DNA from: Chromatiaceae bacterium
GTDB taxonomy: Bacteria; Pseudomonadota; Gammaproteobacteria; Chromatiales; Chromatiaceae
Direction of reading: 5' to 3'
Length of the DNA: 64,000 bases
NCBI GenBank assembly: GCA_019356535.1
Contig: CP037918.1
Span: 1,332,315 to 1,396,314, forward strand
Of this stretch, positions 1-64,000 are shown piece after piece; position 1 is the first letter of the stretch, and every line of letters begins with the position of its first letter. The notes under the pieces were generated by a model. It was not told the origin of the DNA and did not search any database. It saw nothing but the letters and a program-made list of their open reading frames with translations. The position numbers were made by a program, and so were the translations under genes.

Positions 1-166
1 CCAGCATTTCCCGAACCTTGCTGTTGTCGTCGTTGCAGCGAACGGTTGCGGCCGGCCCCTGAAAGCTTTCCATACCACCGTAATTCAGCCAGGGCGGCAC
101 CATCACCTGAACCTTGTCACCCAGTTCATCGCTCAAATCGGCAGTGGCCAGCACATCGACCTTCAT
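1..166 (-). CDS. rraA: RraA/HMG-aldolase family protein, N-terminal part (runs off window start)
   Basis: Manual translation MKVDVLATADLSDELGDKVQVMVPPWLNYGGMESFQGPAATVRCNDDNSKVREML matches the RraA N-terminus (T.DL.D, .GG...F.G, DNS.VR..L); GGAGG RBS upstream. Confidence 0.8.
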   Translation of the reverse strand, partial: MKVDVLATADLSDELGDKVQVMVPPWLNYGGMESFQGPAATVRCNDDNSKVREML

Positions 167-306
167 CTTTGCTCCTCCCGTCATGGCAATGAAAAGAGCA
201 TATGCCACTGTCCACGAAAGACAGACGCCTATTGAAAAAAACAATGCGCAGCCACCAGCAGAGAATCTAGGCTTTCTGTGTCAAGCAAGGACCGGGTATC
301 TCCACC

Positions 307-2508
307 ATGAACAGACCCGACTACATCGTGAAAGCCGACCTTCGGATAGACCGAAGACTGCTTGAATTCATCGAGCGAGAAGCACTGCCAGGCACGGGCA
401 TCACCCCGGAAGATTTCTGGACTGGCCTGCAGCGTATCGTCACGCGATTCGCGCCGCTCAATCGGCAACTGTTGCGCCGGCGCAGTGAATTGCAGCACCG
501 GATCGACGAATGGCACCTCAACAACCCATTCGATCCTGTTGCGTACCGGAATTTCCTCGAGGAAATCGGTTACCTGGTGCCGGAAGGCAAAGACTTCGAG
601 ATCAGCACGGAAAACGTGGACCCTGAGATCGCCACCCTGGCAGCGCCGCAGCTGGTTGTCCCGGTCAACAATGCACGCTATGCCCTGAACGCCGCCAATG
701 CGCGATGGGGTTCCCTGTATGACGCCATCTACGGCAGCGACATGCTGCCCCAGGTTCCTGCGAAAACGACCGACCGCATCGACGAGAACCGTGCCCGGGC
801 TGTCATCGCTTATGTTCGGGACTTCCTGGACCGCCATCTTCCGCTGCGAGATGCCTCGCATCACGAGGTGACCGGTTGGTCGATCATCGATGGAGACTTG
901 GTTGCCAGCACCGACAACAAGGGGGAGGCAAGGCTCATCTCGCCCGATCAATTTGCAGGCTATCTCGGTGAGCCAGCACAACCGTCGGCACTGCTGTTCC
1001 GCCACCACGGCCTGCATATCGAGTTGCGTATCAATCGTGACCACCCTGTCGGGGCACTCGACCGCGCCGGTATCGCGGACGTCCAGCTCGAGGCCGCCGC
1101 CACCGTGATCCAGGACTGCGAGGATTCCGTGGCGGCCGTGGACGGTGAAGACAAGACCCTGGTCTACCGCAACTGGCTGGGACTGATGAAAGGCGATCTG
1201 TCCGCGCCGGTCAGCAAGGGCGGTCGCAGCTTCAACCGCACCCTGCATCCGGACCGCCAGTACACGGCGCCGGATGGCAGCACCCTCAAGTTCAAGGGGC
1301 GCGCCCTGATGCTGGTGCGCAACGTCGGGCATCTCATGACCACCCCGGCAGTGCTGGACGGGGAGGATCACGAGATCCCGGAAGGCATTCTCGATGCTCT
1401 GGTCACCAGCCTGATTGCCCTGCACGACCTGCGGGGCAATGGGCGCTGGCGCAACTCGCAGACCGGCTCGGTCTATATCGTCAAGCCCAAGATGCATGGC
1501 CCCGAGGAAGTCGCCTTCACGGTACAACTGTTCGGCGCAGTCGAAGATGTCCTCGGCCTGCCGCGCAACACGATCAAACTCGGCCTGATGGACGAGGAAC
1601 GCCGCACCACCCTCAACCTGAAGGAATGCATCCGCCAGGCCCGCGAACGGCTCATCTTCATCAATACCGGCTTCCTGGATCGCACCGGCGACGAGATCCA
1701 CACCGACATGCAAGCCGGCCCCATGGTGCGCAAGGCCGACATGAGGACTCAACCCTGGATGCGGGCCTACGAGGACCGGAACGTCGACATCGGCCTCGCC
1801 TGCGGTCTGTCCGGGCGTGCCCAGATCGGCAAGGGCATGTGGGCCTTGCCCGACGAGATGGCAGCCATGGTGGAGCAGAAGATCGCCCATCCCAGATCGG
1901 GTGCGAACACGGCCTGGGTGCCCTCCCCCACCGCGGCGGTCCTGCATGCCATGCACTACCATGAGGTGGACGTGTGGGCCGAGCAGGAACGCATACGCCA
2001 ACGGTCACGGGCAAGGCTGGAAGACCTGCTGACCCTGCCACTCGCCGATCCTTCCGAATGGACACCGGAAGAAATCCAGGAGGAACTGGACAACAACTGC
2101 CAGGGTATCCTGGGCTACGTGGTGCGTTGGGTACAGCAGGGCGTGGGCTGTTCCAAGGTGCCGGATATCCGCGATGTCGGGCTGATGGAAGACCGGGCCA
2201 CGTTACGTATCTCCAGCCAGCACATTGCCAACTGGCTCTATCACGGCGTGATCAGCGAGCGTCAGGTGATGCTCACCCTGCGGCGCATGGCCGAGGTGGT
2301 CGACCGACAGAATGCGGACGATCCCGACTACCGCCCTATGGCGCCCGACTACCAGGACCCGGCTTTCGAAAGCGCCTGCCAGCTGGTGTTCCAGGGCCGC
2401 GAGCTGCCTAGTGGCTATACCGAACCGGTATTGCACGTGATGCGTCTGCTGCTCAAGCGACAGGCCTTCGAGGAACTGCCCGGGCCACCGGTGTTGCGGT
2501 TCGCCTGA
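307..2508 (+). CDS. glcB: Malate synthase G
   Basis: 733 aa; [65 protein letters not shown] motifs. Confidence 0.97.
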
Positions 2509-2615
2509 CAGGCCTCGTTATCTGATGGCCTGACCTGGAAACACCTCGATTGGCCACTCCCCGCTGAGGGCGCTACTGTCTGACGAGCGCATGGCCTACC
2601 GGTGGGGCGTAAGGT

Positions 2616-2670
2616 GGTGCTGCGGGAGAACCAGCGGCTGGCGCGTCTGCTCAAGGCCGCCAGGCTGCGG
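2616..2670 (+). pseudogene. Possible tiny IS21 istB (ATPase helper) fragment
   Basis: VLRENQRLARLLKAARLR resembles the IstB N-terminal R..RRL.RRL+.A.L motif; far too short to be sure. Confidence 0.25.
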
Positions 2671-2699
2671 ATCATTACCTGTCGGGTCTTAATTACCAT

Positions 2700-3050
2700 A
2701 CGCCCGTCGTGCGGAGACCGAATCAGACCCGGCTTACAGCGTCGACTTCCGCTTCGGAAAAGGGTATTCACCCTCGAAGCGCGCAATGCGCATCTCCAGC
2801 AACTTCTTGTCCATCATCAGATCGCCCACCAGCCGCTTGGCACGCTTGAGCTCCTGTTCCAGTGCGGCAATCTTGGAATCTTCCGTGCGTCGTTTCAGGG
2901 TCGCTATATTTCCCTCAAGAAAATCGTCACGCCAGCGTGACAAGACCGAGGCCGGCTGTCCTGTTTCTCGGCTCAATGCGTCCAGGCTTTCGCCTCTGAG
3001 CAGCCGCAGGGCCACTTCCTGCTTACGCTTGGCAGACCAACGACCAACGT
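2700..3050 (-). mobile_element. Truncated IS3-family element (orfA lacking its start, stub of orfB)
   Basis: GRWSAKRKQEVALRLLRGESLDALSRETGQPASVLSRWRDDFL HTH plus coiled coil, ending at a CCCTTTT slippery site; no orfB catalytic domain or IRs found. Confidence 0.7.
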
Positions 3051-3142
3051 TTCGGCAACGTCTTGAACGACACAGAGCGATCCACACCGCGCCGCGGGAC
3101 TCACGCACGCCACCGTCCACTACTCCGAACGATCGTTGCCAT
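3050..3142 (-). pseudogene. 5' remnant of a second tyrosine integrase
   Basis: MATIVRSSGRWRA*VPRRGVDRSVSFKT aligns with the N-terminus of the intact integrase (MATIWRREKGWTARVRRAGHNVSRSFRT); internal stop; ATG 144 bp from the att core versus 154 bp for the intact copy. Confidence 0.75.
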
Positions 3143-3285
3143 CTCTTGCCCCCTATTTGCCTGGACAGTTGCTGGGACAGTTCGGGACTAGCAACAATGA
3201 GCGCACGCACGCGCAAACACCTAGCGAGAAATCTGCTTGGCAGACAGCTAGATGCCGCCACATGCAAACGAGTGAGCGATACATA

Positions 3286-3301
3286 TGGTGCCCGGAGCCG
3301 G
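3286..3301. repeat. att core, 16-bp copy of the tRNA-Leu 3' end
   Basis: TGGTGCCCGGAGCCGG is identical to 30142-30157, in direct orientation. Confidence 0.9.
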
Positions 3302-3462
3302 CACCATTTGTTAGTGTTATATCAATGACTTATGATGAGAATGTGGCAATTTTGCGACACGCTTGTGCTCGTCTGAGCAAAACTGCAGCGCTGTAACGCT
3401 TGAGCTGAACGGCATTCCGCACCGGGTGTTCGGGCACGGTTTCCTGAGTGCATCGATTTCGA

Positions 3463-4021
3463 TTATTGCACATCACGCATCAGTGGCATGCGGGCCAGCA
3501 CGAAGTCCGCATCCGCCTCCGGTACGCTATACGCTTCGCAGTAGGATGAATACGACCGCACCTTGTCCGCGATCTGGGCCATGACCTCGCTGACGCGTCT
3601 TGGCCCCAGTCCGCACAAACGCCCGAGGTCACGCAGCGCATTCGGTGTCGGCCGATGCCCCGCGCTGCCAAAAATCAATACATGTTCCCGGTTGTCGTTC
3701 ACGTCCGGCAGGATGTCGAAGGCCGGCGTCAATCGCCATCCCCCGTCGCGCCACTGCATGGCAAAGTTCTTCAGGTGGTCATCGGTATTGGCCAGACAGG
3801 CGTTCAGTACGATCTGCCGAAACAGTTGCTCGAGATCCGCCTGTGGCGCCGATGAGACGTTCGCGACCCCCTGGATTACGTCGCAGTAACCGACCTGGTA
3901 GTACCCACGCGCATCCAACAGGGTTTTCAGCGACAGCATGTGCCGACGCCCCCCGGCGGGCGTCACATCGAAACGCTCGAGCAGGAGTGCCTTGCGATCC
4001 GCAGCGCTGACCACGCTTCGT
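3463..4021 (-). pseudogene. hipA: HipA-family kinase toxin, C-terminal half only
   Basis: LLLERFD, NTDDHLKN and LTPAFD motifs; reading frame runs directly into CRISPR repeat 1; no N-terminus or hipB. Confidence 0.85.
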
Positions 4022-6282
4022 GTCTTAATCCCCTTTCTATCGGGTCTGCCTTTCTACAGATGGCGACTATGTAATTGCCAGCAAGACTCGGGTCTTAATC
4101 CCCTTTCTATCGGGTCTGCCTTTCTACTTCCGCTATCCTGAAGTCTCAAGAGAAGAAAGCGTCTTAATCCCCTTTCTATCGGGTCTGCCTTTCTACAGAA
4201 GGATATCAGGAACTGTTCAAACTGATCTGGTCTTAATCCCCTTTCTATCGGGTCTGCCTTTCTACTGCACAAAGCACCGAGCACTGCAAGCACACAATGT
4301 CTTAATCCCCTTTCTGTCGGGTCTGCCTTTCTACGAGGCGAGGCAATGAAAACGTACAGCTTAGAAGTCTTAATCCCCTTTCTATCGGGTCTGCCTTTCT
4401 ACCGAACTGGTTAACCTGTTCTTCAAAATCGGGATGTCTTAATCCCCTTTCTATCGGGTCTGCCTTTCTACGCGGATATGAGCGCGGATCGTCAAAACTT
4501 GTTGCGTCTTAATCCCCTTTCTATCGGGTCTGCCTTTCTACGTGGAACGAAGATGAATTGCTTGCCCTTCGTGGTCTTAATCCCCTTTCTATCGGGTCTG
4601 CCTTTCTACGACGTGTACACGAAGAAAGTCGGCGACAAGACCGTCTTAATCCCCTTTCTATCGGGTCTGCCTTTCTACATCACGACGCCAGCGCCCAGGG
4701 CGCAATCCAATAGTCTTAATCCCCTTTCTATCGGGTCTGCCTTTCTACCCACCACCCGGTGGGCCGCGGGTCGGTCGTCATCGGTCTTAATCCCCTTTCT
4801 ATCGGGTCTGCCTTTCTACATCCAGGAGTTGTCCGACAAGATCCGCTCGCTGCGTCTTAATCCCCTTTCTATCGGGTCTGCCTTTCTACGCTATTGCAGC
4901 GTTCGCTATCACGGATAGCGAAGGTCTTAATCCCCTTTCTATCGGGTCTGCCTTTCTACGAGAGTGCAGTCTTCGATGCGTATCCCACAATGACGTCTTA
5001 ATCCCCTTTCTATCGGGTCTGCCTTTCTACTGAACGCCTATTCGATCTGACTCAGATCGACGGTCTTAATCCCCTTTCTATCGGGTCTGCCTTTCTACCA
5101 GAGTTGAAGAAAAGCTCGATAGAGCTGGTCGTCTTAATCCCCTTTCTATCGGGTCTGCCTTTCTACATGGACGCAGCAATAAAAATGCCTGAATCGTTAC
5201 GTCTTAATCCCCTTTCTATCGGGTCTGCCTTTCTACAACACTGAGAATGAAAGCGCGAAGCGTGCTATGTCTTAATCCCCTTTCTATCGGGTCTGCCTTT
5301 CTACTCCGAGCGTACTGAGCGCAAATTTGAAGATGGTGTCTTAATCCCCTTTCTATCGGGTCTGCCTTTCTACAGCGCAATAAAATGACAGAGCGCGCTC
5401 AGAAATGTCTTAATCCCCTTTCTATCGGGTCTGCCTTTCTACCTAAAATTGGTGATAAAAACTTTACATCAATTATGTCTTAATCCCCTTTCTATCGGGT
5501 CTGCCTTTCTACCTATTAAGATGGCCCGATATGGTGGTATGCATTCGTCTTAATCCCCTTTCTATCGGGTCTGCCTTTCTACTCTGGGCCTATGAAAACC
5601 GCTGGTTCGCCGACGGTCTTAATCCCCTTTCTATCGGGTCTGCCTTTCTACACCTGTGGGTGGACGACGTGCCGCCAGAGATGGCCGTCTTAATCCCCTT
5701 TCTATCGGGTCTGCCTTTCTACAGGTCGAGTGGACAAATGATGGCGTCGAAGCTGTGTCTTAATCCCCTTTCTATCGGGTCTGCCTTTCTACAAAAAGAA
5801 AAAGTAATTAGCTGTTCTTCTATATGGTCTTAATCCCCTTTCTATCGGGTCTGCCTTTCTACAGCTTCGTCGTCTCGCGTTGCACTCTGCGCTATCGTCT
5901 TAATCCCCTTTCTATCGGGTCTGCCTTTCTACTGCAATTCTGAGCAACATCGACGCAAACACCGGTCTTAATCCCCTTTCTATCGGGTCTGCCTTTCTAC
6001 GATTTGAGCGGCGCAATGGAGAACATCGCCCATATGTCTTAATCCCCTTTCTATCGGGTCTGCCTTTCTACTCAGGAGCGCGTATTACAGCGTTTATCGT
6101 CACGGGTCTTAATCCCCTTTCTATCGGGTCTGCCTTTCTACACATCATCACCGAAAACGATAGCGCGAAACGCGCGTCTTAATCCCCTTTCTATCGGGTC
6201 TGCCTTTCTACCCCACGGGATCTCTGTATGGGCATACAACGGGAACGTCTTAATCCCCTTTCTATCGGGTCTGCCTTTCTAC
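4022..6282 (-). CRISPR. CRISPR array 1: 33 repeats, 32 spacers (32-35 nt)
   Basis: 36-bp repeat, minus strand GTAGAAAGGCAGACCCGATAGAAAGGGGATTAAGAC; the ATTAAGAC 3' handle is typical of type III; one variant repeat at 4299; leader at the high-coordinate end. Confidence 0.99.
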
Positions 6283-6380
6283 CGTATGGCCATGTTTTCC
6301 CTTATTATTCATGCTGTTGCATCGGCAGTTAGGAAAACTTTTCGGCATTTCGAAGCTGTCCGGTGTTATCGTCTTCGGCA
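6283..6380 (-). promoter_or_regulatory. Leader of CRISPR array 1
   Basis: AT-richer non-coding stretch between the cas2 stop and the first repeat; shares a ~30-bp motif with leader 2. Confidence 0.75.
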
Positions 6381-6683
6381 TCACTCGCCACCTTCAAGGA
6401 TAGCAGACCATTCCGCTTCTTCGCCCAGGAACACGTCTTCCGGGAATCGCGTTTTACCGATATGAAGGCCGTCTGCCTGGTTCTGGAGCGGGTATATCCT
6501 GATATCGTCTTCATTGGTGATGACGGCGCGCAGATCGGCTACAAGCGCCTCCAGACGGGTTCTGCTGAGTTCTGCCAGGAACACCGAGTACTGCAGGGGT
6601 ATGCCGTAGTTCTTGCACGTCTTGTGGACCCGCACCAGACGACGGGGGTCGGCAATGTCGTAGGAAACCAAGTATCGCTTCAT
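6381..6683 (-). CDS. cas2: CRISPR-associated Cas2 (second copy)
   Basis: YLVSYDIADPRRLVRV...LQYSVF; ATG at 6683 overlaps the upstream stop (ATGA). Confidence 0.93.
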   Translation of the reverse strand: MKRYLVSYDIADPRRLVRVHKTCKNYGIPLQYSVFLAELSRTRLEALVADLRAVITNEDDIRIYPLQNQADGLHIGKTRFPEDVFLGEEAEWSAILEGGE

Positions 6684-7468
6684 GGGCAATCGCGGGTGGC
6701 TGTCCAGAGGTGAAGACGCGCCAGGGCCCGGCGGCCTGTCTCGTCCAGGGTGGGTTCGAGCTGCTGGTAGAACCAGGTCAGATGACGCTGCCGTTGCCGT
6801 TCATCATCGAAGGCCTTGCGGGCCGCGGGATAACGACGCAGCAACCCGGCCCAGTGAAGCAGAATCTTCCACTGCAGGATACCGGCGAGATCGGTGGGCA
6901 GGTCGATAATGCCACCGGTCAGGTGGGGAGTCTGCGCGCCGATGCCCAGGCGCATGAGCCGTTCGGTGGTCCAGGCAAGCGTCCTGGCGCGCAGATGTTC
7001 AATGCTGGCGATCACTGCCTGGCGTTTGAGCTGCCTGCCCACCGTCTCCAGGAGCAGCCGGTGTACCCGGTCGGGATCCGGCAGATGCCCCAGCCAGGGA
7101 TAGTGCCTTGCCAGGGCGAGCAGTTGCTCCCTCTGGTGGTGCGCGCACCAGTCGGCATAGCGCTCGGTGCCGTCGGCGCGGGCTAGAAGCTCCTCCAATT
7201 GCTGTACCAGCGAAGAGTGCTCGCCGCCGGCACCCAGCATGCGCGCCACAATCGTCCCTCGATCGTCGATGAAGATCACCGGGATGCCCTTGCCCAACAG
7301 GCAGAGCAATGCTTCCTGCTCCCAGAGGACCGCGGGGTGGCTGACCACGCGCGAGAGCCGTTCGACCGGATACAGCCGATCGGCCTCGTCTACGCACCGC
7401 ACCAGCAGCGCCGGTCCGTCCAGAAAGACACGGGCACCCTTCCGGCTTTCGAGATAGAGCGGTTTCAT
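6680..7468 (-). CDS. Divergent Cas1-like protein lacking catalytic motifs (262 aa)
   Basis: Cas1-type N-terminal beta domain (LYL...GARVFLDGPALLV...YPVERLSRVV...ALLCLLGKGIPVIFID..G); no EG..A..Y, no N..L..GY, no catalytic His; ATGA overlaps on both sides. Confidence 0.75.
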   Translation of the reverse strand: MKPLYLESRKGARVFLDGPALLVRCVDEADRLYPVERLSRVVSHPAVLWEQEALLCLLGKGIPVIFIDDRGTIVARMLGAGGEHSSLVQQLEELLARADGTERYADWCAHHQREQLLALARHYPWLGHLPDPDRVHRLLLETVGRQLKRQAVIASIEHLRARTLAWTTERLMRLGIGAQTPHLTGGIIDLPTDLAGILQWKILLHWAGLLRRYPAARKAFDDERQRQRHLTWFYQQLEPTLDETGRRALARLHLWTATRDCP

Positions 7469-8430
7469 GGGGTGCTGCTCCCTGTCGGCCCGAAGGTCGC
7501 GAATCGCCTGGCCAGGGTCATGGCGGCCCGGCGCAGGGCCCGCCGCGCCGGCTGTATGCGGCATTCATATGCCTGGTAGAAATGGCGCCGGCCCGCCTTG
7601 GACAACAGGCAGGCCTCGCCGTCCCGGGTGAAGTGCCTGGCGGTGATGAGTTGTTCACGGCACAAGTCCCAACAAAGGCGGTCGACCTGGGGGCGCAGCG
7701 GCTCGATCATGTCGGAGGCGAGCGACTCCCGACCGTACGCCGGTTGGTGATAGAAACCCAGGTAAGGGTCGAGGCCCGCCATCCAGACGGCCTTCACCGC
7801 CTCGCCATGCAGCAGGGTGTAGCCCAGCGACAGCAGCGCGTTGAACGGGTCCCTTGGGGGCCGCCGGTTGCGTCCGGAAAACCCGAGCGATGGGGGAAGT
7901 ATCGCTGCCAGCCCGGCAAAATAGGCCTGTGCCGCACCACCCTCCATCCCTAGCAAGGTCTGGACAGTCGGCTGCGGCTGTCTCGCCAGCCTCAGACGCG
8001 CCTCCCGCACAGACAAGATGGCCTTTCGCAGGGCCAGGCGGGCATCGCCCCGCGCCTCGGCGGCCCGTTCCAGAAACTGTTGCTGGCTGCGAAGCTTGAG
8101 CAACACCAGACGCTTACCCCACCCCGTCCGCCAGGCCAGATCGTCATACGCGCGGGCCTGGCCCAGCCGACGCCGGGCATCGTTGTGCAGAGGCCCGGTG
8201 AAACTACCCTGGAGCCGGTGGTGCCTGCCCGACAGGGTACTCAAGATGACGCCGTTGTCCGCCAGATGGCCCAGCACGCTGGTGTCGAGCGCCACCGTGC
8301 CGCGGATCACGATCCGGTCGAGCAGGTGCAGGGGCAGATTGCTGCGCCGTCCTTCCCGATCACGGATCACGATGCTGGCACCCTCACGCTCGATGGACGC
8401 CACCTGCCGATCCAGATACAAGGTGCTCAT
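7465..8430 (-). CDS. cas1: CRISPR-associated endonuclease Cas1
   Basis: LGMEGGAAQAYF, RPPRDPFNALLSLGY, GFYH and SLASDMIEPLRP are all intact; no RT domain. Confidence 0.97.
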   Translation of the reverse strand: MSTLYLDRQVASIEREGASIVIRDREGRRSNLPLHLLDRIVIRGTVALDTSVLGHLADNGVILSTLSGRHHRLQGSFTGPLHNDARRRLGQARAYDDLAWRTGWGKRLVLLKLRSQQQFLERAAEARGDARLALRKAILSVREARLRLARQPQPTVQTLLGMEGGAAQAYFAGLAAILPPSLGFSGRNRRPPRDPFNALLSLGYTLLHGEAVKAVWMAGLDPYLGFYHQPAYGRESLASDMIEPLRPQVDRLCWDLCREQLITARHFTRDGEACLLSKAGRRHFYQAYECRIQPARRALRRAAMTLARRFATFGPTGSSTP

Positions 8431-8436
8431 CCGCGC

Positions 8437-8721
8437 CTATCCCACGTAGAACCAGTCCGGGTCTGCCGGCGCGACGGCCTTGCCCAGCACGCGCGATTGC
8501 ATGCTCGGGTCGTGACGGATGAGCAGGAAGCGATCTTCTGTCTCATCGAGCAAGGCGCGCATTTCCTTGATAAGCCGCCAGTATTCGGCCGGTGTCAGAT
8601 AGCACTCGAACACCGACTTCTGGCGACCGCACGCATAACCCTTGAGGATCTTCAGGGCCTTGCGCAGGCGACGTGGGTCCGACACGTCATAGGCGGCAAT
8701 GTAGAGTCTGCGTGTGCTCAT
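8437..8721 (-). CDS. cas2: CRISPR-associated Cas2
   Basis: YIAAYDVSDPRRLRK...QKSVFEC; RBS GGGAG. Confidence 0.95.
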   Translation of the reverse strand: MSTRRLYIAAYDVSDPRRLRKALKILKGYACGRQKSVFECYLTPAEYWRLIKEMRALLDETEDRFLLIRHDPSMQSRVLGKAVAPADPDWFYVG

Positions 8722-8818
8722 GATGTCTGCTCCCTTGCGCTATCGGTGAGAGTAGCGCCGCCTGGGCTCCCGGGAGTGAATGGCAAGCTTGCGGAAGCCT
8801 GTCCGCTTGCTTTGGTCC

Positions 8819-9073
8819 TCAGTGAATTCGGCGTGTTGCACTGTCCGGGTCCGACGATTCGTCATCGGGGAAGGCCTCGTTCATGGCGTCGAACATCAGG
8901 TCCGCTGTCCTGAAGCAGGCCGCTACCACGTCTTCCGCGGGAACAGTGGAAAAGGCGGGATTGCGCAGCATTGCCGCCATAGCCCGGTTTGCGACTTCCC
9001 AGATCAGGTCCGATTTTCTCTGACGCATCGGATTCTCTACCTCGGTTCCGGCGACGGGGTGATCGAGGCTCAT
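8819..9073 (-). CDS. Small hypothetical protein upstream of the adaptation operon (~84 aa)
   Basis: GAGG then ATG (MSLDHPVAG...); helical-looking DLIWEVANRAMAAMLRNPAF segment; no family recognised. Confidence 0.5.
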   Translation of the reverse strand: MSLDHPVAGTEVENPMRQRKSDLIWEVANRAMAAMLRNPAFSTVPAEDVVAACFRTADLMFDAMNEAFPDDESSDPDSATRRIH

Positions 9074-9291
9074 CGATGACCGTTCCTCCAGATGCGCAAG
9101 CGACAAGGGCTGGCCATCGACGCCCGCTGCCCATTCTCTGCGTTCGCAATTCGTTCTTGGGAGACGGCAGGCTTGCCGACAACGCCCGTCGCACCAGACT
9201 GTTCTAGGATTCCCATGCGCAACAGGCAATGAAACACGGAGCATCAGCCGTGAACCCGTGCAGCTATTCCAGTGACGGCGATTGGGGCGAC

Positions 9292-9888
9292 ATGCTGGAC
9301 GACCAGGGCCCGGAATTCTGGGAGCATGTGTGCTGGCCCGCCGACGAGCTCATAGAGCATGATCACAATGACGTCTCCCCCGATGATCAGGAAGACCCCT
9401 TCTATGCATACGCCTACGAGGTCGTTTACAAAAAGGATGACAGCACCGAAGAACATGCTCCACCCTTGGCACTGCAGCAGTCTTCCGACGCCAAACAGGA
9501 GCGCCTGGAACAGAACCTGGCCGACTGGCAGCACTGGGCGCAACTCGATCACTTCGCCAGCGAGCCTTCCCCGGTAGATATCGAAAACCATTGTCAGGGA
9601 TCGTCACCTCTGGCCGCTTCGGCAGATCGTCGGGAGCAAATCCTGGCCTGGCTCCAGACATCGGACCTTGCGCGCCCATTTCGATCGCGAAACGGCTTTT
9701 TCATCCGCGGCGGTTCGACCGTCACCCTGCTCAATGGCAGAGAGCTGGACGCCATCCTTTGGCTGTTCTCCGAAGGGATCATCGGCGGCGCCCGTGTCGG
9801 AGGCTACGAAATCGTCTACAACGACGCCAAATCGCCCTGGGGAGAGAGCCTGTCCTTCTTCCCCTGTCGGGTGCCGGCGCCTTTCTGA
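9292..9888 (+). CDS. Hypothetical protein with an acidic N-terminus (start could be 9229)
   Basis: Open frame with a D/E-rich N-terminal half and a globular-looking C-terminal half; no family recognised. Confidence 0.6.
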   Translation: MLDDQGPEFWEHVCWPADELIEHDHNDVSPDDQEDPFYAYAYEVVYKKDDSTEEHAPPLALQQSSDAKQERLEQNLADWQHWAQLDHFASEPSPVDIENHCQGSSPLAASADRREQILAWLQTSDLARPFRSRNGFFIRGGSTVTLLNGRELDAILWLFSEGIIGGARVGGYEIVYNDAKSPWGESLSFFPCRVPAPF

Positions 9889-9939
9889 TGTCGTCCTTGG
9901 ACAAGGCTCCCGCCAGACATAACCGCGGCAGCACCCATG

Positions 9940-10290
9940 GGGTGATAACTCGAACAGGGTTGTTACGATCGCTAGTGCCAATGGCGGCCTGCACGCCATC
10001 GATCCTTCGGCCCTGCTGGACTGGGGTTCCCGGGTTCAACGATATCCTCGTCATCGTCGGCCTGAATGCCACTCCCTGGTCTTCCGCCTTGGCCTTCCCG
10101 GAGGGGATACCCTGAGACGCACCACCGGGCTGGTCCCGACCTGGCCAGTCACTGGTCGGCAAATCCCGGGCATACCCATCGATCATATGCCTGTATCGCC
10201 CCACTGGCACATCATCGACCAGGATGTGGGGCCGGACATCGGCTCCGGCCACGATCCCACCATCGCTCGTCCACCCCTGGAAAGTTTCTA
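9940..10290 (+). pseudogene. Possible degraded PilY1/PilC beta-propeller fragment
   Basis: Fragments across frames (ASANGGLHAID, PSALL, DILVIVGL, W..IDQDVGPDIGSGHDPTIAR) occur in the order of PilY1 motifs GANDGMLHAFD, PSAVL, TVLVGG, LWE..DLG...P.IAR; weak. Confidence 0.25.
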
Positions 10291-10416
10291 GTTCATTAAC
10301 TTCCTTGTATCAGATCTCGCCTGGGAACCTCCGAACAAGCTCCGATCCCCATTGCATGGAGGAGAAGAACGTGGATTTTTTTCAGGTATGTAATGACCCC
10401 CTAGTTTTTGCACACC

Positions 10417-11260
10417 CTACGCAGCAATCTGCGCAGGCACCTGGTAGCCGAGTGCCTGATGGGGCCGCTCGGTGTTGTAGTGGCGTATCCAACGCCCGAT
10501 CACTTCTCGTGCATGGCTGATCGACTCAAAGTGGTGATGCCATACACATTCTTCTTTCATGGTGCGGATAAACCGCTCGATCATGCCGTTCTGCTCCGGG
10601 CTATATGGCGTAATGAACTCCCTGGGTCAATCCATAGCCCCTGACCGTAGCCGTATAGCGATGGGAGGTGAAGACCAGGCCGTTGTCGCTGCGTAGCTTC
10701 AACGGCCCGGATACGCGTCCCAGATGACCAAACCGGTGGATCAGCGCCTCTTCCAGTGCCGCTTCCGCTGTACAGGCATTGCCATGGGCCGCCAAACGCC
10801 ATCCCAGCAGTTCCCTGCTGGCACAATCGATGACCAGTGCAATATGGCACCAGCGATCACGGCCACACCAGATCCGCGCCAGGTCCGTGGCCCAACGTTG
10901 ATCCGGCGCTTGGGCAACCGATGGCAACGCACTCACCCGGGGACGATGCCCTTTGGGTCGCTTGCGTACCTGCCACCCCTTGAGTCGGCAGATTCGCTGT
11001 ACCACCTTGCGGTTCCAGCCCAGTAGAAACGCGATGCGACGGTAACCGTAGGTCGGAAAGCGCTCAATGATGGCTTTCACCTTCTCGGCTTTCGTCTCGT
11101 CAACCACAGGCTGCCTCACCGCAGGCCGGTAGTAGTAGCTCCTGCGACTCACCCCCAGCCATCGACAGAGCTTGGCAACGGAAACCTCATGGCCTTCTGC
11201 TTTGAGCTCCGCCTGCACCGACTTGACTAGCTTTCTTCCTCGTCGAGCAGGCGCTGCCAC
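10417..11260 (-). pseudogene. IS3 transposase OrfB (DDE), frameshifted
   Basis: WATD, LRSDNG; an extra base in the C run at 10620-10622 shifts the final EFITPYSPEQNGMIERF...YNTERPHQALG segment out of frame. Confidence 0.85.
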
Positions 11261-11538
11261 TTTTTTATCGCTTTGAGCTCCAGTTCCTTCTCGCCCAAGG
11301 CCGCATATGCCTCCGCCAGCTTGCGCTCGTACTGTTCCCGAAGGTCTCGCGGGCGGGTTCGGAAGTTGTTCTCCATGCCCTGAATGCCTTCTTCCACCCA
11401 GCGCTCTACATCACCGGGGGTAAGGTCATGTTGCCGAGAAACCTCTGCGACCGTTGTCTTGCCTTTGAGAATATCCAGTACGACCTGCGTCTTGCGCTTG
11501 GCTGTCCACCGCTTGATCTCGTTTTCTTGCTTGTCCAC
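11227..11538 (-). CDS. IS3 transposase OrfA
   Basis: RWTAKRKTQVVLDILKGKTTVAEVSRQHDL HTH; overlaps orfB at an A-rich shift site. Confidence 0.88.
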   Translation of the reverse strand: MDKQENEIKRWTAKRKTQVVLDILKGKTTVAEVSRQHDLTPGDVERWVEEGIQGMENNFRTRPRDLREQYERKLAEAYAALGEKELELKAIKKWQRLLDEEES

Positions 11539-11640
11539 GTTGCCCTCCTTTCTGCACTATAGCTTGTGCAGATTTGGAGGGGGTCACTTCAGGTATTCCC
11601 TTACTACTTGCAAAATGCGACAGCCTTGACATCGTCCGCC

Positions 11641-13122
11641 ACCTTAACCCCCTTTATATCGGGTCTCAGTTACTACGGCGAGAAGGAGTACACGCTGCGC
11701 ATCGAATACAGTCTTAATCCCCTTTATATCGGGTCTCAGTTACTACACTTCAGCTAGAGGAGGAAGCTCATGGAGCGAGTCTTAATCCCCTTTATATCGG
11801 GTCTCAGTTACTACTTTGACTTTCTCGAACTGGCAGAACTTCACGGGTCTTAATCCCCTTTATATCGGGTCTCAGTTACTACCGGAAATTGGACGCTGGG
11901 ACAGCGCGTTTCCTGGTCTTAATCCCCTTTATATCGGGTCTCAGTTACTACGATCCGCATTTCCAAAGTAAGCAAGCTTGACGGGTCTTAATCCCCTTTA
12001 TATCGGGTCTCAGTTACTACAGCAATTGCACTCGCGCTCGACAGAATCGAAGTCTTAATCCCCTTTATATCGGGTCTCAGTTACTACACCGCAGTGGGCG
12101 AAGACCCTCGCACCGAGCAGTCTTAATCCCCTTTATATCGGGTCTCAGTTACTACCTCGACGGCAACCAGATCCCCCTCAGCGTCTTGTCTTAATCCCCT
12201 TTATATCGGGTCTCAGTTACTACCTCAGATCCGAAAGAACCTCACTGGGATGCACGTCTTAATCCCCTTTATATCGGGTCTCAGTTACTACAGAGAAGCG
12301 TGCGGAGTCTTTCGCGCAAGCACGCGTCTTAATCCCCTTTATATCGGGTCTCAGTTACTACGCCATCGACACCGCCGTTGCGCTGTGGGGATACGTCTTA
12401 ATCCCCTTTATATCGGGTCTCAGTTACTACGGATTAACTATAAAAACAACGTCGCGTCCGGAGAGTCTTAATCCCCTTTATATCGGGTCTCAGTTACTAC
12501 TCTCGCGGTTCGTCTTCCGCGGCTTCGTCGAGGGTCTTAATCCCCTTTATATCGGGTCTCAGTTACTACGACGTGCTACGACGAAGAACTCATTGAAGCG
12601 TGTCTTAATCCCCTTTATATCGGGTCTCAGTTACTACCGGTTGGCAATCGGGCTGATCACGTTCATCAGTCTTAATCCCCTTTATATCGGGTCTCAGTTA
12701 CTACCGGAGTGCGCGCGAAAATCGCGCACGTCAACGTCTTAATCCCCTTTATATCGGGTCTCAGTTACTACGTCGTCGATAACGGGTATGAGCACACGCT
12801 GCGCGTCTTAATCCCCTTTATATCGGGTCTCAGTTACTACACCAGAAGATTTTTGCAGGCGATGAAATCATCAAGCGTCTTAATCCCCTTTATATCGGGT
12901 CTCAGTTACTACACAAAAGGACAAGGAAAAGATGGCGAAGATGCGCGTCTTAATCCCCTTTATATCGGGTCTCAGTTACTACACCAGCCTCCTGATAAAT
13001 ATGTACTGAAAAGGGGATGTCTTAATCCCCTTTATATCGGGTCTCAGTTACTACAAAACAACAAAATGACAGAACGTGCTCAGAAGGTCTTAATCCCCTT
13101 TATATCGGGTCTCAGTTACTAC
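11641..13122 (-). CRISPR. CRISPR array 2: 22 repeats, 21 spacers (31-36 nt)
   Basis: 36-bp repeat, minus strand GTAGTAACTGAGACCCGATATAAAGGGGATTAAGAC; the degenerate trailer repeat at 11641 fixes the orientation. Confidence 0.99.
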
Positions 13123-13267
13123 ACAGCCCCCTCAAAATTCAGCTTACATTTCAATGTGTTACGAAGGGGGTCAGAAAAAATTCCGGCAATCCGGAAGCTG
13201 TCTTGCTCAAGAGCAGAACGGAACCCCGACATCCTTGCTTCCAGAATAGTCGTCCGTTTCGACTGCA
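13123..13267 (-). promoter_or_regulatory. Leader of CRISPR array 2
   Basis: Non-coding and AT-richer; shares a motif with leader 1 at nearly the same distance from the first repeat. Confidence 0.75.
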
Positions 13268-15343
13268 TCATCGGGACATCGGCTCTTCGGCCTGTTCCAG
13301 CACCCACCCATAGACCTCCCTGTCAACGGCCTTCAGCAACCGCTCACGCTCCTCCGTTGGCAGAAAGGCATGTGCAAACCCCTGCTTCACGATCGCCAGG
13401 GCCTCCCACAGGGAGAGTTTCGGCCACAATACCGCGGCCTTGAAAAGCTCGCCGGTGGCATCGGTGCGACTGATGCCGGGGTTGTCGGTGCACAGGGCCA
13501 AGGGCACCCCCTCTCTCCAGTAGTGCTGCAGCGGATAGGGTCTGTCGCCACCGTAACCGACCACCTCGTCGTTGGAGCTGGGGCACAGTTCGATACAGAT
13601 ACCGCGGTCGCGAAAGCGCTGCAGCAGCTTGTCATCGTCGCCCAAGGTCAGGCCATGGCCGATGCGGTCGGCGTGCAGCCGGTAGGCGGCTTCCCAGATC
13701 TTGTCAGAGGGGGTGCCTTCGCCGGCATGGATGGTGATGGGCAGGCAGGCGCGAAAGGCCGGTTCGAAGTGTCGGGCAATCTCCAGCGGTGCATGCGTGC
13801 CGTCCTGCATTTCGTCGCCCGCCAGGTCCAGGCCGACGACGAAGCCGTCCAGTGCCTCCCGGGCATCGACGGCCAGTTGCACCACCGCCTCCAGGCGATC
13901 GGCTTGCCTGCGGTCGGCAATGACGATGAAGCGCAACGTGATGTCGGAATATTCTCGCGCAATGGCCTGCAGTTGCCGCAGAAAGCCGATCTGTGCCTCG
14001 CGGTCCCGGCGATATTTCTGCGGGCTGCCGCGCAGCTCAAGGTAACGCAAACCTTCGTGGCGGGCCGCCTGCAACAGCGCGTGCATGTAAGCCTGCAGCG
14101 CGGCAGGATGGCCGAGAACCGCCGAGCCGGTCAGTTCCCCGGGGCGTTCGTAGGCGGCAAAGCCCCGCCCACTCTTTTGCAGGCCATGACGGGGGCTGGT
14201 GACATCGAAGAGGTTGTACTGCAACTGTTCGTCGTCGGCCTCCACCAGCAAGGCGGCGGCATTGTGTGCACGCTCGCCTGCCTTCAACTGCCGGGGCCAC
14301 TCCCAGTCCCATTCCCGGTTGGCCAACAGGGGGCGGACCCGATCCAGGGCCCGTGCCCGTTCCCTTTCGGTGAGGCTGTCCCAGATGGCGCGGCCGACCC
14401 GGCGTTGCGCGGCGATGTCGAGGCAGCCCCCGATATGACGATGCAGGTCGGCCTTGGGCAGACGCCGCAGCGCTTCGGGGTCCACCTCGGCCAGCCGTGT
14501 GTGGCGCAGGCGCTCGATCAGCGCCGGGGGCAACCGGTAGAGCGAACGCCAGTTTTCATGGTGCTCGCCTCCAGCCAGCAGTTGCAGGTAGTTACCGAGC
14601 AGCCGCGAGCCTTCGCGTTCCCTGCGTTCGATCTCGCGCGGCAGGCTCGGCTCGGCGGCCCGCCAGGTGAAGGCACCCCCTGCCGCCGGCAGGGGATAGC
14701 TGGCCGCAGTCAGCCTCGGCTGGCCCGACTCCTCGATATCGAGCAGCTCGCTGCGCTTTCCCGCACCAACCACCAGAGGAACCAGCCCCTTGCAGTCGTC
14801 CACGCTCAGGGGCCGGGTGAAGGTGTCCGGTGCCGCCTGCTTCATGGGCTCGCTCATCTGGTTGAACGGCGGGGCGATCACATGCAGCAGGGCGGCGCAC
14901 CCGATCAACATGCCGGCGCGTTGCAGGTCGGCCGACATGGTCTTGCGTCCACCGGCCAGCGAGAGGTAGAGGCGCCCTTCCCTGCCGGTGCGTTCCGAGG
15001 CCAGCAGCACGGCACGGTAGATCAGTTCGCGCACCTGGTCACCCGCGACCTGGTCAGCGACATCGGTCACCTCGGCGGTGCGCCATACCCGCAGCGGCAG
15101 ATCGGGCGCGATCAGATCACGCCAGCGTTCGAGCTTTTTCAGCCCTTCATCGAGCTGAGTGTCGTCGGTGGTGCAGACCCACAGTTCGTCCACTGGGTGC
15201 AGCTCGTGTTTCCGGCGCAGGCTCTCGATGGCCGCATGGTCGGGGTGATCGCAATAGATGGGGCAGCGCACGGGATCGAGGAGCCCGAAGGCCTCGGGGA
15301 TCACCGCCCAGGTCTGGCCGAGGGTGCAGAGGAGGATGTTCAT
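13268..15343 (-). CDS. cad1: CARF-adenosine deaminase fusion (Cad1/CAAD-type cOA-activated effector)
   Basis: N-terminal CARF (ILLCTLGQT, SLAGGRKTMS); ADA motifs DLHRH, TIHAGE, RIGHG, ELCPSSN, TDNP. Confidence 0.92.
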   Translation of the reverse strand: MNILLCTLGQTWAVIPEAFGLLDPVRCPIYCDHPDHAAIESLRRKHELHPVDELWVCTTDDTQLDEGLKKLERWRDLIAPDLPLRVWRTAEVTDVADQVAGDQVRELIYRAVLLASERTGREGRLYLSLAGGRKTMSADLQRAGMLIGCAALLHVIAPPFNQMSEPMKQAAPDTFTRPLSVDDCKGLVPLVVGAGKRSELLDIEESGQPRLTAASYPLPAAGGAFTWRAAEPSLPREIERREREGSRLLGNYLQLLAGGEHHENWRSLYRLPPALIERLRHTRLAEVDPEALRRLPKADLHRHIGGCLDIAAQRRVGRAIWDSLTERERARALDRVRPLLANREWDWEWPRQLKAGERAHNAAALLVEADDEQLQYNLFDVTSPRHGLQKSGRGFAAYERPGELTGSAVLGHPAALQAYMHALLQAARHEGLRYLELRGSPQKYRRDREAQIGFLRQLQAIAREYSDITLRFIVIADRRQADRLEAVVQLAVDAREALDGFVVGLDLAGDEMQDGTHAPLEIARHFEPAFRACLPITIHAGEGTPSDKIWEAAYRLHADRIGHGLTLGDDDKLLQRFRDRGICIELCPSSNDEVVGYGGDRPYPLQHYWREGVPLALCTDNPGISRTDATGELFKAAVLWPKLSLWEALAIVKQGFAHAFLPTEERERLLKAVDREVYGWVLEQAEEPMSR

Positions 15344-16554
15344 TGCCGGGACTCTGGCGGCAAGAGTTGTTCGAACAAGGTCTCGAGGAGATCGCGCATC
15401 GCCTCCGGGCTGGACAGCGCCCGCTGGACCTCGTCGCCCTTGGGCTGGCTCCCGTGGGCCACGGCGTTGCGCAGGCGCCGCAGGCTGTCATAGGCCCGGT
15501 AGCGCGGGGTGCGGGGTTGTATCGCCCTTTCCCTTGTTTCGAAGCGTTCCCGGACACTTTCACGGTGTGCCATGTTGTCCGGGTCGAGGGTCTTGTCCTC
15601 TTCGCGTTGCAGGCGGGTGGTGAAGGCCTCCCAGCCGGTCAGGGCCGCTTCGAGAAAGCGCTCACGACGCAGATATTCCAGAGCCAGTTCACGCTGGCGC
15701 AGGTAGTAGTTGTCCTGGCGGGCCCAGGCGAGACGCCGGCTCAGTTCTTCGCGGAACAGCGCCAGCGCCGGGTCGTCCGTGCCTTGTTCGAGGCGTTCGA
15801 GCACCTGTCTCAGGAGCGATCTGGCCTGACCGATGCGGTTGACCGTTTCGAGGAAGGCTGCCCGCCGCAACAGTTCGCCCGTGTCGCCCCCGATCAAGGG
15901 ACCGAAGACCCCGTAATCGCCGGTCTGGCCATACACGGACAGCGCCTCGAGCCAGTCAGCGATATCGAGCAGGCCGGCCAGATCGTGCACGGACGCCCGA
16001 CCGGTATCCGGATCGTAGGCGCCGTACCAGATGTGCGCGATCTTCGCGCTCCGCACCTTGCGCAGGTGCAGGGCCGAGAGCAGTGTCAGCATGGGCAGGT
16101 GGCGAAAGCCGTGGGTAATGTCCAGATCCACGCGGTCGCCTTGCCCTACTTCTTCGGCCAGATCCCGCAGCAGACCCACCTGCTCCCGGGAGCTGTTGCA
16201 GTACGAGATCAGACGCAGGCGCACCTCGCAGCCCAGACGGTCCGCCAGCACCGGGGCGAGGCGGTCGAGCCTCTCCTGGGTGACGGCTTGCCGCTCGGCC
16301 TCACCCACCAGCGCCAGGCGATCTTCCTCGGCCGCATCACCCAGCGCGATATCGCCTTCGAACAGGTGATCCCACATGCTGCCCGGCGTGCCCAGCACCA
16401 CCAGCCGGTCTGGCCGGAGCCGCCGCTGCAGCGCCCAGCCGAAGAAGGCCAGTGGCTCACAATCGGCGCCGTCACCGAAATCGTAGCTGGTGGTGCGGTA
16501 GCCCTGTTCCCCGCGAGGCGTGCGGCCGAGAAAGGTGATGAGGATGTGGGGCAT
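15340..16554 (-). CDS. csx1: Csx1/Csm6-like CARF-HEPN ribonuclease (TM1812 family)
   Basis: ITFLG, Y..TSY.F, DITHGFRHLP; HEPN RNAVAH. Confidence 0.92.
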   Translation of the reverse strand: MPHILITFLGRTPRGEQGYRTTSYDFGDGADCEPLAFFGWALQRRLRPDRLVVLGTPGSMWDHLFEGDIALGDAAEEDRLALVGEAERQAVTQERLDRLAPVLADRLGCEVRLRLISYCNSSREQVGLLRDLAEEVGQGDRVDLDITHGFRHLPMLTLLSALHLRKVRSAKIAHIWYGAYDPDTGRASVHDLAGLLDIADWLEALSVYGQTGDYGVFGPLIGGDTGELLRRAAFLETVNRIGQARSLLRQVLERLEQGTDDPALALFREELSRRLAWARQDNYYLRQRELALEYLRRERFLEAALTGWEAFTTRLQREEDKTLDPDNMAHRESVRERFETRERAIQPRTPRYRAYDSLRRLRNAVAHGSQPKGDEVQRALSSPEAMRDLLETLFEQLLPPESRQ

Positions 16555-16564
16555 GTGGACCTCG

Positions 16565-17845
16565 TTATTCGGCTTCCAGTTTCGCGAGTTCGTCGGCAAT
16601 GCCCTGCTTCTTCTGCTTTTTGCTCCAGGGCAGCGCCTCCAGGGTCTGGCGGATCAATCGGGCGGCACTCCGACGATGTACGGGGTCTTCCCAGGCCTGT
16701 GCGGCCTTCAGCAGCTCCAGGCGCTTTTGCGCGGTCTGACAACCGGCCGACAGCAGCCCCTTGCGTTGTTCCTCTTCGCAGGTCTTGCGCAGCGCCTCCA
16801 GCGCCTGTTCCTCGGGTGACAGTTGCGCGAATGCCTGTTGCCTGGCCTGCTCCTCCCGCTCCCGGGCCGCGGCCTCGTCAAACCGCATGGCGCCGTAGCC
16901 CACCGCGGTCTTGGCGCCGAAGCCCAGCCAGTCGAAGGCGTGTTCGAAGGCCTGTTGCAGCAGGCGCCGCCAACGGTCGTTTTCGGCCAGTTCCGGTGCA
17001 ATGCGGCGCAGGAAAGGCAGATCACACACCACGTGAAAGGTGAAGCGCGAGCCCGGAGGCACGGTGAGGAAATACACGGGAATCGGCTGGCCGGATTCGT
17101 GGGGCGATTCCCCTTGCATGTAGTAATGGCTCTGGTGGCCTGTCATCACCTCCACTATCAGCTTGTCGCCTTCGATGCCCGGGATCACGTCCCAGAAGCT
17201 CAGGGCGCCCCGGCGGGCGTCGTTGCTGTCTTCCTTGCCGAACAGGGCGTCGATGGCCGTTGCGGTCCAATCCGATTCCATGTCCCATTCAGCGGCAGCA
17301 ACGCCGGCCAGTTCCCGTGCCGCCTGGCGCAGCACCCCCTTGACCCCGCTGCCCGGCAAGTAGGGCAAGCCATAGGGCCAGAGAAAGGCAAAGCCGTTCT
17401 CCAACGGGTGTTCATTGCCCAGGCCCGTGGTGAAGGGTGCCACCGCCTCGCCATCGACCACCATCACCTCGTCGCCGGTGCAGGCGGTCGATGCCAGCGC
17501 CTGCTGGCGAGCGACCAAGGCCTGCATGCGTACCTTGTCGTCACCACTCAAGCCGCTGACCCGTTTCCAAGCCGATTGGGCACCCTGGTCGTTCTTGTGC
17601 CATAGCGCCGGGAATCGTCCACGCGCCTGTTTCGCGTGCGAAATGGCGGCGTCCATCCCCTGCTGTTCCAGGATCTGTCCAAGTTCCCGTCCTTGCGGAC
17701 TCTTGGCGCCAGCCATCTTCCGGATCTGTTTTTCCTGGTCTGCTCGCTCGGTCCAGATCGGCAGATACATGGAGAAGCGCATCCCCGGCGAGGCTTCCGA
17801 CAGGTCTTGCTTGCCGATGTATTCGGGTATCGCTGCGATGGGCAT
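16565..17845 (-). CDS. cmr6: Type III-B RAMP Cmr6
   Basis: TTGLGNEHPLENG, PYLPGSGVKG, GFGAKTAVGYG. Confidence 0.95.
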   Translation of the reverse strand: MPIAAIPEYIGKQDLSEASPGMRFSMYLPIWTERADQEKQIRKMAGAKSPQGRELGQILEQQGMDAAISHAKQARGRFPALWHKNDQGAQSAWKRVSGLSGDDKVRMQALVARQQALASTACTGDEVMVVDGEAVAPFTTGLGNEHPLENGFAFLWPYGLPYLPGSGVKGVLRQAARELAGVAAAEWDMESDWTATAIDALFGKEDSNDARRGALSFWDVIPGIEGDKLIVEVMTGHQSHYYMQGESPHESGQPIPVYFLTVPPGSRFTFHVVCDLPFLRRIAPELAENDRWRRLLQQAFEHAFDWLGFGAKTAVGYGAMRFDEAAAREREEQARQQAFAQLSPEEQALEALRKTCEEEQRKGLLSAGCQTAQKRLELLKAAQAWEDPVHRRSAARLIRQTLEALPWSKKQKKQGIADELAKLEAE

Positions 17846-17846
17846 C

Positions 17847-20285
<2,439 letters not shown>

Positions 20286-20289
<4 letters not shown>

Positions 20290-23198
20290 GCGGCATCCTC
20301 CCTGGTGTTGCGGTGGGCGGCCCCGGATACCCGGGTTTCGCGGGCCAGAAACTCGGCCACGGAGAGGAAGTTTTCGATCCAATCGAGGCGTTCATCCCGC
20401 CTGGCATGAATGATCGCCTGCTCGACCAGCGATCGGGCGAGCCCAGGCAGCTCATAATAGTCGCGGGTCGTCTTCTTATTGCACTGGCGTGCCAACTGAT
20501 AGGCCAGCAATTCGGCTACCATGGCACCGTCTCCCTCGGGCTCGGGCAGGTCACGCAACCAGAGCGCGCTGTTGTAGACGGCGCGACGCGATACGGACGG
20601 CTCAGCAAGGAAATCGCGTAGCCGCAGCAGCAGCCGCAACGGTTCGCCCCAGCGGGCAGTCAGGTGCAGCGCTCCGCCCGCCCGCTTGACGATGGTGATG
20701 GAGAAGGCATCGCGACCGCCCTCCTCCTTGGCGCGTTTCTCCGCCGCACGCAGCTCGCGCAACACTGCGCCCAATGGGGCCTGGTGGTGGGCGATTACCG
20801 CACCGCAGCTGGCCGTCGCCTGCTCGCCCATCAGCCGTAACAGCCGGCCTCGGTGCCGCACGAAGCCGTTGCCTTGCCGTTCGAAGCCGAGCTCGGCCTC
20901 CAGGCCAACCGCTTCGGGTGCTATCCCCGAATAGGCGGCGCGCGCCGAAGCCATCGCCGGCAACAGATCGATCACTGGCAGCATGGCCATCAGGTCGTCG
21001 CCGCCGGCATACAGAACGCGTCCATGGTGACGACGCTCGATCACTTCGGGGGCAAGTGTCAGCGCAAAATGGTTGAGCGCCTCGGAGATGGCCATGTGGC
21101 GTGACGGGCTGGGGGCGCGTTTCTCCCTGGCATAGGCGACAAAGTTCGGATCGTCCTCGAAGACGCGCAACGCGGCGCGGATCTGTGGATGGAAGCTGGT
21201 CTCGTGGGCCAAGGCCACCTCTCGGTCGGCCGACAACCAAGCTCCCATGCGGTCGCCGTCCATCAGCAGCAGGCCGTAGTAGGCTTCCGGTTTATGGCCA
21301 AGCCACGCTTCCAGTAATCGGGCTGCCTGGCGCTGTTGTGTTTCGTCCTCCGCTTCGCGCATCTCTTCCAGCCACCCTGGCAGGCGACGCAGCAACGCGC
21401 CGTCGGGATGATCGCGCAGTGCCGCCGAGAGCTTGCGCGGCAGTGCGACCCGCTCGTCGTGGCTGGCGGCGATCTTCTCGCGCAGTGCTCGGGAGAACTC
21501 ATGCCCGGCATTCAGCGCATTGGCGATGGACCCGGCCAGCGCCATGGTGTGAGTGCTGACCACGAAACGGTTGAAACCCTGATCCACCAGATCACCCAGC
21601 TCACGCACGAACAGCGTCGGCCAGAGGCGCTTGAGCGTGTTGAGTGCACCGAGGTGTTCGCCCTTTCTGGCCCAAGCGGGCTTATTGTCGGCGACCTTGG
21701 TCCACAAGGTCTCTTCGTGCTCGCCTTCCCTGAAACCCTTGTCTTGACGACTCTTCCTCTTGCCCTGCGGCAGGTCAAGCTGATCACAATCGGTGGTGAG
21801 CCACTCGGCCTCGCCTGACAGCGAATCGCGCCAGCCTTTCTGTTGCAGCTGGGCGAAGGGTCGAGCCGACTTGGTCGCAGCCACCAGGCGCTCCAGCAAC
21901 TCGTGCAGGGCCGGGTAGAGGCTGCCGGGATTGGGCCGCCAGAACCATCCCTGCTCCAGCTCGATGCCGCCGGATAGCAACCGCCAGGCCTCGCTGCCTA
22001 GATAGCCGGGCGGGCTGGACGCGAAGAAGGGCCGCATCGCCTCGGCCAGCCGAGTGTCGCTGGCCGCTACCCTGCCATCTTTGTCGGTTCCCACCAGCGA
22101 CCAAGGCACCGCAGCCCAGTGCACTTCTGGGAAGCCGGCGAGCTGCTCGCGGATCTGCCGATAGCCCGGCAGCTTGGGGTCGTCACCGATGCCGGCTGCC
22201 TCCAGCAGCAGACGGAAGGCCTCGTCGGCCCGCTCCCGCGCCCAGTCGCGAACCCGTTGGGTGATCGTCTCGGCAATCTCGCGCGCCTGGCCCGCCGGTA
22301 CGATGGCAGTGAACCGGTTGGGCAACGCGGCGCCGAACAGCGGATTGGCATCGGACTTGGACCGGGTCCAGTCACATCCCTCGAACAGTTCCGGGCGCAG
22401 GCCCATGGTCTCGCGTAACCACAGATCGATCTGGGGCACGCCACGCAGGCGCGGAAACAGGATCGCCTCGGGGCCGAGTCGTTCGCAGACCACCCGCATT
22501 GCCTCCCAGCTCATGCGCGAGAGCAGATGTGAACCGGCCCAGAGGTCGGAGGTGGTGCGAGCGCTGGCGATGAACTCCTGTACGGGGCCGAGGGAGACGG
22601 CCAGTAACGCCGGGCCACCCTCGCCACTGACAAAACAACCCGCCAGCGCCACAGTCAAATCGAGATGGTCGTGGATACTGTGATCAGGTACCCGAGTATC
22701 GGCCGGCAGTTGCGCCCAGAGGCTCTTGATCTGCTCGGCCTCTACCTCAGGGCCAAAGCGCCAGAAGGCAAGCGCGGTCTTTTGCAGGTCGTCCGGGTGT
22801 ATCAAGCCACGCAGGTGATCCAGTGCCAGCGCCTTGGCCTGTTCCGGTGTAATGTCGCTCAGCCGGCCGATATCGAAGGCTTCACCGGTGAGAGGATGGA
22901 CGATCACCGGACTTTCATGGAAGCGAACCTGCTGCCAGCGCGGATAGCCATGCTCACCGTCACGGTTCGGAAAGGCAGCGCGATCGGCAGCGGAGGCCCA
23001 GTGATCGGCCTGTTTCACCGCGTGGGCCACCATGGGCGGCAAGTCGCTCAGGCCCAGGTCTTGTCTCAACGTGGCCGAAGTACCTCCCTCGTGCCCCTCG
23101 GCGGAACGCATCAGGATCAGCGCCTTCTCGATAGGATCGTGCAGGCGAGCGGCGAGCTTAGTTTGCCAGAGCTTATTATTGTCCCTTTGATCGCTCAT
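20286..23198 (-). CDS. cas10: Cas10/Cmr2 large subunit with intact palm domain
   Basis: LHDP, DTRVPDHSI, DLWAGSHLLS, MDGDRMG, YAGGDDL. Confidence 0.97.
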
Positions 23199-24256
23199 GA
23201 TTGACTCCTCTTCACTCGCTTTGCCTCATCAAGATAGGCATGCACCTGCGACCAGACCTCTTCGATGGCACCGAGGTCGGGCTGGAACTGCCGCGGCGGC
23301 CTGCAGGGGAGGTGGAAGATCCGACCGTACAGCCTGCCATCTTCCCCCTGCACCACCTTGAAACGGAGGCTGTTGGGGAGGCGGGCATTACGATCCCACC
23401 GTTTGGTCCCGTGGTTTGTTACCGGATAGGCCAACCAATGTCGGTCTTCCACCTGGCGATGCGGCGGCTTTTCCTTGGGAAAGCGGAAGCGAGTGCGCAG
23501 GTCGATCTTGATCTCCGCCAGCCGCCTCATGAGCTGCTGCCAGTCGTCGAAGGGATCGGTCTGCCAGATCAGGACGCCCTTTCCATCCTTGCCGATGGCA
23601 TGGGGCCAGTCACGATCCAGACATTCGCGCCAATCACGCAGCGGATACTTACCGTCTGACAGGTCGCCGGCGAGGGAGAGCGAGCCCCAACCATTGCGCG
23701 AGCGTCCACCCAGCGCGCCAAAGGCGTCGATCAAGAACAGCGCCCTGTCGAGCAACTCGGCGTCGACAGCAGGGAAGGCCAGGCGCAGGGTGGCCTGTTC
23801 GCCTGCCTGGATGGCGGCGTTCGTCTTCAGGGCCGTCCGCCTTGACTGCCTGTCGTAAGTCAGCGGACCAAACCCGAGATAGAGGTCAGCCCCAACCGAC
23901 CGGCCTACCTCCGGATGGCTCACTTTCCCGATCTCATTCCATTCCGAACGCCTCAGCTTGCCGGTGCTCCATTTATCCAGCCGCAACCGCACGCGACTGC
24001 GATTGCCGCTGCCGTCGGCGGCAGTGCCGAACAGCGCCCCCTCCTGCTCACGCAGGCTCCGGTAGTCGTTTGAAAAACCATTGGCTTCCGCCCAGGCCAC
24101 CCGCCACCACTCGCGCAGCAGGTGCTTGAAAGGTGGCGCGCGCCACTGGCCGTCCTGCTCGGCGTTGCCGAGAAAGGCAGGTGTAACGAAGCGGATCGTG
24201 AACTGCCGGGTTTCCATCCGGCCTTGAAGCGATTTGGTCATGGCTTGGGCCGTCAT
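23195..24256 (-). CDS. cmr1: Type III-B RAMP Cmr1
   Basis: FVTPAFLG, LREWWR, LFG, ALGGRSRNGWGSL. Confidence 0.94.
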   Translation of the reverse strand: MTAQAMTKSLQGRMETRQFTIRFVTPAFLGNAEQDGQWRAPPFKHLLREWWRVAWAEANGFSNDYRSLREQEGALFGTAADGSGNRSRVRLRLDKWSTGKLRRSEWNEIGKVSHPEVGRSVGADLYLGFGPLTYDRQSRRTALKTNAAIQAGEQATLRLAFPAVDAELLDRALFLIDAFGALGGRSRNGWGSLSLAGDLSDGKYPLRDWRECLDRDWPHAIGKDGKGVLIWQTDPFDDWQQLMRRLAEIKIDLRTRFRFPKEKPPHRQVEDRHWLAYPVTNHGTKRWDRNARLPNSLRFKVVQGEDGRLYGRIFHLPCRPPRQFQPDLGAIEEVWSQVHAYLDEAKRVKRSQS

Positions 24257-25437
24257 GTCGGGTCCTCCTCCGGGTGTTCATTTTGTGCCTTGTGATCGCC
24301 GAGACCGGCTCCGGCAAGCCTGCCGAACCGCACCGCATCCCGCGGCAGCTTGAGGCTGTAGCGCCGCGGCCGGGTGCCACCGTCGTCGATGTAATACAGC
24401 CGGGCCACCGCCCCTAGGCGGTTCTTGAGGATGCGGTGCAGTTTGCTCTTGGTACTGGAGAAATACTCACCGTCCATGCCGTCGCGCAGGGCCTGTTCGG
24501 TGCGCTCGATGTCATCCAGCGCATTCCCTCGGATCACGCGATATTGCGCCAGAAAGCGTTCTGACCAGACCTTGTCGGGGGCGTACTTGCCCGGCGCCGC
24601 CAAGGCTTCATCCCCTTGTATCAGGCGTTGCGCAAACAGGCTCAGCAGGGCCAGCTGCGCCGGCGGCAGTTCAATCAATGTGCCGCCGGCGAGAATGCGT
24701 TTGCCTTCGCGATCGATCACTAGCTCCGGCGGCTGCAGAGCACGTTGCGCGGCCGCCACCGCCTCGGAGAAGGTCGCCCCGCCCTGCCGCAGCCCGTCGT
24801 CCAGGCCATGCCGCAAGCGCACGAAGGGAATCTCGGCCAGTTCGACCTGTGCATCCCGGGTGTCGGCAAGCTTGTTGTCGCGGGTGGTGATGACCCGGGC
24901 ATACGGGGTCGGGTAGAAGAAGTCCCAGCTCGACTCATAGGGCTCGCTCACCAGCACGTGGGACAGGCGGTCCTGCGGGCGACCGAACAGGGAAAGCGCA
25001 TAACCCAGGTAGAAGCCCATGGTCTTTCGCCCGCCCGCAATGGAAACATGCAGAGCGGCTTTCTCGTCGGCGGTGAATTCCCGGACCTTTTCGGTGACCC
25101 GATCGGCCAGCCGCTCATTGTCCGCCGGGGTACGGATGTCATCGAGCGCCTTACCCTGCTCGTCCGCGATCGTGTGGATATGGCTGGCATCGAAAAGGAT
25201 GGGCGGCAGCCCGTAGTCGCCACAAAGGCGATGGAACCAGCCTGGATCCTCCGACAGCAGGGCCAGTTCGGCGCGCTGCTTTCCTTCAGCCGTGGTGAGC
25301 AAGTGGATCTCGGTTGGAACGAAGAGGGGATCACGCCGCACAGCCAGCGCATACAAAGTTTCGGTAACCACCTGAGGGCTCAGTCCAGTGACCGCCAGCA
25401 GAATCCGCCGGGAATATTGCTCAGGCCGACTGTGCAT
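24253..25437 (-). CDS. NE0113-family CARF protein (putative ring nuclease) with C-terminal winged-helix-like domain
   Basis: ILLAVTGLSPQVVTETLYAL, SIAGGRKTMG, LSHVLVS, FFYP; extra ~120-aa C-terminal domain. Confidence 0.85.
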   Translation of the reverse strand: MHSRPEQYSRRILLAVTGLSPQVVTETLYALAVRRDPLFVPTEIHLLTTAEGKQRAELALLSEDPGWFHRLCGDYGLPPILFDASHIHTIADEQGKALDDIRTPADNERLADRVTEKVREFTADEKAALHVSIAGGRKTMGFYLGYALSLFGRPQDRLSHVLVSEPYESSWDFFYPTPYARVITTRDNKLADTRDAQVELAEIPFVRLRHGLDDGLRQGGATFSEAVAAAQRALQPPELVIDREGKRILAGGTLIELPPAQLALLSLFAQRLIQGDEALAAPGKYAPDKVWSERFLAQYRVIRGNALDDIERTEQALRDGMDGEYFSSTKSKLHRILKNRLGAVARLYYIDDGGTRPRRYSLKLPRDAVRFGRLAGAGLGDHKAQNEHPEEDPT

Positions 25438-25550
25438 CGGATCGCTTACCTTCCCTCTCCGTCGAAAACGGTGCGGGGGGCGTCCATGCGCTTGCCCTGG
25501 CCCCTTCCCGGACCGCCCCGCTGCGGAACAGTGTGCCCGGCGACCTCCAT

Positions 25551-26495
25551 TCAGTGGGCCTCCCGCAAGCTTGCCGCGACCAAGCGATACCGTCCCAGGC
25601 CCATGCTGGTGAACTTCCCCAGGTGCAGCCATTGGCCCAGCCACAGGAGGGGCCACCAATCAGCGAAGCCATCACCGGACAGGGCTATCCGGCCCATCAG
25701 GCCACCAACTTGCATGCGTGTCTTCTGGCGCGAGGAATAACGTGACCAGTCCTGCCAGACAAGCTCGCTTTCGACCTTCAGGCCGAGATCACGTGCCCTG
25801 CCCAGCGACTCCCTCGGCGGGCGCTCGCCAATCAGTTCATAAACGCGATAGAGCAGGCTCTCGAACAGCATGGCCGGCACGAACTGATCCGGGCGCACCA
25901 AATGTCCCCGTCGTTTGAAACGCCAGGGTGTTGCCCATTCCAGCACCACATGGCCGGGCCAGGGCGGCGGCTGAATTGCGGCAGGCACAGGCGGAGCGGT
26001 CAACACGTTTCCATCGTAGACCGAATGCCAGTTGTCTCCGCCCAAGGTGCCAAGCGCGGCCAGTTCATCGACATCGAATCCGACATTCTTAGGCCCAAGT
26101 CCCAGGCGCCCCCCAGCCTGGAACGCCTGCACCAGGTAAGGAAGTTCCCGGTCGTGAGGCGACAGCAGGCTCATCTCAAAAGTGAAGCGCCCACCCTTTG
26201 GATAATGCCGTCTCCCGGACTCTGAAACGCTCAATACATACGGAACCCTGACCGAGCCGCTGATATGCGATGTAGGCTCGAACAGCCGGGTATAGACACA
26301 TGAATCGGTCAGGGGACAGTCAGCGCAGGTTTTGCGGCGGGTCACACAGGCAGTTCGCCGAAGACCGTGTCCAAGTAGCCCACGCAGGGCCGAACCGAGG
26401 TACGGTGGGGCATCGAAGGGCTGTGCGAAGCAAAGCGTCCAACGCAGCCGGTACAAGGCGGGGAAACGATCAAGTATTTCCAAGGACGAATCCAT
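25551..26495 (-). CDS. cas6: crRNA-processing endoribonuclease Cas6
   Basis: GSALRGLLG, C..C Zn-like insert, C-terminal G-loop HLGKFTSMGLG. Confidence 0.93.
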   Translation of the reverse strand: MDSSLEILDRFPALYRLRWTLCFAQPFDAPPYLGSALRGLLGHGLRRTACVTRRKTCADCPLTDSCVYTRLFEPTSHISGSVRVPYVLSVSESGRRHYPKGGRFTFEMSLLSPHDRELPYLVQAFQAGGRLGLGPKNVGFDVDELAALGTLGGDNWHSVYDGNVLTAPPVPAAIQPPPWPGHVVLEWATPWRFKRRGHLVRPDQFVPAMLFESLLYRVYELIGERPPRESLGRARDLGLKVESELVWQDWSRYSSRQKTRMQVGGLMGRIALSGDGFADWWPLLWLGQWLHLGKFTSMGLGRYRLVAASLREAH

Positions 26496-26661
26496 TGCCT
26501 TTCCTGGGTTTTCCGCAACTCAGTCTACCTTCTGTCCGGCTCGATCGAAAGCGTGGCAAGCCTGCCAGGCCCTCCTTCATTCCAGCTTGCCGCGATTCGG
26601 CCGGAATTGCGGATACCGGCGGGCCAGCAGGACTCCCCCACCCGAAACGCTTCAAGCGGGA

Positions 26662-26831
26662 TTGCACTACTCCCCGCTGGCTCGCAGCGCAAGACAACTT
26701 CCGCAAATGGCTCAGTGCCGCGTTCGGATGCTCGCTTTGTTTCCCCGCAGGCTGCGCACGCGCACGTCAGCAAAGCAGCCTCGCCTCGCGACTACCAGAG
26801 ACTACCCGCCTTCGCTTCGCTCTCCTTGGCG
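26662..26831. repeat. Dispersed ~170-bp repeat, copy 1
   Basis: 78/85 identity to 34908-34992, with similarity continuing to ~170 bp. Confidence 0.85.
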
Positions 26832-27257
26832 ATCAGCGGAAGGTGGTGGCTTCACAGCTCATCCCCTTGCAGCCCTCTTGGCACCCATGGATGGCCTCCT
26901 CGCGCGCCCCCCTGATCCTGATACTCAATGGTCAGTCGTTCCAGCTTCCGGGGCAGGCTGCAGTATAAGGGTGGGTCGTCGCAGATTCTGCTGCCACTAC
27001 GCCTCCAGGGGTCTGCATGAAGGCGCCGAGTTGATTGGGAACGAAGTCGGCGCTGCCGTGCTTTTTCTCCAGCGCCAGGGCGAAGTCGAGGTAGTCTGGC
27101 ATCGCTGAGGGACGAAAATATCCTCCTTGAGCCTAACATAGCTCTCCCTGCAGTAGCTTAGGGACTCCACCTAATGGGCACACCGCCCATACAGGTAGGC
27201 GCGTACCGCGGGACCCAAGCCCTTTGCCTAGAGCCTATTTCAGGAAGGTAGCGCCCC

Positions 27258-27577
27258 CGTTACGTCTGAAATCAAGTTTCATATATAATGGGGGGAGCCG
27301 TGCTCAGCGACCCCGAAATCCTGCAAATACGACATGTCGAAAATCGGCGCGAACCTCAACACGAAAATCCACCCTGAAATCCACAAAAAACATCACACGC
27401 CCTCCCATTCACCAACAAAAGAGAGGACCCAAAAGTGCGGCTAACACCGCCAGGGGAAGATCCCAAACCACGCAGCAAGCGATTCTCCTGACACCACCAG
27501 GGAAAGAGGCTCATAAGAGCGCCAGACACACCCCACATAGGCCGCAACAGACCCCTAACCACACCAAAAAAGTTACA
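27258..27577. repeat. Left arm of a diverged ~320-bp inverted repeat
   Basis: Reverse complement matches 28613-28934: 51/70 gapless at the outer end, 14/14 at the inner end. Confidence 0.7.
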
Positions 27578-27733
27578 TTGTGAACTCCCTTTTGGCCCAG
27601 ATGGGCCCACAAGAATTCCAGCAAGACTGAATGCCACCAAAGAAGAAGGTTTCAAAGCATTGAAGACATGATGCGAAATTGAAATGTTTCGGACCCAAAA
27701 CGCTGCAGCTGCGCACCGGGAAACCCATGCACT

Positions 27734-28200
27734 GGCGGCTTCATGCTGGCTTGGTACTTGCCTTCCATGCCCTTCATTCTGTGGACTTTTGAGGTGGTTG
27801 GCTGGGTGGTGCTGGTCGTCGAGATGGTGATTGCTGCCCTACTCTGGGCCATTGCACACGGCATGACCGAAGGCGAAGGGGCAGTCGGCCAGAGCGCTAA
27901 ACAGGGCTATCTGCTGTTCCTGCGGGCCGCCCTGCAGCCTGCGATCATGGTGGTCGCCTTCTGGCTGGCGATGGTGGTACTGGTGCCGGTTTCGCGTTTC
28001 GTGGCCAAATGATTCCTGGTGTTCTTTGAAGGCTTGACCCATGGCGTCTACTTCTTCATGGGCTTCATTGCGATGATCTTCATTGGCGGCGGACTGATGG
28101 TGAGCGTTACGCACAAGGTCTGCGGCTGGGTGACTTGGTTGCCGACCAACATTTTCCGCTGGATTGGTGGCTCTGCACATGATCTGGGCAGCGCGCACGA
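27734..28200 (+). pseudogene. DotA/TraY-family type IVB conjugation protein, C-terminal fragment
   Basis: LAWYLPSMPFILW..VVGW.VLVVE.VIA.LLWA.AH...GEG..G..A.QGYLL...QP..MV and LP..IFRWIG; internal TGA at 28010. Confidence 0.8.
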
Positions 28201-28410
28201 AGTGGATCGTGCGAAGACCATGTGGTGGGTGCTGTGGGCGGACTGGGCCATGGCGCGAGTGACACAACCCCGCATCTCGAACCTGTTTCGCGGTCGCCTC
28301 TCCCTAATACAAGAGAGCTTCGGCCACGCCTGCCCAAGCGGACATTTTTTATCCGGACCGCCCCAGCGAAGGTAGGATCGCATGCGGCGTTTGGGGCATC
28401 ACAGGGGTCT

Positions 28411-28629
28411 CTGGCGTCCCCGTGTAACTTTTTTGGAAGAACCCTGGCTTTCCAGACCCCTCTGAGAGGGGGCACAGACCCCTCAGTGAGGGATCAGCTA
28501 CCGCCTGGCGTTCCCCGTGTAACTTTTTTGGAAGAACCCTGGCTTTCCAGACCCCTCTGAGAGGGGTCACAGACCCCTCAGTGAGGGGTCAGCTACCGCC
28601 TAGCGCCGCCCGTGTAACTTTTTTGGAAG
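28411..28629. repeat. Tandem 94-95 bp repeats (2 full, 1 partial), each full unit with two GACCCCTC..GAGGG palindromes
   Basis: Units start at 28411, 28505 and 28600; shared GTGTAACTTTTTTGGAAG. Confidence 0.92.
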
Positions 28630-28934
28630 GATTTCGCCCCTTGGAGGGGTGGAATTTCCCCTTTCGTGTGCGTCAGCAGCCCCCCCCTAATCGCCCGATG
28701 TCGCGTAAATCGCCTGCGGTCTGGTTCGAGGTGAGCTCCCTGTCGGTGTGCGCCGGGGTTTGGAGCCTCTCTATCGGTGGCGGTAGCGGGGGGTCTGAGT
28801 GATTTTTGCGGTATTTCGGCAGGCTCGAGGGCGAGATTCTCGCACCGCGAAGCGGTGTACCCTTTTTGCAGAAAATCCGGGTCGCCGCGCACGTCTCCCC
28901 CCGTTACTGCTTAAAACCGTTTTCAGCAGTAACG
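28613..28934. repeat. Right arm of the diverged inverted repeat, ending in a 33-bp palindrome (28902-28934)
   Basis: CGTTACTGC-N15-GCAGTAACG immediately downstream of the integrase stop. Confidence 0.7.
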
Positions 28935-28941
28935 CTATCAA

Positions 28942-29988
28942 TCATCCCAACAACTCCACCAACGACGCCGGATCCTCACGGTAATACGTGTTGAGCAGTA
29001 GCTTGAGATCACGGTGCCCGGACACTCGCGCCAGCTGCATGACATCCAGCTTCCGCGACAGGCGGGTCAGAGCCTCAGCTCGGGTGTCGTGGAAGTGGAG
29101 ATCTTCGATGGCAGCCCGGTCTCGAATTTTGCGCCACATGGCATCCAACCGGCGTGCTTTCAATCCGAAAACACGCCCGTCGCCGCTCGGATCTTCGGCA
29201 GCCAGTGCTTGACGCAACAGCGCAACCGCTCGGCTCGACAAAGGGACGGTGCGTGCGAGCCCAGTTTTGCGCGCGCCCTGCTCTTTAGCCCGCACATGCG
29301 CTACATATTTGCCAAAGTCGATGTCATCATGCCGTAGCGCGCAGATCTCGCCCGCACGCATGGCGGTCTCCAAGGCGAACAAGAATGCCAGCGCAACGCG
29401 CTGCGACACCGTCGCCGGCGGCTCGTCCGGTGTGTAGCCGGCGACGAGCAGCACCCGGTTGATTTCCTCATCCGTCACGCGCCGCGTGCGCGGCGGCGGG
29501 GGTTTCGGGCGGGAAACCTGCGACATCGGATTGTTCGGTAACCAACGCCATTCTTTCACCGCGCGCGTGCAGACAGCAGAAAGCAGATTCCATTCGCGCA
29601 GCACGGTTGCCTCTGAGACCTCTTTCAAGCGCCGATCTCGCCAGTCGGCAAAATGCTCGGGTCCCAGGTCGGAGAGCAATACTTGAGCAAGAGGGTCAGG
29701 GTCGCGATCTGGCTCACGCTTCGTCGGCTCGCCAAGCAATTTTGCGATGCGCAGAAATTCCCACCGCCCTCCATCTCGCTTCCGCGAGACCTCCTCGCAA
29801 TAGCGCTTCAGCGCGTCACTGAAGGGGCGCCGTGGGGCAATGCCGGCGCGACGCTCCTCGATGTCGCGTTCGATGTTGGCTGCCCAGACTTCTGCCTCTC
29901 GTCGGGTGCGGAAGCTTCTTGACACATTGTGTCCGGCCCGTCGAACCCGCGCTGTCCAGCCTTTTTCCCTTCGCCAGATCGTTGCCAT
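28942..29988 (-). CDS. Tyrosine recombinase/integrase (348 aa)
   Basis: Catalytic set R (AMRAGEI), HxxR (HFHDTR), H (SGH), Y (NTYY); adjacent to tRNA-Leu. Confidence 0.95.
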   Translation of the reverse strand: MATIWRREKGWTARVRRAGHNVSRSFRTRREAEVWAANIERDIEERRAGIAPRRPFSDALKRYCEEVSRKRDGGRWEFLRIAKLLGEPTKREPDRDPDPLAQVLLSDLGPEHFADWRDRRLKEVSEATVLREWNLLSAVCTRAVKEWRWLPNNPMSQVSRPKPPPPRTRRVTDEEINRVLLVAGYTPDEPPATVSQRVALAFLFALETAMRAGEICALRHDDIDFGKYVAHVRAKEQGARKTGLARTVPLSSRAVALLRQALAAEDPSGDGRVFGLKARRLDAMWRKIRDRAAIEDLHFHDTRAEALTRLSRKLDVMQLARVSGHRDLKLLLNTYYREDPASLVELLG

Positions 29989-30003
29989 ATCTTCTCCCGC
30001 CTT

Positions 30004-30042
30004 GTGACACTGCTCGTGACAATGCTGTGACAACTTGTGTCA
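30004..30042. promoter_or_regulatory. Putative integrase arm-type sites (GTGACA x3, 11-12 bp spacing)
   Basis: GTGACA at 30004, 30016, 30027; one-mismatch variants GTGGCA/GCGACA at 3343/3354 inside the other island end. Confidence 0.5.
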
Positions 30043-30141
30043 GATATGAGCGGATACTAGCGGATTTGTGCAGACAAGGGAAAGAAGAAATAGCGAGAAA
30101 ACAGCCAGTTACGATCATGTCGCAACTGGCTTGACCGGCGT

Positions 30142-30229
30142 TGGTGCCCGGAGCCGGAATCGAACCGGCACGGCCGCAGTGGCCGGCAGATTTTAAGTCT
30201 GCTGCGTCTACCAGTTTCGCCATCCGGGC
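30142..30229 (-). tRNA. tRNA-Leu (TAA)
   Basis: GCCCGGATGGCGAAACTGGTAGACGC...GACTTAAAATC...GGTTCGATTCC...CACCA; long variable arm. Confidence 0.98.
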
Positions 30230-30512
30230 GGATGGAAGAAATGCTCGGGCATTGTACTGGCCAGCCCGTCTCTCGCCTACCCGATGGGCCTCCTGGGGCG
30301 CCTCGGCACCTGCATTCACCACCTTGCAGGCACGCCAGCTATGTGATGACTTCAGGTGCTCGACAAAATATCGCTGAAATCTTGCCGATTTCTGGCAATT
30401 TGGCGATAGACCTCTGGATCGGCAAGGACTCAGACGCAAGAATACTTGATGACGACCGCGGGCCGAATGGGAGGCCGTGCCTTGGAAGTGCACTGGGAAT
30501 CAGGGATAAAGA

Positions 30513-30586
30513 TGGAGGCCGAGCCCGGAGTCGAACCGAGGTACACGGATTTGCAATCCGCTGCATAGCCACTCTGCCACTCGGCC
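30513..30586 (-). tRNA. tRNA-Cys (GCA)
   Basis: 74 nt; GGATTGCAAATCC anticodon arm; CCA end. Confidence 0.98.
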
Positions 30587-30630
30587 ATCTTTGATCGTGT
30601 CCCGACCCGCTTTACAGGGGGCCGAGACCA

Positions 30631-30658
30631 GAAACCCCGCAACGAAGTGCGGGGTTCC
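30631..30658 (-). terminator. Hairpin with T-tract between tRNA-Gly and tRNA-Cys
   Basis: GGAACCCCGCA-cttcgt-TGCGGGGTTTCT. Confidence 0.45.
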
Positions 30659-30667
30659 GAGGGAAAT

Positions 30668-30743
<76 letters not shown>

Positions 30744-30787
30744 CGAACGAGGCGCCATTTTATGGATTCCCCGGGGGCTGTCAAGCC

Positions 30788-31384
30788 CTAGTGCGAACTT
30801 TTTTCCGCCCCGCCTCCACCGCCCAGGCGCGGCCAGGCAGCACGCAGGTAGATGACCATGGACCACAGGGTGAGCACCACCGCGATGTACAGCAGCACCT
30901 CGCCGATCACGTAGACCGGCAGGCCCCACAGGTCGTCACGGTAGATCAACAGGGTGATCGCCAGCATCTGCGCGGCGGTCTTGAACTTGCCCAGCTCGGA
31001 GACGGCCACCTGGGCGCGTTCACCGATCTCGGCCATCCATTCGCGCAGTGCCGAGATGGTGATCTCGCGGCCGATGATGACCATCACCGGGAGCGCCAGC
31101 CACAGCCTGGGGTCGGCCTGCAACACCACCACCAGCGCGGTGGCGACCATCAGCTTGTCGGCCACCGGATCGAGAAAGGCACCCAGCGGGGAGGTCAGGT
31201 GCATGCGTCGCGCCAGGTAGCCGTCCAGCCAGTCGGTGAGTGCGGCGGCGACGAAGACCCCTGTGGCGGCTGGCGCCGCCCAGGAAACCGGCAGGTAGTA
31301 CACCAGCACGAACACCGGAATCAACGCGATGCGCCCCAGCGTCAACAGGTTGGGCAGGTTGGGCAGGTTGTGGAGGCTGTTCAT
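30788..31384 (-). CDS. pgsA: CDP-diacylglycerol-glycerol-3-phosphate 3-phosphatidyltransferase
   Basis: TDWLDGYLAR...GAFLDPVADK. Confidence 0.96.
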   Translation of the reverse strand: MNSLHNLPNLPNLLTLGRIALIPVFVLVYYLPVSWAAPAATGVFVAAALTDWLDGYLARRMHLTSPLGAFLDPVADKLMVATALVVVLQADPRLWLALPVMVIIGREITISALREWMAEIGERAQVAVSELGKFKTAAQMLAITLLIYRDDLWGLPVYVIGEVLLYIAVVLTLWSMVIYLRAAWPRLGGGGGAEKSSH

Positions 31385-33198
31385 TCTTCCCCGTGAAAGC
31401 TGATGTAGATGGCGTTCGCCAGCTTCTTGCTGATGCCCTCGACGCGCGCGATGTCCTCGACCCCGGCGCGCGCCAGCCCTTGCAGCCCACCGAAGTGCTT
31501 GAGCAGACGCTGGCGACGCTTGGCGCCGATACCCGGTATGTCTTCCAGCGGCGAGCGGCGCTTCGCCTTCGCCCGGCGCTGGCGGTGGCCGGTGATGGCG
31601 AAACGGTGCGCCTCATCGCGGATCTGCTGCACCAGGTGCAGTGCCGGGGAGTTGGCCGGCAGTATAAGAGGGCGCTGTTCGCCCAACAAGAACAGGGTCT
31701 CCATGCCGGGCTTGCGATCCGCTCCCTTGGCCACACCCAGGATCAGCAAGTCGTTGATGCCCATCTCGCTCAATACCTCGGCTACCGCCGCCAGCTGCCC
31801 CTTGCCGCCATCGATCAGCAACAGGTCGGGCATCTGCCCTTCGCCACCCCGAATGCGCGCATAACGCCGTTGCAGGGCCTGACGCAGCGCCGCGTAGTCG
31901 TCACCCGGGGTGATGCCTCGGATGTTGAAACGCCGGTAGTCACTGGAAGACGGTGCACCGTCCTGGAACACCACGCACGATGCCACAGTCTGGTCGCCCC
32001 GGGTGTGGCTGATGTCGAAACACTCCATACGGCGCGGTGGACTCTCCAGATCCAGCGCCTGTTGCAGGGCCTCCAGGCGCTGCTCGGCCGCGCCACGACT
32101 GGCCAGCCGCGCCTGCACGGCCATTTCCGCATTGGTGAGCGCCATCTGCAACCAGCGCGCCCGCTCGCCGCGTGGCCGGGCGATGATGCGCACTCGGTGT
32201 CCGGCCTGCTCGCCCAGGGCCTGTTCCAGCAGTTCGCGGTCGGGCGGCAGGCTGCTCACCAGGATCTCGGAGGGCACCGCCCGGTCCAGGTAATACTGGG
32301 CGATGAAGGCCGAGACCAGTTCCGCTTCGTCGGCACCCTCGCTGTTGCGCGGATACAGGGTCTTGTTGCCCAGGTTGCGTCCCTGGCGGACCAGGAACAA
32401 CTGGATACAGGCCACCCCACCCCGGGTCGCGGCAGCGACAATGTCGAGGTCGCCGCGTTCGCCGGCCACGTACTGGCGTTCCTGCACGGTGCGCAGGGCG
32501 GCGATCTGATCACGCAGTTTGGCCGCCTCCTCGAATTCCAGGGCCTCGGCCGCCGCCTCCATACGTGCCACCCAGCGGTCGATCACGTCCGAGGCCTTGC
32601 CTTCCAGGAACAGCACCGTGTCCTGCACGTCGCGGGCATAACGCTCGGGACTCACGAAGCCGACACAGGGCGCGGTGCAGCGTTCGATCTGGTATTGCAG
32701 GCAGGGACGCGAACGGTTGGCGAACTGGCTGTTCTCGCACTGACGCACGGGAAACAGCTTCTGCAGCAGCTTCAGCGTCTCGCGCACCGCCCCGGCGCTG
32801 GGATAGGGGCCGAAGTAGCGTCCTCCCCCGGTGCGCGCCCCCCGGTGAAAGGCCAGTCGCGGGAACTCATCGTCCGACAGATGGATATAGGGGTAGCTCT
32901 TGTCGTCACGCAACAGGACGTTGTAGCGCGGCCGGTGTTCCTTGATGAGGTGGTTTTCCAGGATCAGCGCTTCGGCCTCGGTATGCGTCACCGTGATCTG
33001 GATGTCACGGATCTGCGAGACCATCATCTCGATGCGCCGGTTGGCCGCACGGGTGAAGTAGCTGGCGACCCGTTTCGCCAGATTGCGTGCCTTGCCCACG
33101 TACAGCACCTCGCCGTCGGCGCCGATCATGCGATACACCCCGGGACGGTGGGTCAGGGTGGCGAGGAAGGCCTTGTGGTCGAAGGTGGCGTCAGCCAT
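31381..33198 (-). CDS. uvrC: Excinuclease ABC subunit C
   Basis: GIY-YIG (PGVYRM, LYVGKA), ECFDISH, RDEAHRFA, HhH. Confidence 0.98.
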   Translation of the reverse strand: MADATFDHKAFLATLTHRPGVYRMIGADGEVLYVGKARNLAKRVASYFTRAANRRIEMMVSQIRDIQITVTHTEAEALILENHLIKEHRPRYNVLLRDDKSYPYIHLSDDEFPRLAFHRGARTGGGRYFGPYPSAGAVRETLKLLQKLFPVRQCENSQFANRSRPCLQYQIERCTAPCVGFVSPERYARDVQDTVLFLEGKASDVIDRWVARMEAAAEALEFEEAAKLRDQIAALRTVQERQYVAGERGDLDIVAAATRGGVACIQLFLVRQGRNLGNKTLYPRNSEGADEAELVSAFIAQYYLDRAVPSEILVSSLPPDRELLEQALGEQAGHRVRIIARPRGERARWLQMALTNAEMAVQARLASRGAAEQRLEALQQALDLESPPRRMECFDISHTRGDQTVASCVVFQDGAPSSSDYRRFNIRGITPGDDYAALRQALQRRYARIRGGEGQMPDLLLIDGGKGQLAAVAEVLSEMGINDLLILGVAKGADRKPGMETLFLLGEQRPLILPANSPALHLVQQIRDEAHRFAITGHRQRRAKAKRRSPLEDIPGIGAKRRQRLLKHFGGLQGLARAGVEDIARVEGISKKLANAIYISFHGEE

Positions 33199-33829
33199 CG
33201 AGCAGGGCGCGGGCGCGGGCGAACACCGCGTCGAACATCGTTTCGGTCAGGCGCCGGGTCTGGGTGTTGTAGCGGCTGCAATGGTAGGAATCGAGCAGCA
33301 CTCGACCACCGGGCAGCGCGTGTTCCGCTCCGTGAGCGAATACGTAGTCCTTCTGTCGCAGGCCGAACGCAGCGACCACCGATTTGTGGGCGATCGAGCC
33401 CAGTGCCAGCACCACGGCACCTTCCGGCAGCCCATCCAGTTCGACAGCCAGAAAATCACGGCAGGCGTTGATCTCGGCGCCCACCGGCTTGTTCTGGGGC
33501 GGCAGGCACTTGACCGCATTGGTGATGCGGCAGTCGATCAGCTCCAGGCCGTCGTCGGCCGCGAGCGACTCGGGCCGGCTGGCAAAACCGTGCCGATGCA
33601 AGGTCTGGTAGAGCAGGATGCCGGCATGGTCCCCGGTAAAGGGACGCCCGGTGGCATTGGCACCGTGCATGCCAGGCGCCAGGCCCACCACCAAGAGGCG
33701 TGCTGACGGGTCGCCAAAGGGCGGCACGGGGCGTGCATGGTAGGCCGGATACTGTGTCTTGACTTCGTCCAGGAAGGTCGCCAGCCGGGGACAACGTCGG
33801 CAGTCGGGGTCGAACATCGGGCGTTTCAA
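33191..33829 (-). CDS. Uracil-DNA glycosylase (Fe-S, family 5-like)
   Basis: CRRCPRL, VGLAPG.HG.N.TGRPFTGD, SYHCS.YN. Confidence 0.88.
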   Translation of the reverse strand: MKRPMFDPDCRRCPRLATFLDEVKTQYPAYHARPVPPFGDPSARLLVVGLAPGMHGANATGRPFTGDHAGILLYQTLHRHGFASRPESLAADDGLELIDCRITNAVKCLPPQNKPVGAEINACRDFLAVELDGLPEGAVVLALGSIAHKSVVAAFGLRQKDYVFAHGAEHALPGGRVLLDSYHCSRYNTQTRRLTETMFDAVFARARALLDG

Positions 33830-34470
33830 GTGGTTGGATCGATGACCTTGTGACGGATGGCCAGGTGCGTGAGTTCCACATCATTACTCACGTTGAGCTT
33901 CTCGTACAAGCGGCGCTTGTAGGTAGAGACCGTCTTGGGGCTGAGGCACAGGGCATCGGAGATCTCCTGGTTGCCCTGCCCCCTGACCACCATCAGCATG
34001 ACCTGCATCTCACGCGGCGACAAGAGCCCCAGTGGCGACTCCTCGGTCGGATTGGCCATTTTGCCCAGCGCCAGCTTCTGCGCCACCTCGCTGGAGAGGT
34101 AATGGCGGCCCTGCGCAACCGTGCGGATCGCCTTGAACAGCTCCTCGGCATCACACCCCTTGGAGAGATAACCCATGGCCCCCGCATCCAGCAGCTGGTT
34201 GGGAAAAGGATCGCCACTGAGCGCCGTCACCGCGATCACTCGGGCCTCGGGCGCAATATGGACGATCTTGCGCGTCGCCTCGATGCCGCCGATGCCCGGC
34301 ATGTTGACGTCCATCAGCACGATGTCCGGTGGTGAGCGGCGCACGAAGGCGACGGCCTCCTCGCCGCTCGAGGCCTCGTGAACCACCTCTATGTCATGCG
34401 CGCTGTCGAGCACGCTCCGGATGCCGGAGCGAAACAGCGCATGGTCATCGACCAGCAGCAGACGGATCAT
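33826..34470 (-). CDS. uvrY: UvrY/GacA/SirA response regulator
   Basis: REC domain (VDDH, LMDVNMPG) plus LuxR HTH (LSPKTVSTYK); upstream of uvrC. Confidence 0.92.
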   Translation of the reverse strand: MIRLLLVDDHALFRSGIRSVLDSAHDIEVVHEASSGEEAVAFVRRSPPDIVLMDVNMPGIGGIEATRKIVHIAPEARVIAVTALSGDPFPNQLLDAGAMGYLSKGCDAEELFKAIRTVAQGRHYLSSEVAQKLALGKMANPTEESPLGLLSPREMQVMLMVVRGQGNQEISDALCLSPKTVSTYKRRLYEKLNVSNDVELTHLAIRHKVIDPTT

Positions 34471-34907
34471 GATTTACCAACCAGGGCGACCGGGGTCACC
34501 TTTTTATTTCTGTTCTTGCAAGAAATGGTAGCACGTCATCGAATCCGCTCACGGCAAGGTGGGTGTCTAGGGAAATCTTACCTCGCTTGCCGGCAACACC
34601 ACGGGAGCCACCATTCTACTCGCCCGGATGTCTCACCCGCATCCCGAGAAGGAGAGCCCCCAGGGTACAAACTATAATCGACGGTTGGCGTCCTTTCTTT
34701 ATTTTACTGGATCATTCTGCAACTTTGGCTTCAATCGTTACCCGGACGGTGAAATGTTCGGGATAGAAATAACGGGACAGACGGACGTCCAGGTGATACT
34801 CACCACGCACAAGCGAGTTTTCGATATCGTGAAAGATTTTGAGAATTCCAAGACCCTGAAGTCGACTCGGCAGTTCTTATACCCCAATCCGCCTTGTTTC
34901 CGTTGCC

Positions 34908-35075
34908 TTGCACTACTCCCTGCTGGTTCGCAGCGCTAGACAACTTCCACAAATGGCTCAACGCCGCGTTCGGATGCTCGCTTTGTATCCCCTTGGCTTG
35001 ATGGCACCCGTCGGACAAACAGTCTCGTCGCTCGGCCACCGGGGACTGCCCGCCTTCGTTTCTCTCTCCATGGCG
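34908..35075. repeat. Dispersed ~170-bp repeat, copy 2
   Basis: Same orientation as, and similar to, 26662-26831. Confidence 0.85.
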
Positions 35076-35300
35076 GGCAACAACAGCCGCTGGTCGTGCG
35101 GGCGGTCCTTTGGGTAAGGCTGAGCAGTACTATGCCCTTCACGTCGCGGGGCGAGTCAAACACGATCCGGGGCTTGCCACGCCCTCTCCCCACCTCGAGT
35201 ACCGTGCTGTGTATCCCGCGCAAGCTCCCCTATGCCTTGCCTGTTGCGGAACAGCATGCTCAGGCGTGCGCTGTCGTCGTGGAAGCCGGTGTCACGCCGG

Positions 35301-37592
35301 TCAGCCTCGCGAAGCAGCCGGGGGATGCCGGCACCAGGCATGCCAGTATGGCGAGCCAGGGCCTGCGTGTTCGGCCAATACTTCACCAGCCGGCAGCGGC
35401 CGAGCATAGTAGAAGCCCTGTGCGAACTCCACGCCGATTTCCCGCAGCGCCTGCTCCACTGCAGCATTCTCAACATATTCGGCAATCGTCTGCTTGCCCA
35501 GAGCCCGCACCATGGCATCAATGGAATCGACGATGGTATAGGCACTGCCATCCTCGGCGATATCGATCACCAGCGAACCGTCCAGCTTGACATAGTCCAC
35601 GGGGAGTGCCTTGAGATAACTGAACGAAGAAATGCCGCTGCCAAAATCATCGAGCGCCAGGCAAACTCCCCTGAGATGCAGTTGCCGCATGAATTCCTGA
35701 GCCCGGCTGAGATTGTGCACCATGGCCGTCTCGGTGATCTCGATACAGAGCCTCCCCCCGATCTGGCCGAGGGACTCGAGTCGATCAAGCACGCAACCTT
35801 GTATCCGGGCGTCTCCAAGAGTCTGCCCGGAAAAATTGATATTGAGACAAAGGTCGACATTGCTGGACAACAGCTCGATGGCTTGATCGAACACCCAGAG
35901 ATCCAGGTCGGTCATACCACCGTAGCGCTCGGCGGCATGAATGAACTCGCCGGGCGGGATCAATTGTCCGTCCCGGTCGTACATGCGCAACAGACATTCG
36001 TACCACTCCACCGGCGGGCCGGAAAGGGCCACGATGGGCTGCAAGAAGAGCAGCAGGCGGCCTTCCCGCCCGGAATTCACGATATCGCTGTGCCGCCACA
36101 TGATGCGCTGGCGCGCGTCCAGTTCGGGTGAGCTGACGTCAGCGATGTAGGTTTCGCCCGCACCGCGTTCCTTGCTTTCATAACAGGCGGCATCGGCACG
36201 GCTCATCACCTGGACCGCATCGCCGGATTCCTCGTCCAGCGGCACACCGCCGATGCTGATGCCGATCCGGTACAGACGGTCTTCCCAGTGAAAATGATAA
36301 CCGCGAATGGCGGCATGCAAGGAACGGGTCAAGCGGAGGACCTCCTCCCGGTCCACGTTTTCCAGGATCACCCCGAACTCGTCTCCTCCCAGCCGGGCCA
36401 GCGTATGTTCCTCGCCCACTACGTCCTGCATGAGACGTGCGATCTGGCGCAACAACTCGTCGCCCGCCGTGTGGCCTGCCGTATCGTTCACTACCTTGAA
36501 CTGGTCAAGGTCAAGGTAGAGCAGGCAACCCCGGCTCTCGCCGCGTTTCGTCCTTTCGATCACTGCGTGCAGTCGCTGCTCGAATTCACGTCGGTTGATC
36601 AGGCCGGTCAGGGCGTCGTGCGTGGCCTGATAGAGCAATTGGCGGCGACTGGTTTCCAGTTCGCGGGTCCTGGCCTTGACCTGACGATCGAGATCACGAT
36701 TGAGGCGGGCCAGGGCCTGCTCCGCGACACGCCTTCTGCCCTCCTCCCGGTATACCCGCGCCATCAACAGCATGGCCATCACCAGGAAAAAGGCAAACAC
36801 CGCTATAGCATCGCGATACAGGGCTGCACGATGCGAGGAGAACAGCCCGGGGGAGACCATGTCCGCCAGTTTCCACCGGGTTCCTGGAATATCGACAGCG
36901 TGCAGGATATGTCCGCGTGCAGTGTCGTCCAGCACATCGCCGTGCTGCCATTGCCTAAGGCCAGAGGCCAGTTCCACCCGGCCTGGCTGATCGGAACGAA
37001 GCAAGAGCAATTCGTGATCTGGGGCCACGATGCGCGCCAGCAGGGTTCTGATGCTCTCGGCATCGATGCTCACGAAAAAGACATGCGCCTGCTCGTTCTC
37101 TCCCGGGGGCGAACTGTCCAGTATGTCGATGTGCCGGCCCAACGGGCCGTCATGGATATAGATATCGGCTGGCCGACGATGCCGGGCGTAGTACAAAATA
37201 TCGGCTCGACAGGCGTCGCCCACGCCTTGCGATTCGCCACTCAGCAACACGTTACCCCGCGGATCGCCCAGGTTGAAACGGTGCATGCTCGGGAAATAGT
37301 CACGTATGCGCTTGGCCAGCTGCTTGCGCAATGCGCGATCATCGGGATGTGCCACCAGCCGGCTCAGCAGCTCACCCTGTTCCTGGGTGAATAGCCTGGC
37401 GACATGTCGACGCTCCTCCAGATAGAGTTTGATCTCCTGCGCAACCGAGGTAACGTGATTCTTCGCCAGGTTTTCCTGATAGGTGACGAAATCCTGGTAC
37501 CGGTTCTGAATGACCCAGAGCAACAACAGCCCGGCGAGCGCTGTCAGCAACAGTAGGGGCACCAGCCCTCTGTGAGGGAGCCTACGCATCAT
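35301..37592 (-). CDS. Membrane-anchored diguanylate cyclase/phosphodiesterase (sensor-GGDEF-EAL)
   Basis: Two TM segments; DALTGLINR, RLGGDEF, ECLLR, DDFGSG, EYVE, QGFY. Confidence 0.93.
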   Translation of the reverse strand: MMRRLPHRGLVPLLLLTALAGLLLLWVIQNRYQDFVTYQENLAKNHVTSVAQEIKLYLEERRHVARLFTQEQGELLSRLVAHPDDRALRKQLAKRIRDYFPSMHRFNLGDPRGNVLLSGESQGVGDACRADILYYARHRRPADIYIHDGPLGRHIDILDSSPPGENEQAHVFFVSIDAESIRTLLARIVAPDHELLLLRSDQPGRVELASGLRQWQHGDVLDDTARGHILHAVDIPGTRWKLADMVSPGLFSSHRAALYRDAIAVFAFFLVMAMLLMARVYREEGRRRVAEQALARLNRDLDRQVKARTRELETSRRQLLYQATHDALTGLINRREFEQRLHAVIERTKRGESRGCLLYLDLDQFKVVNDTAGHTAGDELLRQIARLMQDVVGEEHTLARLGGDEFGVILENVDREEVLRLTRSLHAAIRGYHFHWEDRLYRIGISIGGVPLDEESGDAVQVMSRADAACYESKERGAGETYIADVSSPELDARQRIMWRHSDIVNSGREGRLLLFLQPIVALSGPPVEWYECLLRMYDRDGQLIPPGEFIHAAERYGGMTDLDLWVFDQAIELLSSNVDLCLNINFSGQTLGDARIQGCVLDRLESLGQIGGRLCIEITETAMVHNLSRAQEFMRQLHLRGVCLALDDFGSGISSFSYLKALPVDYVKLDGSLVIDIAEDGSAYTIVDSIDAMVRALGKQTIAEYVENAAVEQALREIGVEFAQGFYYARPLPAGEVLAEHAGPGSPYWHAWCRHPPAASRG

Positions 37593-38289
37593 CCTAACTC
37601 GCCATAGCACGTATGACAGGGACTCATTGGGGCACCTCGGAAAATATCGCCAGTCGCCGTCGTAGGTTGGCGACACAATGGCACCAAAGTTTAGCCCTCG
37701 AAAGACAATCTTCCTGGCAATATCCTTATGGTGAGATAAGAAAATCGTATGGCTTTACGCAGCCCGACCTGCCGATTGTGCCCGGTATACCCGAACAGTT
37801 CCAAGTATTAAAAACCCTCTGACCACCGAGCGGAATGCTGTCATTTTTGCTGATAAACGTCGGTCAGTATCACCGGTGGTGTGCTCGGCAGCAACGCAGT
37901 AAACGACCAGGCCGGCGGGAAAGTGTACATCGACTACTGCGGGCCGACCGTGTAGGTCGCCGGTCGCAGCGCGGGGAAGATCCGTACCGCTCTGATATCT
38001 GGTAAAGCAAAAATTGCGGTGGGAATGCAGATGGTAAGCGCTGGGTGCTGGCCCGGTTGCGTTACCGCATCTTCTTGTTGTCGTTGGACGCGCTCAACCT
38101 GGCTATCATTGAGCTGTCGCTCGGCCTCAACCAGCGTCCCCTCTAGAAGCGCACCGAGAGCCGCCAGGGTCTGTTCGAGTCCCCGGACCGGCCGCCCTTC
38201 GACTCTTGGCTCGGGCCGATCACATGCCGAATCCCATTGTGCTCCCTGCCCTTGCACGCTCCTGTGCAATTCACCTCAATGCGGCTCCC

Positions 38290-38652
38290 TCAAGGCTTGT
38301 GTCCAAGCAGTTCCGGCGCCAGCGTCTCGATGACCTGTCGCATCTGATCCGCCGGCAGCGGTTGCAATTCGACTGGTGGCGCTACAGTCTGCGGTGCGAC
38401 TGCGGTGGTTTCTACTGGTTTCGTGTTCAACGTCTCCCGTTTCGAGGCCGCTTCGGGTGCGATTGCCGACGGTGTGGCGGACGCGGTATCGGAGATCTCG
38501 GCGGCCACCCGGGAGACAGCCTGTGCAGGATCAGTGTCCCTGGTTGTTTCAGCAAGTGCTGGTGCTGCCGATTCCGGCGGGAGGACCACCCGCAAGTAAA
38601 GCCAGGCGGAGATCAGCGACAGGATGATCAGCAACAGACGATAGATATTCAT
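38290..38652 (-). CDS. Hypothetical exported or membrane protein, Ala/Pro/Thr-rich
   Basis: N-terminal hydrophobic segment, AGGAG RBS, follows the Sel1 gene. Confidence 0.6.
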   Translation of the reverse strand: MNIYRLLLIILSLISAWLYLRVVLPPESAAPALAETTRDTDPAQAVSRVAAEISDTASATPSAIAPEAASKRETLNTKPVETTAVAPQTVAPPVELQPLPADQMRQVIETLAPELLGHKP

Positions 38653-38666
38653 GGCTCCTTCCTGTG

Positions 38667-39356
38667 TTACGGGGTGCCCACGGGCTCAAGTAGCGAATGG
38701 TAAACCCAGGCCAGACGCGGTGCTGTCTCGTCTTCACGGGGGGGCAACTGGATACGCAACCAGTCCCCGCGCTTGCCCAGCACACGCACTTGCTGATGCT
38801 GTTCGAGCTGCGCCACGATTCGCTCGCTGATGCCAGGTCCGGCGCGTACGTTGATACGCTTGCCGGTGACCTCTCCGGTCCAACCGAACCAGGACTGGTC
38901 AAGCAGCTCGGGAACGATGGCCAGCACATCGATCTCGGGATCGACGGCCAAGCGCAGCAGGATGTCACGCGCATCGGGGTGGCCCTGCCAGGCGGCGCGG
39001 TAGATCCAGCGCACCGCCTCGGCCAGATCGCGCTCCACGCCCTCGCCCGTGGTGTAGGCCAGGCCGATGGCAAATTCGGCGTCGGCATGCCCTTGGGCCG
39101 CGGCCTGTTTCCACCAGTAGAAGGCACGGTCCATGTCCACGGCCACGCCGTTGCCGTTGGCATACAGCCAGCCCAGATTGTACTGCGACTCGGCATGCCC
39201 CTGTTCGGCCAGCGGCCGCCATAGGCACCAGGCTTCGGCAAAATTGCCTTCCAGCAGGGCCTCCATCCCTTTCTCGAAGGCATCAGGCACTTCGGCCACC
39301 ACGGTTGCCGTCAACAGCAGCAAGCCCCCGGTCCAGGTTTGCTGCCAGCGGGTCAT
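38667..39356 (-). CDS. Sel1-repeat protein with C-terminal SH3b domain
   Basis: AEQGHAESQYNLG repeats; INVRAGPG...GDWLRI. Confidence 0.88.
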   Translation of the reverse strand: MTRWQQTWTGGLLLLTATVVAEVPDAFEKGMEALLEGNFAEAWCLWRPLAEQGHAESQYNLGWLYANGNGVAVDMDRAFYWWKQAAAQGHADAEFAIGLAYTTGEGVERDLAEAVRWIYRAAWQGHPDARDILLRLAVDPEIDVLAIVPELLDQSWFGWTGEVTGKRINVRAGPGISERIVAQLEQHQQVRVLGKRGDWLRIQLPPREDETAPRLAWVYHSLLEPVGTP

Positions 39357-40093
39357 TCGCGCTCCAGGGCCGCGATGACCCGAATGGCGCGCGCCATGCC
39401 CTCTCCCAGGTGACGTTCGATTTCCTGCATGGTGATGGGTCCGCCATCACCCAGTCCGGCGGCCCAGTTGACCACCAGCGAGAAGTTGGCGTAGCAAAGC
39501 TCGAGCTCCCGGGCCAGGGCGGCTTCGGGCATCCCGGTCATGCCGACGATATCGCAACCGTCACGCGCCAGACGGCGGATTTCGGCGGCGGATTCCAGAC
39601 GCGGCCCCTGGGTGGCGCCATAGGTTCCTTTTTCTACCACCGCTTCGCCGATACGCTCGGCCGCTGCCAGCAGTTGCTGGCGCAGTGCCTCGCAATAGGG
39701 TTCTGTGAAATCGGCATGAATGACCCGCGTGAGATCCTGCTCGTAGAAGGTATGCTTGCGATCGTAGGTGTAATCGATGACCTGGTCGGCAACGCACAGG
39801 GTACCGGGACTCATGTTGCCGGAGATGCCACCGACCGCGGCCATGCCGACGATGCGCTCGACCCCGACTTCCTTGAACGCCCAGATGTTGGCGCGATAGT
39901 TCACCTTGTGCGGCGGCACCTGGTGATTGCCGCCGTGACGCGGCAGGAAGGCGACTGGCAGCCCGTCCAGGCGTCCGAACTGCATGGGCGCCGAAGGAGC
40001 CCCGAATGGCGTCGAGACCAGTTCGCGCCGTTCGATCTCCAGTGCCTCCAGCCGGGTCAGGCCGGAACCGCCGATGATGCCCAGATATTTCAT
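39353..40093 (-). CDS. S-methyl-5'-thioinosine/methylthioadenosine phosphorylase
   Basis: GIIGGSG, LPRHG, YRANIWA, QGPRLES.AE, VGMT. Confidence 0.92.
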   Translation of the reverse strand: MKYLGIIGGSGLTRLEALEIERRELVSTPFGAPSAPMQFGRLDGLPVAFLPRHGGNHQVPPHKVNYRANIWAFKEVGVERIVGMAAVGGISGNMSPGTLCVADQVIDYTYDRKHTFYEQDLTRVIHADFTEPYCEALRQQLLAAAERIGEAVVEKGTYGATQGPRLESAAEIRRLARDGCDIVGMTGMPEAALARELELCYANFSLVVNWAAGLGDGGPITMQEIERHLGEGMARAIRVIAALERE

Positions 40094-40096
40094 GAT

Positions 40097-40669
40097 TCAG
40101 TGTCCCTCCAGATGTTCCGGCAAGGCGTAGATGGCCGGCAGGTTGCGCCAGTACCCACGATAGTCCATACCGCAGCCGAAGACATAGCGGTCGGGCACGG
40201 TCAGGCCGATGTAGTCGATCGGTGGGCGCACCCCACGGTCGTGGATCTTCTGCGCGAGCACCGCAGCGCGCAGGCTGGCCGGCTTCTGGGCCTCGCAGTA
40301 GTGCAGAATGGCCTCCAACGTATGCCCCTCGTCAAGAATGTCGTCGATCACCAGCACATGGCGCCCGGTCAGTGACTGCGCGGGGGTACGCTGCCAGATC
40401 AGCTCGGTACCCGAGGTCTGCTCGCGGTAGCGCGTGGCATGCAGGTAGTCGAGTTTCCAGGGAAAGACCAGGTGCGGCATGAGCATGGCTGTGGGCGCCA
40501 GGCCGCCGTTCATCACGCATAGCAGCAGCGGATCGACCTCGGCCAGATCGGCCGTGATGCGTGCGGCCATCTTGCGCACGGCCTGGTTCACCGCGTGTTC
40601 GTCATGGACCAGTTCGGCCTGGTCCAGCGCGTCCTGCGCATGCCTTGCTTCGGGTGACAGCGCATTCAT
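40097..40669 (-). CDS. hpt: Hypoxanthine-guanine phosphoribosyltransferase
   Basis: VLVIDDILDEG.TL, YVFGCGMDY. Confidence 0.9.
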   Translation of the reverse strand: MNALSPEARHAQDALDQAELVHDEHAVNQAVRKMAARITADLAEVDPLLLCVMNGGLAPTAMLMPHLVFPWKLDYLHATRYREQTSGTELIWQRTPAQSLTGRHVLVIDDILDEGHTLEAILHYCEAQKPASLRAAVLAQKIHDRGVRPPIDYIGLTVPDRYVFGCGMDYRGYWRNLPAIYALPEHLEGH

Positions 40670-41709
40670 AGGGGAAATTTGTCCTCGAATTGTTGCAGGA
40701 TATTGGCGGCCAGGTCGGCCGCCCTGTGCCACCGGGTCGATTTGCGAAGCTGTTGCCGGTCGGGTGCGGGACGGCCATGCAGCCGAGCGCAACGTGCCAG
40801 CGAGACCGGGTCGCGGTGATCGGCAAGCGCCTCCAGCACCTGTTCGGCTGCCGCCGGGTCGTTGCATACCAGCACCTGGTCACATCCAGCGGCAATGGCC
40901 GCCTTCGCCCGCTCGGCCGGTGCCCCGGTGGCATCGGTGGCCTTCATGCTCAGGTCGTCGCTGAAGATCACGCCGTTGAAGCGCAGCTCACCACGCAGGA
41001 TGGTCTGTAACCAGAACGGCGAGAACCCCGCAAGCCGTTCGTCACAGCAACGATATACCACGTGTGCCGGCATAATCCCCTCGAGCCCGGCAGAGATCAG
41101 GCGGCGAAACGGGCGTACATCCTGATGCAGGATGGTCTCCAGCGGTCTTTCGTCCACCGGCAGCTCGTGGTGCGAGTCGGCATGCACCGCACCGTGACCG
41201 GGAAAATGCTTGCCCACGCTGATCATGCCCGCTTCTCGTGCGCCCAGCATCCAGGCCATGGCCAGGCTGGCGACCTGTTCCGGCGTCTCGCCGAAGGCAC
41301 GGTCACCGATTACCTCGCTGACCCCCAATCCCAGGTCAAGCACCGGGGCGAAGCTGAAGTCCACGCCCACCGTGCGCAGCTCGGCGGCCATCAGCCAGCC
41401 CAGCTCGTGTGCCACTCGCCGCGCACGCGCCAGGTCGCCGTCACAGAACGGCAGGATGGCCGCTGGCGGTGGCAGCCGGGTGAAGCCTTCACGAAAACGC
41501 TGCACCCGCCCGCCTTCCTGATCGACCGCGATCAACAAGGGAGGCGAACGCAGCTCATGAATCTCGCGGATCAGCCGATACAACTGCTCGACCGAGGCGT
41601 AGTTGCGGCGAAAGAGGATGACCCCGCCAGTCGCCGGATGCCGCAACCGCGTGATGTCCTCGGCGCACAGCTCGGTGCCGAGGAGGTCGATCATCACTGG
41701 TCCGTGCAT
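40666..41709 (-). CDS. nagZ: Beta-N-acetylhexosaminidase
   Basis: AVDQEGGRVQR, KHFPGHGAVHADSH, FSDDLSM. Confidence 0.96.
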   Translation of the reverse strand: MHGPVMIDLLGTELCAEDITRLRHPATGGVILFRRNYASVEQLYRLIREIHELRSPPLLIAVDQEGGRVQRFREGFTRLPPPAAILPFCDGDLARARRVAHELGWLMAAELRTVGVDFSFAPVLDLGLGVSEVIGDRAFGETPEQVASLAMAWMLGAREAGMISVGKHFPGHGAVHADSHHELPVDERPLETILHQDVRPFRRLISAGLEGIMPAHVVYRCCDERLAGFSPFWLQTILRGELRFNGVIFSDDLSMKATDATGAPAERAKAAIAAGCDQVLVCNDPAAAEQVLEALADHRDPVSLARCARLHGRPAPDRQQLRKSTRWHRAADLAANILQQFEDKFPL

Positions 41710-41754
41710 CTGTCCTCCGCGTGAGGCCCGCCGGTCCAGCAACCGACAATCCGT

Positions 41755-42180
41755 TTGCAGTACATGGGAAGAAAAATGGAAATCACTTCGAGACTATTCT
41801 CTATCTTTATGTTGTTTATCGCTTTTGCTCTTCCTGCCTTGGCGGGAGACGGGGAGAAGGAACCGGTCAAGATCAGCTATGTCGAGATGAAGCCCTCGAT
41901 TGTCAGCAACCTCACCGGCGGCCCCAAGTATATCCGCTGCGACATCCAGCTGATGACCAAGTACGCCAGCAAGGTGGAGCAGATCAAGACACACATGCCG
42001 GCATTGCGGCATACGGTGTTGATGACCATCGCCGGGGCCGACGGCAAGCAACTCACCACCCGTGAGGGCAAGGAGGCGCTGCGCAAGCAGCTGCTCGAGG
42101 CGATCCGCGACAAGCTCGAGGAACTCACCGACGAACCCATGGTGAAAGACCTGTACTTCACGGCCTACTACGTGAAGTGA
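41755..42180 (+). CDS. FliL-family protein
   Basis: Signal/TM segment, then Y.EM.P.IV.NL, LRH...KEALRK, V.DLYFT.Y. Confidence 0.75.
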   Translation: MQYMGRKMEITSRLFSIFMLFIAFALPALAGDGEKEPVKISYVEMKPSIVSNLTGGPKYIRCDIQLMTKYASKVEQIKTHMPALRHTVLMTIAGADGKQLTTREGKEALRKQLLEAIRDKLEELTDEPMVKDLYFTAYYVK

Positions 42181-42958
42181 CATCCAGCCGGTCGCGCAGC
42201 CCATCGCCCAGCGTGTTGGCCGCCAGCACCACCAGCGACAGCGCGATCCCCGGTACCAGCACCAGGTGCGGCGCCACCAGCAGGTAGCGCACGCCCTCGC
42301 GGATCATGCTGCCCCAGGAGGCCTGGGGCGGTTGCACGCCCAGCCCGAGGAATGACAGGCCGGCCTCGGCGACCACCGCCGAGGCCAGGCCGAAGCTGGC
42401 CTCGACCAGCAGTGGCGCAAGCAACAGCGGCAGCAGGTGATACGCCATGATGGCCGGCGGCGCGCGGCCCAGCGCAACGGCCGCCAGCACATGCTCGCGA
42501 TGGCGCAGCGACAGCACCTGATTGCGGCTCAGGCGCGCATAGCCCACCCAGCCCATGGCCGAGAGCGCGATCACTACATTGTCGATGCCCGGCCCCAGAA
42601 AGGCCGCCAGGGCAATGGCCAGCAACAGCCCGGGAAAGGCCAGGAACACCTCGATCAGCCGCGAGATCACCCGGTCGGTCCAGCCGCCGAGGTATCCTGC
42701 CAGCATCCCGATGATGGTGCCCAGCACCGCGGAAAAGGCGACGCTGAGCACCGCGACCAGAAGCGATATTCCGCCCCCCGCGGCCAGGCGCTCGGCCACC
42801 GAACGTCCCAGCTCGTCGCCACCGAGCAGGTATCCCTTTGACAAGGGCGTGGCGAACAGCCGCTCCAGGCCGATGGCATCGGGCGTCAGCGGCAGTATCC
42901 AGCCGCCCAGCGCGAGCAATGCCCAGCCGCCCAGGATCAGCGCAGGCAAACGATTCAT
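42158..42958 (-). CDS. Peptide/nickel ABC transporter permease (DppC-like)
   Basis: LGGDELGRS, EAA-like loop, GLSFLGLG.QPP..SWG. Confidence 0.92.
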   Translation of the reverse strand: MNRLPALILGGWALLALGGWILPLTPDAIGLERLFATPLSKGYLLGGDELGRSVAERLAAGGGISLLVAVLSVAFSAVLGTIIGMLAGYLGGWTDRVISRLIEVFLAFPGLLLAIALAAFLGPGIDNVVIALSAMGWVGYARLSRNQVLSLRHREHVLAAVALGRAPPAIMAYHLLPLLLAPLLVEASFGLASAVVAEAGLSFLGLGVQPPQASWGSMIREGVRYLLVAPHLVLVPGIALSLVVLAANTLGDGLRDRLDVTSRSRP

Positions 42959-43869
42959 GTGCCCTGCCCTGCACGTGGATCGACGGCACGTACCAGCCCG
43001 TCGGTCAGCGCATTGAGCAACACATAGCTCACCGCGATCACCAGCACCACGCCCTGGATCAGCGGGTAGTCACGCTGGTGGATGGCCTCGATCAGCAGCG
43101 AGCCGATACCTGGCCAGGCGAACACCACCTCGGTCACCACCGCCCCACCGAGCAGCCCCCCCAGTTGCAGGCCCAGCAGGGTGACCACCGGCAGCAGGGC
43201 GTTTGGCAAGGCGTGACGCCAAAGGGCCTGCCGGGCGCTCAGCCCCTTGGCGCGCGCGGTACGCATCCACTCCTGTTCCAATACCTCGAGCAGGCTGGCG
43301 CGCAGCATGCGCATCGCCAGCGCGGCCATTGAGGTCCCCAGGGTGAGCGCCGGCAGCACCAAGCTGGCCGGCCCGTCTTCCCGTCCGCTCACCGGCAACC
43401 ACCCTAGGCCGACGGAGAACCCCAGCACCAGCAGCGGCCCGAGCCAGAAATTCGGGATCGCCTGACCCAGCAGCGCAAACAGACCGGCCAGGCGGTCGGG
43501 CCAGCGCCCCCGGTGCAGTGCTGCTAGCAGACCCAGCGGCAGGGCGATCACCATCACCACGGCAAAGGCGGCCAGCGCCAGTGCCAGGGTCGCCGGCAGG
43601 CGTTCGGCGATCAGCGTCGATACCGGCCGCTCGCGCAGCAACGACTGTCCCAGGTCAGCGTGCAACAGGCCGCCCAGGTAGTCCGCCCAGCGCACCGCCA
43701 GCGGCTGGTCCAGGCCCATGGCTGCACGCAGGGCCTCGCGGTCGGCGGCGCTGGACTGCTCGCCCAGCATCACGTCCACCGGGTCGCCCGGCACCACGGC
43801 GGCTAGCAGGAACACCAGGCTCACCACGCCCAGCAGCACCAGCAGGGTATCGAGCAGGCGACTCAGCAT
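42955..43869 (-). CDS. Peptide/nickel ABC transporter permease (DppB-like)
   Basis: PGDPV, DLGQS, RTARAKGL, RDYPLIQG. Confidence 0.93.
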   Translation of the reverse strand: MLSRLLDTLLVLLGVVSLVFLLAAVVPGDPVDVMLGEQSSAADREALRAAMGLDQPLAVRWADYLGGLLHADLGQSLLRERPVSTLIAERLPATLALALAAFAVVMVIALPLGLLAALHRGRWPDRLAGLFALLGQAIPNFWLGPLLVLGFSVGLGWLPVSGREDGPASLVLPALTLGTSMAALAMRMLRASLLEVLEQEWMRTARAKGLSARQALWRHALPNALLPVVTLLGLQLGGLLGGAVVTEVVFAWPGIGSLLIEAIHQRDYPLIQGVVLVIAVSYVLLNALTDGLVRAVDPRAGQGT

Positions 43870-44372
43870 GATCCCCCGGCTCCACCAACGTGGATCAGCA
43901 CCTCGGTGCCGCGTTCCACACGATCGAACAGCTCGATGATGTCGGTGTTACGCATGCGCACACAGCCATGCGAACAGGGCTCGCCCATGGGCTGATCGTC
44001 CGGGGTACCGTGGATGTAGATGAAGCGCCGCAGGCTGTCGCATTCTCCCCCACGGTTGTAGCCGGGCTCGCAGCCGGTCAGCCACAGGATGCGGGTCAGG
44101 ATCCAGTCGCGCTTCGGATGCGCCCGTGCCAACTCGGGGGTCCAGACCTCGCCGGTGGGACGGCGCGCCACGAACACCGTCCCCGGCGGGCAGCCCGCGC
44201 CGATCTTCAGGCGGATGCGATGGCGACCCAACGGCGTGCACCCCGCCCCCTGGCGCTGCCCCGCACCATTGCGTGCGGTGGAGACCGTATAGCGCAACAG
44301 CTCCCGCTCGCCCTCGAGCAGGCGCAGGGTCTGGGTGGACAGGTCGATGTCGATACGGCGCGAGGTCATCAC
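43863..44372 (-). CDS. L,D-transpeptidase (YkuD family)
   Basis: IYIHGT...SHGCVRM. Confidence 0.92.
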   Translation of the reverse strand: MMTSRRIDIDLSTQTLRLLEGERELLRYTVSTARNGAGQRQGAGCTPLGRHRIRLKIGAGCPPGTVFVARRPTGEVWTPELARAHPKRDWILTRILWLTGCEPGYNRGGECDSLRRFIYIHGTPDDQPMGEPCSHGCVRMRNTDIIELFDRVERGTEVLIHVGGAGGSC

Positions 44373-44417
44373 CCCATTATCGCCCGTTTCCGGTGCTGCA
44401 TTTCCTTCCCTGCCCTT

Positions 44418-45887
44418 TCACTTTTTCTCCAGCGCTTCGAGAAAACCATAACTGCCGTCGCGCCGGGGCGCGACAGCGCCCACCCCGCGGCTCAGCAGCA
44501 GATTGTTCTCGTGCCACAGCGGCACATACACCAGGTCACGGTGCACCCGTTCCTGGATCGCCCGGTAAAGGGGCACGGCCTGTTCACGCGGCAGGCGCTC
44601 GGCACGCTCGATCAACGCATCGACGTCGGGGTTGCGATAACGTCCCCGGTTGGCGCCCCCGGGGGGCAGCGAGGCGCTGTGAAAGATGTGACGGTAGATG
44701 TCCGGGCTGCGGATACCCACCCAGCTCAGGCTGTACATCTGGAAGCGCCCGGCCTTGATGTCGCCGAAAAAGGTGCCCCATTCGTGGCTGCGGATCGTCA
44801 GTGCGATGCCCACCTTTGCCAGCTGCGCCTGGATCACCGCGGCGATGCGCAGGCGGAAGGGATCGGTCGAGGTCTTGTAGGTGATGCGCAAGGGCCGCTG
44901 TGGCCCGTAACCCAGTTCGGCCAGCAGGGCGCGGGCGCGATCCGGATCGTGCGGCCAGGGCGCCAACCCCGGATGCGCCGCCCAGTGCCCCGGCACCAGC
45001 AGGGTGGTCGCCAGCCGCGTATGACCGCGGAACAGGTGGCGCACGATGGCCTCGCGGTCGATCGCCAGCGCGATGGCCTGGCGCACCAGCCGATCGCCGG
45101 TGACCGAGTCTTCGAGATTGAACCCCAGATAGCTGAACGTGGTGCCCGGTGTCTCATGCAGGGTAATGGCCGGGTCACGCGCCAGGCGCTCGACCATCTC
45201 GAAGGGCAGATCGTTCTGCACCAGCTGCGCCTCGCCGTGCAACAGCTTGAGCGCCCGCATGGTCGGATCGGGCACCACCGCGAAGCGGAGCTTCAGCCCG
45301 TCGGCCCGGCGCGCCAGCAGCACCCCGCCATCGGCCTGCCAGCCGAGAAAGCGGAACGCCCCCGAACCGAGCGGATCGCGCGCCAGCGCCCCGCCCTCCT
45401 CCAGCCGAGAGGCCGGCGCCACGCCCAGGTGCAGACGCTCGGGCAGGCGCGGGTCGGGACGCGAGAGATTCAATCGCAGGGCATCGCCCTCATGGCGGAT
45501 CTGCACGATGTGTTTCAGGGTGCCAGCATGCGGCGAGGCCGGGTGATCGCGCGCAGTGCGCAGGGTCGCAGCTACATCGTCCAGTGTCACCGGCGAACCA
45601 TCGGCAAAGGGTACGGGTGAGCCGTTGAGTGCAAGCCGGTAGTGCCGGTCGTCGATGCGTTGCCAGCGCACCACGCCCGGCACCGGGCGATCAGCCGCGT
45701 CGAAGTCCACCAGCGGCCGGTACAACAGGGCGTTGATGCGTTCGGAGACCGCATCGGTGGCCAGCAGCGGATGCAGCGCGCTGGGCGAACTGGCCACCGC
45801 GAACACCAGCGCGTCGGACGTGCCCTCACGGCAGCCGCCAAGCGACAACAGCACCAGGATGGCAAGCAGGCGGATCAATCGCGCCAT
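44418..45887 (-). CDS. ABC transporter substrate-binding lipoprotein (family 5)
   Basis: Lipobox LGGC; LGSGAF, VRQAIALAIDR, FGDIKAGRF. Confidence 0.92.
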   Translation of the reverse strand: MARLIRLLAILVLLSLGGCREGTSDALVFAVASSPSALHPLLATDAVSERINALLYRPLVDFDAADRPVPGVVRWQRIDDRHYRLALNGSPVPFADGSPVTLDDVAATLRTARDHPASPHAGTLKHIVQIRHEGDALRLNLSRPDPRLPERLHLGVAPASRLEEGGALARDPLGSGAFRFLGWQADGGVLLARRADGLKLRFAVVPDPTMRALKLLHGEAQLVQNDLPFEMVERLARDPAITLHETPGTTFSYLGFNLEDSVTGDRLVRQAIALAIDREAIVRHLFRGHTRLATTLLVPGHWAAHPGLAPWPHDPDRARALLAELGYGPQRPLRITYKTSTDPFRLRIAAVIQAQLAKVGIALTIRSHEWGTFFGDIKAGRFQMYSLSWVGIRSPDIYRHIFHSASLPPGGANRGRYRNPDVDALIERAERLPREQAVPLYRAIQERVHRDLVYVPLWHENNLLLSRGVGAVAPRRDGSYGFLEALEKK

Positions 45888-46348
45888 CGGCTGAAAGGAT
45901 GGCTGGCAAGCTCACTGTTGTAGTAGCGCCGGTCACTCGAGACCTCCTCACCCAGCCAGGGAGGGCGCTCGAAGGGCTCGTCGGCATATGTCAGTTCGAT
46001 CTCGGCGACCACCAGCGGCGCATTCTCGCCCTGGAATTCGTCGATTTCCCAGAGATGGTCACCGACATGCAGGTAATGGCGGATCTTCTCGAGCACCGGC
46101 CCCTCGACCACGTGCGCGAACAGCGCCTCGGCATCACTCAGCGGGATGGCATACTCGAACTCGTAACGGTGGATGCCATCGGCGCTGGCCTTGATATTCA
46201 GATGTGCCTGCTCACCGAAGATGCGCACCCGCATGGCACGGCGCTCATCGTGGCAGAGATAGCCCTGGCGCATGGGCACGCTGCGCTCGACCTGTGCGCG
46301 CCAGCGTTCGTCGGTCACCAGAAACTTGCGTTCGATTTCGAGGGGCAT
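45875..46348 (-). CDS. CYTH-domain protein
   Basis: EIERKFLV, EFEY, WEIDEF.G.N, AEIEL. Confidence 0.92.
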   Translation of the reverse strand: MPLEIERKFLVTDERWRAQVERSVPMRQGYLCHDERRAMRVRIFGEQAHLNIKASADGIHRYEFEYAIPLSDAEALFAHVVEGPVLEKIRHYLHVGDHLWEIDEFQGENAPLVVAEIELTYADEPFERPPWLGEEVSSDRRYYNSELASHPFSRWRD

Positions 46349-46420
46349 GGAAGGAGCCTCGGGCCAGTATGGCCCGTATTATCGCGGCATTCGTGAGGCG
46401 GGAGAAGCGCGGACACCGTT

Positions 46421-46555
46421 GTCATTCCCCGGGAAGCAGCGCAGAACATGTTATTCCTGCGAAGGCGGAGTACCTACAACACCGCCAATGCGGCGCCAAC
46501 AAATATGGAACACGTCATTCCCGCGGAAGCGGGAATCCAGGACTGTCATCCCCGC
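46421..46555. repeat. Cluster of REP-like palindromes
   Basis: GTCATTCCCGCGGAAGCGGGAATCCAG at 46514 plus degenerate copies at 46421, 46450, 46545. Confidence 0.75.
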
Positions 46556-47877
46556 TCGAACAAGGCGATGGATTCGACATGCCCGGTGTGCGGGAACATG
46601 TCCATCACACCCGCGCCGAGCAGCCGGTAGCCGTGGTCGCGTACCAGTTCGCCGGCGTCACGGGCGAGCGTGCCAGGGTAGCACGAGATGTAGAGGATGC
46701 GTTGTACGCCCAGTCGGGGCAGCAGTGACAGGATCGGCTGGGCGCCACTGCGCGGGGGATCGAGCAAGGCGATGTCGTATTGCCGCTCCTGCCAGGCCGC
46801 TGGTTCGAGCTCCTCGTACAGGTTGGCGGTGTAGAAGGCTACATTGTCCAGACCGTTGCGTCGGGCATTCTCGCGCGCGCGTGCGACCAGGCCGGCATCG
46901 CCTTCCACACCGACCACTTCGCGGGCATGGCGCGCCAGCGGCAGGGTGAAGTTGCCAACGCCGCAGAACAGGTCGAGCGCCGTCTCGTGAGGCTGCGGGG
47001 CGAGCAGTTGCATGGCGCGATCGACCATCTGCCGGTTGATGGCGGTGTTCACCTGGGTGAAGTCGCCCGGCAGGAAGCCCAGCTCCAGCCCCTGCGATGG
47101 CAGGGCATAGCGCAGATCCACTCCGGGCGGATCGAGCGGGGCCACTGTCTGCGGGCCGCCAGGCTGCACATAGGGCACAATATCGTGCTCGCGGCCGAAG
47201 GCGCGCAGGCGCTCGATGTCGGTCTCGCTGAAGGATTCGAGATGGCGGAAGATCAACACGCAACGTGCGTCGTCCATGGCCATCTCGATCTGTGGCACGC
47301 GGTCGCGGATGCTGAACCCCTCGATCAGTTCGGACAGCTGCGGCAGGATGCGCCCGACCCGCGGATGCAGCACGTGGCATTCGTCGAGTTCGGCCACCTT
47401 GCTGCTGCCGCGCTCGCGGAAACCGACCAGCACCCTGTCCTTCTTCGGCACCCACTTCACACCCAGGCGCGCCTTGCGGCGATAACCCCAAGGCTCGGCA
47501 GTGAGCGGCGCCCAGACCTCGCCCGGCTCGACCTGACCGAGCTTGCGCAGGTTGTCGAGCAACACCCCCTGCTTGGCGGCAATCTGCGCGGCGGGATCCA
47601 GGTGTTGCAGGCTGCAACCACCACAGATGGCATAGTGCGGACAGCGCGGTGCGACGCGATCGGGCGCGGCCTCGAGGACCTCGGTTACCACGCCCTCGTC
47701 GTGTCGCTTGCCGGTCTTCAGGTAGCGAAAGCGCACCTGCTCGCCCGGCAACCCGCCCTGGATGAAGGTCGCCTTGTCGTTCACACGGGCCACGCCACGG
47801 CCGTCGTGCGCCATGTCATCGATATGCGCCTCGAACTCCCCCTGCGGCAGGCGCGAGCGTCTGCGACGGCGGCTCAT
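46546..47877 (-). CDS. rlmD: 23S rRNA m5U1939 methyltransferase
   Basis: TRAM domain, CPHY..CGGC, FTQVN, DLFCGVGNF, LDPPRSG, YISC, DMFPHT.HVES. Confidence 0.96.
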   Translation of the reverse strand: MSRRRRRSRLPQGEFEAHIDDMAHDGRGVARVNDKATFIQGGLPGEQVRFRYLKTGKRHDEGVVTEVLEAAPDRVAPRCPHYAICGGCSLQHLDPAAQIAAKQGVLLDNLRKLGQVEPGEVWAPLTAEPWGYRRKARLGVKWVPKKDRVLVGFRERGSSKVAELDECHVLHPRVGRILPQLSELIEGFSIRDRVPQIEMAMDDARCVLIFRHLESFSETDIERLRAFGREHDIVPYVQPGGPQTVAPLDPPGVDLRYALPSQGLELGFLPGDFTQVNTAINRQMVDRAMQLLAPQPHETALDLFCGVGNFTLPLARHAREVVGVEGDAGLVARARENARRNGLDNVAFYTANLYEELEPAAWQERQYDIALLDPPRSGAQPILSLLPRLGVQRILYISCYPGTLARDAGELVRDHGYRLLGAGVMDMFPHTGHVESIALFERG

Positions 47878-48602
47878 GCCGGCAGCGATCCGAGCAAAGC
47901 CTCGCGGCGCGGGTGCTCCTGCAAGGCCGCTCGCAGCTGTGCATGGGTGCGGCTCACCTCCTCGAGCGCGCAATCACCCCGCAGGTGCAGGATCTCCAGC
48001 GCCAGCAGGGCAGTGTTGACCGCCTGCACCTCGGCATAATCGCCGAGTGCCGCGCGCTCGCCCGCCAGCCATTGTTCCCACAGTGACTCGGCCTCGAGCC
48101 CCTGCATGCCGGGCAGCCCCAGGCGTCGGGCCACGTCGTGCAGACCAGGGAAGGCCGTCGCGTGCGACAGCATGCGCTGCCGCAGATCTTGGTGTGGCGC
48201 CTCTCCCCGTTCGGTAGCCGCGTAGTAATCGGCGGCGCTGCGGCGATGGCGCAGGCAACGGAACAACAGGAGCGGTACGAAATCGTCCTCGCCACCCCAG
48301 CTGTACAGCGGCGGCGTGCCCTGCATGGCCTGGAACACAGCATCGATCAGCTGGATCTCGGGGAGTTCGGCCTGCGAGAAGGTCTCCAGGCGCACCCCTT
48401 CGGCTTCCACGCGCAGCAGCGAGACGGCGCCCAGGCACAACTGACCCCAGCCCAGGTGCTCGTCGCCATGCGCCTGCTTGTGGCGGTGGAACATAACCTT
48501 GGCGATGTCGGCCGCGTCCAGATCGTGCAGGCCCAGCGCATCGCGCGCGCTGTCGGTATCAGGGATGGCGGCGAAACCGATGGCGGTGAATTGCATGCTC
48601 AC
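47874..48602 (-). CDS. PolB-like 3'-5' exonuclease-family protein with degenerate catalytic motifs
   Basis: Resembles the exonuclease often found between cysM and rlmD (IPD, SW.G, H.DL, G.PG..G, Y...N T) but the DEDD acids are replaced. Confidence 0.65.
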   Translation of the reverse strand: MSMQFTAIGFAAIPDTDSARDALGLHDLDAADIAKVMFHRHKQAHGDEHLGWGQLCLGAVSLLRVEAEGVRLETFSQAELPEIQLIDAVFQAMQGTPPLYSWGGEDDFVPLLLFRCLRHRRSAADYYAATERGEAPHQDLRQRMLSHATAFPGLHDVARRLGLPGMQGLEAESLWEQWLAGERAALGDYAEVQAVNTALLALEILHLRGDCALEEVSRTHAQLRAALQEHPRREALLGSLPA

Positions 48603-49492
48603 TCCTGCGAGAAGACGCCGGTGGACAGGTAGCGGTCGCCGCGATCACAGATGATGGTAACGATCACCGCGTTCTCTACCTCGCGTGCCAGTTGCAGGGC
48701 CGCGGCCACGGCCCCGCCTGAAGAGACACCGCAGAAGATGCCCTCCTCGCGCGCCAGGCGCCGGGTGGTCTCCTCAGCGGTGGCCTGGTCGATGTCGATC
48801 TCGCGATCGACCAGCGAGGCGTCGAAGATCTCGGGCAGATATTCCGGCGGCCAGCGACGGATGCCGGGAATCTGCGCGGACTCGGCCGGCTGCACGCCGA
48901 CGATCTGTACTCCGGGGTGCTGTTCCTTGAGATAACGCGCGGTGCCGGTGATGGTACCGGTGGTCCCCATGGCGCTCACGAAATGGGTGATGCTGCCGCC
49001 GGTATCGCGCCAGATCTCGGGACCGGTACCCTCGTAGTGCGCCAGCGGGTTGTCGGGGTTGGCAAACTGGTTGAGCACCTTGCCCCGCCCTTCGGCCTCC
49101 ATCGCCAGCGCCAGATCGCGTGCGCCCTCCATACCCTGCTCGCGGGTGACCAGGATCAGCTCGGCGCCGTAGGCCTGCATGGCGTCGCGCCGCTCCTGGC
49201 TGAGGTTGTCGGGCATGATGAGGATCATGCGATAACCCTTGATCGCCGCGGCCATGGCCAGCGCGATGCCGGTGTTGCCGCTGGTAGCCTCGATGAGGGT
49301 GTCGCCGGGACGGATCTCGCCGCGCGCCTCGGCGCGCTCGATCATCGACAGCGCAGGCCGGTCCTTTACCGAGCCGGCGGGGTTGTCGCCCTCCAGCTTG
49401 ACCAGCAGGGTGTTGCTGGTCTCGCCCGGCAGACGTTGCAGGCGGACCAGCGGGGTGTTGCCGATGCAGTCGGCGATGGTCGGATAGTTCAT
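48599..49492 (-). CDS. cysM: Cysteine synthase B
   Basis: IGNTPLV, NPAGSVKDR, EATSGNTG, GIRRWP. Confidence 0.96.
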   Translation of the reverse strand: MNYPTIADCIGNTPLVRLQRLPGETSNTLLVKLEGDNPAGSVKDRPALSMIERAEARGEIRPGDTLIEATSGNTGIALAMAAAIKGYRMILIMPDNLSQERRDAMQAYGAELILVTREQGMEGARDLALAMEAEGRGKVLNQFANPDNPLAHYEGTGPEIWRDTGGSITHFVSAMGTTGTITGTARYLKEQHPGVQIVGVQPAESAQIPGIRRWPPEYLPEIFDASLVDREIDIDQATAEETTRRLAREEGIFCGVSSGGAVAAALQLAREVENAVIVTIICDRGDRYLSTGVFSQE

Positions 49493-49502
49493 GGACGCCA
49501 TT

Positions 49503-50240
49503 CTAACTCGCCCCTGCCCCGCCGATCAGGCGTTTCATCTCGCGCACCGCCTCGGCCAGACCATGAAAGATAGCGCGCGCCACGATGGCGTGACCGATGT
49601 TGAACTCCACCAGCTCGGGGATGGCGGCGACTGCCTGTACATTGTGGTAGTCCAGGCCGTGCCCGGCGTTCACCTGCAAGCCCAGGCTCTGGCCGTGGCG
49701 CGCAGCTTGCGCGATACGCGCCAGCTCGGCCTGCTTGCGCTCGGGATGGCGTTCCTCGGCATAGTGGCCGGTATGGATCTCGATCACCGGCACGCCGATC
49801 TCGGCGGCAGCCTCGAGCTGGCGTTCGTCGGCGTCGAGAAACAGCGAGACCTTGATGCCCGCCTCGGCCAGCTGTGCGCAATAGTCACGCAGGGTGTCGA
49901 TCTGAGCGGCGGCATCCAGTCCGCCTTCGGTGGTCAGTTCCTCACGGCGCTCGGGGACCAGGCAGCAATACGAGGGCCGCACCTCACAGGCGATGCGCAG
50001 CATCTCCTCGGTGGCTGCCATCTCCAGGTTCATGTGGGTCTGCAATACCTCGGCGAGCAGGTGTACGTCGCGGTCCTGGATGTGCCGCCGATCCTCGCGC
50101 AGGTGCAAGGTGATCGAATCGGCCCCGGCCTGCTCGGCAATGAGCGCAGCCTGGACCGGCTCAGGGTAACGGGTGCCACGGGCCTGGCGGATAGTAGCCA
50201 CGTGGTCGATGTTGACGCCAAGCAGGCGTTTCCGGTTCAT
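49503..50240 (-). CDS. pdxJ: Pyridoxine 5'-phosphate synthase
   Basis: [39 protein letters not shown]. Confidence 0.97.
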
Positions 50241-50950
50241 GATGTCTTCCTGGTCGATGCTATGAACAGTTCGCGGGCGCGCAGCCGGCGCCCCCCCAGA
50301 TGGCGGTCGATGACCCGGCGCAACAGTTGCCGGGCCTCGCGGCGCTGCCGGTCGCTGGTGAATTCGCCACGCGCGAGTGCCAGCAGGGTCTCGCCGTGAC
50401 AGCTGTCGTCGACGCCCTCGTGTACCGGCACCGGCCCGGCGTCGAAGCGGTAATGATAGCGCCTGAGCGGATCGATGGCCTGCCCTTCGCAGTCCTGCGT
50501 CAGTTGCAGGCCCATGCCCAGTTCGTCGAGCAGGCGCAGCTCGAAACGCCGCAAGACCGGTTCCAGCCGCCGGTTGTCGTCTCCAGCGCCGGCGAGCTGA
50601 TCGATGCAGTGGACATAGGCGGGAAACAGCTCGCTGTGCGGATCGGCGCGCTGACACAGGGCGAGCACCAGCTCGTTGACATACAGACCGCAATACAGGG
50701 CACGGCCGACCAGGGTACGCGGACGGTCCGCGGCCTCGCACGCGGTCAGTGCCGGCAGTTCGCCACGCCCTCGCCAGTCGAGCAGCAGGGGCACGAAGGG
50801 CTGCAACAGGGCACGCCGTCCGCCCTTGCCGCCCAGCGCTCCACGCGCCAGCACGCCCATGCGCCCCTGGTCGCGGGTGATCAACTCGACGATCAGGCTG
50901 GACTCGCGAAAACGGCGGCTGTGCAACACGTAAGCGGGTTGCAGGTCCAC
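50237..50950 (-). CDS. recO: DNA repair protein RecO
   Basis: [23 protein letters not shown]. Confidence 0.95.
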
Positions 50951-50961
50951 AGGGAAAGTCC

Positions 50962-51858
50962 CTAGTCCGAATAACCCAGTTGCTGCAGACTGGTCTCGTC
51001 GCTCGACCAGCTCTTCTTCACCTTGATCCAGACATCCAGGTGTACCCGGGTGTCGAAGAACTCCGCCATGTTGCGCCGTGCCGCGGTGGCCGTTTCCTTC
51101 ATCGCCTGCCCGCCCTTGCCCAGCAGGATGCCGCGCTGGCTCTCGCGCTCCACCCAGACCACCGCACCAATGACATAGCGACCGGGTTCTTCCTCGAAAC
51201 GCTCGATCTCCACGGTGACCGCGTAGGGCAGTTCCTCATGGTAGCGGCGGATGATCTGCTCACGCAGGATCTCGGCAGCGAAGAAGCGCTCCGGCCGGTC
51301 GGTGATCTGATCTTCTGGATAGATGAGATCCCCCTCGGGCAGGTAGGACAACACCAGGCGGTCGAGGGCCTCGACCTGGGTACCGTCACGTGCCGAGACC
51401 GGCACCACCTCGAGGAAATCGTGCCGCGCGCCCAGTTCGGCCAGGAAGGGCAACAGCTTCTCGCGTGGCTTGACGGTATCGATCTTGTTGACCACTGCCA
51501 GACAGGGACGTCCGGCCTGGCGAACCGCCTTGAGCACCAGCTCATCTTCCTTGTGCCAGGCCAGTGCCTGCACCACGAACAGCACCAGGTCCACGTCGGT
51601 GAGCGCAGAATGCGCCGAGCGGTTGAGATAGCGGTTCATCGCCTGGCGGCCGCGATCGTGAATGCCCGGGGTATCCACGTAGACGATCTGTCCCTCATCA
51701 CGAGTCTTGATACCGAGGATGCGGTGCCGGGTAGTCTGCGGCTTGTGCGAGGTGATGGCCATCTTCTGGCCGAGCAGCCGATTGAGCAGTGTGGACTTGC
51801 CGACATTCGGACGCCCGACCAGGGCCGCGTAACCGGCGCGCAGCGGAGTTTCAGTCAT
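50962..51858 (-). CDS. era: GTPase Era
   Basis: [23 protein letters not shown] domain. Confidence 0.97.
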
Positions 51859-52519
51859 TCTCCAACGCCTCCAGGAAAGCGGCTGCCGCGGCCTGCTCGG
51901 CCTTGCGGCGGCTGCTGCCCTGCCCCTGGCTACGGGTGTCCAGCCCCTCGACCTGGCAGCTTACGGTGAATTGCTGGCGATGCTGGTCGCCATCGATGCG
52001 TTCGACCTCGTAACGTGGCAGCGGCAAGCGGCGGGCCTGAAGATGCTCCTGCAGGCGAGTCTTGGCATCCTTCTGCTGCAATTGCTGGCCGGCCGTCGCC
52101 AGGCGTTCCTCCAGCAGGCGACGCACCAGAGCACGGGCCGCCTCGATGCCGCCATCGAGATAGACCGCGGCAATAATCGCCTCCACCGCATCGGCGAGGA
52201 TGGAGTCGCGATTCTGGCCACCGCTACGCAACTCGCCCGGCCCCAGACGCAGGATGTCACCAATTTGCAGCTCGCGCGCCACCTCGGCCAGCGTCTCTCG
52301 CTTGACCAGGTGGGCGCGCATGCGGCTGAGCTGCCCCTCGTCGGCAGACTCCTCGTGCCGAAACAGCCAATCGGCCACCTCGAAACCGAGGATGGCATCA
52401 CCGAGGAATTCCAGGCGCTCGTTGTGGTCGGGACCGGCGCTGCGATGCGTGAGCGCATGCAGCAGGCGACGCGGGTCGCTGAAACGGTAACCGAGGCGAC
52501 GTTGCAAGCGATCGATCAT
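51851..52519 (-). CDS. rnc: Ribonuclease III
   Basis: NERLEFLGDA, dsRBD. Confidence 0.97.
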   Translation of the reverse strand: MIDRLQRRLGYRFSDPRRLLHALTHRSAGPDHNERLEFLGDAILGFEVADWLFRHEESADEGQLSRMRAHLVKRETLAEVARELQIGDILRLGPGELRSGGQNRDSILADAVEAIIAAVYLDGGIEAARALVRRLLEERLATAGQQLQQKDAKTRLQEHLQARRLPLPRYEVERIDGDQHRQQFTVSCQVEGLDTRSQGQGSSRRKAEQAAAAAFLEALEND

Positions 52520-52899
52520 TCGGGGATGACAACCGATTCAGAGAAGTCCATCACCACCGAGACATTGCCGATAACCGGCTTGCGCACCTCGTACCGGACA
52601 TCGATACGGGTCCCGTTCTTGACTTTCTTGATCCGGATATTGTCACGCGAAAAATCGTACACGCCATTGATGCGGAAACGCCTGAGCAGGTTGCTCTTGA
52701 GCTGGCGATGGCTCATGTCACGCGAGCCACGATCCTGAGCGACATTGGCGAGAACCTCCTTGATCGCAAAGTTCTCGATATAGGTCGGCACCATCTTGAC
52801 GCCGATCAGGGCGAAGAAGATGGCGATGGCAATCACCAGCAACCAGGAAATAAAAGTCAGCCCCCGTTGCCGTGCGGGGATCGGGCGGTCGTGGGACAT
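52516..52899 (-). CDS. DUF4845-type protein (pilin-like N-terminus)
   Basis: RQRGLTFISWL; conserved position between lepB and rnc. Confidence 0.8.
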   Translation of the reverse strand: MSHDRPIPARQRGLTFISWLLVIAIAIFFALIGVKMVPTYIENFAIKEVLANVAQDRGSRDMSHRQLKSNLLRRFRINGVYDFSRDNIRIKKVKNGTRIDVRYEVRKPVIGNVSVVMDFSESVVIPE

Positions 52900-52953
52900 G
52901 GCGTTCTCCGATGACAAGGGTTTGACCGATTTTTTCCCGGTTTCAGGCAGGAA

Positions 52954-53796
52954 TCAATGGACCAGGGACCCGATCCGATCCCAGGCGATGATGCCGGGTC
53001 GCTTCCAGTCGAGACTGAACCAGATCAGGAAGGCCTTGCCGACCAGATTCTCTTCCGGCACGAAGCCCCAGCAACGCCCGTCATTGGAGTCGTCGCGGTT
53101 GTCGCCCATCATCAGGTAATGCCCTTCGGGGACCACGATCTCGCGATAGCCCATGAAGGTACAGGACGGATTGAAGTCCGGCGCCATGGGGTTGATCAAT
53201 ACCGAATGCTTCACACCCTCGAGATCCTCGATGGCTTCAACTGAGCCCAGGGCACGGGTACCCGAACCCACCGGCTGGTAGGGGCCGATCGGCTCGATCG
53301 GCTGTGGCTTGCCGTTGATGTAGAGCGTCTTGTTACGGTAACGGATGTGATCGCCCGGTAGACCGACCAGACGCTTGATATAGTCGAACTTCGGATTCAT
53401 CGGGTAGCGAAACACCACCACGTCACCACGTTGCGGCTGGTTGATTTCCAGCAGCTTGGTCTTGGTCACCGGCATACGCAGGCCATAGGTAAACTTGTTG
53501 ACCAGGATGAAATCCCCGACCAGCAGGGTGGGCATCATCGAGCCCGAGGGGATACGAAACGGCTCGGCCACAAAGGCACGGAGCAGCAGCACGACCAGAA
53601 AGATGGGGAAGAAGGAACGGGCGTACTCGGCATAACCGGGCAGCTCTTCGCGCTTCTGCGGGCCCTTGACCAGGCGGTGGATCAGCCAGACGATGCCGGT
53701 GAGCGCCGCACCAGCCGCCAGGGCATGCTCGATGCCGAACTGAAAGATGATCCAGACCAGGGTGCCGAAGAAACCGGCGAGTATCAGGTAGTCCAC
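52954..53796 (-). CDS. lepB: Signal peptidase I
   Basis: EPFRIPSGSM.PTL, DYIKR, MGDNRD.S.D.R. Confidence 0.97.
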   Translation of the reverse strand: MDYLILAGFFGTLVWIIFQFGIEHALAAGAALTGIVWLIHRLVKGPQKREELPGYAEYARSFFPIFLVVLLLRAFVAEPFRIPSGSMMPTLLVGDFILVNKFTYGLRMPVTKTKLLEINQPQRGDVVVFRYPMNPKFDYIKRLVGLPGDHIRYRNKTLYINGKPQPIEPIGPYQPVGSGTRALGSVEAIEDLEGVKHSVLINPMAPDFNPSCTFMGYREIVVPEGHYLMMGDNRDDSNDGRCWGFVPEENLVGKAFLIWFSLDWKRPGIIAWDRIGSLVH

Positions 53797-53824
53797 GAAA
53801 TCGTCTCCCCAGGCGGCGTCCCGC

Positions 53825-55633
53825 CTACTTGTTATCCTTGCCCACGTGCAGCACAGCGAGGAAGGCCTCCTGCGGGATCTCCACCCGGCCTACCTGTTTC
53901 ATGCGTTTCTTGCCGGCTTTCTGTTTTTCCAGCAGCTTGCGCTTGCGGGTGATGTCGCCGCCGTAGCACTTGGCCGTCACGTTCTTGCGCAGCGCCTTGA
54001 CTGTGGAGCGCGCGATGATCTTGCTGCCGATCGCCGCCTGGATGGCGACCTCGAACATCTGCCGCGGGATGATCTCCTTCATCTTCTCGGTCAACTCGCG
54101 GCCACGCGACTCGGCGTGATCGCGGTGCACGATCAGCGACAGGGCATCGACCCGTTCGCCATTGATGAGGATGTCGAGCTTCACCAGATTCGACGGCTGG
54201 AAACGCTTGAACTCGTATTCGAAAGAGGCATAGCCCCGACTCACCGACTTGAGGCGGTCGAAGAAGTCGAGCACCACCTCGTTGAGCGGGAGCTCGTAGG
54301 TGAGCTGCACCTGGCCGCCCAGGTATTGCATGTTCTTCTGCACCCCGCGCTTCTCGATGCACAGATTGATGACATTGCCCAGGTAGTCCTGCGGCACCAG
54401 GATGTTGGCGTTGATGATGGGCTCACGAATCTCGTCGATGCGGGCCGGATCGGGCAGGTCGGCCGGGTTGTCGATCTGGATCACGCTGCCGTCGTTGAGC
54501 GCCACCTCATAGACCACGGTCGGGGCGGTGGTGATCAGATCGAGGTCGTATTCACGCTCCAGGCGTTCCTGCACGATTTCCATGTGCAGCATGCCAAGGA
54601 AGCCACAACGGAACCCGAAACCCAGCGCCTGCGAGGCCTCGGGTTCGAAGTGCAGCGCGGCATCGTTGAGCCGGAGCTTGTGCAGGGCCTCGCGGAAGGC
54701 TTCATAGTCGTCCGAGCTGACCGGATAGAGCCCCGCGAAAACCCGCGGGCGCATCTCCTGGAACCCCGGCAGGGGTTCGGCGGCACGGTTGTCAGCCAGG
54801 GTGATGGTGTCACCCACGGGCGCGCCGTCGATCTCCTTGATACCTGCGATCACGAAGCCGACCTCGCCGGTCGAGAGCACCTTGCGCTCCTCGCGCTTGG
54901 GGGTGAACACCCCGACCTTCTCGACCTGGAAGGTGCGCCCGATGGACATCACGTACATCTTGTCCTTGGGACGGATCTCACCGTTGACCACGCGGATCAG
55001 TGAAATCACGCCCACATAGGGGTCGAACCAGGAATCGATGATCAGCGCCTGCAGGGGCGCCTCACGGTCACCCACGGGGGGCGGCACGTGTTCGACCAGC
55101 GCCTCGAGCAGGTCCGGAATACCCTCGCCCGTCTTGGCGCTGACCTTCAGCGCATCGCCCGCCTCGATGCCGATGATCTCTTCGATCTCCTGAATCACCC
55201 GCTCCGGATCGGCCGAGGGCAGGTCGATCTTGTTGAGCACCGGCAATACCTCGAGCCCCTGCTCGACGGCGGTGTAACAGTTGGCCACGCTCTGCGCCTC
55301 TACGCCCTGCGCGGCATCCACTACCAGCAGCGCGCCCTCGCAGGCGGCCAGCGAGCGCGAGACCTCGTAGGAAAAGTCCACGTGCCCCGGGGTGTCGATG
55401 AAGTTGAGCTGGTAGGTCTTGCCGTCGCGCGCAGTGTAGTTCAGGGTGACCGACTGCGCCTTGATGGTGATGCCACGCTCGCGCTCCAGGTCCATCGAGT
55501 CGAGCACCTGGGACTCCATTTCGCGCTCGGACAGCCCCCCGCACATCTGGATGAAGCGGTCAGCGATGGTCGACTTGCCATGGTCGATATGCGCGATGAT
55601 GGAAAAATTGCGGATGTGACTGAGGTCGGTCAT
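53825..55633 (-). CDS. lepA: Elongation factor 4
   Basis: [32 protein letters not shown]. Confidence 0.98.
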
Positions 55634-55678
55634 GAAAGACTGCTGTCTGGCTGTTCGGTGGAGGCCGGCGGCCGGACA

Positions 55679-55709
55679 GAAAAAACGGAACCCCCAGACG
55701 GAGATTCCG
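55679..55709 (-). terminator. Intrinsic terminator after the degP-glutaredoxin genes
   Basis: CGGAATCTCCGTCTGGGGGTTCCG followed by TTTTTT on the minus strand. Confidence 0.7.
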
Positions 55710-55739
55710 CGCGCCTGGCGCAGGCCTTCGAAGGATGGA

Positions 55740-55997
55740 TTATAGCGGATTCACCGGCGCGCCGAAACGCGTGGTAAGCCGCTCGATATCGGCAAAATAT
55801 TCGCAGATCATCTCGTCGTCCAGGCACAATACCGGCACCTTCAGACCATAGCGTTCCCGCCACTGCGCGTTGCTGTCCACGTCGCGCCAGGACAGACGTT
55901 CGGCCAAATGTGGCCAGCCGCGAAACAGCACGGCTGCCATCTCCTCACAGAGATGGCAGCCTTCGCGGTAATAGAGGACGAGGCCGCCTTCAGTCAT
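55740..55997 (-). CDS. Glutaredoxin-like protein (DUF836)
   Basis: [11 protein letters not shown]....RYG..VPVL. Confidence 0.85.
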
Positions 55998-57420
55998 TCA
56001 CGCGGATGGCGACGAACAACGGCTGGCCATCACGCAGGATCAGGGCCGCCACGGTCCCCTTCGCCTCCTCGGCCAACTTGCGCAGGTGCGCCGCGCTCTC
56101 GACCTTCTTGCGGTTGAACATGCGAATCACGTCACCGCGCAGCAAGCCGGCCTCGCGCGCCGGGCCCTCGTCTTCGACTTGGGTGATCAGGGCACCGCCA
56201 GCGGGCAGCTTGGCACGCTTGCGCGCCTCGGGTGTCAGGTCGGTCACCACCGCACCCAGCCGCTCGATGCGATTCGGATCGACGCGCTGGCCACCGCCGG
56301 CGCTGGCGCTCATGGCCTCTTCCGGCAGCTCGGCGATACGCACCTTGACCGACATGCGCTCGCCGTCGCGGATGATGGTGAGTGTGGCCTCCTGGTCCAC
56401 CGGGCTGGCGCCGACCAGCGGCGGCAGTTCACCCGAGCGCTTGATCGGCGTGCCATTGAACTCGACGATGATGTCGCCCGGCTGGAGCCCCGCCTTCTCG
56501 GCCGGAGTGTCCTTCATCACTTGCGTGACCAGAGCGCCCTGCGGCTGCTTCAACCCGAAAGACTCGGCCAGGTTGCGGTCCACGTCCTGAATGAGTACAC
56601 CCAGGTAGCCGCGCGACACGTGACCGGTCTTGCGCAGCTGCTCGGCTACGTTCATCGCCAGCTCGATGGGAATGGCGAACGATAGCCCCATGAAGCCGCC
56701 GGTCCGGCTGTAGATCTGCGAATTGATGCCTACGACCTCGCCGTCCATGTTGATCAGCGGACCGCCCGAGTTGCCGGGGTTGATGGCCACGTCAGTCTGG
56801 ATGAAGGGAACATAGTTCTCGCTCGGCAGGCTGCGCCCCTTCGCCGAGACGATGCCGGCCGTCACGCTGTGGTCGAAACCAAAGGGCGAACCGATGGCCA
56901 GCACCCATTCGCCCACCTCCAGCTCGCTCGACTTGCCGATCTTCACCGTGGGCAGGTTGTCGGCCTCGATCTTGATCAGTGCCACGTCACTGGCCTTGTC
57001 GCTGCCGATCACCTTGGCATCGAACACGCGGCGATCGCTCAAGCGCACCTCAACCGTGTCGGCACCATCGATCACATGCCGGTTGGTCAGGATGTAACCG
57101 TCTTCCGAGATAATGAAACCCGAACCGAGGGACTGCATGTCCGGCTCCGGCATGGGCACATGTGGAATACCCTCGAAGAAGCGCCGAAACAGGTCATTGA
57201 AGGGGCTGTCCTCCGGCAGATCCGGGATCTTGAACTGATGCGGGAATTGCGGTTTGTCAGTCTTCTTGACCTCGCGATGGGTGCTGATATTGACCACTGC
57301 CGGGCTGTTCTCGCGCGCCAGATCGGTAAAGTCCGGCAGCTTGCCGGCGAATGCCTGGCCGAGCGCCATCCAGCCGGCCAGCAACACCCCGATCGAAAGA
57401 ATGCGAATCGTCTTCGACAT
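55990..57420 (-). CDS. degP: DegP/DegQ/MucD periplasmic serine endoprotease
   Basis: GSGFII, TNRH, DVAL, INPGNSGG, two PDZ domains. Confidence 0.93.
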   Translation of the reverse strand: MSKTIRILSIGVLLAGWMALGQAFAGKLPDFTDLARENSPAVVNISTHREVKKTDKPQFPHQFKIPDLPEDSPFNDLFRRFFEGIPHVPMPEPDMQSLGSGFIISEDGYILTNRHVIDGADTVEVRLSDRRVFDAKVIGSDKASDVALIKIEADNLPTVKIGKSSELEVGEWVLAIGSPFGFDHSVTAGIVSAKGRSLPSENYVPFIQTDVAINPGNSGGPLINMDGEVVGINSQIYSRTGGFMGLSFAIPIELAMNVAEQLRKTGHVSRGYLGVLIQDVDRNLAESFGLKQPQGALVTQVMKDTPAEKAGLQPGDIIVEFNGTPIKRSGELPPLVGASPVDQEATLTIIRDGERMSVKVRIAELPEEAMSASAGGGQRVDPNRIERLGAVVTDLTPEARKRAKLPAGGALITQVEDEGPAREAGLLRGDVIRMFNRKKVESAAHLRKLAEEAKGTVAALILRDGQPLFVAIRVND

Positions 57421-57470
57421 GATGCTTTTCCTTGTTTGTTCGTTGATATCGTCGTACGGCAGGAAGTGGA

Positions 57471-57977
57471 TCAGGCATGCAGACCAAGGTTCCTGATCGC
57501 CACGGTCTGCACATCGGGCTCGACCCGCAGGATACGCACCGAGTGTGCGATGCGGGCGCTGGCGCCATGACTGCGCCAGCGGACCCAGAAGATTGCCGCC
57601 GTCAAGCCGGATAGACCACCGAGGATGGCCGCGAGTTCCGATCCGCCCCCTGCCGCCCCACCGGCGCCGAACAGATCACCGAGAACGGCCCCGCCCAGCA
57701 GCCCCAGCAACGGCACGGCATACAACAGCACGGTATTGCGTTGCAGGTAACCCTCGTCGATACCCAGCACCACGCGTTGGCCCGGCAGGGGACGACGGGC
57801 CAGATGATCGATCGGCAGGCGCAGCGGTTGCCGTGCACGGGCGGGGAACAGTTTCGCCAGCAGGCCGGTCCCACAGGTGCTGTTCGCCTGACAGCTCCCG
57901 CAAGCTGACTGACTCTCGGTCTGCAAGAGGGCGACATCTCCCTCGATGGCAACCACGCGGGCGTGTTGCTCGATCAT
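57471..57977 (-). CDS. rseC: RseC/MucC
   Basis: SACGSC....CG, Y..PL. Confidence 0.9.
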   Translation of the reverse strand: MIEQHARVVAIEGDVALLQTESQSACGSCQANSTCGTGLLAKLFPARARQPLRLPIDHLARRPLPGQRVVLGIDEGYLQRNTVLLYAVPLLGLLGGAVLGDLFGAGGAAGGGSELAAILGGLSGLTAAIFWVRWRSHGASARIAHSVRILRVEPDVQTVAIRNLGLHA

Positions 57978-58927
57978 CTCGGTTCCGCCGTGTGAGCAAT
58001 CTGACGCAAGGTGGCGCGTGGCACCTCACCGACGGCTACCAACTGGTAACCGTCCCGGACCACGCCAAAGGCCTCGGTGGCGCCGATCCGCGAGAAGCCA
58101 TTCAGCACCGGCTCCCGCTCGTAATTGGGTTCAATGTAGAGCGATACCGAAGCCAGGCCGTCGGTGAAGACATAGTGCTGCGTACCCTCGCCCGCGCTGC
58201 TCTGAGTGATCAGACGAAAACCGGCCGGCAGGCCACGGAACTGCCAGTCGATCTGCGGCACGGTCTCGGCATCCACCCCAACCTTGGGCGGCATACGGGT
58301 CAATTCCAGGGCCGAGATGTCCATCTCGATGGGCGTGACGTGCTCACCGGTCTTGAGATCGACAAACAGGGTCTGCGAGCGCACCTGGCCATCGTGCTCC
58401 AGCATCACCGAGCGCAATGGCAGGGCCGTGCGCTCGTCCAGATCGATGCGATAGCCGAAGCGCAAGCGGTCACGTGGACGGATCTCTATACGCCGCGCCG
58501 GACGGCCTGCGGCGCGCACCGGGCCGAGCATGACGAAATCATAGAACTGGCGCAGGTGCTCGAGATCGGGCGTATTGCGGTCCTGGATGCCGGCACGATT
58601 GCCCACCACGCTGATGTGCCGGCTGCGCGGTTCCAGACAGGCAACCCCCTGCTGGCCGCGGATCACCTGCTTGGGTTCACCGTCCAGTGCCACCAGGCGC
58701 TCCAGTTCATGACCGTCGCGCACCCGGTGCACCACGTACATGCCGTCGAGCTGTTCCCCCACCTGGTAGACGAAACGCCCTTCGTAATCGGTACCGTGCA
58801 CCGCCTGCCGCATGCGCGCAAACCAGTCGGCGGCGTCGGACTCCCCGGCCACCGAGACCGGCGGCAATACCAGCGCCGACCACAAGACCGACACCAGTAG
58901 GGAACGCATCAGTTCAGGGACGGACAT
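57974..58927 (-). CDS. rseB: RseB/MucB
   Basis: Y.G.FVY, ERL..LDG, FTDGLASVSLYIE. Confidence 0.93.
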   Translation of the reverse strand: MSVPELMRSLLVSVLWSALVLPPVSVAGESDAADWFARMRQAVHGTDYEGRFVYQVGEQLDGMYVVHRVRDGHELERLVALDGEPKQVIRGQQGVACLEPRSRHISVVGNRAGIQDRNTPDLEHLRQFYDFVMLGPVRAAGRPARRIEIRPRDRLRFGYRIDLDERTALPLRSVMLEHDGQVRSQTLFVDLKTGEHVTPIEMDISALELTRMPPKVGVDAETVPQIDWQFRGLPAGFRLITQSSAGEGTQHYVFTDGLASVSLYIEPNYEREPVLNGFSRIGATEAFGVVRDGYQLVAVGEVPRATLRQIAHTAEPR

Positions 58928-59597
58928 GCTGATTGCTGACGAAACTCAGGTGTGCACTGGGTTGCTGGGCGGCGATCTGGCCGGCGACCTCGTTATGCTG
59001 CAACAGGTAACGCACCAGCTTCTCGCGCATCGCCGGCTTGAGTGTCTTCCAGTGCCCGGCCATTGCCGGTCGGGCCGCCGCGACGGATTCCGCGGCCAGG
59101 GGGCTGTTATGCACCGGCGTGGCCTGCAGGGACACAGTACGGAAACCATCGGCCGGCACACTCAGGCGCGGCGCGAAGGCAAAGGTCTGAGTCTCGGGTG
59201 CCAAGGGCGCCGTCTCCTGCACGCCGATCATCTGCGGGGCCACCGCTACCGCCACCATCGCCACGCCGGCGGCCAGCGCCGCCCCCAGGGCGAGCCGCGG
59301 CACGCGCAGCGCGTCACGCCACTGGCGCGGCGCAAGCACCGTGGGTTCGTCGCTCAGGGCCTGGCTCACGCGTTCGGCGATACCACTGGCATCGACCCGT
59401 GAATAACCATCACCAGCGATGTGCGCCGCGATCTGGGCATAGCGCTCGTAACGTTGACGCGCCCCGCGATCGCTGGCCAGCTCCGTGGCCATGCGCTTCA
59501 TCTCGTGCCTCGCCAGCTCGCCATCGAGAAAGGCGGAGAGTCGTTCTCCGTAACGTTCGTCGTCAGCCAGATCCCGTTTCTTGTTCATGTCATGCAC
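58914..59597 (-). CDS. rseA: Anti-sigma factor RseA/MucA
   Basis: ERLSAFLDGE, Y..I, TM segment, YLLQH. Confidence 0.9.
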   Translation of the reverse strand: MHDMNKKRDLADDERYGERLSAFLDGELARHEMKRMATELASDRGARQRYERYAQIAAHIAGDGYSRVDASGIAERVSQALSDEPTVLAPRQWRDALRVPRLALGAALAAGVAMVAVAVAPQMIGVQETAPLAPETQTFAFAPRLSVPADGFRTVSLQATPVHNSPLAAESVAAARPAMAGHWKTLKPAMREKLVRYLLQHNEVAGQIAAQQPSAHLSFVSNQHVRP

Positions 59598-60171
59598 CCA
59601 ACAGAGGTTTGATCTTCTTGTCTATCGCCTCGCGCGCACGGAAGATCCGCGAGCGCACCGTGCCGATGGGACAGTCCATTGCCTGGGCAATCTCTTCATA
59701 GCTCAGACCCTCGAGCTCGCGCAAGATGATCGCCGTTCGCAACTCCTCGGGCAGATCGTCCACCGCCTGCTTGATAGTGCGGGCAATCTCGTCCTGCAAG
59801 GCCAGTCGCTCGGGCGTGTCGAATTCCTTGAGCCGCGCGCCCAGATCGGTCTGTTCCGCCGTTTGCGCCTCGATGTCGTCCTGCGGCGGCCGGCGCGACT
59901 GCGCCGCCAGGTGGTTCTTGGCAGTGTTGATCGCCACCCGGTACAACCAGGTGTAGAAGGCGCTGTCGCCGCGAAACTTCGGCAAGGCCCGGTAGGCCTT
60001 GATAAAGGCCTCCTGGGTCACGTCCAGCACCTCGGACGGATCCCGGATATAGCGACTGATCAAGTTGGCCACCTTCTGCTGGTACTTCAGGACCAGCAGA
60101 TCGAAGGCCTTCTTGTCGCCCTTCTGCACCCGCTCGACCAGGACCTGGTCGGCATCCCTGTCGGAAGTCAT
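59590..60171 (-). CDS. rpoE: ECF sigma factor RpoE/AlgU
   Basis: DQVLVERVQ.GD..AF.LLV.KYQ, FRGDSAFYTWLYR, CPIGTVRSRIFRAR. Confidence 0.97.
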   Translation of the reverse strand: MTSDRDADQVLVERVQKGDKKAFDLLVLKYQQKVANLISRYIRDPSEVLDVTQEAFIKAYRALPKFRGDSAFYTWLYRVAINTAKNHLAAQSRRPPQDDIEAQTAEQTDLGARLKEFDTPERLALQDEIARTIKQAVDDLPEELRTAIILRELEGLSYEEIAQAMDCPIGTVRSRIFRAREAIDKKIKPLLGA

Positions 60172-60212
60172 TGCGGGCGCTCCCCGGCCACCGGTACCAC
60201 CTTTCCTGCCAT

Positions 60213-60239
60213 ATGGACAGGCGACGGGCATACAAGTTC
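60213..60239 (-). promoter_or_regulatory. Putative sigma-E-dependent rpoE promoter
   Basis: GAACTT-16 nt-TCCAT, ~40 bp upstream of the rpoE ATG. Confidence 0.7.
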
Positions 60240-60405
60240 AGGCCGACAAGCAACCAGGCGCGACACGTTCCAGTTCGATGTTCCGATCCTACACATGGTC
60301 GCATGATACTGTTTCCCCAGCTCGGGAGCGAACCGGCCGACGGATGCACACTGCCCTCCCTCCCGATAAACTTCCCTTCCGACCAAATTCACCGGGACCA
60401 ACTGC

Positions 60406-62028
60406 ATGACCGACACCCTGCCGACCACAGACGTTCTGATCATCGGCAGCGGCGCCGCCGGCCTCAGCCTGGCGCTGCGCCTGCCCGAGCAGGTGCGCTG
60501 CACCGTGGTCTCCAAGCGGGAACTCATCGAGGGCAACACCCTGTATGCCCAAGGCGGCATTTCGGCGGTGCTGGACTCGTCCGACTCACTGGAATCGCAC
60601 GTGCGCGACACCCTCAAGGCCGGTGCCGGCCTGTGCCAGGAAGACGTGGTGCGCACCGTGGTCGAGCGCGGCCCGGCGGCCATCCGCTGGCTGGCCGAGC
60701 AGGGGGTGGCCTTCACTCAGAAACCACCAACCGGCGATTCCGATTTCCATCTCACCCGCGAGGGCGGTCACAGCCACCGCCGCGTGGTACATGCCGCCGA
60801 CGCCACCGGTCGCGCGGTAGAGACCACCCTGGTCGCACAGGTGCGGCAACGTTCCAACGTAACCGTTCTCGAGCACCACATCGCGGTCGACGTTACCCGG
60901 GTGCGCAAGCGCGGCCGCGAACCCCGCTGCATCGGCGCCTACCTGCTTGACCTGCAACGTGACCGGGTGGTGGCTGCACCAGCGCGTACCGTGGTACTGG
61001 CTACCGGCGGGGCTGCCAAGGTCTATCTCTATACCAGCAACCCCGATGTGGCGACCGGCGACGGCATCGCCATGGCCTGGCGGGCCGGGTGCCGCATCGT
61101 CAACATGGAGTTCATCCAGTTCCACCCGACCTGTCTCTACCACCCGCAGGCCAAGTCCTTTCTCATCAGCGAGGCAGTGCGGGGCGAAGGTGGTCGCCTG
61201 CTATTGCCCGACGGCACGCGCTTCATGCCGCGCTACGACGAGCGCGCCGAACTGGCTCCACGTGACATCGTGGCGCGCGCCATCGACCACGAGATGAAGC
61301 GCCTGGGCACCGACTGCGTCTATCTCGACATCAGCCACAAACCGGCGGCCTTCGTCGAGGAGCATTTCCCCACCATCCATGCCCGCTGCCTGGAACTGGG
61401 TTTCGACATGCGCAAGGAACCCATCCCCGTGGTCCCCGCAGCGCACTACACCTGCGGCGGGGTACGCGTGGACACCCATGGCGAGACCGACATCCCCGGT
61501 CTGTTCGCCATCGGCGAGACCGCCTATACCGGCCTGCACGGGGCCAACCGCATGGCCAGCAATTCCCTGCTCGAGTGCCTGGTGTACGGCGAGCTGGCAC
61601 TGGAACGCATTCTGCAGCGGCTGGCCGAAGCGGACAGCGACCCGCAGGTGCCTGCCTGGGACGAGAGCCGGGTCACCGACTCCGACGAAGAGGTGGTGGT
61701 ATCCCATAACTGGGAAGAGCTGCGTCGCTTCATGTGGGACTATGTCGGCATCGTGCGCAGCAACAAGCGACTGGCGCGTGCGCGTCGGCGAGTGGATCTG
61801 CTGCGCCACGAAATCGACGAGTACTACGGCAACTTTCGGGTCTCGAACGACCTGCTGGAGCTGCGCAACCTGGTCGAGGTGGCCGACCTGATCGTGCAGT
61901 CGGCGCAGCGCCGCCGCGAGAGCCGCGGCCTGCACCACAACATCGACTTCCCCGAGACCGATCCCAATCAGGCGCAGCCCACGGTACTGATACCCGACAA
62001 CTATGTCCCTCGCGTCCCGGTAGACTGA
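60406..62028 (+). CDS. nadB: L-aspartate oxidase
   Basis: [36 protein letters not shown]. Confidence 0.97.
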
Positions 62029-62441
62029 TCGAGACCCGCCTCTGGGGGCAGGCCATCGAGCAACAGCCGGCGCAAGGCGCGATGATCTTCGGGATCGGCA
62101 CTGTCGGCCGGCACCACCAGCGGGACCGGGCCGCTGGGCGTCATCAGTTCGCCGCTGGCCAACCAGTGCGACACCCAGCCGCGGCGCAAGCCGGTGACCG
62201 GCAGCACAGCACCCCCGCTCTGGCGCAGGCGCCAGCCTGCCTCCTCCTGCCAGAGTCGCAGCTCCGGACCGCCCAGGCCGGGCGTGCTGCGCCACCACCA
62301 GAACAGCACCAGGCTCCAGGCCAGGCCGATCAGCAGGCGCCCCTCGATGCGGGTGGCAGCGAGCAGTGCCAGCACGAGTAGCCCCGATATGAGCACCGCC
62401 CGGCGTCCCCACCGCGACGGCTGAATGTGAAGGATCTGCAT
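62001..62441 (-). CDS. YgfX/CptA-like membrane protein
   Basis: I.PS, two TM helices, D....R.LRR.L; convergent with nadB. Confidence 0.6.
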
Positions 62442-62517
62442 GTCACGCCTCCCTGCGTGTCAGCAACGGCTGCGAATTCCACCGGCTCCCGGGATGCCGG
62501 TGCAACATCCGGGGTAG

Positions 62518-63291
62518 TCAGTGCCGGAGGAACAGGCGGTCGAAATTGGCGCTGCTCAGGCGCGCTACCTCGGCCGTGTCCAGCCCGCGCAAGCCGGCGA
62601 TGGTCTCGGCGACCTGCGCCACGTAGCGGGGCTCGTTGGGTTTGCCCCGATGCGGCACCGGCGCCAGGTAGGGCGAGTCGGTCTCGATCAGCAGACGATC
62701 GAGCGGCACCCGCCGTGCGACCTCGCGCAGGGCCTCGGCGTTCTTGAAGGTGACGATCCCGGAAAACGAGATGTAGAAGCCCATGGCCATGGCCGCCTCG
62801 GCCATCTCCCAAGTCTCGGTGAAGCAGTGCATCACCCCGCCGACTTCGGCCGCGTTCTCCTCCTCGAGGATGCGCAGGGTGTCCTCGCGTGCCTCGCGCG
62901 TGTGGATGATCAGCGGCTTTCCCGTCTCGCGCGCGGCACGGATGTGGATGCGGAAGCGCTCGCGCTGCCATTCCAGGTCGCCTTCGGCACGAAAGTAGTC
63001 CAGGCCGGTCTCGCCGATGGCAACGTTGCGCGGATCGTCGGCCAGCGCCACCAGTTCCTCGACCGTGGGCGTGCGGCGATCGTGGTCGCAGGGATGCACG
63101 CCGACCGAGACCAGCACCTCGTCGTAAGGCGCGACCAGCTCGCGCATCGCCGGATAGGACTCGAGGTCGATGGCCACGCACAGCATGCGCTCCACCCCGG
63201 CCTCGCGGTTGGCGGCCAGCATGCGCGAAAAATCGCCCTCGTAGGGCGCCAGGTCGACACGATCGAGATGACAATGGGAATCGACAAACAT
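62518..63291 (-). CDS. TatD-family DNase
   Basis: DSHCH, GVHP, GETGLDY, IHTR, HCF, ETDSPY. Confidence 0.95.
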   Translation of the reverse strand: MFVDSHCHLDRVDLAPYEGDFSRMLAANREAGVERMLCVAIDLESYPAMRELVAPYDEVLVSVGVHPCDHDRRTPTVEELVALADDPRNVAIGETGLDYFRAEGDLEWQRERFRIHIRAARETGKPLIIHTREAREDTLRILEEENAAEVGGVMHCFTETWEMAEAAMAMGFYISFSGIVTFKNAEALREVARRVPLDRLLIETDSPYLAPVPHRGKPNEPRYVAQVAETIAGLRGLDTAEVARLSSANFDRLFLRH

Positions 63292-63323
63292 CGGGAATCC
63301 TGCTGCGGGCGGGGCCCGCCGGT

Positions 63324-63677
63324 TTACATGGTATGGGTGGCCTTGTCCGACTTGAGCATACCGGCCAGGTAGCCCTCGATCTTGTTGCGCGCCACGCCGT
63401 TGTCCTGATCGGAGAACTGTACCCCGATGCCGGCCGCACGGTTACCCTCGGCCCCCACGGGGGTGATCCAGATAATCTTGCCGGCGACAGGCAGGCGCTC
63501 GCTCTCGTCCATCAGACTGAGCAGCATGAACACTTCGTCGCCCAGCTTGTAGGGCTTGCTGGTCGGAATGAACAGACCGCCGTTCTTGACGAACTGCATG
63601 TAGGCAGCATAGAGCGCACGCTTGTCCTTGATGGTCAGGGACAGGATGCCCTGTCGAGTACGGGGGCCAGCCATCAA
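63324..63677 (-). CDS. pilZ: Type IV pilus assembly PilZ
   Basis: LY.AYM.FVKNGGLFIPT, GIGVQF, THTM. Confidence 0.95.
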   Translation of the reverse strand: MMAGPRTRQGILSLTIKDKRALYAAYMQFVKNGGLFIPTSKPYKLGDEVFMLLSLMDESERLPVAGKIIWITPVGAEGNRAAGIGVQFSDQDNGVARNKIEGYLAGMLKSDKATHTM

Positions 63678-64000
63678 TGTTTCTCCGGTCGGGTGAGACT
63701 CAGCCAGTCGTTGACCAGTCTTTCCATCATCATCTGCGAATTGAGGTTATGGCTCGCCAACCGTTCCAGGCGGTCGATCTCATCCTTGAAGTGAAATATT
63801 TTTTGCAAGTTTATGTCTTTAGCAAGCTTTTGCAAATCCATCCGCTTGCCACCGAGGTACAGTTCCACATGGCTGTCGGCATCGGTCACGCACAGTCGCG
63901 CCAGGTCGAAAACCACCCGGCGCAGATCGGCCAGTTGTTGGGTTATGGGCCGCTCGGCCCAGGCCTGAGCCACTTCTAGCGGCCCGGTGCGGCGCTGCCC
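63674..64000 (-). CDS. holB: DNA polymerase III delta' subunit, C-terminal part (runs off window end)
   Basis: C-terminus ...LN.QMMMERLVNDW; conserved holB-pilZ-tatD order. Confidence 0.7.
   Translation of the reverse strand, partial: GQRRTGPLEVAQAWAERPITQQLADLRRVVFDLARLCVTDADSHVELYLGGKRMDLQKLAKDINLQKIFHFKDEIDRLERLASHNLNSQMMMERLVNDWLSLTRPEKH

Follow-up and report, generated by a model that had tools for sequence, protein, structure and literature searches.

Gene content of the locus

The stretch of DNA that we analyzed (the window) comprises 64,000 nucleotides of the genome of a Chromatiaceae bacterium (GCA_019356535.1, CP037918.1:1332315-1396314; hereafter G000). The features discussed here extend from a malate synthase gene to a tRNA-Leu(UAA) gene (Table 1).

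Table 1. Annotated features in window coordinates, with strand and basis of assignment
Feature	Position	Strand	Basis or remark
glcB, malate synthase G, right-hand gene of putative unit A	307-2508	+	Pfam MS_TIM-barrel, E 1e-66
IS3-family orfA remnant truncating the second integrase gene	2734-3040	-	HTH_Tnp_1 match; right boundary approximate
int' remnant of a second, same-family integrase (~30 N-terminal codons)	3059-3151	-	tblastn
Integrase-proximal (P) arm, diverged second copy adjoining the internal att on its left	3128-3285		Global alignment
Internal att core, 16 bp identical to the tRNA-Leu 3' end	3286-3301		Junction of putative units A and B
Distal (P'-type) arm of putative unit B, 162 bp	3302-3463		Conserved in L159 and L161
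hipA', HipA toxin kinase gene reduced to its C-terminal 183 codons	3463-4014	-	Pfam HipA_C, E 6e-29
CRISPR array 1, 33 repeats of 36 nt, 32 spacers	4022-6282
Adaptation module cas2'-cas1'-cas1-cas2	6381-8721	-	Pfam Cas1, E 2e-77; Cas2, E 3e-15
IS3-family element between adaptation module and array 2	10389-11600	-	Boundaries approximate
CRISPR array 2, 22 repeats	11641-13122
Cad1, CARF-adenosine deaminase fusion, 691 aa	13268-15343	-	Pfam A_deaminase, E 6e-43; Cas_NE0113
TM1812-family (DxTHG) CARF protein	15340-16599	-	NCBIfam TIGR02221, E 1e-46
cmr6, cmr5, cmr4, cmr3, cmr2/cas10, cmr1	16565-24256	-	Pfam
NE0113-family CARF protein, Csm6-like ring nuclease	24253-25659	-	Pfam, E 8e-50; TIGR02584, E 1e-74
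cas6	25551-26495	-	Pfam
DotA/TraY C-terminal pseudogene, conjugative-element relic	27683-28375	+	TIGR04346
Tyrosine integrase, intact, HI_1572-like family	28942-30033	-	Phage_integrase, E 1e-21
Integrase-proximal arm, three GTGACA repeats	29989-30141		88% conserved beside tRNA-Leu in G007
tRNA-Leu(UAA), anticodon taa	30142-30229	-	3' 16 nt (30142-30157) are the att core

The adaptation genes, both CRISPR arrays, the interference genes and three CARF proteins all lie between the two att copies, as an earlier note on this DNA had claimed. Within the adaptation module, the segment 6680-7564 gives a weak Cas1 match (Pfam) and cas2' is 90% identical to the Pfam-labelled Cas2 of L145. The IS3-family element consists of orfA (11227-11538) and orfB/rve (10601-11260), and has a second copy at 2265386-2266474 of the host genome. 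Among the cmr genes Pfam recognized Cmr2_N plus palm2, Cas_Cmr3 and three RAMP proteins, and cmr5 was assigned through the PF09701 match of a homologue. Cas10/Cmr2 carries an HD motif at residue 20 and GGDD at residue 732. By gene content, the Cas10 cyclase palm, Cmr1/3/4/5/6, cas6, the arrays and the adaptation module identify a complete and apparently functional type III-B system. The deaminase fusion combines Cas_NE0113 (residues 38-169) with A_deaminase (residues 389-674; TIGR01430, E 1e-43), and several hundred full-length homologues have both domains. Its N-terminal CARF fused to a C-terminal deaminase, in a type III locus, identifies it as Cad1.

The integrase likely starts at the ATG at 29988, which places the gene start 153 bp from the tRNA 3' end. 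The catalytic pattern R..K..HxxR..H..Y is readable in its translation (AMRAGE, K in KTGLARTVPL, HFHDTR, GHRD, NTYY) and, together with the Pfam match, confirms the intact integrase described previously beside the tRNA. Members of its clade lie 150-250 bp from tRNA-Leu genes, several of them in the same Gly-Cys-Leu cluster. The dotA/traY relic is also real: 27683-28012 corresponds to TIGR04346 positions 510-599 (E 8e-29) and 28013-28375 to positions 614-656, and a stop codon separates these segments. Its 5' end is cut, and the last ~150 codons (profile positions 510-656 of 656) survive. Searches of the ORFs in 26470-28910 and of the other unassigned ORFs returned no match to Xis, AlpA or HTH_17, even at E 0.1, although such profiles could miss very small or novel directionality factors. 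Pfam scans found no relaxase, coupling protein or intact mating-pair/T4SS gene, but only the C-terminal part of DotA/TraY; by the functions that define an ICE (mating-pair formation, relaxase and coupling protein), the locus is not one.

Att sites and tandem structure

The direct repeat (TGGTGCCCGGAGCCGG), which corresponds to the tRNA-Leu 3' end, occupies 3286-3301 and 30142-30157 without a mismatch, and a whole-genome search returned these as its only two exact copies in 2,745,378 bp. In 100 shuffles with up to 2 mismatches permitted, two matches were obtained only once. A third, decayed copy (13/16 matches) occurs 10 bp past the stop codon of the flank gene, 9.4 kb to the left of the 3286 repeat and beyond the left edge of the window, where it adjoins the core flank.

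In two congeners (G003 and G006) the site is empty and the core flank gene abuts tRNA-Leu. The limits of these empty sites coincide with the tRNA end and with the outer, degenerate att copy, and therefore bound a whole array of 36.3 kb (G000 1326216-1362471). The empty tRNA-Leu site that the earlier note had proposed to look for in relatives thus exists, but it delimits the 36.3-kb array rather than 26.9 kb, and the variable region does not end at the 3286 repeat: its real end is the decayed third copy. At the same tRNA-Leu site G004 carries an unrelated insert of ~30 kb and G007 a remnant of 6.7 kb, and the flank breakpoint at G000 1326209 is common to G000, G007, G009 and a G002-like contig. 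This comparison of sequences supports the view that the DNA at tRNA-Leu is inserted, and the interval 3286-30157 is built like an att-bounded unit.

The region just left of the 3286 repeat contains the remains of a second integrase end. The translation of the ORF at 2734-3267 (minus strand) switches from integrase-like to IS3 OrfA-like, and the nearest relative, L159, lacks 2765-3071. The int' remnant is 48% identical to residues 13-43 of the intact integrase (tblastn), and the two genes have the start motif ATGGCAACGATC (MATI) in common. The global alignment of 3128-3285 with 29968-30141 scores 23.5, compared with 6.65 +/- 2.47 (maximum 17) in 300 shuffles. The integrase stub and the diverged arm copy point to a tandem array, with a distal unit A bearing the glyoxylate shunt and a proximal unit B bearing the CRISPR system. 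On the other side of the internal att, the 162-bp arm is kept together with att and hipA in L159 (94% identity) and L161 (90%), both of which have the same internal junction. Since unit A ends in an integrase stub and arm at the internal att and unit B places its distal arm opposite, the layout is of the attP type. GTGACA-like arm repeats had been described inside both ends. The right end has three exact ones (30003-30035), whereas in the left end (3302-3463) such words are no more frequent than expected by chance; the true homologue of the right-hand arm sits just outside the left repeat, at about 3128-3285.

Unit A has the gene order mqo-aceK-aceA-RraA-like-glcB and starts off the window, at about -6098; its genes beyond the left edge of the window come from the genome sequence, with Pfam labels taken from homologous contigs. 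It holds the only intact glyoxylate-shunt genes of the cell. Among the relatives compared, whose draft genomes are fragmented, we found none that lacks exactly unit B (3286-30157) or exactly unit A, and the two units are defined by anatomy rather than by an observed presence/absence polymorphism.

The shortness of the core could suggest that the 16-bp repeat arose by chance or is a stray piece of tRNA sequence, and that the CRISPR locus is ordinary ancestral chromosome. This explanation is hardly credible given that there are just two copies of the 16-mer in 2.75 Mb, and given homologous arms beside both copies, empty sites in congeners and a third decayed copy at the flank.

Cassette, scaffold and integrase in related genomes

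Four congeners (G001, G002, G005 and G009) carry the cassette, and none of the nine congeners searched has the integrase; the proposed tie between the cassette and the tRNA-Leu integrase therefore does not hold. Linkage between the two was likewise absent from 80 loci of integrase relatives and from the three nearest metagenomic integrases. On its right the cassette ends at a position (about 26555-26575) that is common to G002 and G009, both of which lack the integrase. In the sister species, represented by the G002-like contig, the flank is followed by CRISPR1-cas...cas6 and then by hipA-hipB-sortase-VWA-aceK-aceA-glcB. The cassette thus lies left of hipA, at the flank end of the tRNA-Leu region, whereas in G000 it lies right of hipA'. 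In a metagenomic lineage, a cassette of ~90% identity is bordered by an IS21 fragment on one side and by a DUF2924 plus serine recombinase pair on the other, and the flanks are at most 72% alike. The same cassette, which the earlier note had proposed to seek at tRNA-Leu in other taxa, thus occurs in that region in the sister species, at the opposite end; in the metagenomic lineage its neighbor is a serine recombinase. From these contexts, the cas cassette appears to be a separate module.

At its 5' end hipA' is truncated, 5 bp away from the last CRISPR1 repeat, while hipA-hipB is full length in G007, L159, L161 and L162. The breakpoint at the hipA stop codon is identical to the nucleotide in three genomes, for which a plain deletion model accounts only partly. 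G007 keeps the integrase-side arm (88% identity) and hipA (93%), with an IS3 element in the expected place of the integrase; the scaffold therefore predates the split of these species. Composition differs along unit B: the cas genes are host-like (64.5-64.8% GC, 36th-65th tetranucleotide percentile), whereas 26560-28941, from cas6 to the integrase gene, is not (58.3% GC, 96.5th percentile). The integrase gene has 62.0% GC and falls at the 83rd percentile.

These data bear on whether 3286-30157 is one discrete, excision-competent, ICE-derived island that arrived whole with its CRISPR-Cas system and leaves as a 26.9-kb circle to immunize a new host. The exact cores, the intact integrase with all its catalytic residues and the conjugative ancestry indicated by the DotA/TraY relic are in its favor. 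So are the movement of the cassette between lineages with dissimilar flanks and the internal attP-type junction, which implies that the att/integrase system has worked in the lineage. However, none of the nine congeners, 80 loci of integrase relatives and three nearest metagenomic integrases links this integrase to the cassette, and the cassette boundaries (4022 and ~26560) fall inside the unit. The cas genes resemble the host in composition, but the segment between cas6 and the integrase gene does not. No excisionase, relaxase or intact T4SS gene appeared in profile scans, and the arm and hipA common with G007 date the scaffold before the species split. We consider this history unlikely.

Less likely still is that a later, separate ICE integrated at tRNA-Leu and left the integrase-dotA' module (about 26575-30141) as its stump, a deletion having removed its distal att and joined it to an older resident region, with the 3286 core as the scar of an older island and the cassette never the cargo of the present integrase. 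The change in composition near 26560, a right-hand cassette boundary common to genomes without the integrase, the truncated 5' end of dotA and the integrase stub at the 3286 core would all fit. Against this, the arm beside 3286 is homologous to that of the present integrase, so that one integrase family is involved and either core could serve. Moreover, G007 already has the arm adjoining tRNA-Leu, and the module is therefore not a recent arrival. This history differs from the one that we prefer, described below, solely in the order of events.

Proposed history and comparison with known systems

The observed anatomy, empty sites, tandem structure and other contexts of the cassette are probably best explained by a 36.3-kb two-unit array, assembled through site-specific insertion into the tRNA-Leu(UAA) 3' end, in which the cassette is a shuffling module native to the genus. 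The interval 3286-30157 would be unit B, the tRNA-proximal 26.9 kb of this tandem genomic-island array, with the intact integrase and its arm at the tRNA end, the 162-bp distal arm opposite and each end marked by an exact 16-bp core. The distal one would be unit A, which has the 13/16 att copy on the side of the core flank and the decayed integrase stub and arm at the internal att. As cargo, unit B would carry a mosaic of the dotA/traY pseudogene, the truncated hipA, the IS3 element and the type III-B cassette. The separately shuffling cassette may have entered unit B by rearrangement within the tRNA-Leu variable region, rather than by import together with the integrase. Its Cmr complex is predicted to sense target RNA, and Cas10, with GGDD kept, to make cyclic oligoadenylates that would activate Cad1 (ATP to ITP) and the two further CARF proteins. 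We infer this sequence of events, and also that the array has by now become largely fixed and that excision by the integrase, if any, takes place at a low level. Under this reading it is an old, decaying two-part island and the CRISPR system one shuffled cargo module; the 16/16 core identity and the intact integrase are compatible with a still-active unit as well.

A bolder and rather doubtful extension is that a family of integrase-driven tRNA-Leu islands carries the complete III-B/Cad1 system, hipBA-sortase-VWA and the only working glyoxylate-shunt operon as interchangeable cargo, reordered by excision, tandem re-integration and deletion. If so, core metabolism and adaptive immunity would share one still-active vehicle in an uncultured gammaproteobacterial genus.

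Tandem accretion at one att site occurs in streptococcal ICEs and IMEs and in enterobacterial tRNA-gene islands. As there, an internal att is common to two units, and the distal arm of one unit adjoins the integrase end of its neighbor. Here, in contrast, the glyoxylate shunt is on one unit and adaptive immunity on the other, and the distal integrase was destroyed by an IS element.

Immune systems are also cargo of conjugative elements. The pKLC102-like ICEs of Pseudomonas aeruginosa carry type I-C CRISPR-Cas. A Campylobacter ICE carries CRISPR-Cas9 (PMC8743540). Both resemble the present locus in that the immune system is cargo of an integrating element with conjugative ancestry, but they keep a full transfer apparatus, whereas here only the last ~150 codons of dotA/traY are left.

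CRISPR systems carried on genomic islands of this sort have already been described in other bacteria. One close parallel is a type III-A system on a ~26-kb tRNA-Leu island with an integrase at one end and a transposase inside (2019, PMC6360697). It agrees with our locus in type, size, tRNA gene, terminal integrase and internal transposase, and differs in subtype (III-A rather than III-B) and host class. For that island PMC6360697 describes no Cad1, tandem second unit or conjugative relic, all of which are present here. GI-24 of Vibrio cholerae is an excisable island with type I-E CRISPR-Cas for which an excision assay was reported (PMC6360697). Like unit B, it is a tyrosine integrase island with a complete CRISPR-Cas system between attL and attR; the CRISPR type differs, however, and excision of unit B is a prediction from sequence.

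Cad1 proteins of type III systems have been characterized from other organisms (Baca et al. 2024, PMC11645235; PMC12669630, PMC12993439). From its domain content, the 691-aa protein described here, which is accompanied by two further CARF proteins, likely acts in the same way, with cA4/cA6-triggered conversion of ATP to ITP and growth arrest.

Insertions at the tRNA-Leu site

The tRNA-Leu(taa) gene is followed by tRNA-Cys and tRNA-Gly, and its last 16 nt read TGGTGCCCGGAGCCGG on the plus strand. An exact second copy of this core lies at 3286-3301, as the earlier note had reported, and these two are the only exact copies in the whole 2,745,378-bp source genome (G000), where the window occupies C1:1332315-1396314. 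To establish what occupies the site elsewhere we relied on nine congeners (G001 to G009). The core flank gene is a truncated globin, found downstream of dksA and gluQ. In G003 it ends 19 bp from the tRNA-Leu 3' end, and in G006 the core flank directly adjoins an inverted tRNA-Leu (locus L030, 4431-4518) with no DNA in between. About 30 kb of unrelated DNA separates flank and tRNA in G004, and just 6.7 kb in the complete genome of G007 (~93% identical). Because the four genomes differ in this way, the tRNA-Leu site is an insertion hot spot and the DNA beside the tRNA is inserted.

Homology to the core flank stops at G000 position 1326209 (window -6105), outside the window, and this breakpoint is common to G007, G009 and a metagenomic contig resembling the sister species G002. 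A third copy of the core, TGGCGCCCGCAGACGG, matching at 13 of 16 positions, starts ten bases after the stop codon of the flank gene; the chance of such a match within 60 positions is roughly 2e-3. Since flank homology ends at this imperfect copy, the inserted DNA is 36,256 bp long and has three att copies. The island of 26.9 kb proposed earlier thus keeps its exact cores at both ends but is not the whole insert. Similarly, the empty site expected in relatives is seen in G003 and G006, but the variable region extends 9.4 kb beyond the 3286 repeat on the left.

The internal core copy has a structured left side. The stretch ~3128-3285 can be aligned to 29968-30141, the arm that separates the integrase start from the tRNA, with a score of 23.5 compared to 6.65 +/- 2.47 in 300 shuffles. 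Both stretches contain GATCGTTGCCAT, whose reverse complement ATGGCAACGATC is the integrase start. Integrase residues 13-43 map to 3151-3059 (tblastn), after which the reading frame enters IS3 OrfA. Given this arm homology and the integrase stub left of the core, the order at the internal site is stub, integrase-side arm, core and 162-bp distal arm. Judged from its sequence, the junction reads as an attP-type layout, the pattern expected of two islands that integrated in tandem, which we call units A and B. In the nearest relative of G000 (L159, 96.6% nucleotide identity), glcB is followed by the integrase stub with its arm, an att that differs at one position, the 162 bp and full-length hipA-hipB-sortase. 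In L161, another G002-like contig, 27 residues of the integrase remain, along with an exact att, the 162 bp and hipA. The nearest relatives include G002 (GCA_964394235.1) and the populations represented by JGI 3300037555 and 3300023507.

We discarded one proposed element of the left end. The GTGACA-like arm repeats amount to two one-mismatch words in 162 bp, compared to ~1.5 expected by chance, and k-mers shared between the left end and the right arm are no commoner than in shuffles.

Two further observations concern the tRNA cluster. In G006, tRNA-Leu is inverted relative to both tRNA-Cys/Gly and the flank, and the island is absent on both sides. tRNA-Cys is also a target: ~14.4 kb follow it in G002 and end in a partial tRNA-Cys copy (L025, G002 C43 4047-18558), and the distance from tRNA-Cys to tRNA-Leu is 4-5 kb in G007 (L021 5547-9714) and G003 (L029 10016-14656), compared to 283 bp in G000.

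Features of the tandem array at tRNA-Leu (window positions; negative values lie left of the window)
Feature	Position	Strand	Evidence or remark
Unit A: mqo, aceK, aceA, RraA-like gene, glcB	-6098 to 3285		
Unit B: the island of the earlier note	3286-30157		
Distal arm, 162 bp	3302-3463		
Adaptation genes cas2'-cas1'-cas1-cas2	between cores		
CRISPR arrays, two	between cores		33 and 22 repeats
cas6, NE0113-type CARF protein, cmr1-6, TM1812-type CARF protein, Cad1	between cores		
IS3 element	between cores		
hipA, 3' half	between cores		
DotA/TraY relic, last ~150 codons	27683-28375		TIGR04346 positions 510-656; internal stop
Tyrosine integrase, 363 codons	28942-30033	-	Pfam Phage_integrase, E 1e-21; all catalytic residues readable
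tRNA-Leu(taa)	30142-30229	-	ARAGORN

Content of the CRISPR-bearing unit

Apart from the GTGACA-like words, the features listed in the earlier note were all found again between the cores, so that list is correct: the adaptation genes, both arrays, the interference genes and three CARF proteins, together with the intact integrase adjoining tRNA-Leu and the dotA/traY relic. Cas10 retains its GGDD and HD motifs. From these domains and the literature, Cas6 would excise crRNAs from both arrays, by which the Cmr complex would find its target transcripts. Cas10, through its GGDD palm, would then synthesise cyclic oligoadenylates, which would switch on Cad1 as well as the TM1812-type and NE0113-type CARF proteins, the latter labelled as a ring nuclease by the NCBI model. 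Cad1 turns ATP into ITP, arresting growth (PMC11645235), and is predicted to do so here. Spacer matches to the host genome and to the loci of relatives were 17-18 nt long, which is chance level, with nothing longer.

Two repeats lie in the right part of the unit. A 95-bp tandem repeat (2.3 copies, 94% matches) at 28411-28629, between the dotA relic and the integrase, contains the palindrome CAGACCCCTCAGAGAGGGGTCA. A repeat of ~170 bp at 26662-26831 recurs at 34908-35075 (80% identical) and beside the cassette in metagenomic loci L144 and L145, and is possibly REP- or MITE-like.

The cassette and the integrase in other genomes

Cad1 and the cmr genes are present in G002 (91-95% nucleotide identity) and in G005, G009 and G001 (69-77%). 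The right edge of the cassette, at ~26555-26575, is identical in G000, two G002 loci and G009, with different DNA beyond it in each. Composition points the same way and agrees with the cassette having a history of its own: the cas genes have 64.5-64.8% GC, compared to 64.0% for the genome, and ordinary tetranucleotide usage, the DNA from cas6 to the integrase gene (26560-28941) has 58.3% and ranks at the 96.5th tetranucleotide percentile of same-length windows, and the integrase gene has 62.0% and ranks at the 83rd.

A 50.8-kb G002-like contig (JGI 3300023507) starts with the dksA-gluQ-globin flank, a 79-aa ORF, CRISPR1, cas2'-cas1 remnant-cas2 and CRISPR2, and continues with cad1 to cas6, hipA-hipB-sortase-VWA-HTH, aceK-aceA-RraA-glcB and DUF4325. 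This gene order places the sister-species cassette in the same tRNA-Leu-linked region, but at its flank end, to the left of an intact hipA and with att and integrase absent beside it. A cassette ~90% identical to that of G000 is also found in a metagenomic population (ENA ERZ26859067) and in an NCBI MAG. It is flanked by peptidase M16 genes, an SBP gene and an IS21 fragment on the cas6 side, and by DUF2924 and a large serine recombinase on the other; these flanks have no close match in G000 or the congeners. A search of PLSDB plasmids with 7 kb of the cassette returned no match.

The integrase has a different distribution. It occurs in none of the nine congeners, and its exact sequence, taken from two alternative start codons, has no database record. 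Its best relatives are metagenomic proteins (71%, 65% and 63% identical), and more distant ones (55-58%) are publicly annotated as 'integrase/recombinase HI_1572'. We surveyed 80 loci of genomic relatives. A tRNA-Leu gene lies 150-250 bp upstream of the integrase in most of the closer ones, the Gly-Cys-Leu(taa) tRNA cluster recurs in at least eight, and cas gene homologues were absent within 10 kb in all 80. The cargo of the three nearest metagenomic loci is prophage-like or of another kind. On the basis of these two surveys, the integrase truly belongs to a family whose members adjoin tRNA-Leu genes and is no habitual CRISPR carrier. A perfect att repeat and an integrase alone are no proof that the cargo arrived with the integrase or can still leave.

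Within the cassette, cmr2/cas10 of G000 (20155-23222) shares ~65-68% nucleotide identity with the G002 and metagenomic alleles, while the cas genes on either side share 88-95%; G002 and the metagenomic type are 93.5% identical right through cas10. This looks like an allele replacement confined to cas10. Variant loci in the metagenome (L144, ctg51688 226214-248289) and in G002 (C53, L047 1454-5490) have csm-type genes (Csm1_B, Csm2, RAMPs) in place of cmr, bordered as cmr is by the NE0113 CARF gene and the TM1812-cad1 pair. A type III-A/III-B effector module has been swapped here while the ancillary genes around it stayed constant. Either a VapB/PIN toxin-antitoxin pair or its remnants lie between cmr1 and cmr2 in relatives (L143-L158; L165 14631-14976) and are absent there in G000. 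Finally, a 300.7-kb contig labelled circular, with ~3550x coverage (ERZ26859067 ctg51688_3550x_c; L144/L145/L153), holds two Cad1 cassettes. After each of them comes IS-rich DNA with DUF2924 and a large serine recombinase. The contig could be a megaplasmid or else a collapsed assembly.

Module order, mobility and comparison with known islands

Since hipA-hipB-sortase is full-length in L159, only the G000 lineage has hipA truncated against CRISPR1. The hipA stop codon is a breakpoint that coincides to the nucleotide in different genomes (window 3463/3464; L021 16604; L044 199), yet three different sequences adjoin it on the left. In G007 this neighbour is the core flank, G002 and L162 have the region upstream of cas6 there, and G000, L159 and L161 have the 162-bp arm. 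The order in G007 could derive from a G002-like order by deletion between short GCG/ACG homologies. For the G000 order we found no one-step derivation from either, and a simple circular permutation or single deletion from the sister-species order conflicts with the gene orders seen.

G007 retains 129 bp of arm beside tRNA-Leu (88% identity) and a full hipA (93%), with an IS3 transposase end at the expected integrase position and no cas genes. In the simplest reading, the island scaffold is older than the split between G000 and G007. As far as the anatomy indicates, integrase action on the two identical cores (3286 and 30142) could release 26.9 kb. The unassigned ORFs of 26470-28910 and 8819-11629 yielded no excisionase or other domain except IS3 orfA, and no relaxase or intact transfer gene was found in the locus. 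Because neither a directionality factor nor a transfer apparatus was detected and the scaffold also occurs in a sister species, we regard present-day excision at a useful frequency as rather doubtful, and self-transfer of the element as very unlikely. Were excision to be shown, this locus would offer a natural means of moving a type III system that comes pre-loaded.

CRISPR systems on tRNA-gene islands are shared with Vibrio. In V. metoecus a 26-kb island at a tRNA-Leu locus carries a type III-A system, several other CRISPR-bearing islands lie at tRNA genes, and an excision assay was reported for GI-24, which is type I-E (McDonald et al., PMC6360697). ICEs carrying CRISPR are also known (PMC8743540). 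Since comparable islands are described in Vibrio, the gain is incremental. It consists of a well-dissected case in which a whole type III-B system lies between att sites, and the construction seen is a tandem, IS-eroded array rather than one neat mobile cassette, with modules (immunity, a toxin-antitoxin pair, glyoxylate shunt) reordered between sister species. Compared to the Vibrio islands, this locus is particular in combining type III-B with the recently characterised Cad1 and two more CARF proteins, in preserving an attP-type junction within a tandem array, and in having a neighbouring unit with the glyoxylate shunt.

The genes of this neighbouring unit are the sole intact copies in G000, and a broken glcB remnant lies elsewhere (1084161-1085371). 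The glyoxylate-shunt locus of G000 spans window 1-2508 and G000 1326380-1334822. The neighbours of the aceK-aceA-RraA-like-glcB block (~6.5-6.8 kb, 93-96% identical) differ between G000, G007, G002 and G008. In G007 the block lies within a 9.45-kb insert (L026/L023, 1782175-1791620) bounded by a 22-bp direct repeat, with one mismatch, of the tRNA-Lys 3' end, a site that is empty in G000.

Follow-up and report, generated by a model that had tools for sequence, protein, structure and literature searches.

The DNA analysed here, referred to as the window, is a stretch of 64,000 nucleotides from a Chromatiaceae bacterium (GCA_019356535.1, CP037918.1:1332315-1396314). It contains both CRISPR arrays of the whole genome, together with the genes of a type III-B (Cmr) system, which is the only CRISPR system that the genome has. 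All of the following features lie on the minus strand; positions are counted from the first nucleotide of the window.

4022–6282, minus strand: CRISPR array 1, 33 repeats (GTCTTAATCCCCTTTCTATCGGGTCTGCCTTTCTAC on the plus strand) and 32 spacers
6283–6380, minus strand: leader of array 1, with the motif GTTAGGAAAA..GGCA..GAAGCTGTC
6381–8721, minus strand: adaptation module cas2-cas1*-cas1-cas2, identified by gene searches
6381–6689, minus strand: cas2 of the adaptation module
6680–7564, minus strand: cas1*, weakly similar to the Cas1 N-terminus and with homologues in other loci
7465–8430, minus strand: cas1 of the adaptation module
8437–8721, minus strand: second cas2 of the adaptation module
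10394–11588, minus strand: IS3-family insertion sequence, its inverted ends read directly
11641–13122, minus strand: CRISPR array 2, 22 repeats (GTCTTAATCCCCTTTATATCGGGTCTCAGTTACTAC) and 21 spacers
13123–13240, minus strand: leader of array 2, with the same motif as that of array 1
13268–26495, minus strand: type III-B effector and signalling genes
13268–15343, minus strand: CARF-adenosine deaminase
15340–16599, minus strand: Csx1/TM1812-like gene
16565–17935, minus strand: cmr6
17932–18357, minus strand: small open reading frame without a family match, candidate cmr5 by position
18239–19300, minus strand: cmr4
19168–20382, minus strand: cmr3
20286–23198, minus strand: cas10/cmr2, with HD (residues 20–21) and GGDD
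23195–24256, minus strand: RAMP protein
24253–25659, minus strand: csm6
25551–26495, minus strand: cas6, a weak match

The assignment to type III-B rests on Cas10/Cmr2 (TIGR02577, E=1e-62, with the Pfam domains Cmr2_N and Cas10-Cmr2_palm2), on Cmr4 (2.9e-62) and Cmr6 (7.9e-31), both of which exceed their curated cut-offs, and on Cmr3 (1e-27), whose 97.2 bits fall slightly below a cut-off of 100.4. Csm6 and CARF proteins are encoded beside them. The Cas10 translation keeps GGDD and has its HD motif at the N-terminus. Nowhere in the genome did a gene exceed the cas3_core cut-off, and the system has neither Cas3 nor Cas9 at hand. The IS3-family element stands between the adaptation module and array 2, on the side of that array's old, degenerate end. 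A single Cmr effector would use both arrays, and the one cas2-cas1*-cas1-cas2 module would serve both.

The leader motif is common to array 1, array 2 and a metagenomic sister array. Array 1 is transcribed from its right-hand leader on the minus strand, where the repeat ends in ATTAAGAC. Repeats are near-identical within each array, with one substitution among the 33 of array 1 and a degenerate terminal repeat in array 2, and the repeat variants differ between the two arrays. Because the degenerate repeat of array 2 is its leftmost, the old end of that array is on the left. The total of 53 spacers given by the sequence-only reading was confirmed.

When the 53 spacers are read on the plus strand, 41 fit host codon usage better and 40 are purine-rich (p=8e-5); across the family, the corresponding purine-rich count is 215 versus 86. 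The spacers are thus mostly mRNA-sense on the plus strand, and with transcription of both arrays running along the minus strand the crRNAs would be antisense to invader mRNA. Type III systems need crRNAs of this orientation. The antisense relation is statistical for the window and direct for one sister locus, L060, where the protospacer is the sense strand of an open reading frame. Hairpin stems of at least 6 occurred in 13 of 134 spacers versus 5.2 expected from dinucleotide shuffles; with random 33-mers from the host genome as the reference, an excess was confined to stems of at least 8 (2/53, P=0.026). A ribosome-binding site with a start codon was found 4 versus 0 times in the window spacers (shuffles, 2.8), which is not significant and becomes so only family-wide. 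No spacer was common to the window and any other compared locus.

Two pairs of spacers carry the argument, designated here by array and by spacer number.

5374–5406, minus strand: A1_s20, older member of the index pair (allele X), 33 nt, 13th from the leader
13055–13086, minus strand: A2_s21, newer member of the index pair (allele Y), 32 nt, leader-proximal in array 2
5237–5268, minus strand: A1_s18, older member of the second pair, with the frame N-T-E-N-E-S-A-K-R-A
6142–6175, minus strand: A1_s31, newer member of the second pair, second-newest in array 1

The sequence-only reading had reported that A1_s20 and A2_s21 are identical at 25 of 32 positions with a shared left end, and this was reproduced in an ungapped alignment at offset 0. 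When each of the 53 spacers was compared with all the others on both strands, the pair scored 18 (matches minus mismatches); in 100 composition-preserving shuffles the maximum averaged 8.7 and never exceeded 12. The similarity is far above chance. Both spacers encode N-K-M-T-E-R-A-Q-K in the same frame, and A1_s20 includes the 10-nt palindrome GAGCGCGCTC. Spacer positions 2, 3, 4, 8, 20, 23 and 32 are mismatched. The mismatches had been described as four synonymous third-position changes and three in the first 4 nt; the count is better given as five of seven at wobble positions, position 2 included, while the remaining two share a single codon (CGC versus AAC). Since five of the seven mismatches fall at third codon positions, the two spacers represent two alleles of a coding site and not a drifted duplicate. 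That A2_s21 is the newest spacer of array 2 also held, given the degenerate repeat at the far left and the leader motif on the right flank. The claim of a common register is true of the left ends on the plus strand; it is not true of the leader-proximal ends, which lie beside the crRNA 5′ tag and are 1 nt apart (33 versus 32 nt).

The second pair, A1_s18 and A1_s31, is identical at 22 of 29 positions at offset −5, with A1_s31 starting 5 nt further left, and a single codon phase holds six of its seven mismatches. The wobble pattern in both pairs bears out the earlier proposal that the members of the index pair are independent acquisitions from diverged alleles of one coding site. A third overlap, A2_s01/A2_s17 (18/24 at offset −9), is borderline, and its mismatches show no wobble pattern. 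A1_s18 and A1_s20 are two positions apart in array 1, and A1_s31 and A2_s21 stand at or beside the two leaders. If all spacers were drawn from one shared pool, the two or three pairs among 53 spacers would correspond to an effective pool of 9–13 kb at most; under a model with two episodes the effective target is a few hundred nucleotides. A single 40-kb invader family as the source of all 53 spacers would give two overlapping pairs by chance with P ~0.14. Focusing in the window requires that the spacers come from several invaders, as is suggested by their GC content, which spans 21–77%.

Overlapping re-sampling recurs in other loci with cas1/cas1*, where the sequence-only reading had suggested looking for it. 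More than 14 diverged overlapping pairs were found in ~25 sister loci with the cas1* module, and in 14 diverged family pairs the best codon phase takes 47 of 73 mismatches (P=0.0006). An allelic pair in L060 is identical at 29 of 32 positions at offset 0, its three differences all being silent, and locus L052 holds at least eight overlapping pairs. In one family of 16 loci with 540 spacers there were 12 non-duplicate overlaps on the same strand versus three borderline ones on opposite strands. No overlapping pairs were present in the sister arrays L053, L054, L055 and L064 or in the 59-spacer set of L001/L002. A PAM-like C at position −1 from the overlapping spacers was considered; it holds in four of four L052 pairs, yet fails in L061, L059 and L060_07/16.

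The wider set of pairs also bears on register. In a set not chosen for register, the offsets of diverged pairs run from −17 to +16. Given a detectable overlap, the chance of offset 0 is ~1/18, and with the index pair left aside exact register occurs in one of 14 diverged pairs versus ~0.65 expected. An apparent excess of exact register (two of nine pairs, P=0.035) was gone in an independent set. The shared left end of the index pair is best read as being at the level of coincidence, and the idea that its exact register hints at target-guided, or primed, acquisition did not survive the spread of offsets and the 1-nt difference at the tag-proximal ends. Nothing here requires priming.

For L060 the target could be mapped. 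In the IMG/VR contig UViG_3300014205_000611, its allelic pair matches the sense strand of an open reading frame of 219 amino acids, and a third L060 spacer maps 21 nt downstream of the pair's site, so that three of 32 spacers lie within 85 nt, the whole phage contig being 27.7 kb long (P ~1e-4); no other L060 spacer matches that contig. The phage is a tailed one whose genome measures 27.7 kb or more. The mapped unit, at 6680–7383 of L082, is short and adjoins the terminase and portal genes; its promoter is near-consensus and its terminator intrinsic; the hot site is at its 3′ end, beside the terminator.

Searches for the invader of the window gave no target. Pattern scans of IMG/VR, wobble-degenerate or exact, covered the index pair in two versions, the second pair, A1_s19, A2_s20 and A1_s32; a metagenome scan was made for the index pair, and all 53 spacers were compared by BLAST with phage and plasmid collections. 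The host genome contained no spacer target at the DNA level or at the peptide level (up to two mismatches), and 300 genomes of the family gave partial matches at chance level only. Among the candidates set aside were a 22/23 pattern match in one genome (G013), which is a chance match lying antisense within a chromosomal gene, and hits in family genomes to parts of A1_s10 and A1_s24, which have seven to eight mismatches over the full spacer and are likewise at chance level. Neither a BLAST comparison with phages, made for the spacers of L052 and L060, nor a comparison of the L052 spacers with 60 relatives of the genome G499 gave a target. Because no target was found for the window spacers, we infer a hot region for them, whereas that of L060 is mapped; the window's own target is presumably a similar region.

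We consider it probable that the two spacers of the index pair were acquired independently from a narrow region, hot or under selection, in diverged relatives of an invader. Hotspot acquisition or strong selection had been among the possibilities raised at the outset, and both the recurrence in sister loci and the clustering in L060 favour it. The two memories would have been taken at different times from relatives of one invader gene that differ by ~22%, mostly through silent changes. The positions in the arrays would fit two episodes of infection, the older members A1_s18 and A1_s20 lying close together and the newer A1_s31 and A2_s21 near the leaders. Uneven sampling would then focus on at most a few hundred nucleotides, whether through uptake, through survival of cells with useful spacers or through both; sequences alone do not tell uptake bias from selection. 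The focal region may be a transcribed unit, probably one that is early or strongly expressed, so that separate encounters with related invaders would yield overlapping sites, and nucleotide-level preferences in prespacer trimming may have helped to produce the shared left end.

Two other origins of the overlap were considered. One spacer might have been copied between the arrays, or both might descend from a common ancestral spacer, with subsequent drift within the host genome. Exact duplicate spacers or blocks do occur in L091, L093, L094 and L098, and spacer duplication is reported for type III-A (PMC13575424, citing PMC8860593). The true duplicates seen are all 100% identical, however, whereas the index pair is 22% divergent; its flanking repeats are near-identical inside each array, its members differ in length, and its mismatches are silent and in codon phase, a pattern that non-coding drift would not give. 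Copying is contradicted by this wobble pattern, and we regard it as highly improbable. Alternatively, the target might be a replicon so small that random sampling of it would produce overlaps without any hotspot, for example a satellite, a minute phage with single-stranded DNA or a small plasmid. The pool of 9–13 kb implied by the pairs fits such an element, and the lack of a match in phage collections is compatible with a small element that has escaped sampling. Against this, the GC range of the spacers points to several invaders, and the L060 spacers cluster within 85 nt even though the tailed phage that they target has 27.7 kb or more, which makes a small replicon an unlikely source.

A further alternative is re-acquisition driven by interference: the old crRNA would bind a variant transcript, Cas10 would be activated at the transcription bubble, the resulting DNA damage would feed Cas1-Cas2, and the new spacer would be cut from exactly the site of the old one. 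Several observations are compatible with such priming. In crRNA coordinates, the first 25 nt of A1_s20 have just three mismatches with allele Y, at positions 2, 11 and 14, the rest being 3′, and mismatches of this kind are tolerated by type III systems (PMC9048733); Cas10 retains its HD motif and GGDD; A1_s31 and A2_s21, which belong to the four newest spacers of the locus, cover sites that had been sampled before; and L052 has overlapping spacers of identical sequence, close together in the array, at offsets −2, +2, +11 and −12. Both pairs have the array order that priming requires, although infections independent of each other would produce it as well. It is an open question whether priming occurs in type III systems (PMC9048733). 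The register data argue the other way, both in the broad spread of offsets and in the absence of an excess at offset 0 once the index pair is left aside, and several sister arrays have no pairs whatsoever. In addition, the type III hotspot of Streptococcus thermophilus arises without interference genes (PMC13575424), and an explanation that does not depend on crRNA therefore exists. We think primed re-acquisition improbable for the index pair. The more general proposal, that cas1/cas1* type III-B systems re-acquire through interference, with a crRNA acting on a diverged transcript, Cas10-dependent damage and a fresh, perfectly matching spacer, appears to us slightly less probable still. If true, it would amount to priming of a type III kind, with memories updated in place.

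Independent sampling of a narrow region accords with what is known of type III systems, in which spacers gather in promoter-proximal or early regions and at DNA that forms hairpins, and in which selection produces a strand bias; hotspots of this kind are already known (PMC7515739, PMC8860593, PMC13575424). The closest systems are type III-A of S. thermophilus (Zhang et al. 2021, PMC8860593; Noble-Molnar et al. 2026, PMC13575424) and type III of Thermus thermophilus (Artamonova et al. 2020, PMC7515739). The system described here resembles them in targeting RNA, in having a conventional Cas1-Cas2 and no reverse transcriptase, in focusing spacers on a small, transcribed, promoter-proximal region (presumed in the case of the window), in a bias of retained spacers towards pairing of crRNA with mRNA, and in lacking a clear PAM, with natural arrays that repeat the same regions. 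It differs in its subtype, III-B (Cmr), in its proteobacterial host, in having two Cas2 genes and, beside Cas1, a degenerate paralogue of it, in being known from natural arrays alone, and in that the mapped L060 site is at the 3′ end of its unit, by the terminator, and not just past the promoter. In PAM-dependent systems the PAM fixes the register and exact register is expected, whereas register is usually not conserved in the cas1* family. As in type I priming and in acquisition at Cas9 cut sites in type II-A, a partly matching old spacer precedes a new one from the same region of the invader (PMC9048733), but here this occurs without Cas3 or Cas9; moreover, type I priming scatters new spacers over kilobases around the site, not onto it.

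In conclusion, the index pair is a normal record of repeated infection, with no evidence of a new mechanism of guided memory, and by itself it is an ordinary trace of the arms race between host and invader. Its wider meaning lies in the family: natural III-B arrays of Proteobacteria with cas2-cas1*-cas1-cas2 show focal, sense-biased sampling like that seen in experiments with type III-A of Firmicutes and with Thermus, and the many natural allelic and overlapping pairs that they hold form a data set for weighing uptake against selection and for the question of priming in type III systems.

Features of the window discussed here are, in window positions:
3463-4014, minus strand: ORF matching HipA-type kinases over their C-terminal domain only; lies directly against array 1 at its leader-distal end
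4022-6282, minus strand: CRISPR array 1, 33 repeats and 32 spacers
10394-11588: IS3-family element with a frameshifted transposase, between the adaptation module and array 2, next to the latter's degenerate old end
11641-13122, minus strand: CRISPR array 2, 22 repeats and 21 spacers
13268-15343, minus strand: CARF-like plus adenosine deaminase protein, 691 aa, beside array 2 and upstream of the cmr genes
28411-28629: tandem repeat of a 95-nt unit in 2.3 copies (94% identity), with short palindromes inside

The effector and signalling genes of the window encode Cmr6, Cmr4, Cmr3, Cas10/Cmr2, a RAMP protein, Csm6, a Csx1-like protein and the CARF–adenosine deaminase protein, together with a weak Cas6 match; Cas10 retains GGDD as well as an N-terminal HD motif. 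The adaptation module comprises cas2, cas1* (a degenerate cas1 paralogue), cas1 and cas2. In the whole 2.75-Mb host genome, neither an array beyond arrays 1 and 2 nor a Cas3 above cut-off was found; given the Cmr genes, the arrays therefore serve the type III-B system alone. The 691-aa protein, with its CARF-like N-terminus (weak Csm6-family match) and C-terminal adenosine deaminase domain, is likely to be a cyclic-oligoadenylate-activated deaminase effector, while the HipA-like ORF may be a truncated toxin gene. TTCAGGTAT is present near each end of the IS3-family element.

The two arrays point the same way; on the plus strand their repeats share the first 26 nt and diverge at the other end. 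The degenerate repeat of array 2 is the leftmost, a positioned motif is common to the right flanks of array 1, array 2 and one metagenomic sister array, and the minus-strand 3' end of the repeat is ATTAAGAC, which we take to resemble the usual 8-nt crRNA tag. This puts the leaders on the right, with both arrays transcribed on the minus strand. With a right-hand leader, the spacer at 13055-13086 (A2_s21) is the most recent one in array 2, as the sequence-only reading had it, and that at 5374-5406 (A1_s20) is the 13th counted from the array 1 leader.

These two spacers, the index pair, are identical at 25 of 32 positions at offset 0 (the difference between their start positions). When the 1378 possible spacer pairs were scored on both strands, this one came top with 18, against a maximum of 12 in 100 shuffles, confirming the identity and common left start first noticed from the sequence alone. 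The claim of a shared register holds for the left ends alone: A1_s20 measures 33 nt and A2_s21 32 nt, which sets their ends beside the crRNA tag 1 base apart. Mismatches fall at positions 2, 3, 4, 8, 20, 23 and 32. The frame N-K-M-T-E-R-A-Q-K is open in both spacers, and positions 2, 8, 20, 23 and 32 fall on the third base of a codon; the mismatches at 3 and 4 lie together in a single codon (CGC versus AAC). Wobble recoding thus stands, with five third-position mismatches rather than the four originally counted.

A second pair, A1_s18/A1_s31 within array 1, is 22/29 identical at offset -5, and six of its seven mismatches occupy a single codon phase. Across 14 diverged pairs from this CRISPR family, the best codon phase takes 47 of 73 mismatches (null 38.3, P=0.0006). 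Array-internal duplication does occur within this family, as shown by exact duplicate spacers in four sister loci (L091, L093, L094 and L098), some as adjacent copies; in L091, two-spacer blocks are duplicated (s01-02 = s12-13; s07-08 = s09-10). Genuine internal duplicates in sister arrays are 100% identical, however, and the mismatches of the index pair are codon-phased, so we rejected such a copy as its origin. By the same evidence the index spacers are two alleles of one coding site, captured independently, and the codon phasing bears out the proposal that a related invader variant was re-sampled at the older spacer's site. The index pair is genuine and records that diverged relatives of a single invader were met on two occasions.

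Of 400 genomes sampled from the class, 21 carry a Cas1* homologue, as do 26 of the 88 genomes of one family; cas1* paired with a normal cas1 forms a conserved module (6381-8721 in the window; sister loci L052, L060 and L086-L105). Forty flanks were fetched around these homologues, about one-third of them without an array; the repeats of all 26 arrays recovered carry the ATTAAGAC tag, and every array near a homologue carried the repeat tag ...GGGATTAAGAC. Two JALVDN01 contigs labelled as a Flavobacteriales MAG (L001 and L002) are nearly all array, with 14 and 47 repeats; they share the window's repeat core, and the same array recurs in a metagenome record (L025). Their bin assignment looks doubtful, as Gammaproteobacteria-like records are where this repeat family is otherwise found.

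Overlapping or allelic spacers are common in the sister loci. L052, in genome G499, has at least eight overlapping pairs over its two arrays, and a stretch of ∼90 nt, tiled by five spacers from both (3780_06, 3780_11, 3780_13, 6015_23 and 6015_27), appears to be an extreme local hot site; the tiled target includes a GCCGACAAG tandem repeat. L060 holds a pair 29/32 identical in exact register, all three mismatches being silent. L061 and L059 have one pair each, and some of the sister arrays compared have none. In sixteen loci of one family (540 spacers), 12 non-duplicate overlaps are on the same strand and 3, all borderline, on opposite strands.

No protospacer for any of the 53 window spacers was found in IMG/VR, one metagenome scan, or phage and plasmid collections, nor in the host genome (DNA and peptide level) or 300 genomes of the family. 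The L060 pair matches the IMG/VR phage contig UViG_3300014205_000611, which carries a third allele; the protospacer falls within a 219-aa ORF of unassigned function, on its sense strand. A third L060 spacer begins 21 nt downstream, placing 3 of 32 spacers inside one 85-nt span (chance ∼1e-4), while the remaining L060 spacers have no match on this 27.7-kb contig. The targeted ORF is served by a promoter close to consensus and by an intrinsic terminator, and its transcription is directed away from the terminase and portal genes. Just past the terminator, at the contig end (L082, positions 7400-7521), a 59-nt direct repeat occurs twice; these copies could be iterons or a genome terminus. The L060 hot site matches the focal spacer sampling that type III systems of Thermus and S. 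thermophilus are reported to show (PMC7515739, PMC8860593, PMC13575424).

The plus strand fits host codon usage better for 41 of the 53 window spacers and is purine-rich in 40 (p=8e-5); family-wide, 215 spacers are purine-rich and 86 pyrimidine-rich on the same strand. With crRNA read from the minus strand, these sense-like spacers would yield crRNA antisense to mRNA, as fits type III, an orientation directly confirmed in L060. A ribosome-binding site plus start codon occurs in 42 sense versus 12 antisense cases (p=5e-5; 319 spacers, window and L001-L064), in line with published accounts of type III systems taking up spacers close to gene starts; in the window spacers alone the enrichment is not significant (4 versus 0). 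A1_s13 (4890-4923) and A1_s15 (5031-5062) each contain a perfect 9-bp hairpin stem; from random host 33-mers, just 0.25 spacers would be expected to have a stem of at least 8. These fit the preference for hairpin DNA reported in type III systems, the overall enrichment being weak.

Exact register had been read as a hint of target-guided acquisition. Given a detectable overlap, offset 0 has a chance of ∼1/18 for the index pair. In the first set of loci it occurred in 2 of 9 robust pairs (P=0.035), a count that includes the index pair, itself picked for offset 0. Ten diverged pairs of an independent set had offsets of 6, -1, -13, -2, 3, 5, -13, 5, -17 and -3; without the index pair, 1 of 14 diverged pairs is at offset 0 where ∼0.65 is expected, and we rejected the apparent excess. 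Exact register is not a property of the CRISPR family: at other cas1/cas1* loci, overlapping and allelic pairs recur, mostly out of register. No consistent flanking motif emerged among overlapping spacers.

From two to three overlaps among the 53 spacers, the pool comes out at no more than 9-13 kb; under a two-episode model, which separates older from newer pair members, the sampled region shrinks to a few hundred nt. Were a single 40-kb invader the source of all spacers, two pairs would arise by chance with P ∼0.14, so the case for focal sampling within the window itself is moderate, leaning on the spread of spacer GC (21–77%) and on the sister loci. Priming by a type III system, in which the old crRNA directed the new spacer to its own site, would be favoured by the retained HD motif of Cas10 and by a mismatch to the new allele at just 3 of the first 25 positions, yet no result requires it; type III priming is still an open question (PMC9048733). 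Focal sampling, selection or both would account best for the index pair, and hotspot acquisition or strong selection, as initially offered, gains from the recurrence of overlaps in sister loci and the mapped L060 site. Such focusing is already known type III behaviour, the present case being a III-B family whose adaptation module is unusual.

Follow-up and report, generated by a model that had tools for sequence, protein, structure and literature searches.

The window, that is, the whole stretch of 64,000 nt of Chromatiaceae bacterium DNA analysed here (contig CP037918.1), contains two CRISPR arrays together with an adaptation module and an interference module. Array 1 (4022–6282, minus strand) comprises 33 repeats of 36 nt, GTCTTAATCCCCTTTCTATCGGGTCTGCCTTTCTAC as written on the plus strand, and 32 spacers of 32–35 nt, while array 2 (11641–13122, minus strand) comprises 22 repeats of 36 nt, with 5 differences from the repeat of array 1, and 21 spacers. 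The adaptation module (6381–8721, minus strand) consists of cas2 (6381–6689), a divergent cas1* (6680–7564), cas1 (7465–8430) and a second cas2 (8437–8721), after which an IS3 transposase follows; profile matches were strong for Cas1 (2e-77) and for the two Cas2 proteins (2e-20 and 3e-15), and no reverse transcriptase domain was detected in the module. Profile matches also defined an interference module with accessories of cOA signalling (13268–26495, minus strand). Its first part encodes a CARF-adenosine deaminase, a Csx1/TM1812-family protein, Cmr6, a small ORF, Cmr4 and Cmr3, and the remainder encodes Cas10/Cmr2, a RAMP protein at the Cmr1 position, a Csm6/NE0113-family protein and Cas6. 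The matches for Cas10/Cmr2, Cmr3, Cmr4 and Cmr6 were TIGR02577 (1e-62), Cas_Cmr3 (2e-66), TIGR02580 (3e-62) and TIGR01898 (8e-31). The small ORF (17932–18357) sits at the Cmr5 position and had no family match. The Cas10/Cmr2 protein carries a GGDD motif at residue 732 and an N-terminal HD dipeptide at residues 20–21. Since Cas10/Cmr2, Cmr3, Cmr4 and Cmr6 are all present, and Cas1 and Cas2 adjoin regular arrays, the locus can be assigned by gene content to type III-B with an adaptation module of its own. In the annotated part of the window, we found no type I or type II genes, including a Cas3 or Cas9 effector, and the only effectors there were the Cmr module and the cOA effectors. An Rfam search of positions 3800–13500 returned no match.

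Several features place the leaders of both arrays on the right, so that the crRNAs would be transcripts of the minus strand. The leftmost repeat of array 2 is degenerate, marking that side as the trailer end, and the array 1 leader (6283–6380, minus strand) shares the motif GACAGCTTC...TTTTCYnAC with the right flank of array 2 (13123–13267). Moreover, the left side of array 1 adjoins a truncated hipA ORF and has no room for a leader, and the repeat read on the minus strand ends in ATTAAGAC, which we take to be the usual 8-nt handle. A right-hand leader makes the spacer at 6142–6175 the second-newest of array 1 and the spacer at 5237–5268 the 15th from the leader, in agreement with the ages that a sequence-only reading of this DNA had given them.

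These two spacers form the pair on which we focused (pair 1). The older (5237–5268, plus strand; AACACTGAGAATGAAAGCGCGAAGCGTGCTAT) and the newer (6142–6175, plus strand; ACATCATCACCGAAAACGATAGCGCGAAACGCGC) align over 29 nt without gaps and with 22 identities, exactly as the sequence-only reading had claimed, in coordinates as well as letters. In an all-against-all comparison of the 53 spacers of both arrays, the pair scored 15 (matches minus mismatches), which exceeds the maximum of 12 reached in 200 shuffles of all 53 spacers. It also exceeds everything in a cross-genome null, where none of 94,652 spacer pairs from nine genomes, each compared in both orientations (189,304 comparisons), reached 13. 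Counted along the alignment, the seven mismatches are at positions 1, 5, 8, 11, 14, 23 and 26, and six of them share one codon phase (P = 0.0064), as had also been claimed, which suggests that the target is coding. The newer spacer starts 5 nt and ends 3 nt earlier than the older one, and the two differ at 24% of nucleotides (7/29 positions), while 32 of the 33 repeats of array 1 are invariant. Because the boundaries are shifted and the sequences have diverged between near-identical repeats, the data support the view that homologous protein-coding sequence was captured twice, independently and at different times, from two variants that had diverged. The shifted ends, the codon-phased divergence and the array order thus uphold the earlier claim of repeated sampling by diverged relatives. 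The same observations bear on the alternative that one spacer was duplicated within the array and its copy then drifted by mutation. Exact spacer duplicates do occur in related arrays (G112 and G019), but drift would have had to produce codon-phased divergence of 24% and shifted ends while leaving the intervening repeats untouched, and we regard this explanation as refuted, its probability being vanishingly small.

The peptide encoded at the target is not fixed by the pair alone. On the plus strand the two spacers read NTENESAKR and ITENDSAKR, with five synonymous and two non-synonymous codon differences (E/D and N/I). The minus-strand frame that shares the wobble positions is also open, reads ARFALSFSV in both spacers, and renders all six phased differences synonymous and none non-synonymous. 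Five of these six differences lie in four-fold degenerate codons of the minus-strand frame, so its fit is weak evidence. On these counts the opposite-strand frame fits slightly better than the plus-strand frame, and TEN[E/D]SAKRA is one of two admissible readings. The peptide proposed earlier therefore stands as to its codon counts but not as to its uniqueness. Should the minus-strand frame be the true one, this crRNA would have the same sense as the mRNA, and the retention of pair 1 could not be put down to selection for antisense guides.

Signs from the wider set of spacers favour the plus strand as the sense strand of the targets in general. The purine content of the spacers on the plus strand is 0.558 (p = 1e-5), and the 473 spacers of the repeat family contain 29 Shine-Dalgarno-plus-ATG configurations on the plus strand against 13 on the minus strand and 11 in shuffles. 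The plus-strand frame was also the better fit in most of 14 diverged spacer pairs, and counting of open frames in the spacers gave no strand signal (120 vs 120). Together with crRNAs transcribed from the minus strand, sense-strand signs on the plus strand would give the arrangement that an RNA-targeting type III system needs.

A second diverged pair lies in the same locus. The older member of pair 2 (5374–5406, plus strand), which contains the 10-nt palindrome GAGCGCGCTC, is two spacers away from the older member of pair 1, as had been noted from the letters, and the newer member (13055–13086, plus strand) is the newest spacer of array 2. The two share 25 of 32 positions in the same register (offset 0; score 18), and NKMTERAQK on the plus strand is the only frame of this pair that is open and synonymous, the wobble-sharing minus-strand frame containing a TGA. 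A third candidate pair (11677–11710 and 12772–12804; 18/24 identities) lacked codon phasing and scored only as high as the shuffle maximum, and was rejected. The older members of both accepted pairs sit inside a run of seven consecutive low-GC spacers (5099–5546, plus strand; 21–48% GC vs 64% for the host; permutation P = 0.004), a putative old episode. All four spacers most recently added to array 2 are likewise low in GC (P = 0.006), the newer member of pair 2 among them, and the two pairs are nearly equally diverged (76% and 78% identity). These patterns are consistent with the host having met one low-GC invader lineage twice, long ago and again recently, each time in the form of a different relative. 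The two-episode picture proposed in the sequence-only reading thus gains from the clustering and from the like divergence, and we infer it from these patterns.

We then asked how surprising two such overlaps are. The model assumed that one lineage had contributed about 7 old and about 5 new spacers, and required an overlap of at least 20 nt, with a probability per pair of 27/T for a target of T nucleotides. The probability of two or more overlaps was 3e-4 at 40 kb, 0.004 at 10 kb and 0.016 at 5 kb, rising to 0.08 at 2 kb and to 0.08–0.24 for target spaces of at most 2 kb. Two overlaps being improbable at larger T, the effective target space would therefore be a few kilobases or less. Chance alone, with a large phage genome sampled uniformly, could be entertained if a single 40-kb lineage and one strand had supplied all 53 spacers (P = 0.24 for at least two overlaps). 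Against this, the spacer GC range of 21–77% points to many sources and disfavours such a single lineage, at 40 kb the 12 low-GC spacers give a probability of about 1e-3, and related arrays show the same excess of overlaps, so that we judge simple coincidence very improbable. The earlier claim that the overlaps are unlikely by chance for a large phage accordingly holds under uniform sampling (3e-4 at 40 kb) but loses much of its force otherwise: type III capture is strongly non-uniform (PMC13575424, PMC8860593, PMC7515739), related arrays are rich in overlaps, and directed re-targeting is not needed to account for the coincidence.

The family-wide counts come from the array repeat family, which is present in many genomes of the bacterial family. 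A further 420 spacers were taken from eight of these genomes, giving a total of 473 spacers in nine genomes. In at least three of the eight genomes, the arrays share a contig with a weak match to the Cas10/Cmr2 model (below the family cut-off), located in ORFs of 672–1002 aa. Within genomes, we found 18 overlapping, non-identical pairs with a score of at least 13 that were co-oriented and none in opposite orientation, and between genomes no overlapping pair reached this score. One related genome (G358) alone has 14 overlapping pairs in 101 spacers, including triple matches on one site. Overlap offsets range from -16 to +12 across the family, compared with 0 and -5 for the two pairs here, so the register would not be set by a fixed PAM, and the data are consistent with an acquisition system that has none. 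Strong hairpins occur at many of the resampled sites, such as GCCACAGTGTT...AACACTGTGGC and GAAACGGGC...GCCCGTTTC in G358. The same genome also has identical-sequence overlaps in adjacent spacers, which look like double captures at hairpins within one episode. Hence, with respect to pair 1, the sequence-only reading was right about repeated matches by diverged relatives but overstated how special they are, given that such overlaps recur in related arrays.

Hairpins mark pair 1 as well. The newer spacer ends in a perfect hairpin, GCGCG-AAA-CGCGC, with a DNA-fold energy of -6.7 kcal/mol (z = -5.2; 0 of 200 shuffles as stable), and the 3' half of the older spacer forms an imperfect one, AGCGCG-AAG-CGTGCT (-4.0 kcal/mol; shuffle p = 0.05). 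The hairpin common to both can be written GCGCG-AAR-CGYGC, and two of the seven differences fall within it, one changing the loop and the other turning a stem G-C into G-T. Using a shuffle test with DNA folding parameters (p <= 0.05), we classified 10 of the 53 spacers here and 90 of the 473 spacers in the nine genomes (19%) as hairpin-prone, as against 5% of random host 33-mers and 9.2% of viral or metagenome loci (binomial P = 4e-11 vs the higher control). The share was 37% among members of overlapping pairs vs 18% among other spacers (Fisher p = 0.016). This is a moderate enrichment: a notable hairpin is absent from most spacers, and also from the newest member of pair 2 (13055–13086).

Protospacers were sought in a range of collections. 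Searches with blastn of both whole arrays against 50,697 phage records and of array 1 against 72,556 plasmids gave only chance matches. Eight codon-degenerate patterns, built from pair 1 in both of its frames, from pair 2 and from three spacers nearby, had zero or chance matches in IMG/VR. A pattern scan of metagenomes gave 5 matches and two pattern scans of 185,579 species genomes gave 0 and 4, none of which agreed with the spacers outside the pattern. None of the 53 spacers targets the host genome itself, and none had an accepted protospacer among 380 genomes of the family. The best match there, 25 of 27 nt to the chromosomal hflK of one genome (G388) and located at the conserved IITENRS motif of that gene, has E = 0.004 per genome over 380 genomes and was set aside as chance; the host's own hflK matches the spacer at only 21 of 34 positions. 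Concatenated spacer peptides in the plus-strand frames, searched at three query lengths against 5.8 billion proteins (candidates of 55–1428 aa), returned nothing at E <= 10. The phage, plasmid, IMG/VR, metagenome, genome and protein collections searched thus yielded no protospacer.

Type III capture has been studied directly in other systems. In the type III-A system of Streptococcus thermophilus, capture is biased towards hairpin-forming DNA (Zhang et al. 2021, PMC8860593). It is highest immediately downstream of an early phage promoter, whether or not interference operates, a hot spot that natural arrays also display (Noble-Molnar et al. 2026, PMC13575424). In Thermus thermophilus infected with phage phiFa, the type III spacers of survivors map to a short early region, and their antisense orientation to transcripts is due to selection (Artamonova et al. 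2020, PMC7515739); fewer than 2% of spacers were common to replicas, and no sequence preference was seen (PMC7515739). Our favoured reading, to which we assign a probability of roughly 0.6, is that pair 1 represents two captures at a hairpin-bearing, presumably well-transcribed coding hot spot, brought about by biased capture together with selection for antisense guides. Cas1-Cas2 would have captured the same coding stretch of about 30 nt on separate occasions, from an older variant of the invader and then from a relative diverged by about 24%. As the type III-A and Thermus work suggests, type III Cas1-Cas2 may prefer hairpin-forming, transcribed (early, promoter-proximal) invader DNA without a PAM, and infection may then retain only those spacers whose crRNAs are antisense to well-expressed transcripts. 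Capture bias and selection together could shrink the target to a few kilobases or less and make resampling from successive relatives likely. The double capture would then reflect a small and uneven usable target space of the III-B system rather than direction by the old spacer, and the newer spacer would restore the full complementarity that the older one had lost.

Selection might also act alone, with uniform capture and either few protective sites or a small invader of a few kilobases (plasmid, satellite or small phage). Two overlaps would be unsurprising in a target space of 2 kb or less, the Thermus bias has been ascribed to selection of resistant clones (PMC7515739), and the co-orientation of all 18 overlapping pairs is what selection for antisense guides predicts. 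Selection without capture bias nonetheless leaves unexplained why spacers are enriched in hairpins, and more strongly so at resampled sites, and in S. thermophilus the early-gene bias arises at capture, independently of interference (PMC13575424). We therefore consider it unlikely that selection suffices.

A further explanation is that the old spacer itself directed the new capture. The old crRNA would pair partially with the diverged transcript and focus capture there, either because Cmr binding and ssDNA cleavage by the Cas10 HD domain at the transcription bubble free local DNA for Cas1-Cas2 or because stalling does so. Cas10 here has the HD dipeptide and GGDD, new spacers overlap old, partially matching ones at two separate sites, and genomes often contain many overlaps of their own. 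In pair 1, three of the seven mismatches fall at crRNA positions 6, 18 and 24 from the 5' end, which are every-sixth positions. In type III complexes, the every-sixth positions of the crRNA are unpaired (Csm and Cmr structures). Mismatches at such positions mean that the old guide may still bind or retain activity, which keeps priming alive without favouring it over a hot spot. Type III systems also tolerate mismatches to a high degree, and type III priming is listed as an open question (PMC9048733). On the other side, priming is not known from type III systems, interference plays no part in the S. thermophilus hot spot (PMC13575424), an association with hairpins is not predicted, and the adjacent identical-sequence overlaps in G358 resemble double captures of one episode. 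The overlap statistics do not discriminate between a hot spot and priming-like capture; on the whole evidence, we hold the latter to be quite improbable. The more specific proposition that both diverged pairs are the natural footprint of a priming-like type III adaptation, in which memory is renewed at the same coordinates, seems to us more doubtful still.

The hot-spot reading can be set against the systems that it resembles. Like the S. thermophilus III-A system, the locus here has no detected RT, its spacers are enriched in hairpins, and the same short region has been sampled repeatedly in natural arrays; PAM-less capture and mRNA-antisense guides, as in that system, would be compatible with the array content here. 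It differs in being III-B (Cmr), in its cas2-cas1*-cas1-cas2 module and in belonging to an unrelated bacterium of 64% GC, and the evidence here is array content rather than an acquisition assay. The published hairpin and promoter biases concern type III-A, whereas the present system is III-B with an unusual four-gene adaptation module. The Thermus system also lacks an RT, and its surviving spacers are concentrated in a short early region, nearly all of them being antisense to transcripts, but resampling of the exact site and an association with hairpins are what we see here. Primed adaptation of types I and II (Datsenko 2012; Fineran 2014) relies, according to a review, on DNA targeting by Cas3 or Cas9 and on a PAM, and it spreads new spacers over kilobases (PMC9048733). 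An old, partially matching spacer coexists with a newer one from the same invader region in those systems as it does here; in contrast, the new spacer here lies on the same 30 nt, and the annotated part of the window has no type I or II genes.

Taken as known type III behaviour, the resampling in pair 1 is real but largely ordinary. Pair 1 nevertheless offers a clean natural record of a CRISPR memory renewed at one site as the invader drifts. The site of about 35 nt, with its conserved GC hairpin and two natural variants, may also serve as a substrate for the question of type III priming raised in a 2022 review (PMC9048733). Together with the family-wide counts, these findings would modestly extend the hairpin and hot-spot bias known from type III-A to III-B arrays with a cas2-cas1*-cas1-cas2 module.

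The older of two spacers in array 1 that are diverged captures of one coding site, 5237-5268, places the wobble positions of that site at multiples of three, numbering from the crRNA 5' end. Every sixth crRNA position is left unpaired in type III complexes, so half of these wobble positions coincide with unpaired ones. Three of the seven mismatches that separate this spacer from the newer variant (6142-6175) lie at crRNA positions 6, 18 and 24, and would thus be predicted to carry no pairing cost for the older guide.

We further compared the members of the second pair (5374-5406 in array 1 and 13055-13086, the newest spacer of array 2), which differ at 4 of 11 nt upstream of an in-frame ATG and at 3 of 21 nt downstream of it, each of the latter at a wobble position. 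From this pattern, the ATG may be the start codon of the target gene (MTERAQK...) and the spacer may span the gene's 5' end, a putative placement that resembles reported type III-A hot spots. Three other spacers (4335-4366, 11747-11778 and 12913-12946) carry, on the plus strand, an ATG preceded by a Shine-Dalgarno-like motif and, by this sequence feature, look like captures across translation starts; the same arrangement was found on the minus strand in no spacer of the window. A third similar pair lies within array 2: the oldest spacer (11677-11710) and the fifth-newest one (12772-12804) share 18 of 24 nt and the common ending ACACGCTGCGC. The mismatches in this pair showed no codon phasing and its score reached only the shuffle maximum, and this similarity may be due to chance.

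Around the arrays, a 183-aa minus-strand ORF (3463-4014) left of array 1 matches HipA only in its C-terminal part (HipA_C profile positions 59-210), and its 5' end stops 8 nt short of the first repeat, which starts at 4022 and is perfect. Apparently, either array 1 lost its trailer end together with the hipA N-terminal part, or the CRISPR locus was inserted at hipA. Between the adaptation module and array 2 lie a stretch of about 1.7 kb after the second cas2 (8800-10520), containing only short ORFs, none with a Pfam match, and then an IS3-family transposase (10601-11538). The minus-strand gene at 13268-15343 encodes a 691-aa fusion of CARF-like NE0113 and adenosine deaminase domains (A_deaminase, 6e-43), which is predicted from these domains to be a Cad1-like cOA-activated deaminase; within this type III-B locus, it adjoins effectors of the Csx1 and Csm6 families.

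Across 473 natural spacers that belong to this type III-associated repeat family and come from the window arrays and from loci L013, L014, L016 and L033-L038 of relatives, overlapping pairs were co-oriented rather than opposite by 18 to 0, and hairpin-forming sequences were enriched two- to four-fold. Neighbouring spacers of L033 (G358:C181:10500-19800, in a related genome) have 18 identical nt of hairpin in common (ACGTGGTTTGAAAAACCACG). With 14 overlapping pairs among 101 spacers, including one site captured three-fold, this 102-repeat array records site resampling at an unusually high density.

Follow-up and report, generated by a model that had tools for sequence, protein, structure and literature searches.

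A four-gene CRISPR adaptation module with two distinct Cas2 proteins and a Cas1 paralog that lacks the conserved catalytic triad

In Cas1(4)-Cas2(2) integrases each Cas1 dimer is asymmetric, with one catalytic and one structural protomer, and Cas1 structures identify the N-terminal domain as the site of dimerisation. In the canonical systems (E. coli type I-E; types I-C, I-G and I-D) one cas1 gene and one cas2 gene give all six subunits. The nearest tested case to the locus described here is the RT-Cas1-Cas2A-Cas2B module of V. vulnificus YJ016, in which both Cas2A and Cas2B are needed for acquisition and for which the authors propose a Cas2 heterodimer (PMC6821258). Like our locus it is gammaproteobacterial, encodes two different Cas2 proteins, lies beside type III Cmr-like effector genes and has flanking arrays (PMC6821258). 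A diverged Cas1 encoded directly after a standard cas1, the arrangement found here and in all relatives examined, has been catalogued in PADLOC as PDLC01185 ('Cas1, diverged variant, second in the loci'), a profile annotated with no more than a single line of text.

We analysed a 64,000-nt stretch of DNA from a Chromatiaceae bacterium (contig CP037918.1), referred to as the window, and all coordinates are positions within it. Adjoining a type III-B CRISPR system are four genes, all on the minus strand, in the order cas2a-cas1-cas1*-cas2b:

8437..8721, minus strand: cas2a, gene 1 of the module, a 94-aa Cas2 (Pfam CRISPR_Cas2, 2.9e-15)
7465..8430, minus strand: cas1, a 321-aa catalytic Cas1 integrase (Pfam Cas_Cas1, 2.2e-77, full length)
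6680..7468, minus strand: cas1*, a 262-aa Cas1 paralog in which the catalytic triad is not conserved (Pfam Cas1 N-domain only)
6381..6683, minus strand: cas2b, the final gene of the module, a 100-aa Cas2 (Pfam CRISPR_Cas2, 2.3e-20)

The length of Cas2b is counted from an ATG, and the open reading frame list holds an alternative TTG start two codons upstream. The preliminary description of this DNA had called the genes tightly coupled; both of its ATGA overlaps (cas1 stop with cas1* start, cas1* stop with cas2b start) are present, but the 7-bp gap it gave between cas2a and cas1 is 6 bp (8431-8436) and keeps the reading frame. Relatives also keep start/stop overlaps in the module. The four genes are best explained as one co-translated adaptation (spacer-integration) module for the neighbouring type III-B system and its arrays. 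All four proteins have folds in common with the canonical integrase, and the partner Cas1 has the full catalytic set, but the module encodes two paralogs of each subunit, always together. The V. vulnificus module has only one Cas1, which is joined to a reverse transcriptase, whereas the window module has no reverse transcriptase, and the gene order is RT-cas1, cas2A, cas2B rather than cas2a-cas1-cas1*-cas2b.

The surrounding features are given below; genes of the effector operon were assigned by Pfam and PADLOC scans:

4022..6282, minus strand: CRISPR array 1, 33 repeats and 32 spacers of 32-35 nt, transcript-sense repeat GTAGAAAGGCAGACCCGATAGAAAGGGGATTAAGAC
6283..6380, minus strand: leader of array 1, 98 bp from the cas2b stop to the first repeat
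10601..11538, minus strand: IS3-family transposase ORFs (HTH_Tnp_1, rve), between array 2 and the adaptation operon
11641..13122, minus strand: CRISPR array 2, 22 repeats and 21 spacers, repeat GTAGTAACTGAGACCCGATATAAAGGGGATTAAGAC
13123-13267, minus strand: leader of array 2, after the cad1-like gene
13268..26495, minus strand: type III-B (Cmr) effector and signalling operon, comprising the genes that follow
13268-15343, minus strand: CARF-adenosine deaminase (Cad1-like)
15340-16599, minus strand: csx1
16565-17935, minus strand: cmr6
about 17900-18260, minus strand: cmr5
18239-19300, minus strand: cmr4
19168-20382, minus strand: cmr3
20286-23198, minus strand: cas10/cmr2
23195-24256, minus strand: cmr1
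24253-25659, minus strand: CARF protein
25551-26495, minus strand: cas6

The locus is assigned to type III-B by the presence of Cas10/Cmr2, Cmr1, Cmr3, Cmr4, Cmr5, Cmr6 and Cas6 together with CRISPR arrays. The IS3 ORFs lie outside the module and part it from the effector operon. The repeats of the two arrays are identical in the 3' half and handle and different in the 5' half, and it had been suggested that the module is tied to these two repeat types. However, in relatives that carry this module the arrays are built on one repeat type, and the two leaders in the window are partly similar and related to each other; we therefore dropped this idea as a general explanation.

Cas1 is the catalytic integrase of the module. 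Profile scans show a Cas1 domain alone, without a reverse transcriptase fusion, with a Pfam match that runs end to end. The catalytic motifs attributed to this protein beforehand are all there: E163, H228, D240 and E243 are invariant or nearly so, being present in 23-26 of the 26 partner Cas1 proteins. Conservation among these partners is highest in the catalytic core (0.73) and lower in the N-domain (0.52). The protein carries a basic loop, RNRRPPRDP (residues 178-195), and its AlphaFold2 model (pLDDT 85) has as top PDB matches Cas1 proteins of types I-G, I-C and I-D at 25-29% identity.

Profile similarity between Cas1* and Cas1 is concentrated at the N-terminus. Cas_Cas1 (PF01867) matches residues 9-104 only (3.4e-6; 26.9 bits, cut-off 22.3), the score against the TIGR00287 equivalog (27.6 bits) is below its cut-off of 71.7, and an hhalign comparison with the partner Cas1 profile has a probability of 87%, the similarity being confined to ~80 N-terminal residues. 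Searching the PDB by sequence profile with Cas1* returned nothing beyond weak N-domain matches. The AlphaFold2 model (pLDDT 92, pTM 0.90) has the two-domain Cas1 fold, including the C-terminal alpha-helical domain, and in Foldseek its top 50 PDB matches were all Cas1 or casposase (TM <=0.76 over ~270-290 columns). The HMM and structure searches thus bear out the proposal that the paralog has a Cas1-like N-terminal domain and Cas1 fold. When the Cas1* monomer model was compared with E. coli Cas1-Cas2 structures, TM was 0.64-0.69 for chains B/D versus 0.39-0.45 for chains A/C, values that depend on a domain angle which is unreliable in a monomer model; the model of the partner Cas1, used as a control, had other Cas1 types as its matches and showed no contrast like that of B/D versus A/C.

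Residues of Cas1* were mapped onto Cas1 by eye, from helix positions and the secondary-structure register of the two models and not by structural superposition. On this mapping the equivalent of the catalytic Glu, E141, is found in 3/51 Cas1* family members and position 196 (the second acid) is variable. The preliminary alignment of DLPTDLAGILQW with SLASDMIEPLRP, with E changed to G, fits the helix positions in both models and pairs D193 with D240 and G196 with E243. H182 sits in the loop matching that of the catalytic His, where the family has His in 8/51 members and Gly in 33/51. The claim that Cas1* lacks the catalytic Glu and His is thus right for the family, in which neither is conserved, but the protein in the window does have H182 in the corresponding loop. 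Taken with the models, these observations define Cas1* as a Cas1-fold paralog from which the conserved catalytic triad is absent, and on its sequence it cannot be catalytic in the usual way. Because D193 is near-invariant (48/51) and H182 is kept in the subclade of the window protein, Cas1* may retain residual metal or DNA contact. Conservation within the Cas1* family is highest in the N-terminal domain (0.66 versus 0.44-0.53 elsewhere), and the by-eye helix comparison suggests that the Cas1* model is without the RNRRPPRDP loop, one long helix and the beta hairpin of Cas1.

The missing catalytic residues, together with three relatives that have no cas1*, could indicate a functionless duplicate in decay. 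This is hardly credible: for an unsaturated pair dN/dS is 0.20 for cas1* versus 0.11-0.16 for cas1, the frames stay intact and of constant length down to 25-30% identity, and the position of cas1* is kept in >75 loci. We dropped the idea on the strength of this selection and of the conservation of frame and position. The relatives without cas1* are themselves deletion derivatives, one of them retaining a visible cas1* 5' remnant. One relative, L176, has lost cas1* while cas2a, cas1 and cas2b are intact; hence the module may tolerate loss of cas1*, or the L176 locus may simply be decaying. An uninterrupted cas1* frame had been noted beforehand and a dN/dS below 1 proposed as a check; the value of ~0.2 agrees with purifying selection. 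Two findings that sequence could have revealed against the original proposal, a paralog with no Cas1 fold or a recent pseudogene without selection, were not made. Very probably Cas1* is maintained by selection as a non-catalytic component of a fixed four-gene adaptation module.

The Cas1* family is large, comprising 449 clusters at a threshold of E<=1e-3 and 201 at E<=1e-10; the majority are 245-285 aa long, with alignments that span most of the protein. Among PADLOC models PDLC01185 is the best match for Cas1* (1e-14; next Cas1 model 8e-8); distant family members reach 1e-34 and 1e-41, and the window's subclade aligns over positions 1-198 of 246 only. For the window alone, Cas1* is one more instance of an already catalogued, common family. 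In the literature searched we found no functional study of Cas1* or the four-gene module, and no description of the second, inactive Cas1, its residue loss, the paired Cas2a/Cas2b or the strict four-gene order. The preliminary statement that no characterised example is known accordingly stands as far as this literature goes, but has to be qualified by PDLC01185, in which the family is catalogued, and by V. vulnificus Cas2A/Cas2B, which offers an experimental precedent in part (PMC6821258).

Cas2a and Cas2b are separate Cas2 orthologs that always occur together. As described beforehand they are intact yet clearly different: both exceed the PF09827 cut-off of 23.8 bits (Cas2a 56.7, Cas2b 73) and have the YD motif (Asp at the end of beta-1), but they share 35% identity over 57 residues and fall into two separate orthologous groups. 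Cas2a orthologs are always 93-95 aa long and end in a conserved C-terminal tail, ...DP.(F/W/Y)(F/Y)Y(V/F)G. In Cas2b orthologs the core motifs ..QYSVF.. and DD(V/I)R(I/V)YP are conserved and the C-terminal extension is variable (90-150 aa in total). The first Cas2 of the module scores as cas2a and not cas2b in 25/26 class-sample loci (the exception, L036, is cut upstream) and 4/4 phylum-sample loci, and the last gene always scores as cas2b in class-sample, phylum-sample and metagenome loci.

The four-gene order, whose conservation across genomes had been put forward earlier as a check, proved strict even in distant ones. It occurs in 31/31 genome loci carrying Cas1* (26 from the class sample, 4 from the phylum sample and 1 found through Cas2a) and in 48/48 complete metagenome loci carrying Cas1*. 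All 26 class-sample loci have it, of which one ends at a contig edge and two have a split cas1 frame, and so do 35/35 metagenome loci that were anchored on Cas2a and extend far enough downstream; the sole departures are the three loci with cas1* deleted. Since the order recurs in every Cas1*-carrying relative with enough sequence, the arrangement is far beyond chance.

The most likely role of Cas1*, which we propose with moderate confidence, is that of structural subunit in a heteromeric Cas1/Cas1*-Cas2a/Cas2b integrase. Cas1* would fill the place of the non-catalytic protomer of the canonical Cas1 dimer, pairing with Cas1 via its conserved N-terminal beta domain; two such Cas1/Cas1* dimers would be joined by a Cas2a-Cas2b heterodimer, and two active sites would remain for the two strand transfers at the leader-proximal repeat, 98 bp past cas2b. 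In favour of this proposal we count the fold and residues of Cas1*, its selection and family size, the obligate linkage and coupled starts of the genes, and the position of the array. The complementary conservation of the two proteins, with the N-domain best conserved in Cas1* and the catalytic core in its partner, also points this way, as by analogy does the requirement for both Cas2A and Cas2B in V. vulnificus (PMC6821258). Against it stand the restriction of Cas1*-Cas1 profile similarity to ~80 N-terminal residues, the near-invariant D193, H182 in the subclade and the existence of L176 without cas1*; moreover, replacement of an idle protomer would by itself leave the need for two Cas2 proteins unexplained.

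In every locus the genes fall into the pairs cas2a-cas1 and cas1*-cas2b, a layout that resembles a duplicated cas1-cas2 pair and would admit other architectures. One that accounts for duplication of both Cas1 and Cas2 is an integrase with unequal lobes, in which a Cas1 homodimer joins via Cas2a and a Cas1* homodimer via Cas2b, so that one lobe is catalytic and the dead one serves only to grip the second prespacer end or the repeat; strand transfer would therefore take place in two sequential steps or require re-binding. We regard this architecture as unlikely. In known integrases the two transesterifications draw on one active site from each Cas1 dimer, of which a single one would be left if one lobe were dead, and nothing favours homodimers over heterodimers. 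The same gene pairing could instead reflect two complexes, a Cas1-Cas2a integrase and a Cas1*-Cas2b look-alike that is catalytically dead and serves to capture or protect prespacers, to regulate integration or to compete with it. Although Cas1* retains the overall fold and near-invariant D193, as such a look-alike might, we judge this quite unlikely: in the sole tested two-Cas2 system, with its single Cas1, deleting either Cas2 abolishes acquisition, which points to one complex (PMC6821258), and strict co-inheritance and translational coupling fit a fixed stoichiometry better.

The heteromeric integrase might, more tentatively, be obligate and intrinsically polar, consisting of two Cas1/Cas1* heterodimers bridged by one Cas2a-Cas2b heterodimer. 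While possible, this more specific form is doubtful. The Cas2 heterodimer would break the canonical two-fold symmetry, and prespacer ends and the leader and spacer sides of the repeat would therefore be handled by non-equivalent halves. If so, polarity could determine how spacers are oriented, or the order of the two integration steps, in a type III-B system that targets RNA and has neither PAM nor Cas4, and would be directly testable using the four proteins, which are small and soluble, and the 98-bp leader. The module bears on how spacers are chosen and oriented in type III systems without PAM or Cas4, and an integrase naturally subfunctionalised in this way, with one Cas1 reserved for a structural role and two different Cas2 proteins, would set apart the catalytic and structural functions that homomeric Cas1 combines.

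Cmr genes nearly always lie close to the module. This proximity would suit a Cas1* acting outside the integrase core as an accessory factor, either in leader/repeat recognition (IHF-like) or as a link between acquisition and the Cmr effector; with neither PAM nor Cas4 in type III systems, site and orientation specificity must come from some other factor. Such a function is nevertheless quite unlikely, since the best-conserved part of Cas1* is the N-terminal (dimerisation) domain rather than a DNA-binding surface, the basic loop of Cas1 appears to be missing from Cas1* when helix positions in the models are compared by eye, and no Cmr gene lies within 10 kb of the intact module L007. Of the 30 Cmr3-carrying genomes in an evenly drawn sample of 400 Gammaproteobacteria, 19 (~60%) have an intact module; adaptation in this large type III-B lineage therefore usually relies on machinery that, to our knowledge, differs in composition from every integrase studied so far. 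A tblastn search against plasmids gave no match, and a search of genome contigs for related loci with close alignment gave only two loci. In most extended relative loci with sequence past cas2b, an array in the same orientation starts within a few hundred bp.

The cas2a-cas1-cas1*-cas2b adaptation module had been described preliminarily as four coupled genes with a 7-bp gap after cas2a followed by two ATGA overlaps. This four-gene observation was confirmed as a whole: ATGA start/stop overlaps are present at the cas1/cas1* and cas1*/cas2b junctions, and the cas2a-cas1 spacing was measured at 6 bp rather than 7. The features of the locus are listed below.

Features of the CRISPR locus in the window
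8721..8437, minus strand: cas2a, 94 aa, first of four genes arranged head to tail
8430..7465, minus strand: cas1, 321 aa
7468..6680, minus strand: cas1*, 262 aa
6683..6381, minus strand: cas2b, 100 aa
4022-6282, read on the minus strand: CRISPR array 1, 33 repeats, starting 98 bp past the cas2b stop
11641-13122: CRISPR array 2, 22 repeats, between the IS3-family element and the type III-B operon
8819-9244, minus strand: candidate gene of 141 aa between cas2a and the IS element
9229-9888, plus strand: candidate gene of 219 aa between cas2a and the IS element
10601-11538: IS3-family transposase ORFs (HTH_Tnp_1 and rve), separating array 2 from the adaptation operon
2734-3267: further transposase HTH fragment, past the distal end of array 1
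3463-4014: C-terminal part of HipA (183 aa, covering only profile positions 59-210), past the distal end of array 1

Mobile-element debris borders the CRISPR island. A Pfam scan of the 141-aa and 219-aa ORFs upstream of cas2a returned no matches. The type III-B operon beyond array 2 is complete and on the same strand, with cas6, a CARF protein gene, cmr1, cas10, cmr3, cmr4, cmr5, cmr6, csx1 and a Cad1-kind CARF-adenosine deaminase gene. Three CARF-domain proteins are encoded in this type III-B locus (13268-16599 and 24253-25659), namely the Cad1-like deaminase (PADLOC CARF_ADA, 4.5e-208), the CARF-HEPN RNase Csx1 and one more CARF protein, which suggests several outputs driven by cyclic oligoadenylate. 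Cad1-like genes also lie near the module in four relatives' loci (L001, L004, L006 and L048). Outside the CRISPR locus, at 28411-28629, there is a 95-bp tandem repeat (2.3 copies, 94% match) with a 22-bp sub-repeat inside.

The partner Cas1 encoded beside Cas1* gave a full-length Pfam Cas_Cas1 match (2.2e-77), and its residues E163, H228, D240 and E243, together with a basic RNRRPPRDP loop, were invariant or nearly so among 26 orthologs. The best structural matches to its AlphaFold2 model were Cas1 proteins of Cas4-containing type I systems (25-29% identity). Cas2a and Cas2b are both clear Cas2 proteins by Pfam, and align to each other at 35% identity across just 57 residues.

For Cas1*, the profile match to Cas1 was confined to residues 9-104 (3.4e-6), the score against the NCBIfam equivalog (27.6 bits) fell under the cut-off of 71.7, and a profile-profile comparison of the Cas1* and partner families aligned the first ~80 residues and no more. 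An AlphaFold2 model built from an alignment of 51 sequences was confident (pLDDT 92, pTM 0.90), and all of its top Foldseek matches in the PDB were Cas1 or casposase chains, across ~270-290 columns with TM scores up to 0.76. The model and these matches together indicate that Cas1* has the Cas1 fold throughout its length. Partner positions were then mapped onto Cas1* by comparing helix and strand placement in the two models by eye (secondary-structure register, no superposition); on this map, three elements of the partner are missing from Cas1*: a long helix, a beta hairpin and the basic loop.

Partner active-site residues, their by-eye counterparts in Cas1*, and composition across 51 family members
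E163: Cas1* around 141; Glu in 3/51, mostly Arg or Lys
H228: Cas1* H182; His in 8/51, Gly in 33/51
D240: Cas1* D193; Asp in 48/51
E243: Cas1* G196; variable

Taken as a family, Cas1* proteins therefore cannot form the usual active site.

Several lines of evidence indicate that Cas1* is functional. An exhaustive search of cluster representatives recovered a family of 449 clusters at E<=1e-3 (201 at E<=1e-10), mostly of 245-285 aa and aligned over most of their length. Relative to a 93%-identical Sedimenticola MAG, a pair that is unsaturated since dS is about 0.17-0.28, dN/dS was 0.20 for cas1*, 0.11-0.16 for cas1 and 0.13-0.18 for cas2b. That cas1* is a decaying gene was rejected on this ratio and because its frame and position are conserved. 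Cas1* does change faster than Cas1 (identities of 66 versus 76%, 56 versus 68% and 38 versus 59% in three pairs), and conservation is complementary, peaking in the N-terminal domain of Cas1* (0.66) and in the catalytic core of Cas1 (0.73).

HMMs were built for all four proteins and used to scan every locus fetched. In the class-level sample of 400 Gammaproteobacteria genomes, Cas1* matched strongly at 26 loci in 25 genomes, and all 26 had the four-gene order, one being cut at a contig end and two having the frame of cas1 split. Without exception, the leading Cas2 scored as cas2a and the trailing one as cas2b. The same order was seen in 4/4 loci of a phylum-level sample. Among the best 80 of at least 546 Cas2a-anchored metagenome matches, all 35 with at least 2.5 kb downstream of Cas2a had the full order, while the other 45 comprised 13 complete modules and 32 shortened prefixes of it. 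Querying the class sample with Cas2a added one intact module and three exceptions, L176 (G207:C34, about 7466-7614), L177 (G269:C3) and L178 (G373:C3), all deletion derivatives with cas2a-cas1-cas2b only. In L176 an intact cas1 is followed by the first ~20 codons of cas1* (VKALYIVGPQDTKVILNGPAL...) with the GTGA overlap; in L177 and L178 cas1 itself is also broken (split or internally deleted). Relatives likewise show start/stop overlaps within the module, and most extended loci having sequence past cas2b carry a same-orientation array within a few hundred bp of it. Nearly all extended loci have Cmr, Csx1 or Cad1 genes no more than 10 kb from the module, and 19/30 genomes with Cmr3 in the class sample hold an intact module. 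In the locus of a distant relative (L007/L008, 4788-8138), the intact module immediately follows the gene for a 1116-aa helicase of the UvrD family that carries an MJ0043_C domain, and no Cmr genes were found within 10 kb.

The module combines a catalytic Cas1, a paralog that has the Cas1 fold and is under selection but whose active site is not conserved, and two distinct Cas2 orthologs. The four are obligately co-inherited and their translation appears coupled, with leader and array directly downstream. Fold, dN/dS below 1 and conserved order all support the core of the earlier proposal, that a dedicated, catalytically dead Cas1 is maintained by selection within a fixed module of four genes.

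In the canonical Cas1 dimer one protomer is structural and non-catalytic, and integration requires two active sites. Cas1* may fill the structural position, which would leave two active sites and fit the conservation of its N-terminal domain, and Cas2a-Cas2b may form the bridging dimer; a heteromeric Cas1/Cas1*-Cas2a/Cas2b architecture is plausible. Cas1* as structural protomer does not by itself account for two Cas2 proteins. Because a Cas2 heterodimer would necessarily make the halves of the complex non-equivalent, a bolder "polar integrase" reading is conceivable, if rather unlikely. An integrase made of an active and an inactive lobe has a smaller chance of being correct; two separate complexes seem slightly less probable again, and an accessory role for Cas1* the least probable of these.

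The best PADLOC match of Cas1*, PDLC01185 ("Cas1, diverged variant, second in the loci"), also matches distant family members (1e-34 and 1e-41), so the family has already been seen and catalogued. A full-text literature search found no paper on its catalytic-residue loss, its paired Cas2 proteins or any experiment, and a review of adaptation in type III systems from 2022 does not mention the family; no functional study was found in the literature searched. The closest experimentally tested system is that of V. vulnificus YJ016, in which acquisition by RT-Cas1 depends on both Cas2A and Cas2B and a Cas2 heterodimer was proposed by the authors (PMC6821258).

A suggested tie between the module and the two repeat variants was not supported: relatives' arrays have a single repeat type, and the leaders of arrays 1 and 2 have sequence blocks in common, suggesting one integrase for both. 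The two repeats have a common 3' end, GGGGATTAAGAC in transcript sense, and unlike 5' halves. Spacer 13 from the leader of array 1 (5374-5406) and spacer 1 of array 2 (13055-13086) match at 25/32 positions in the same register, with a 1-nt offset at one end; both contain ...CTGTCATTTT..., whose complement is a start codon region (AAAATGACAG), and it looks as though one site had been captured independently by each array from two related targets. On the crRNA-complementary strand, 6/53 spacers of the two arrays have a Shine-Dalgarno-like motif and an ATG with a frame open to the end, compared with none of the 53 in the opposite orientation, and this strand is purine-rich (A+G 56%). Though the numbers are small, the pattern would fit crRNAs antisense to mRNAs, possibly with a bias towards translation start regions.
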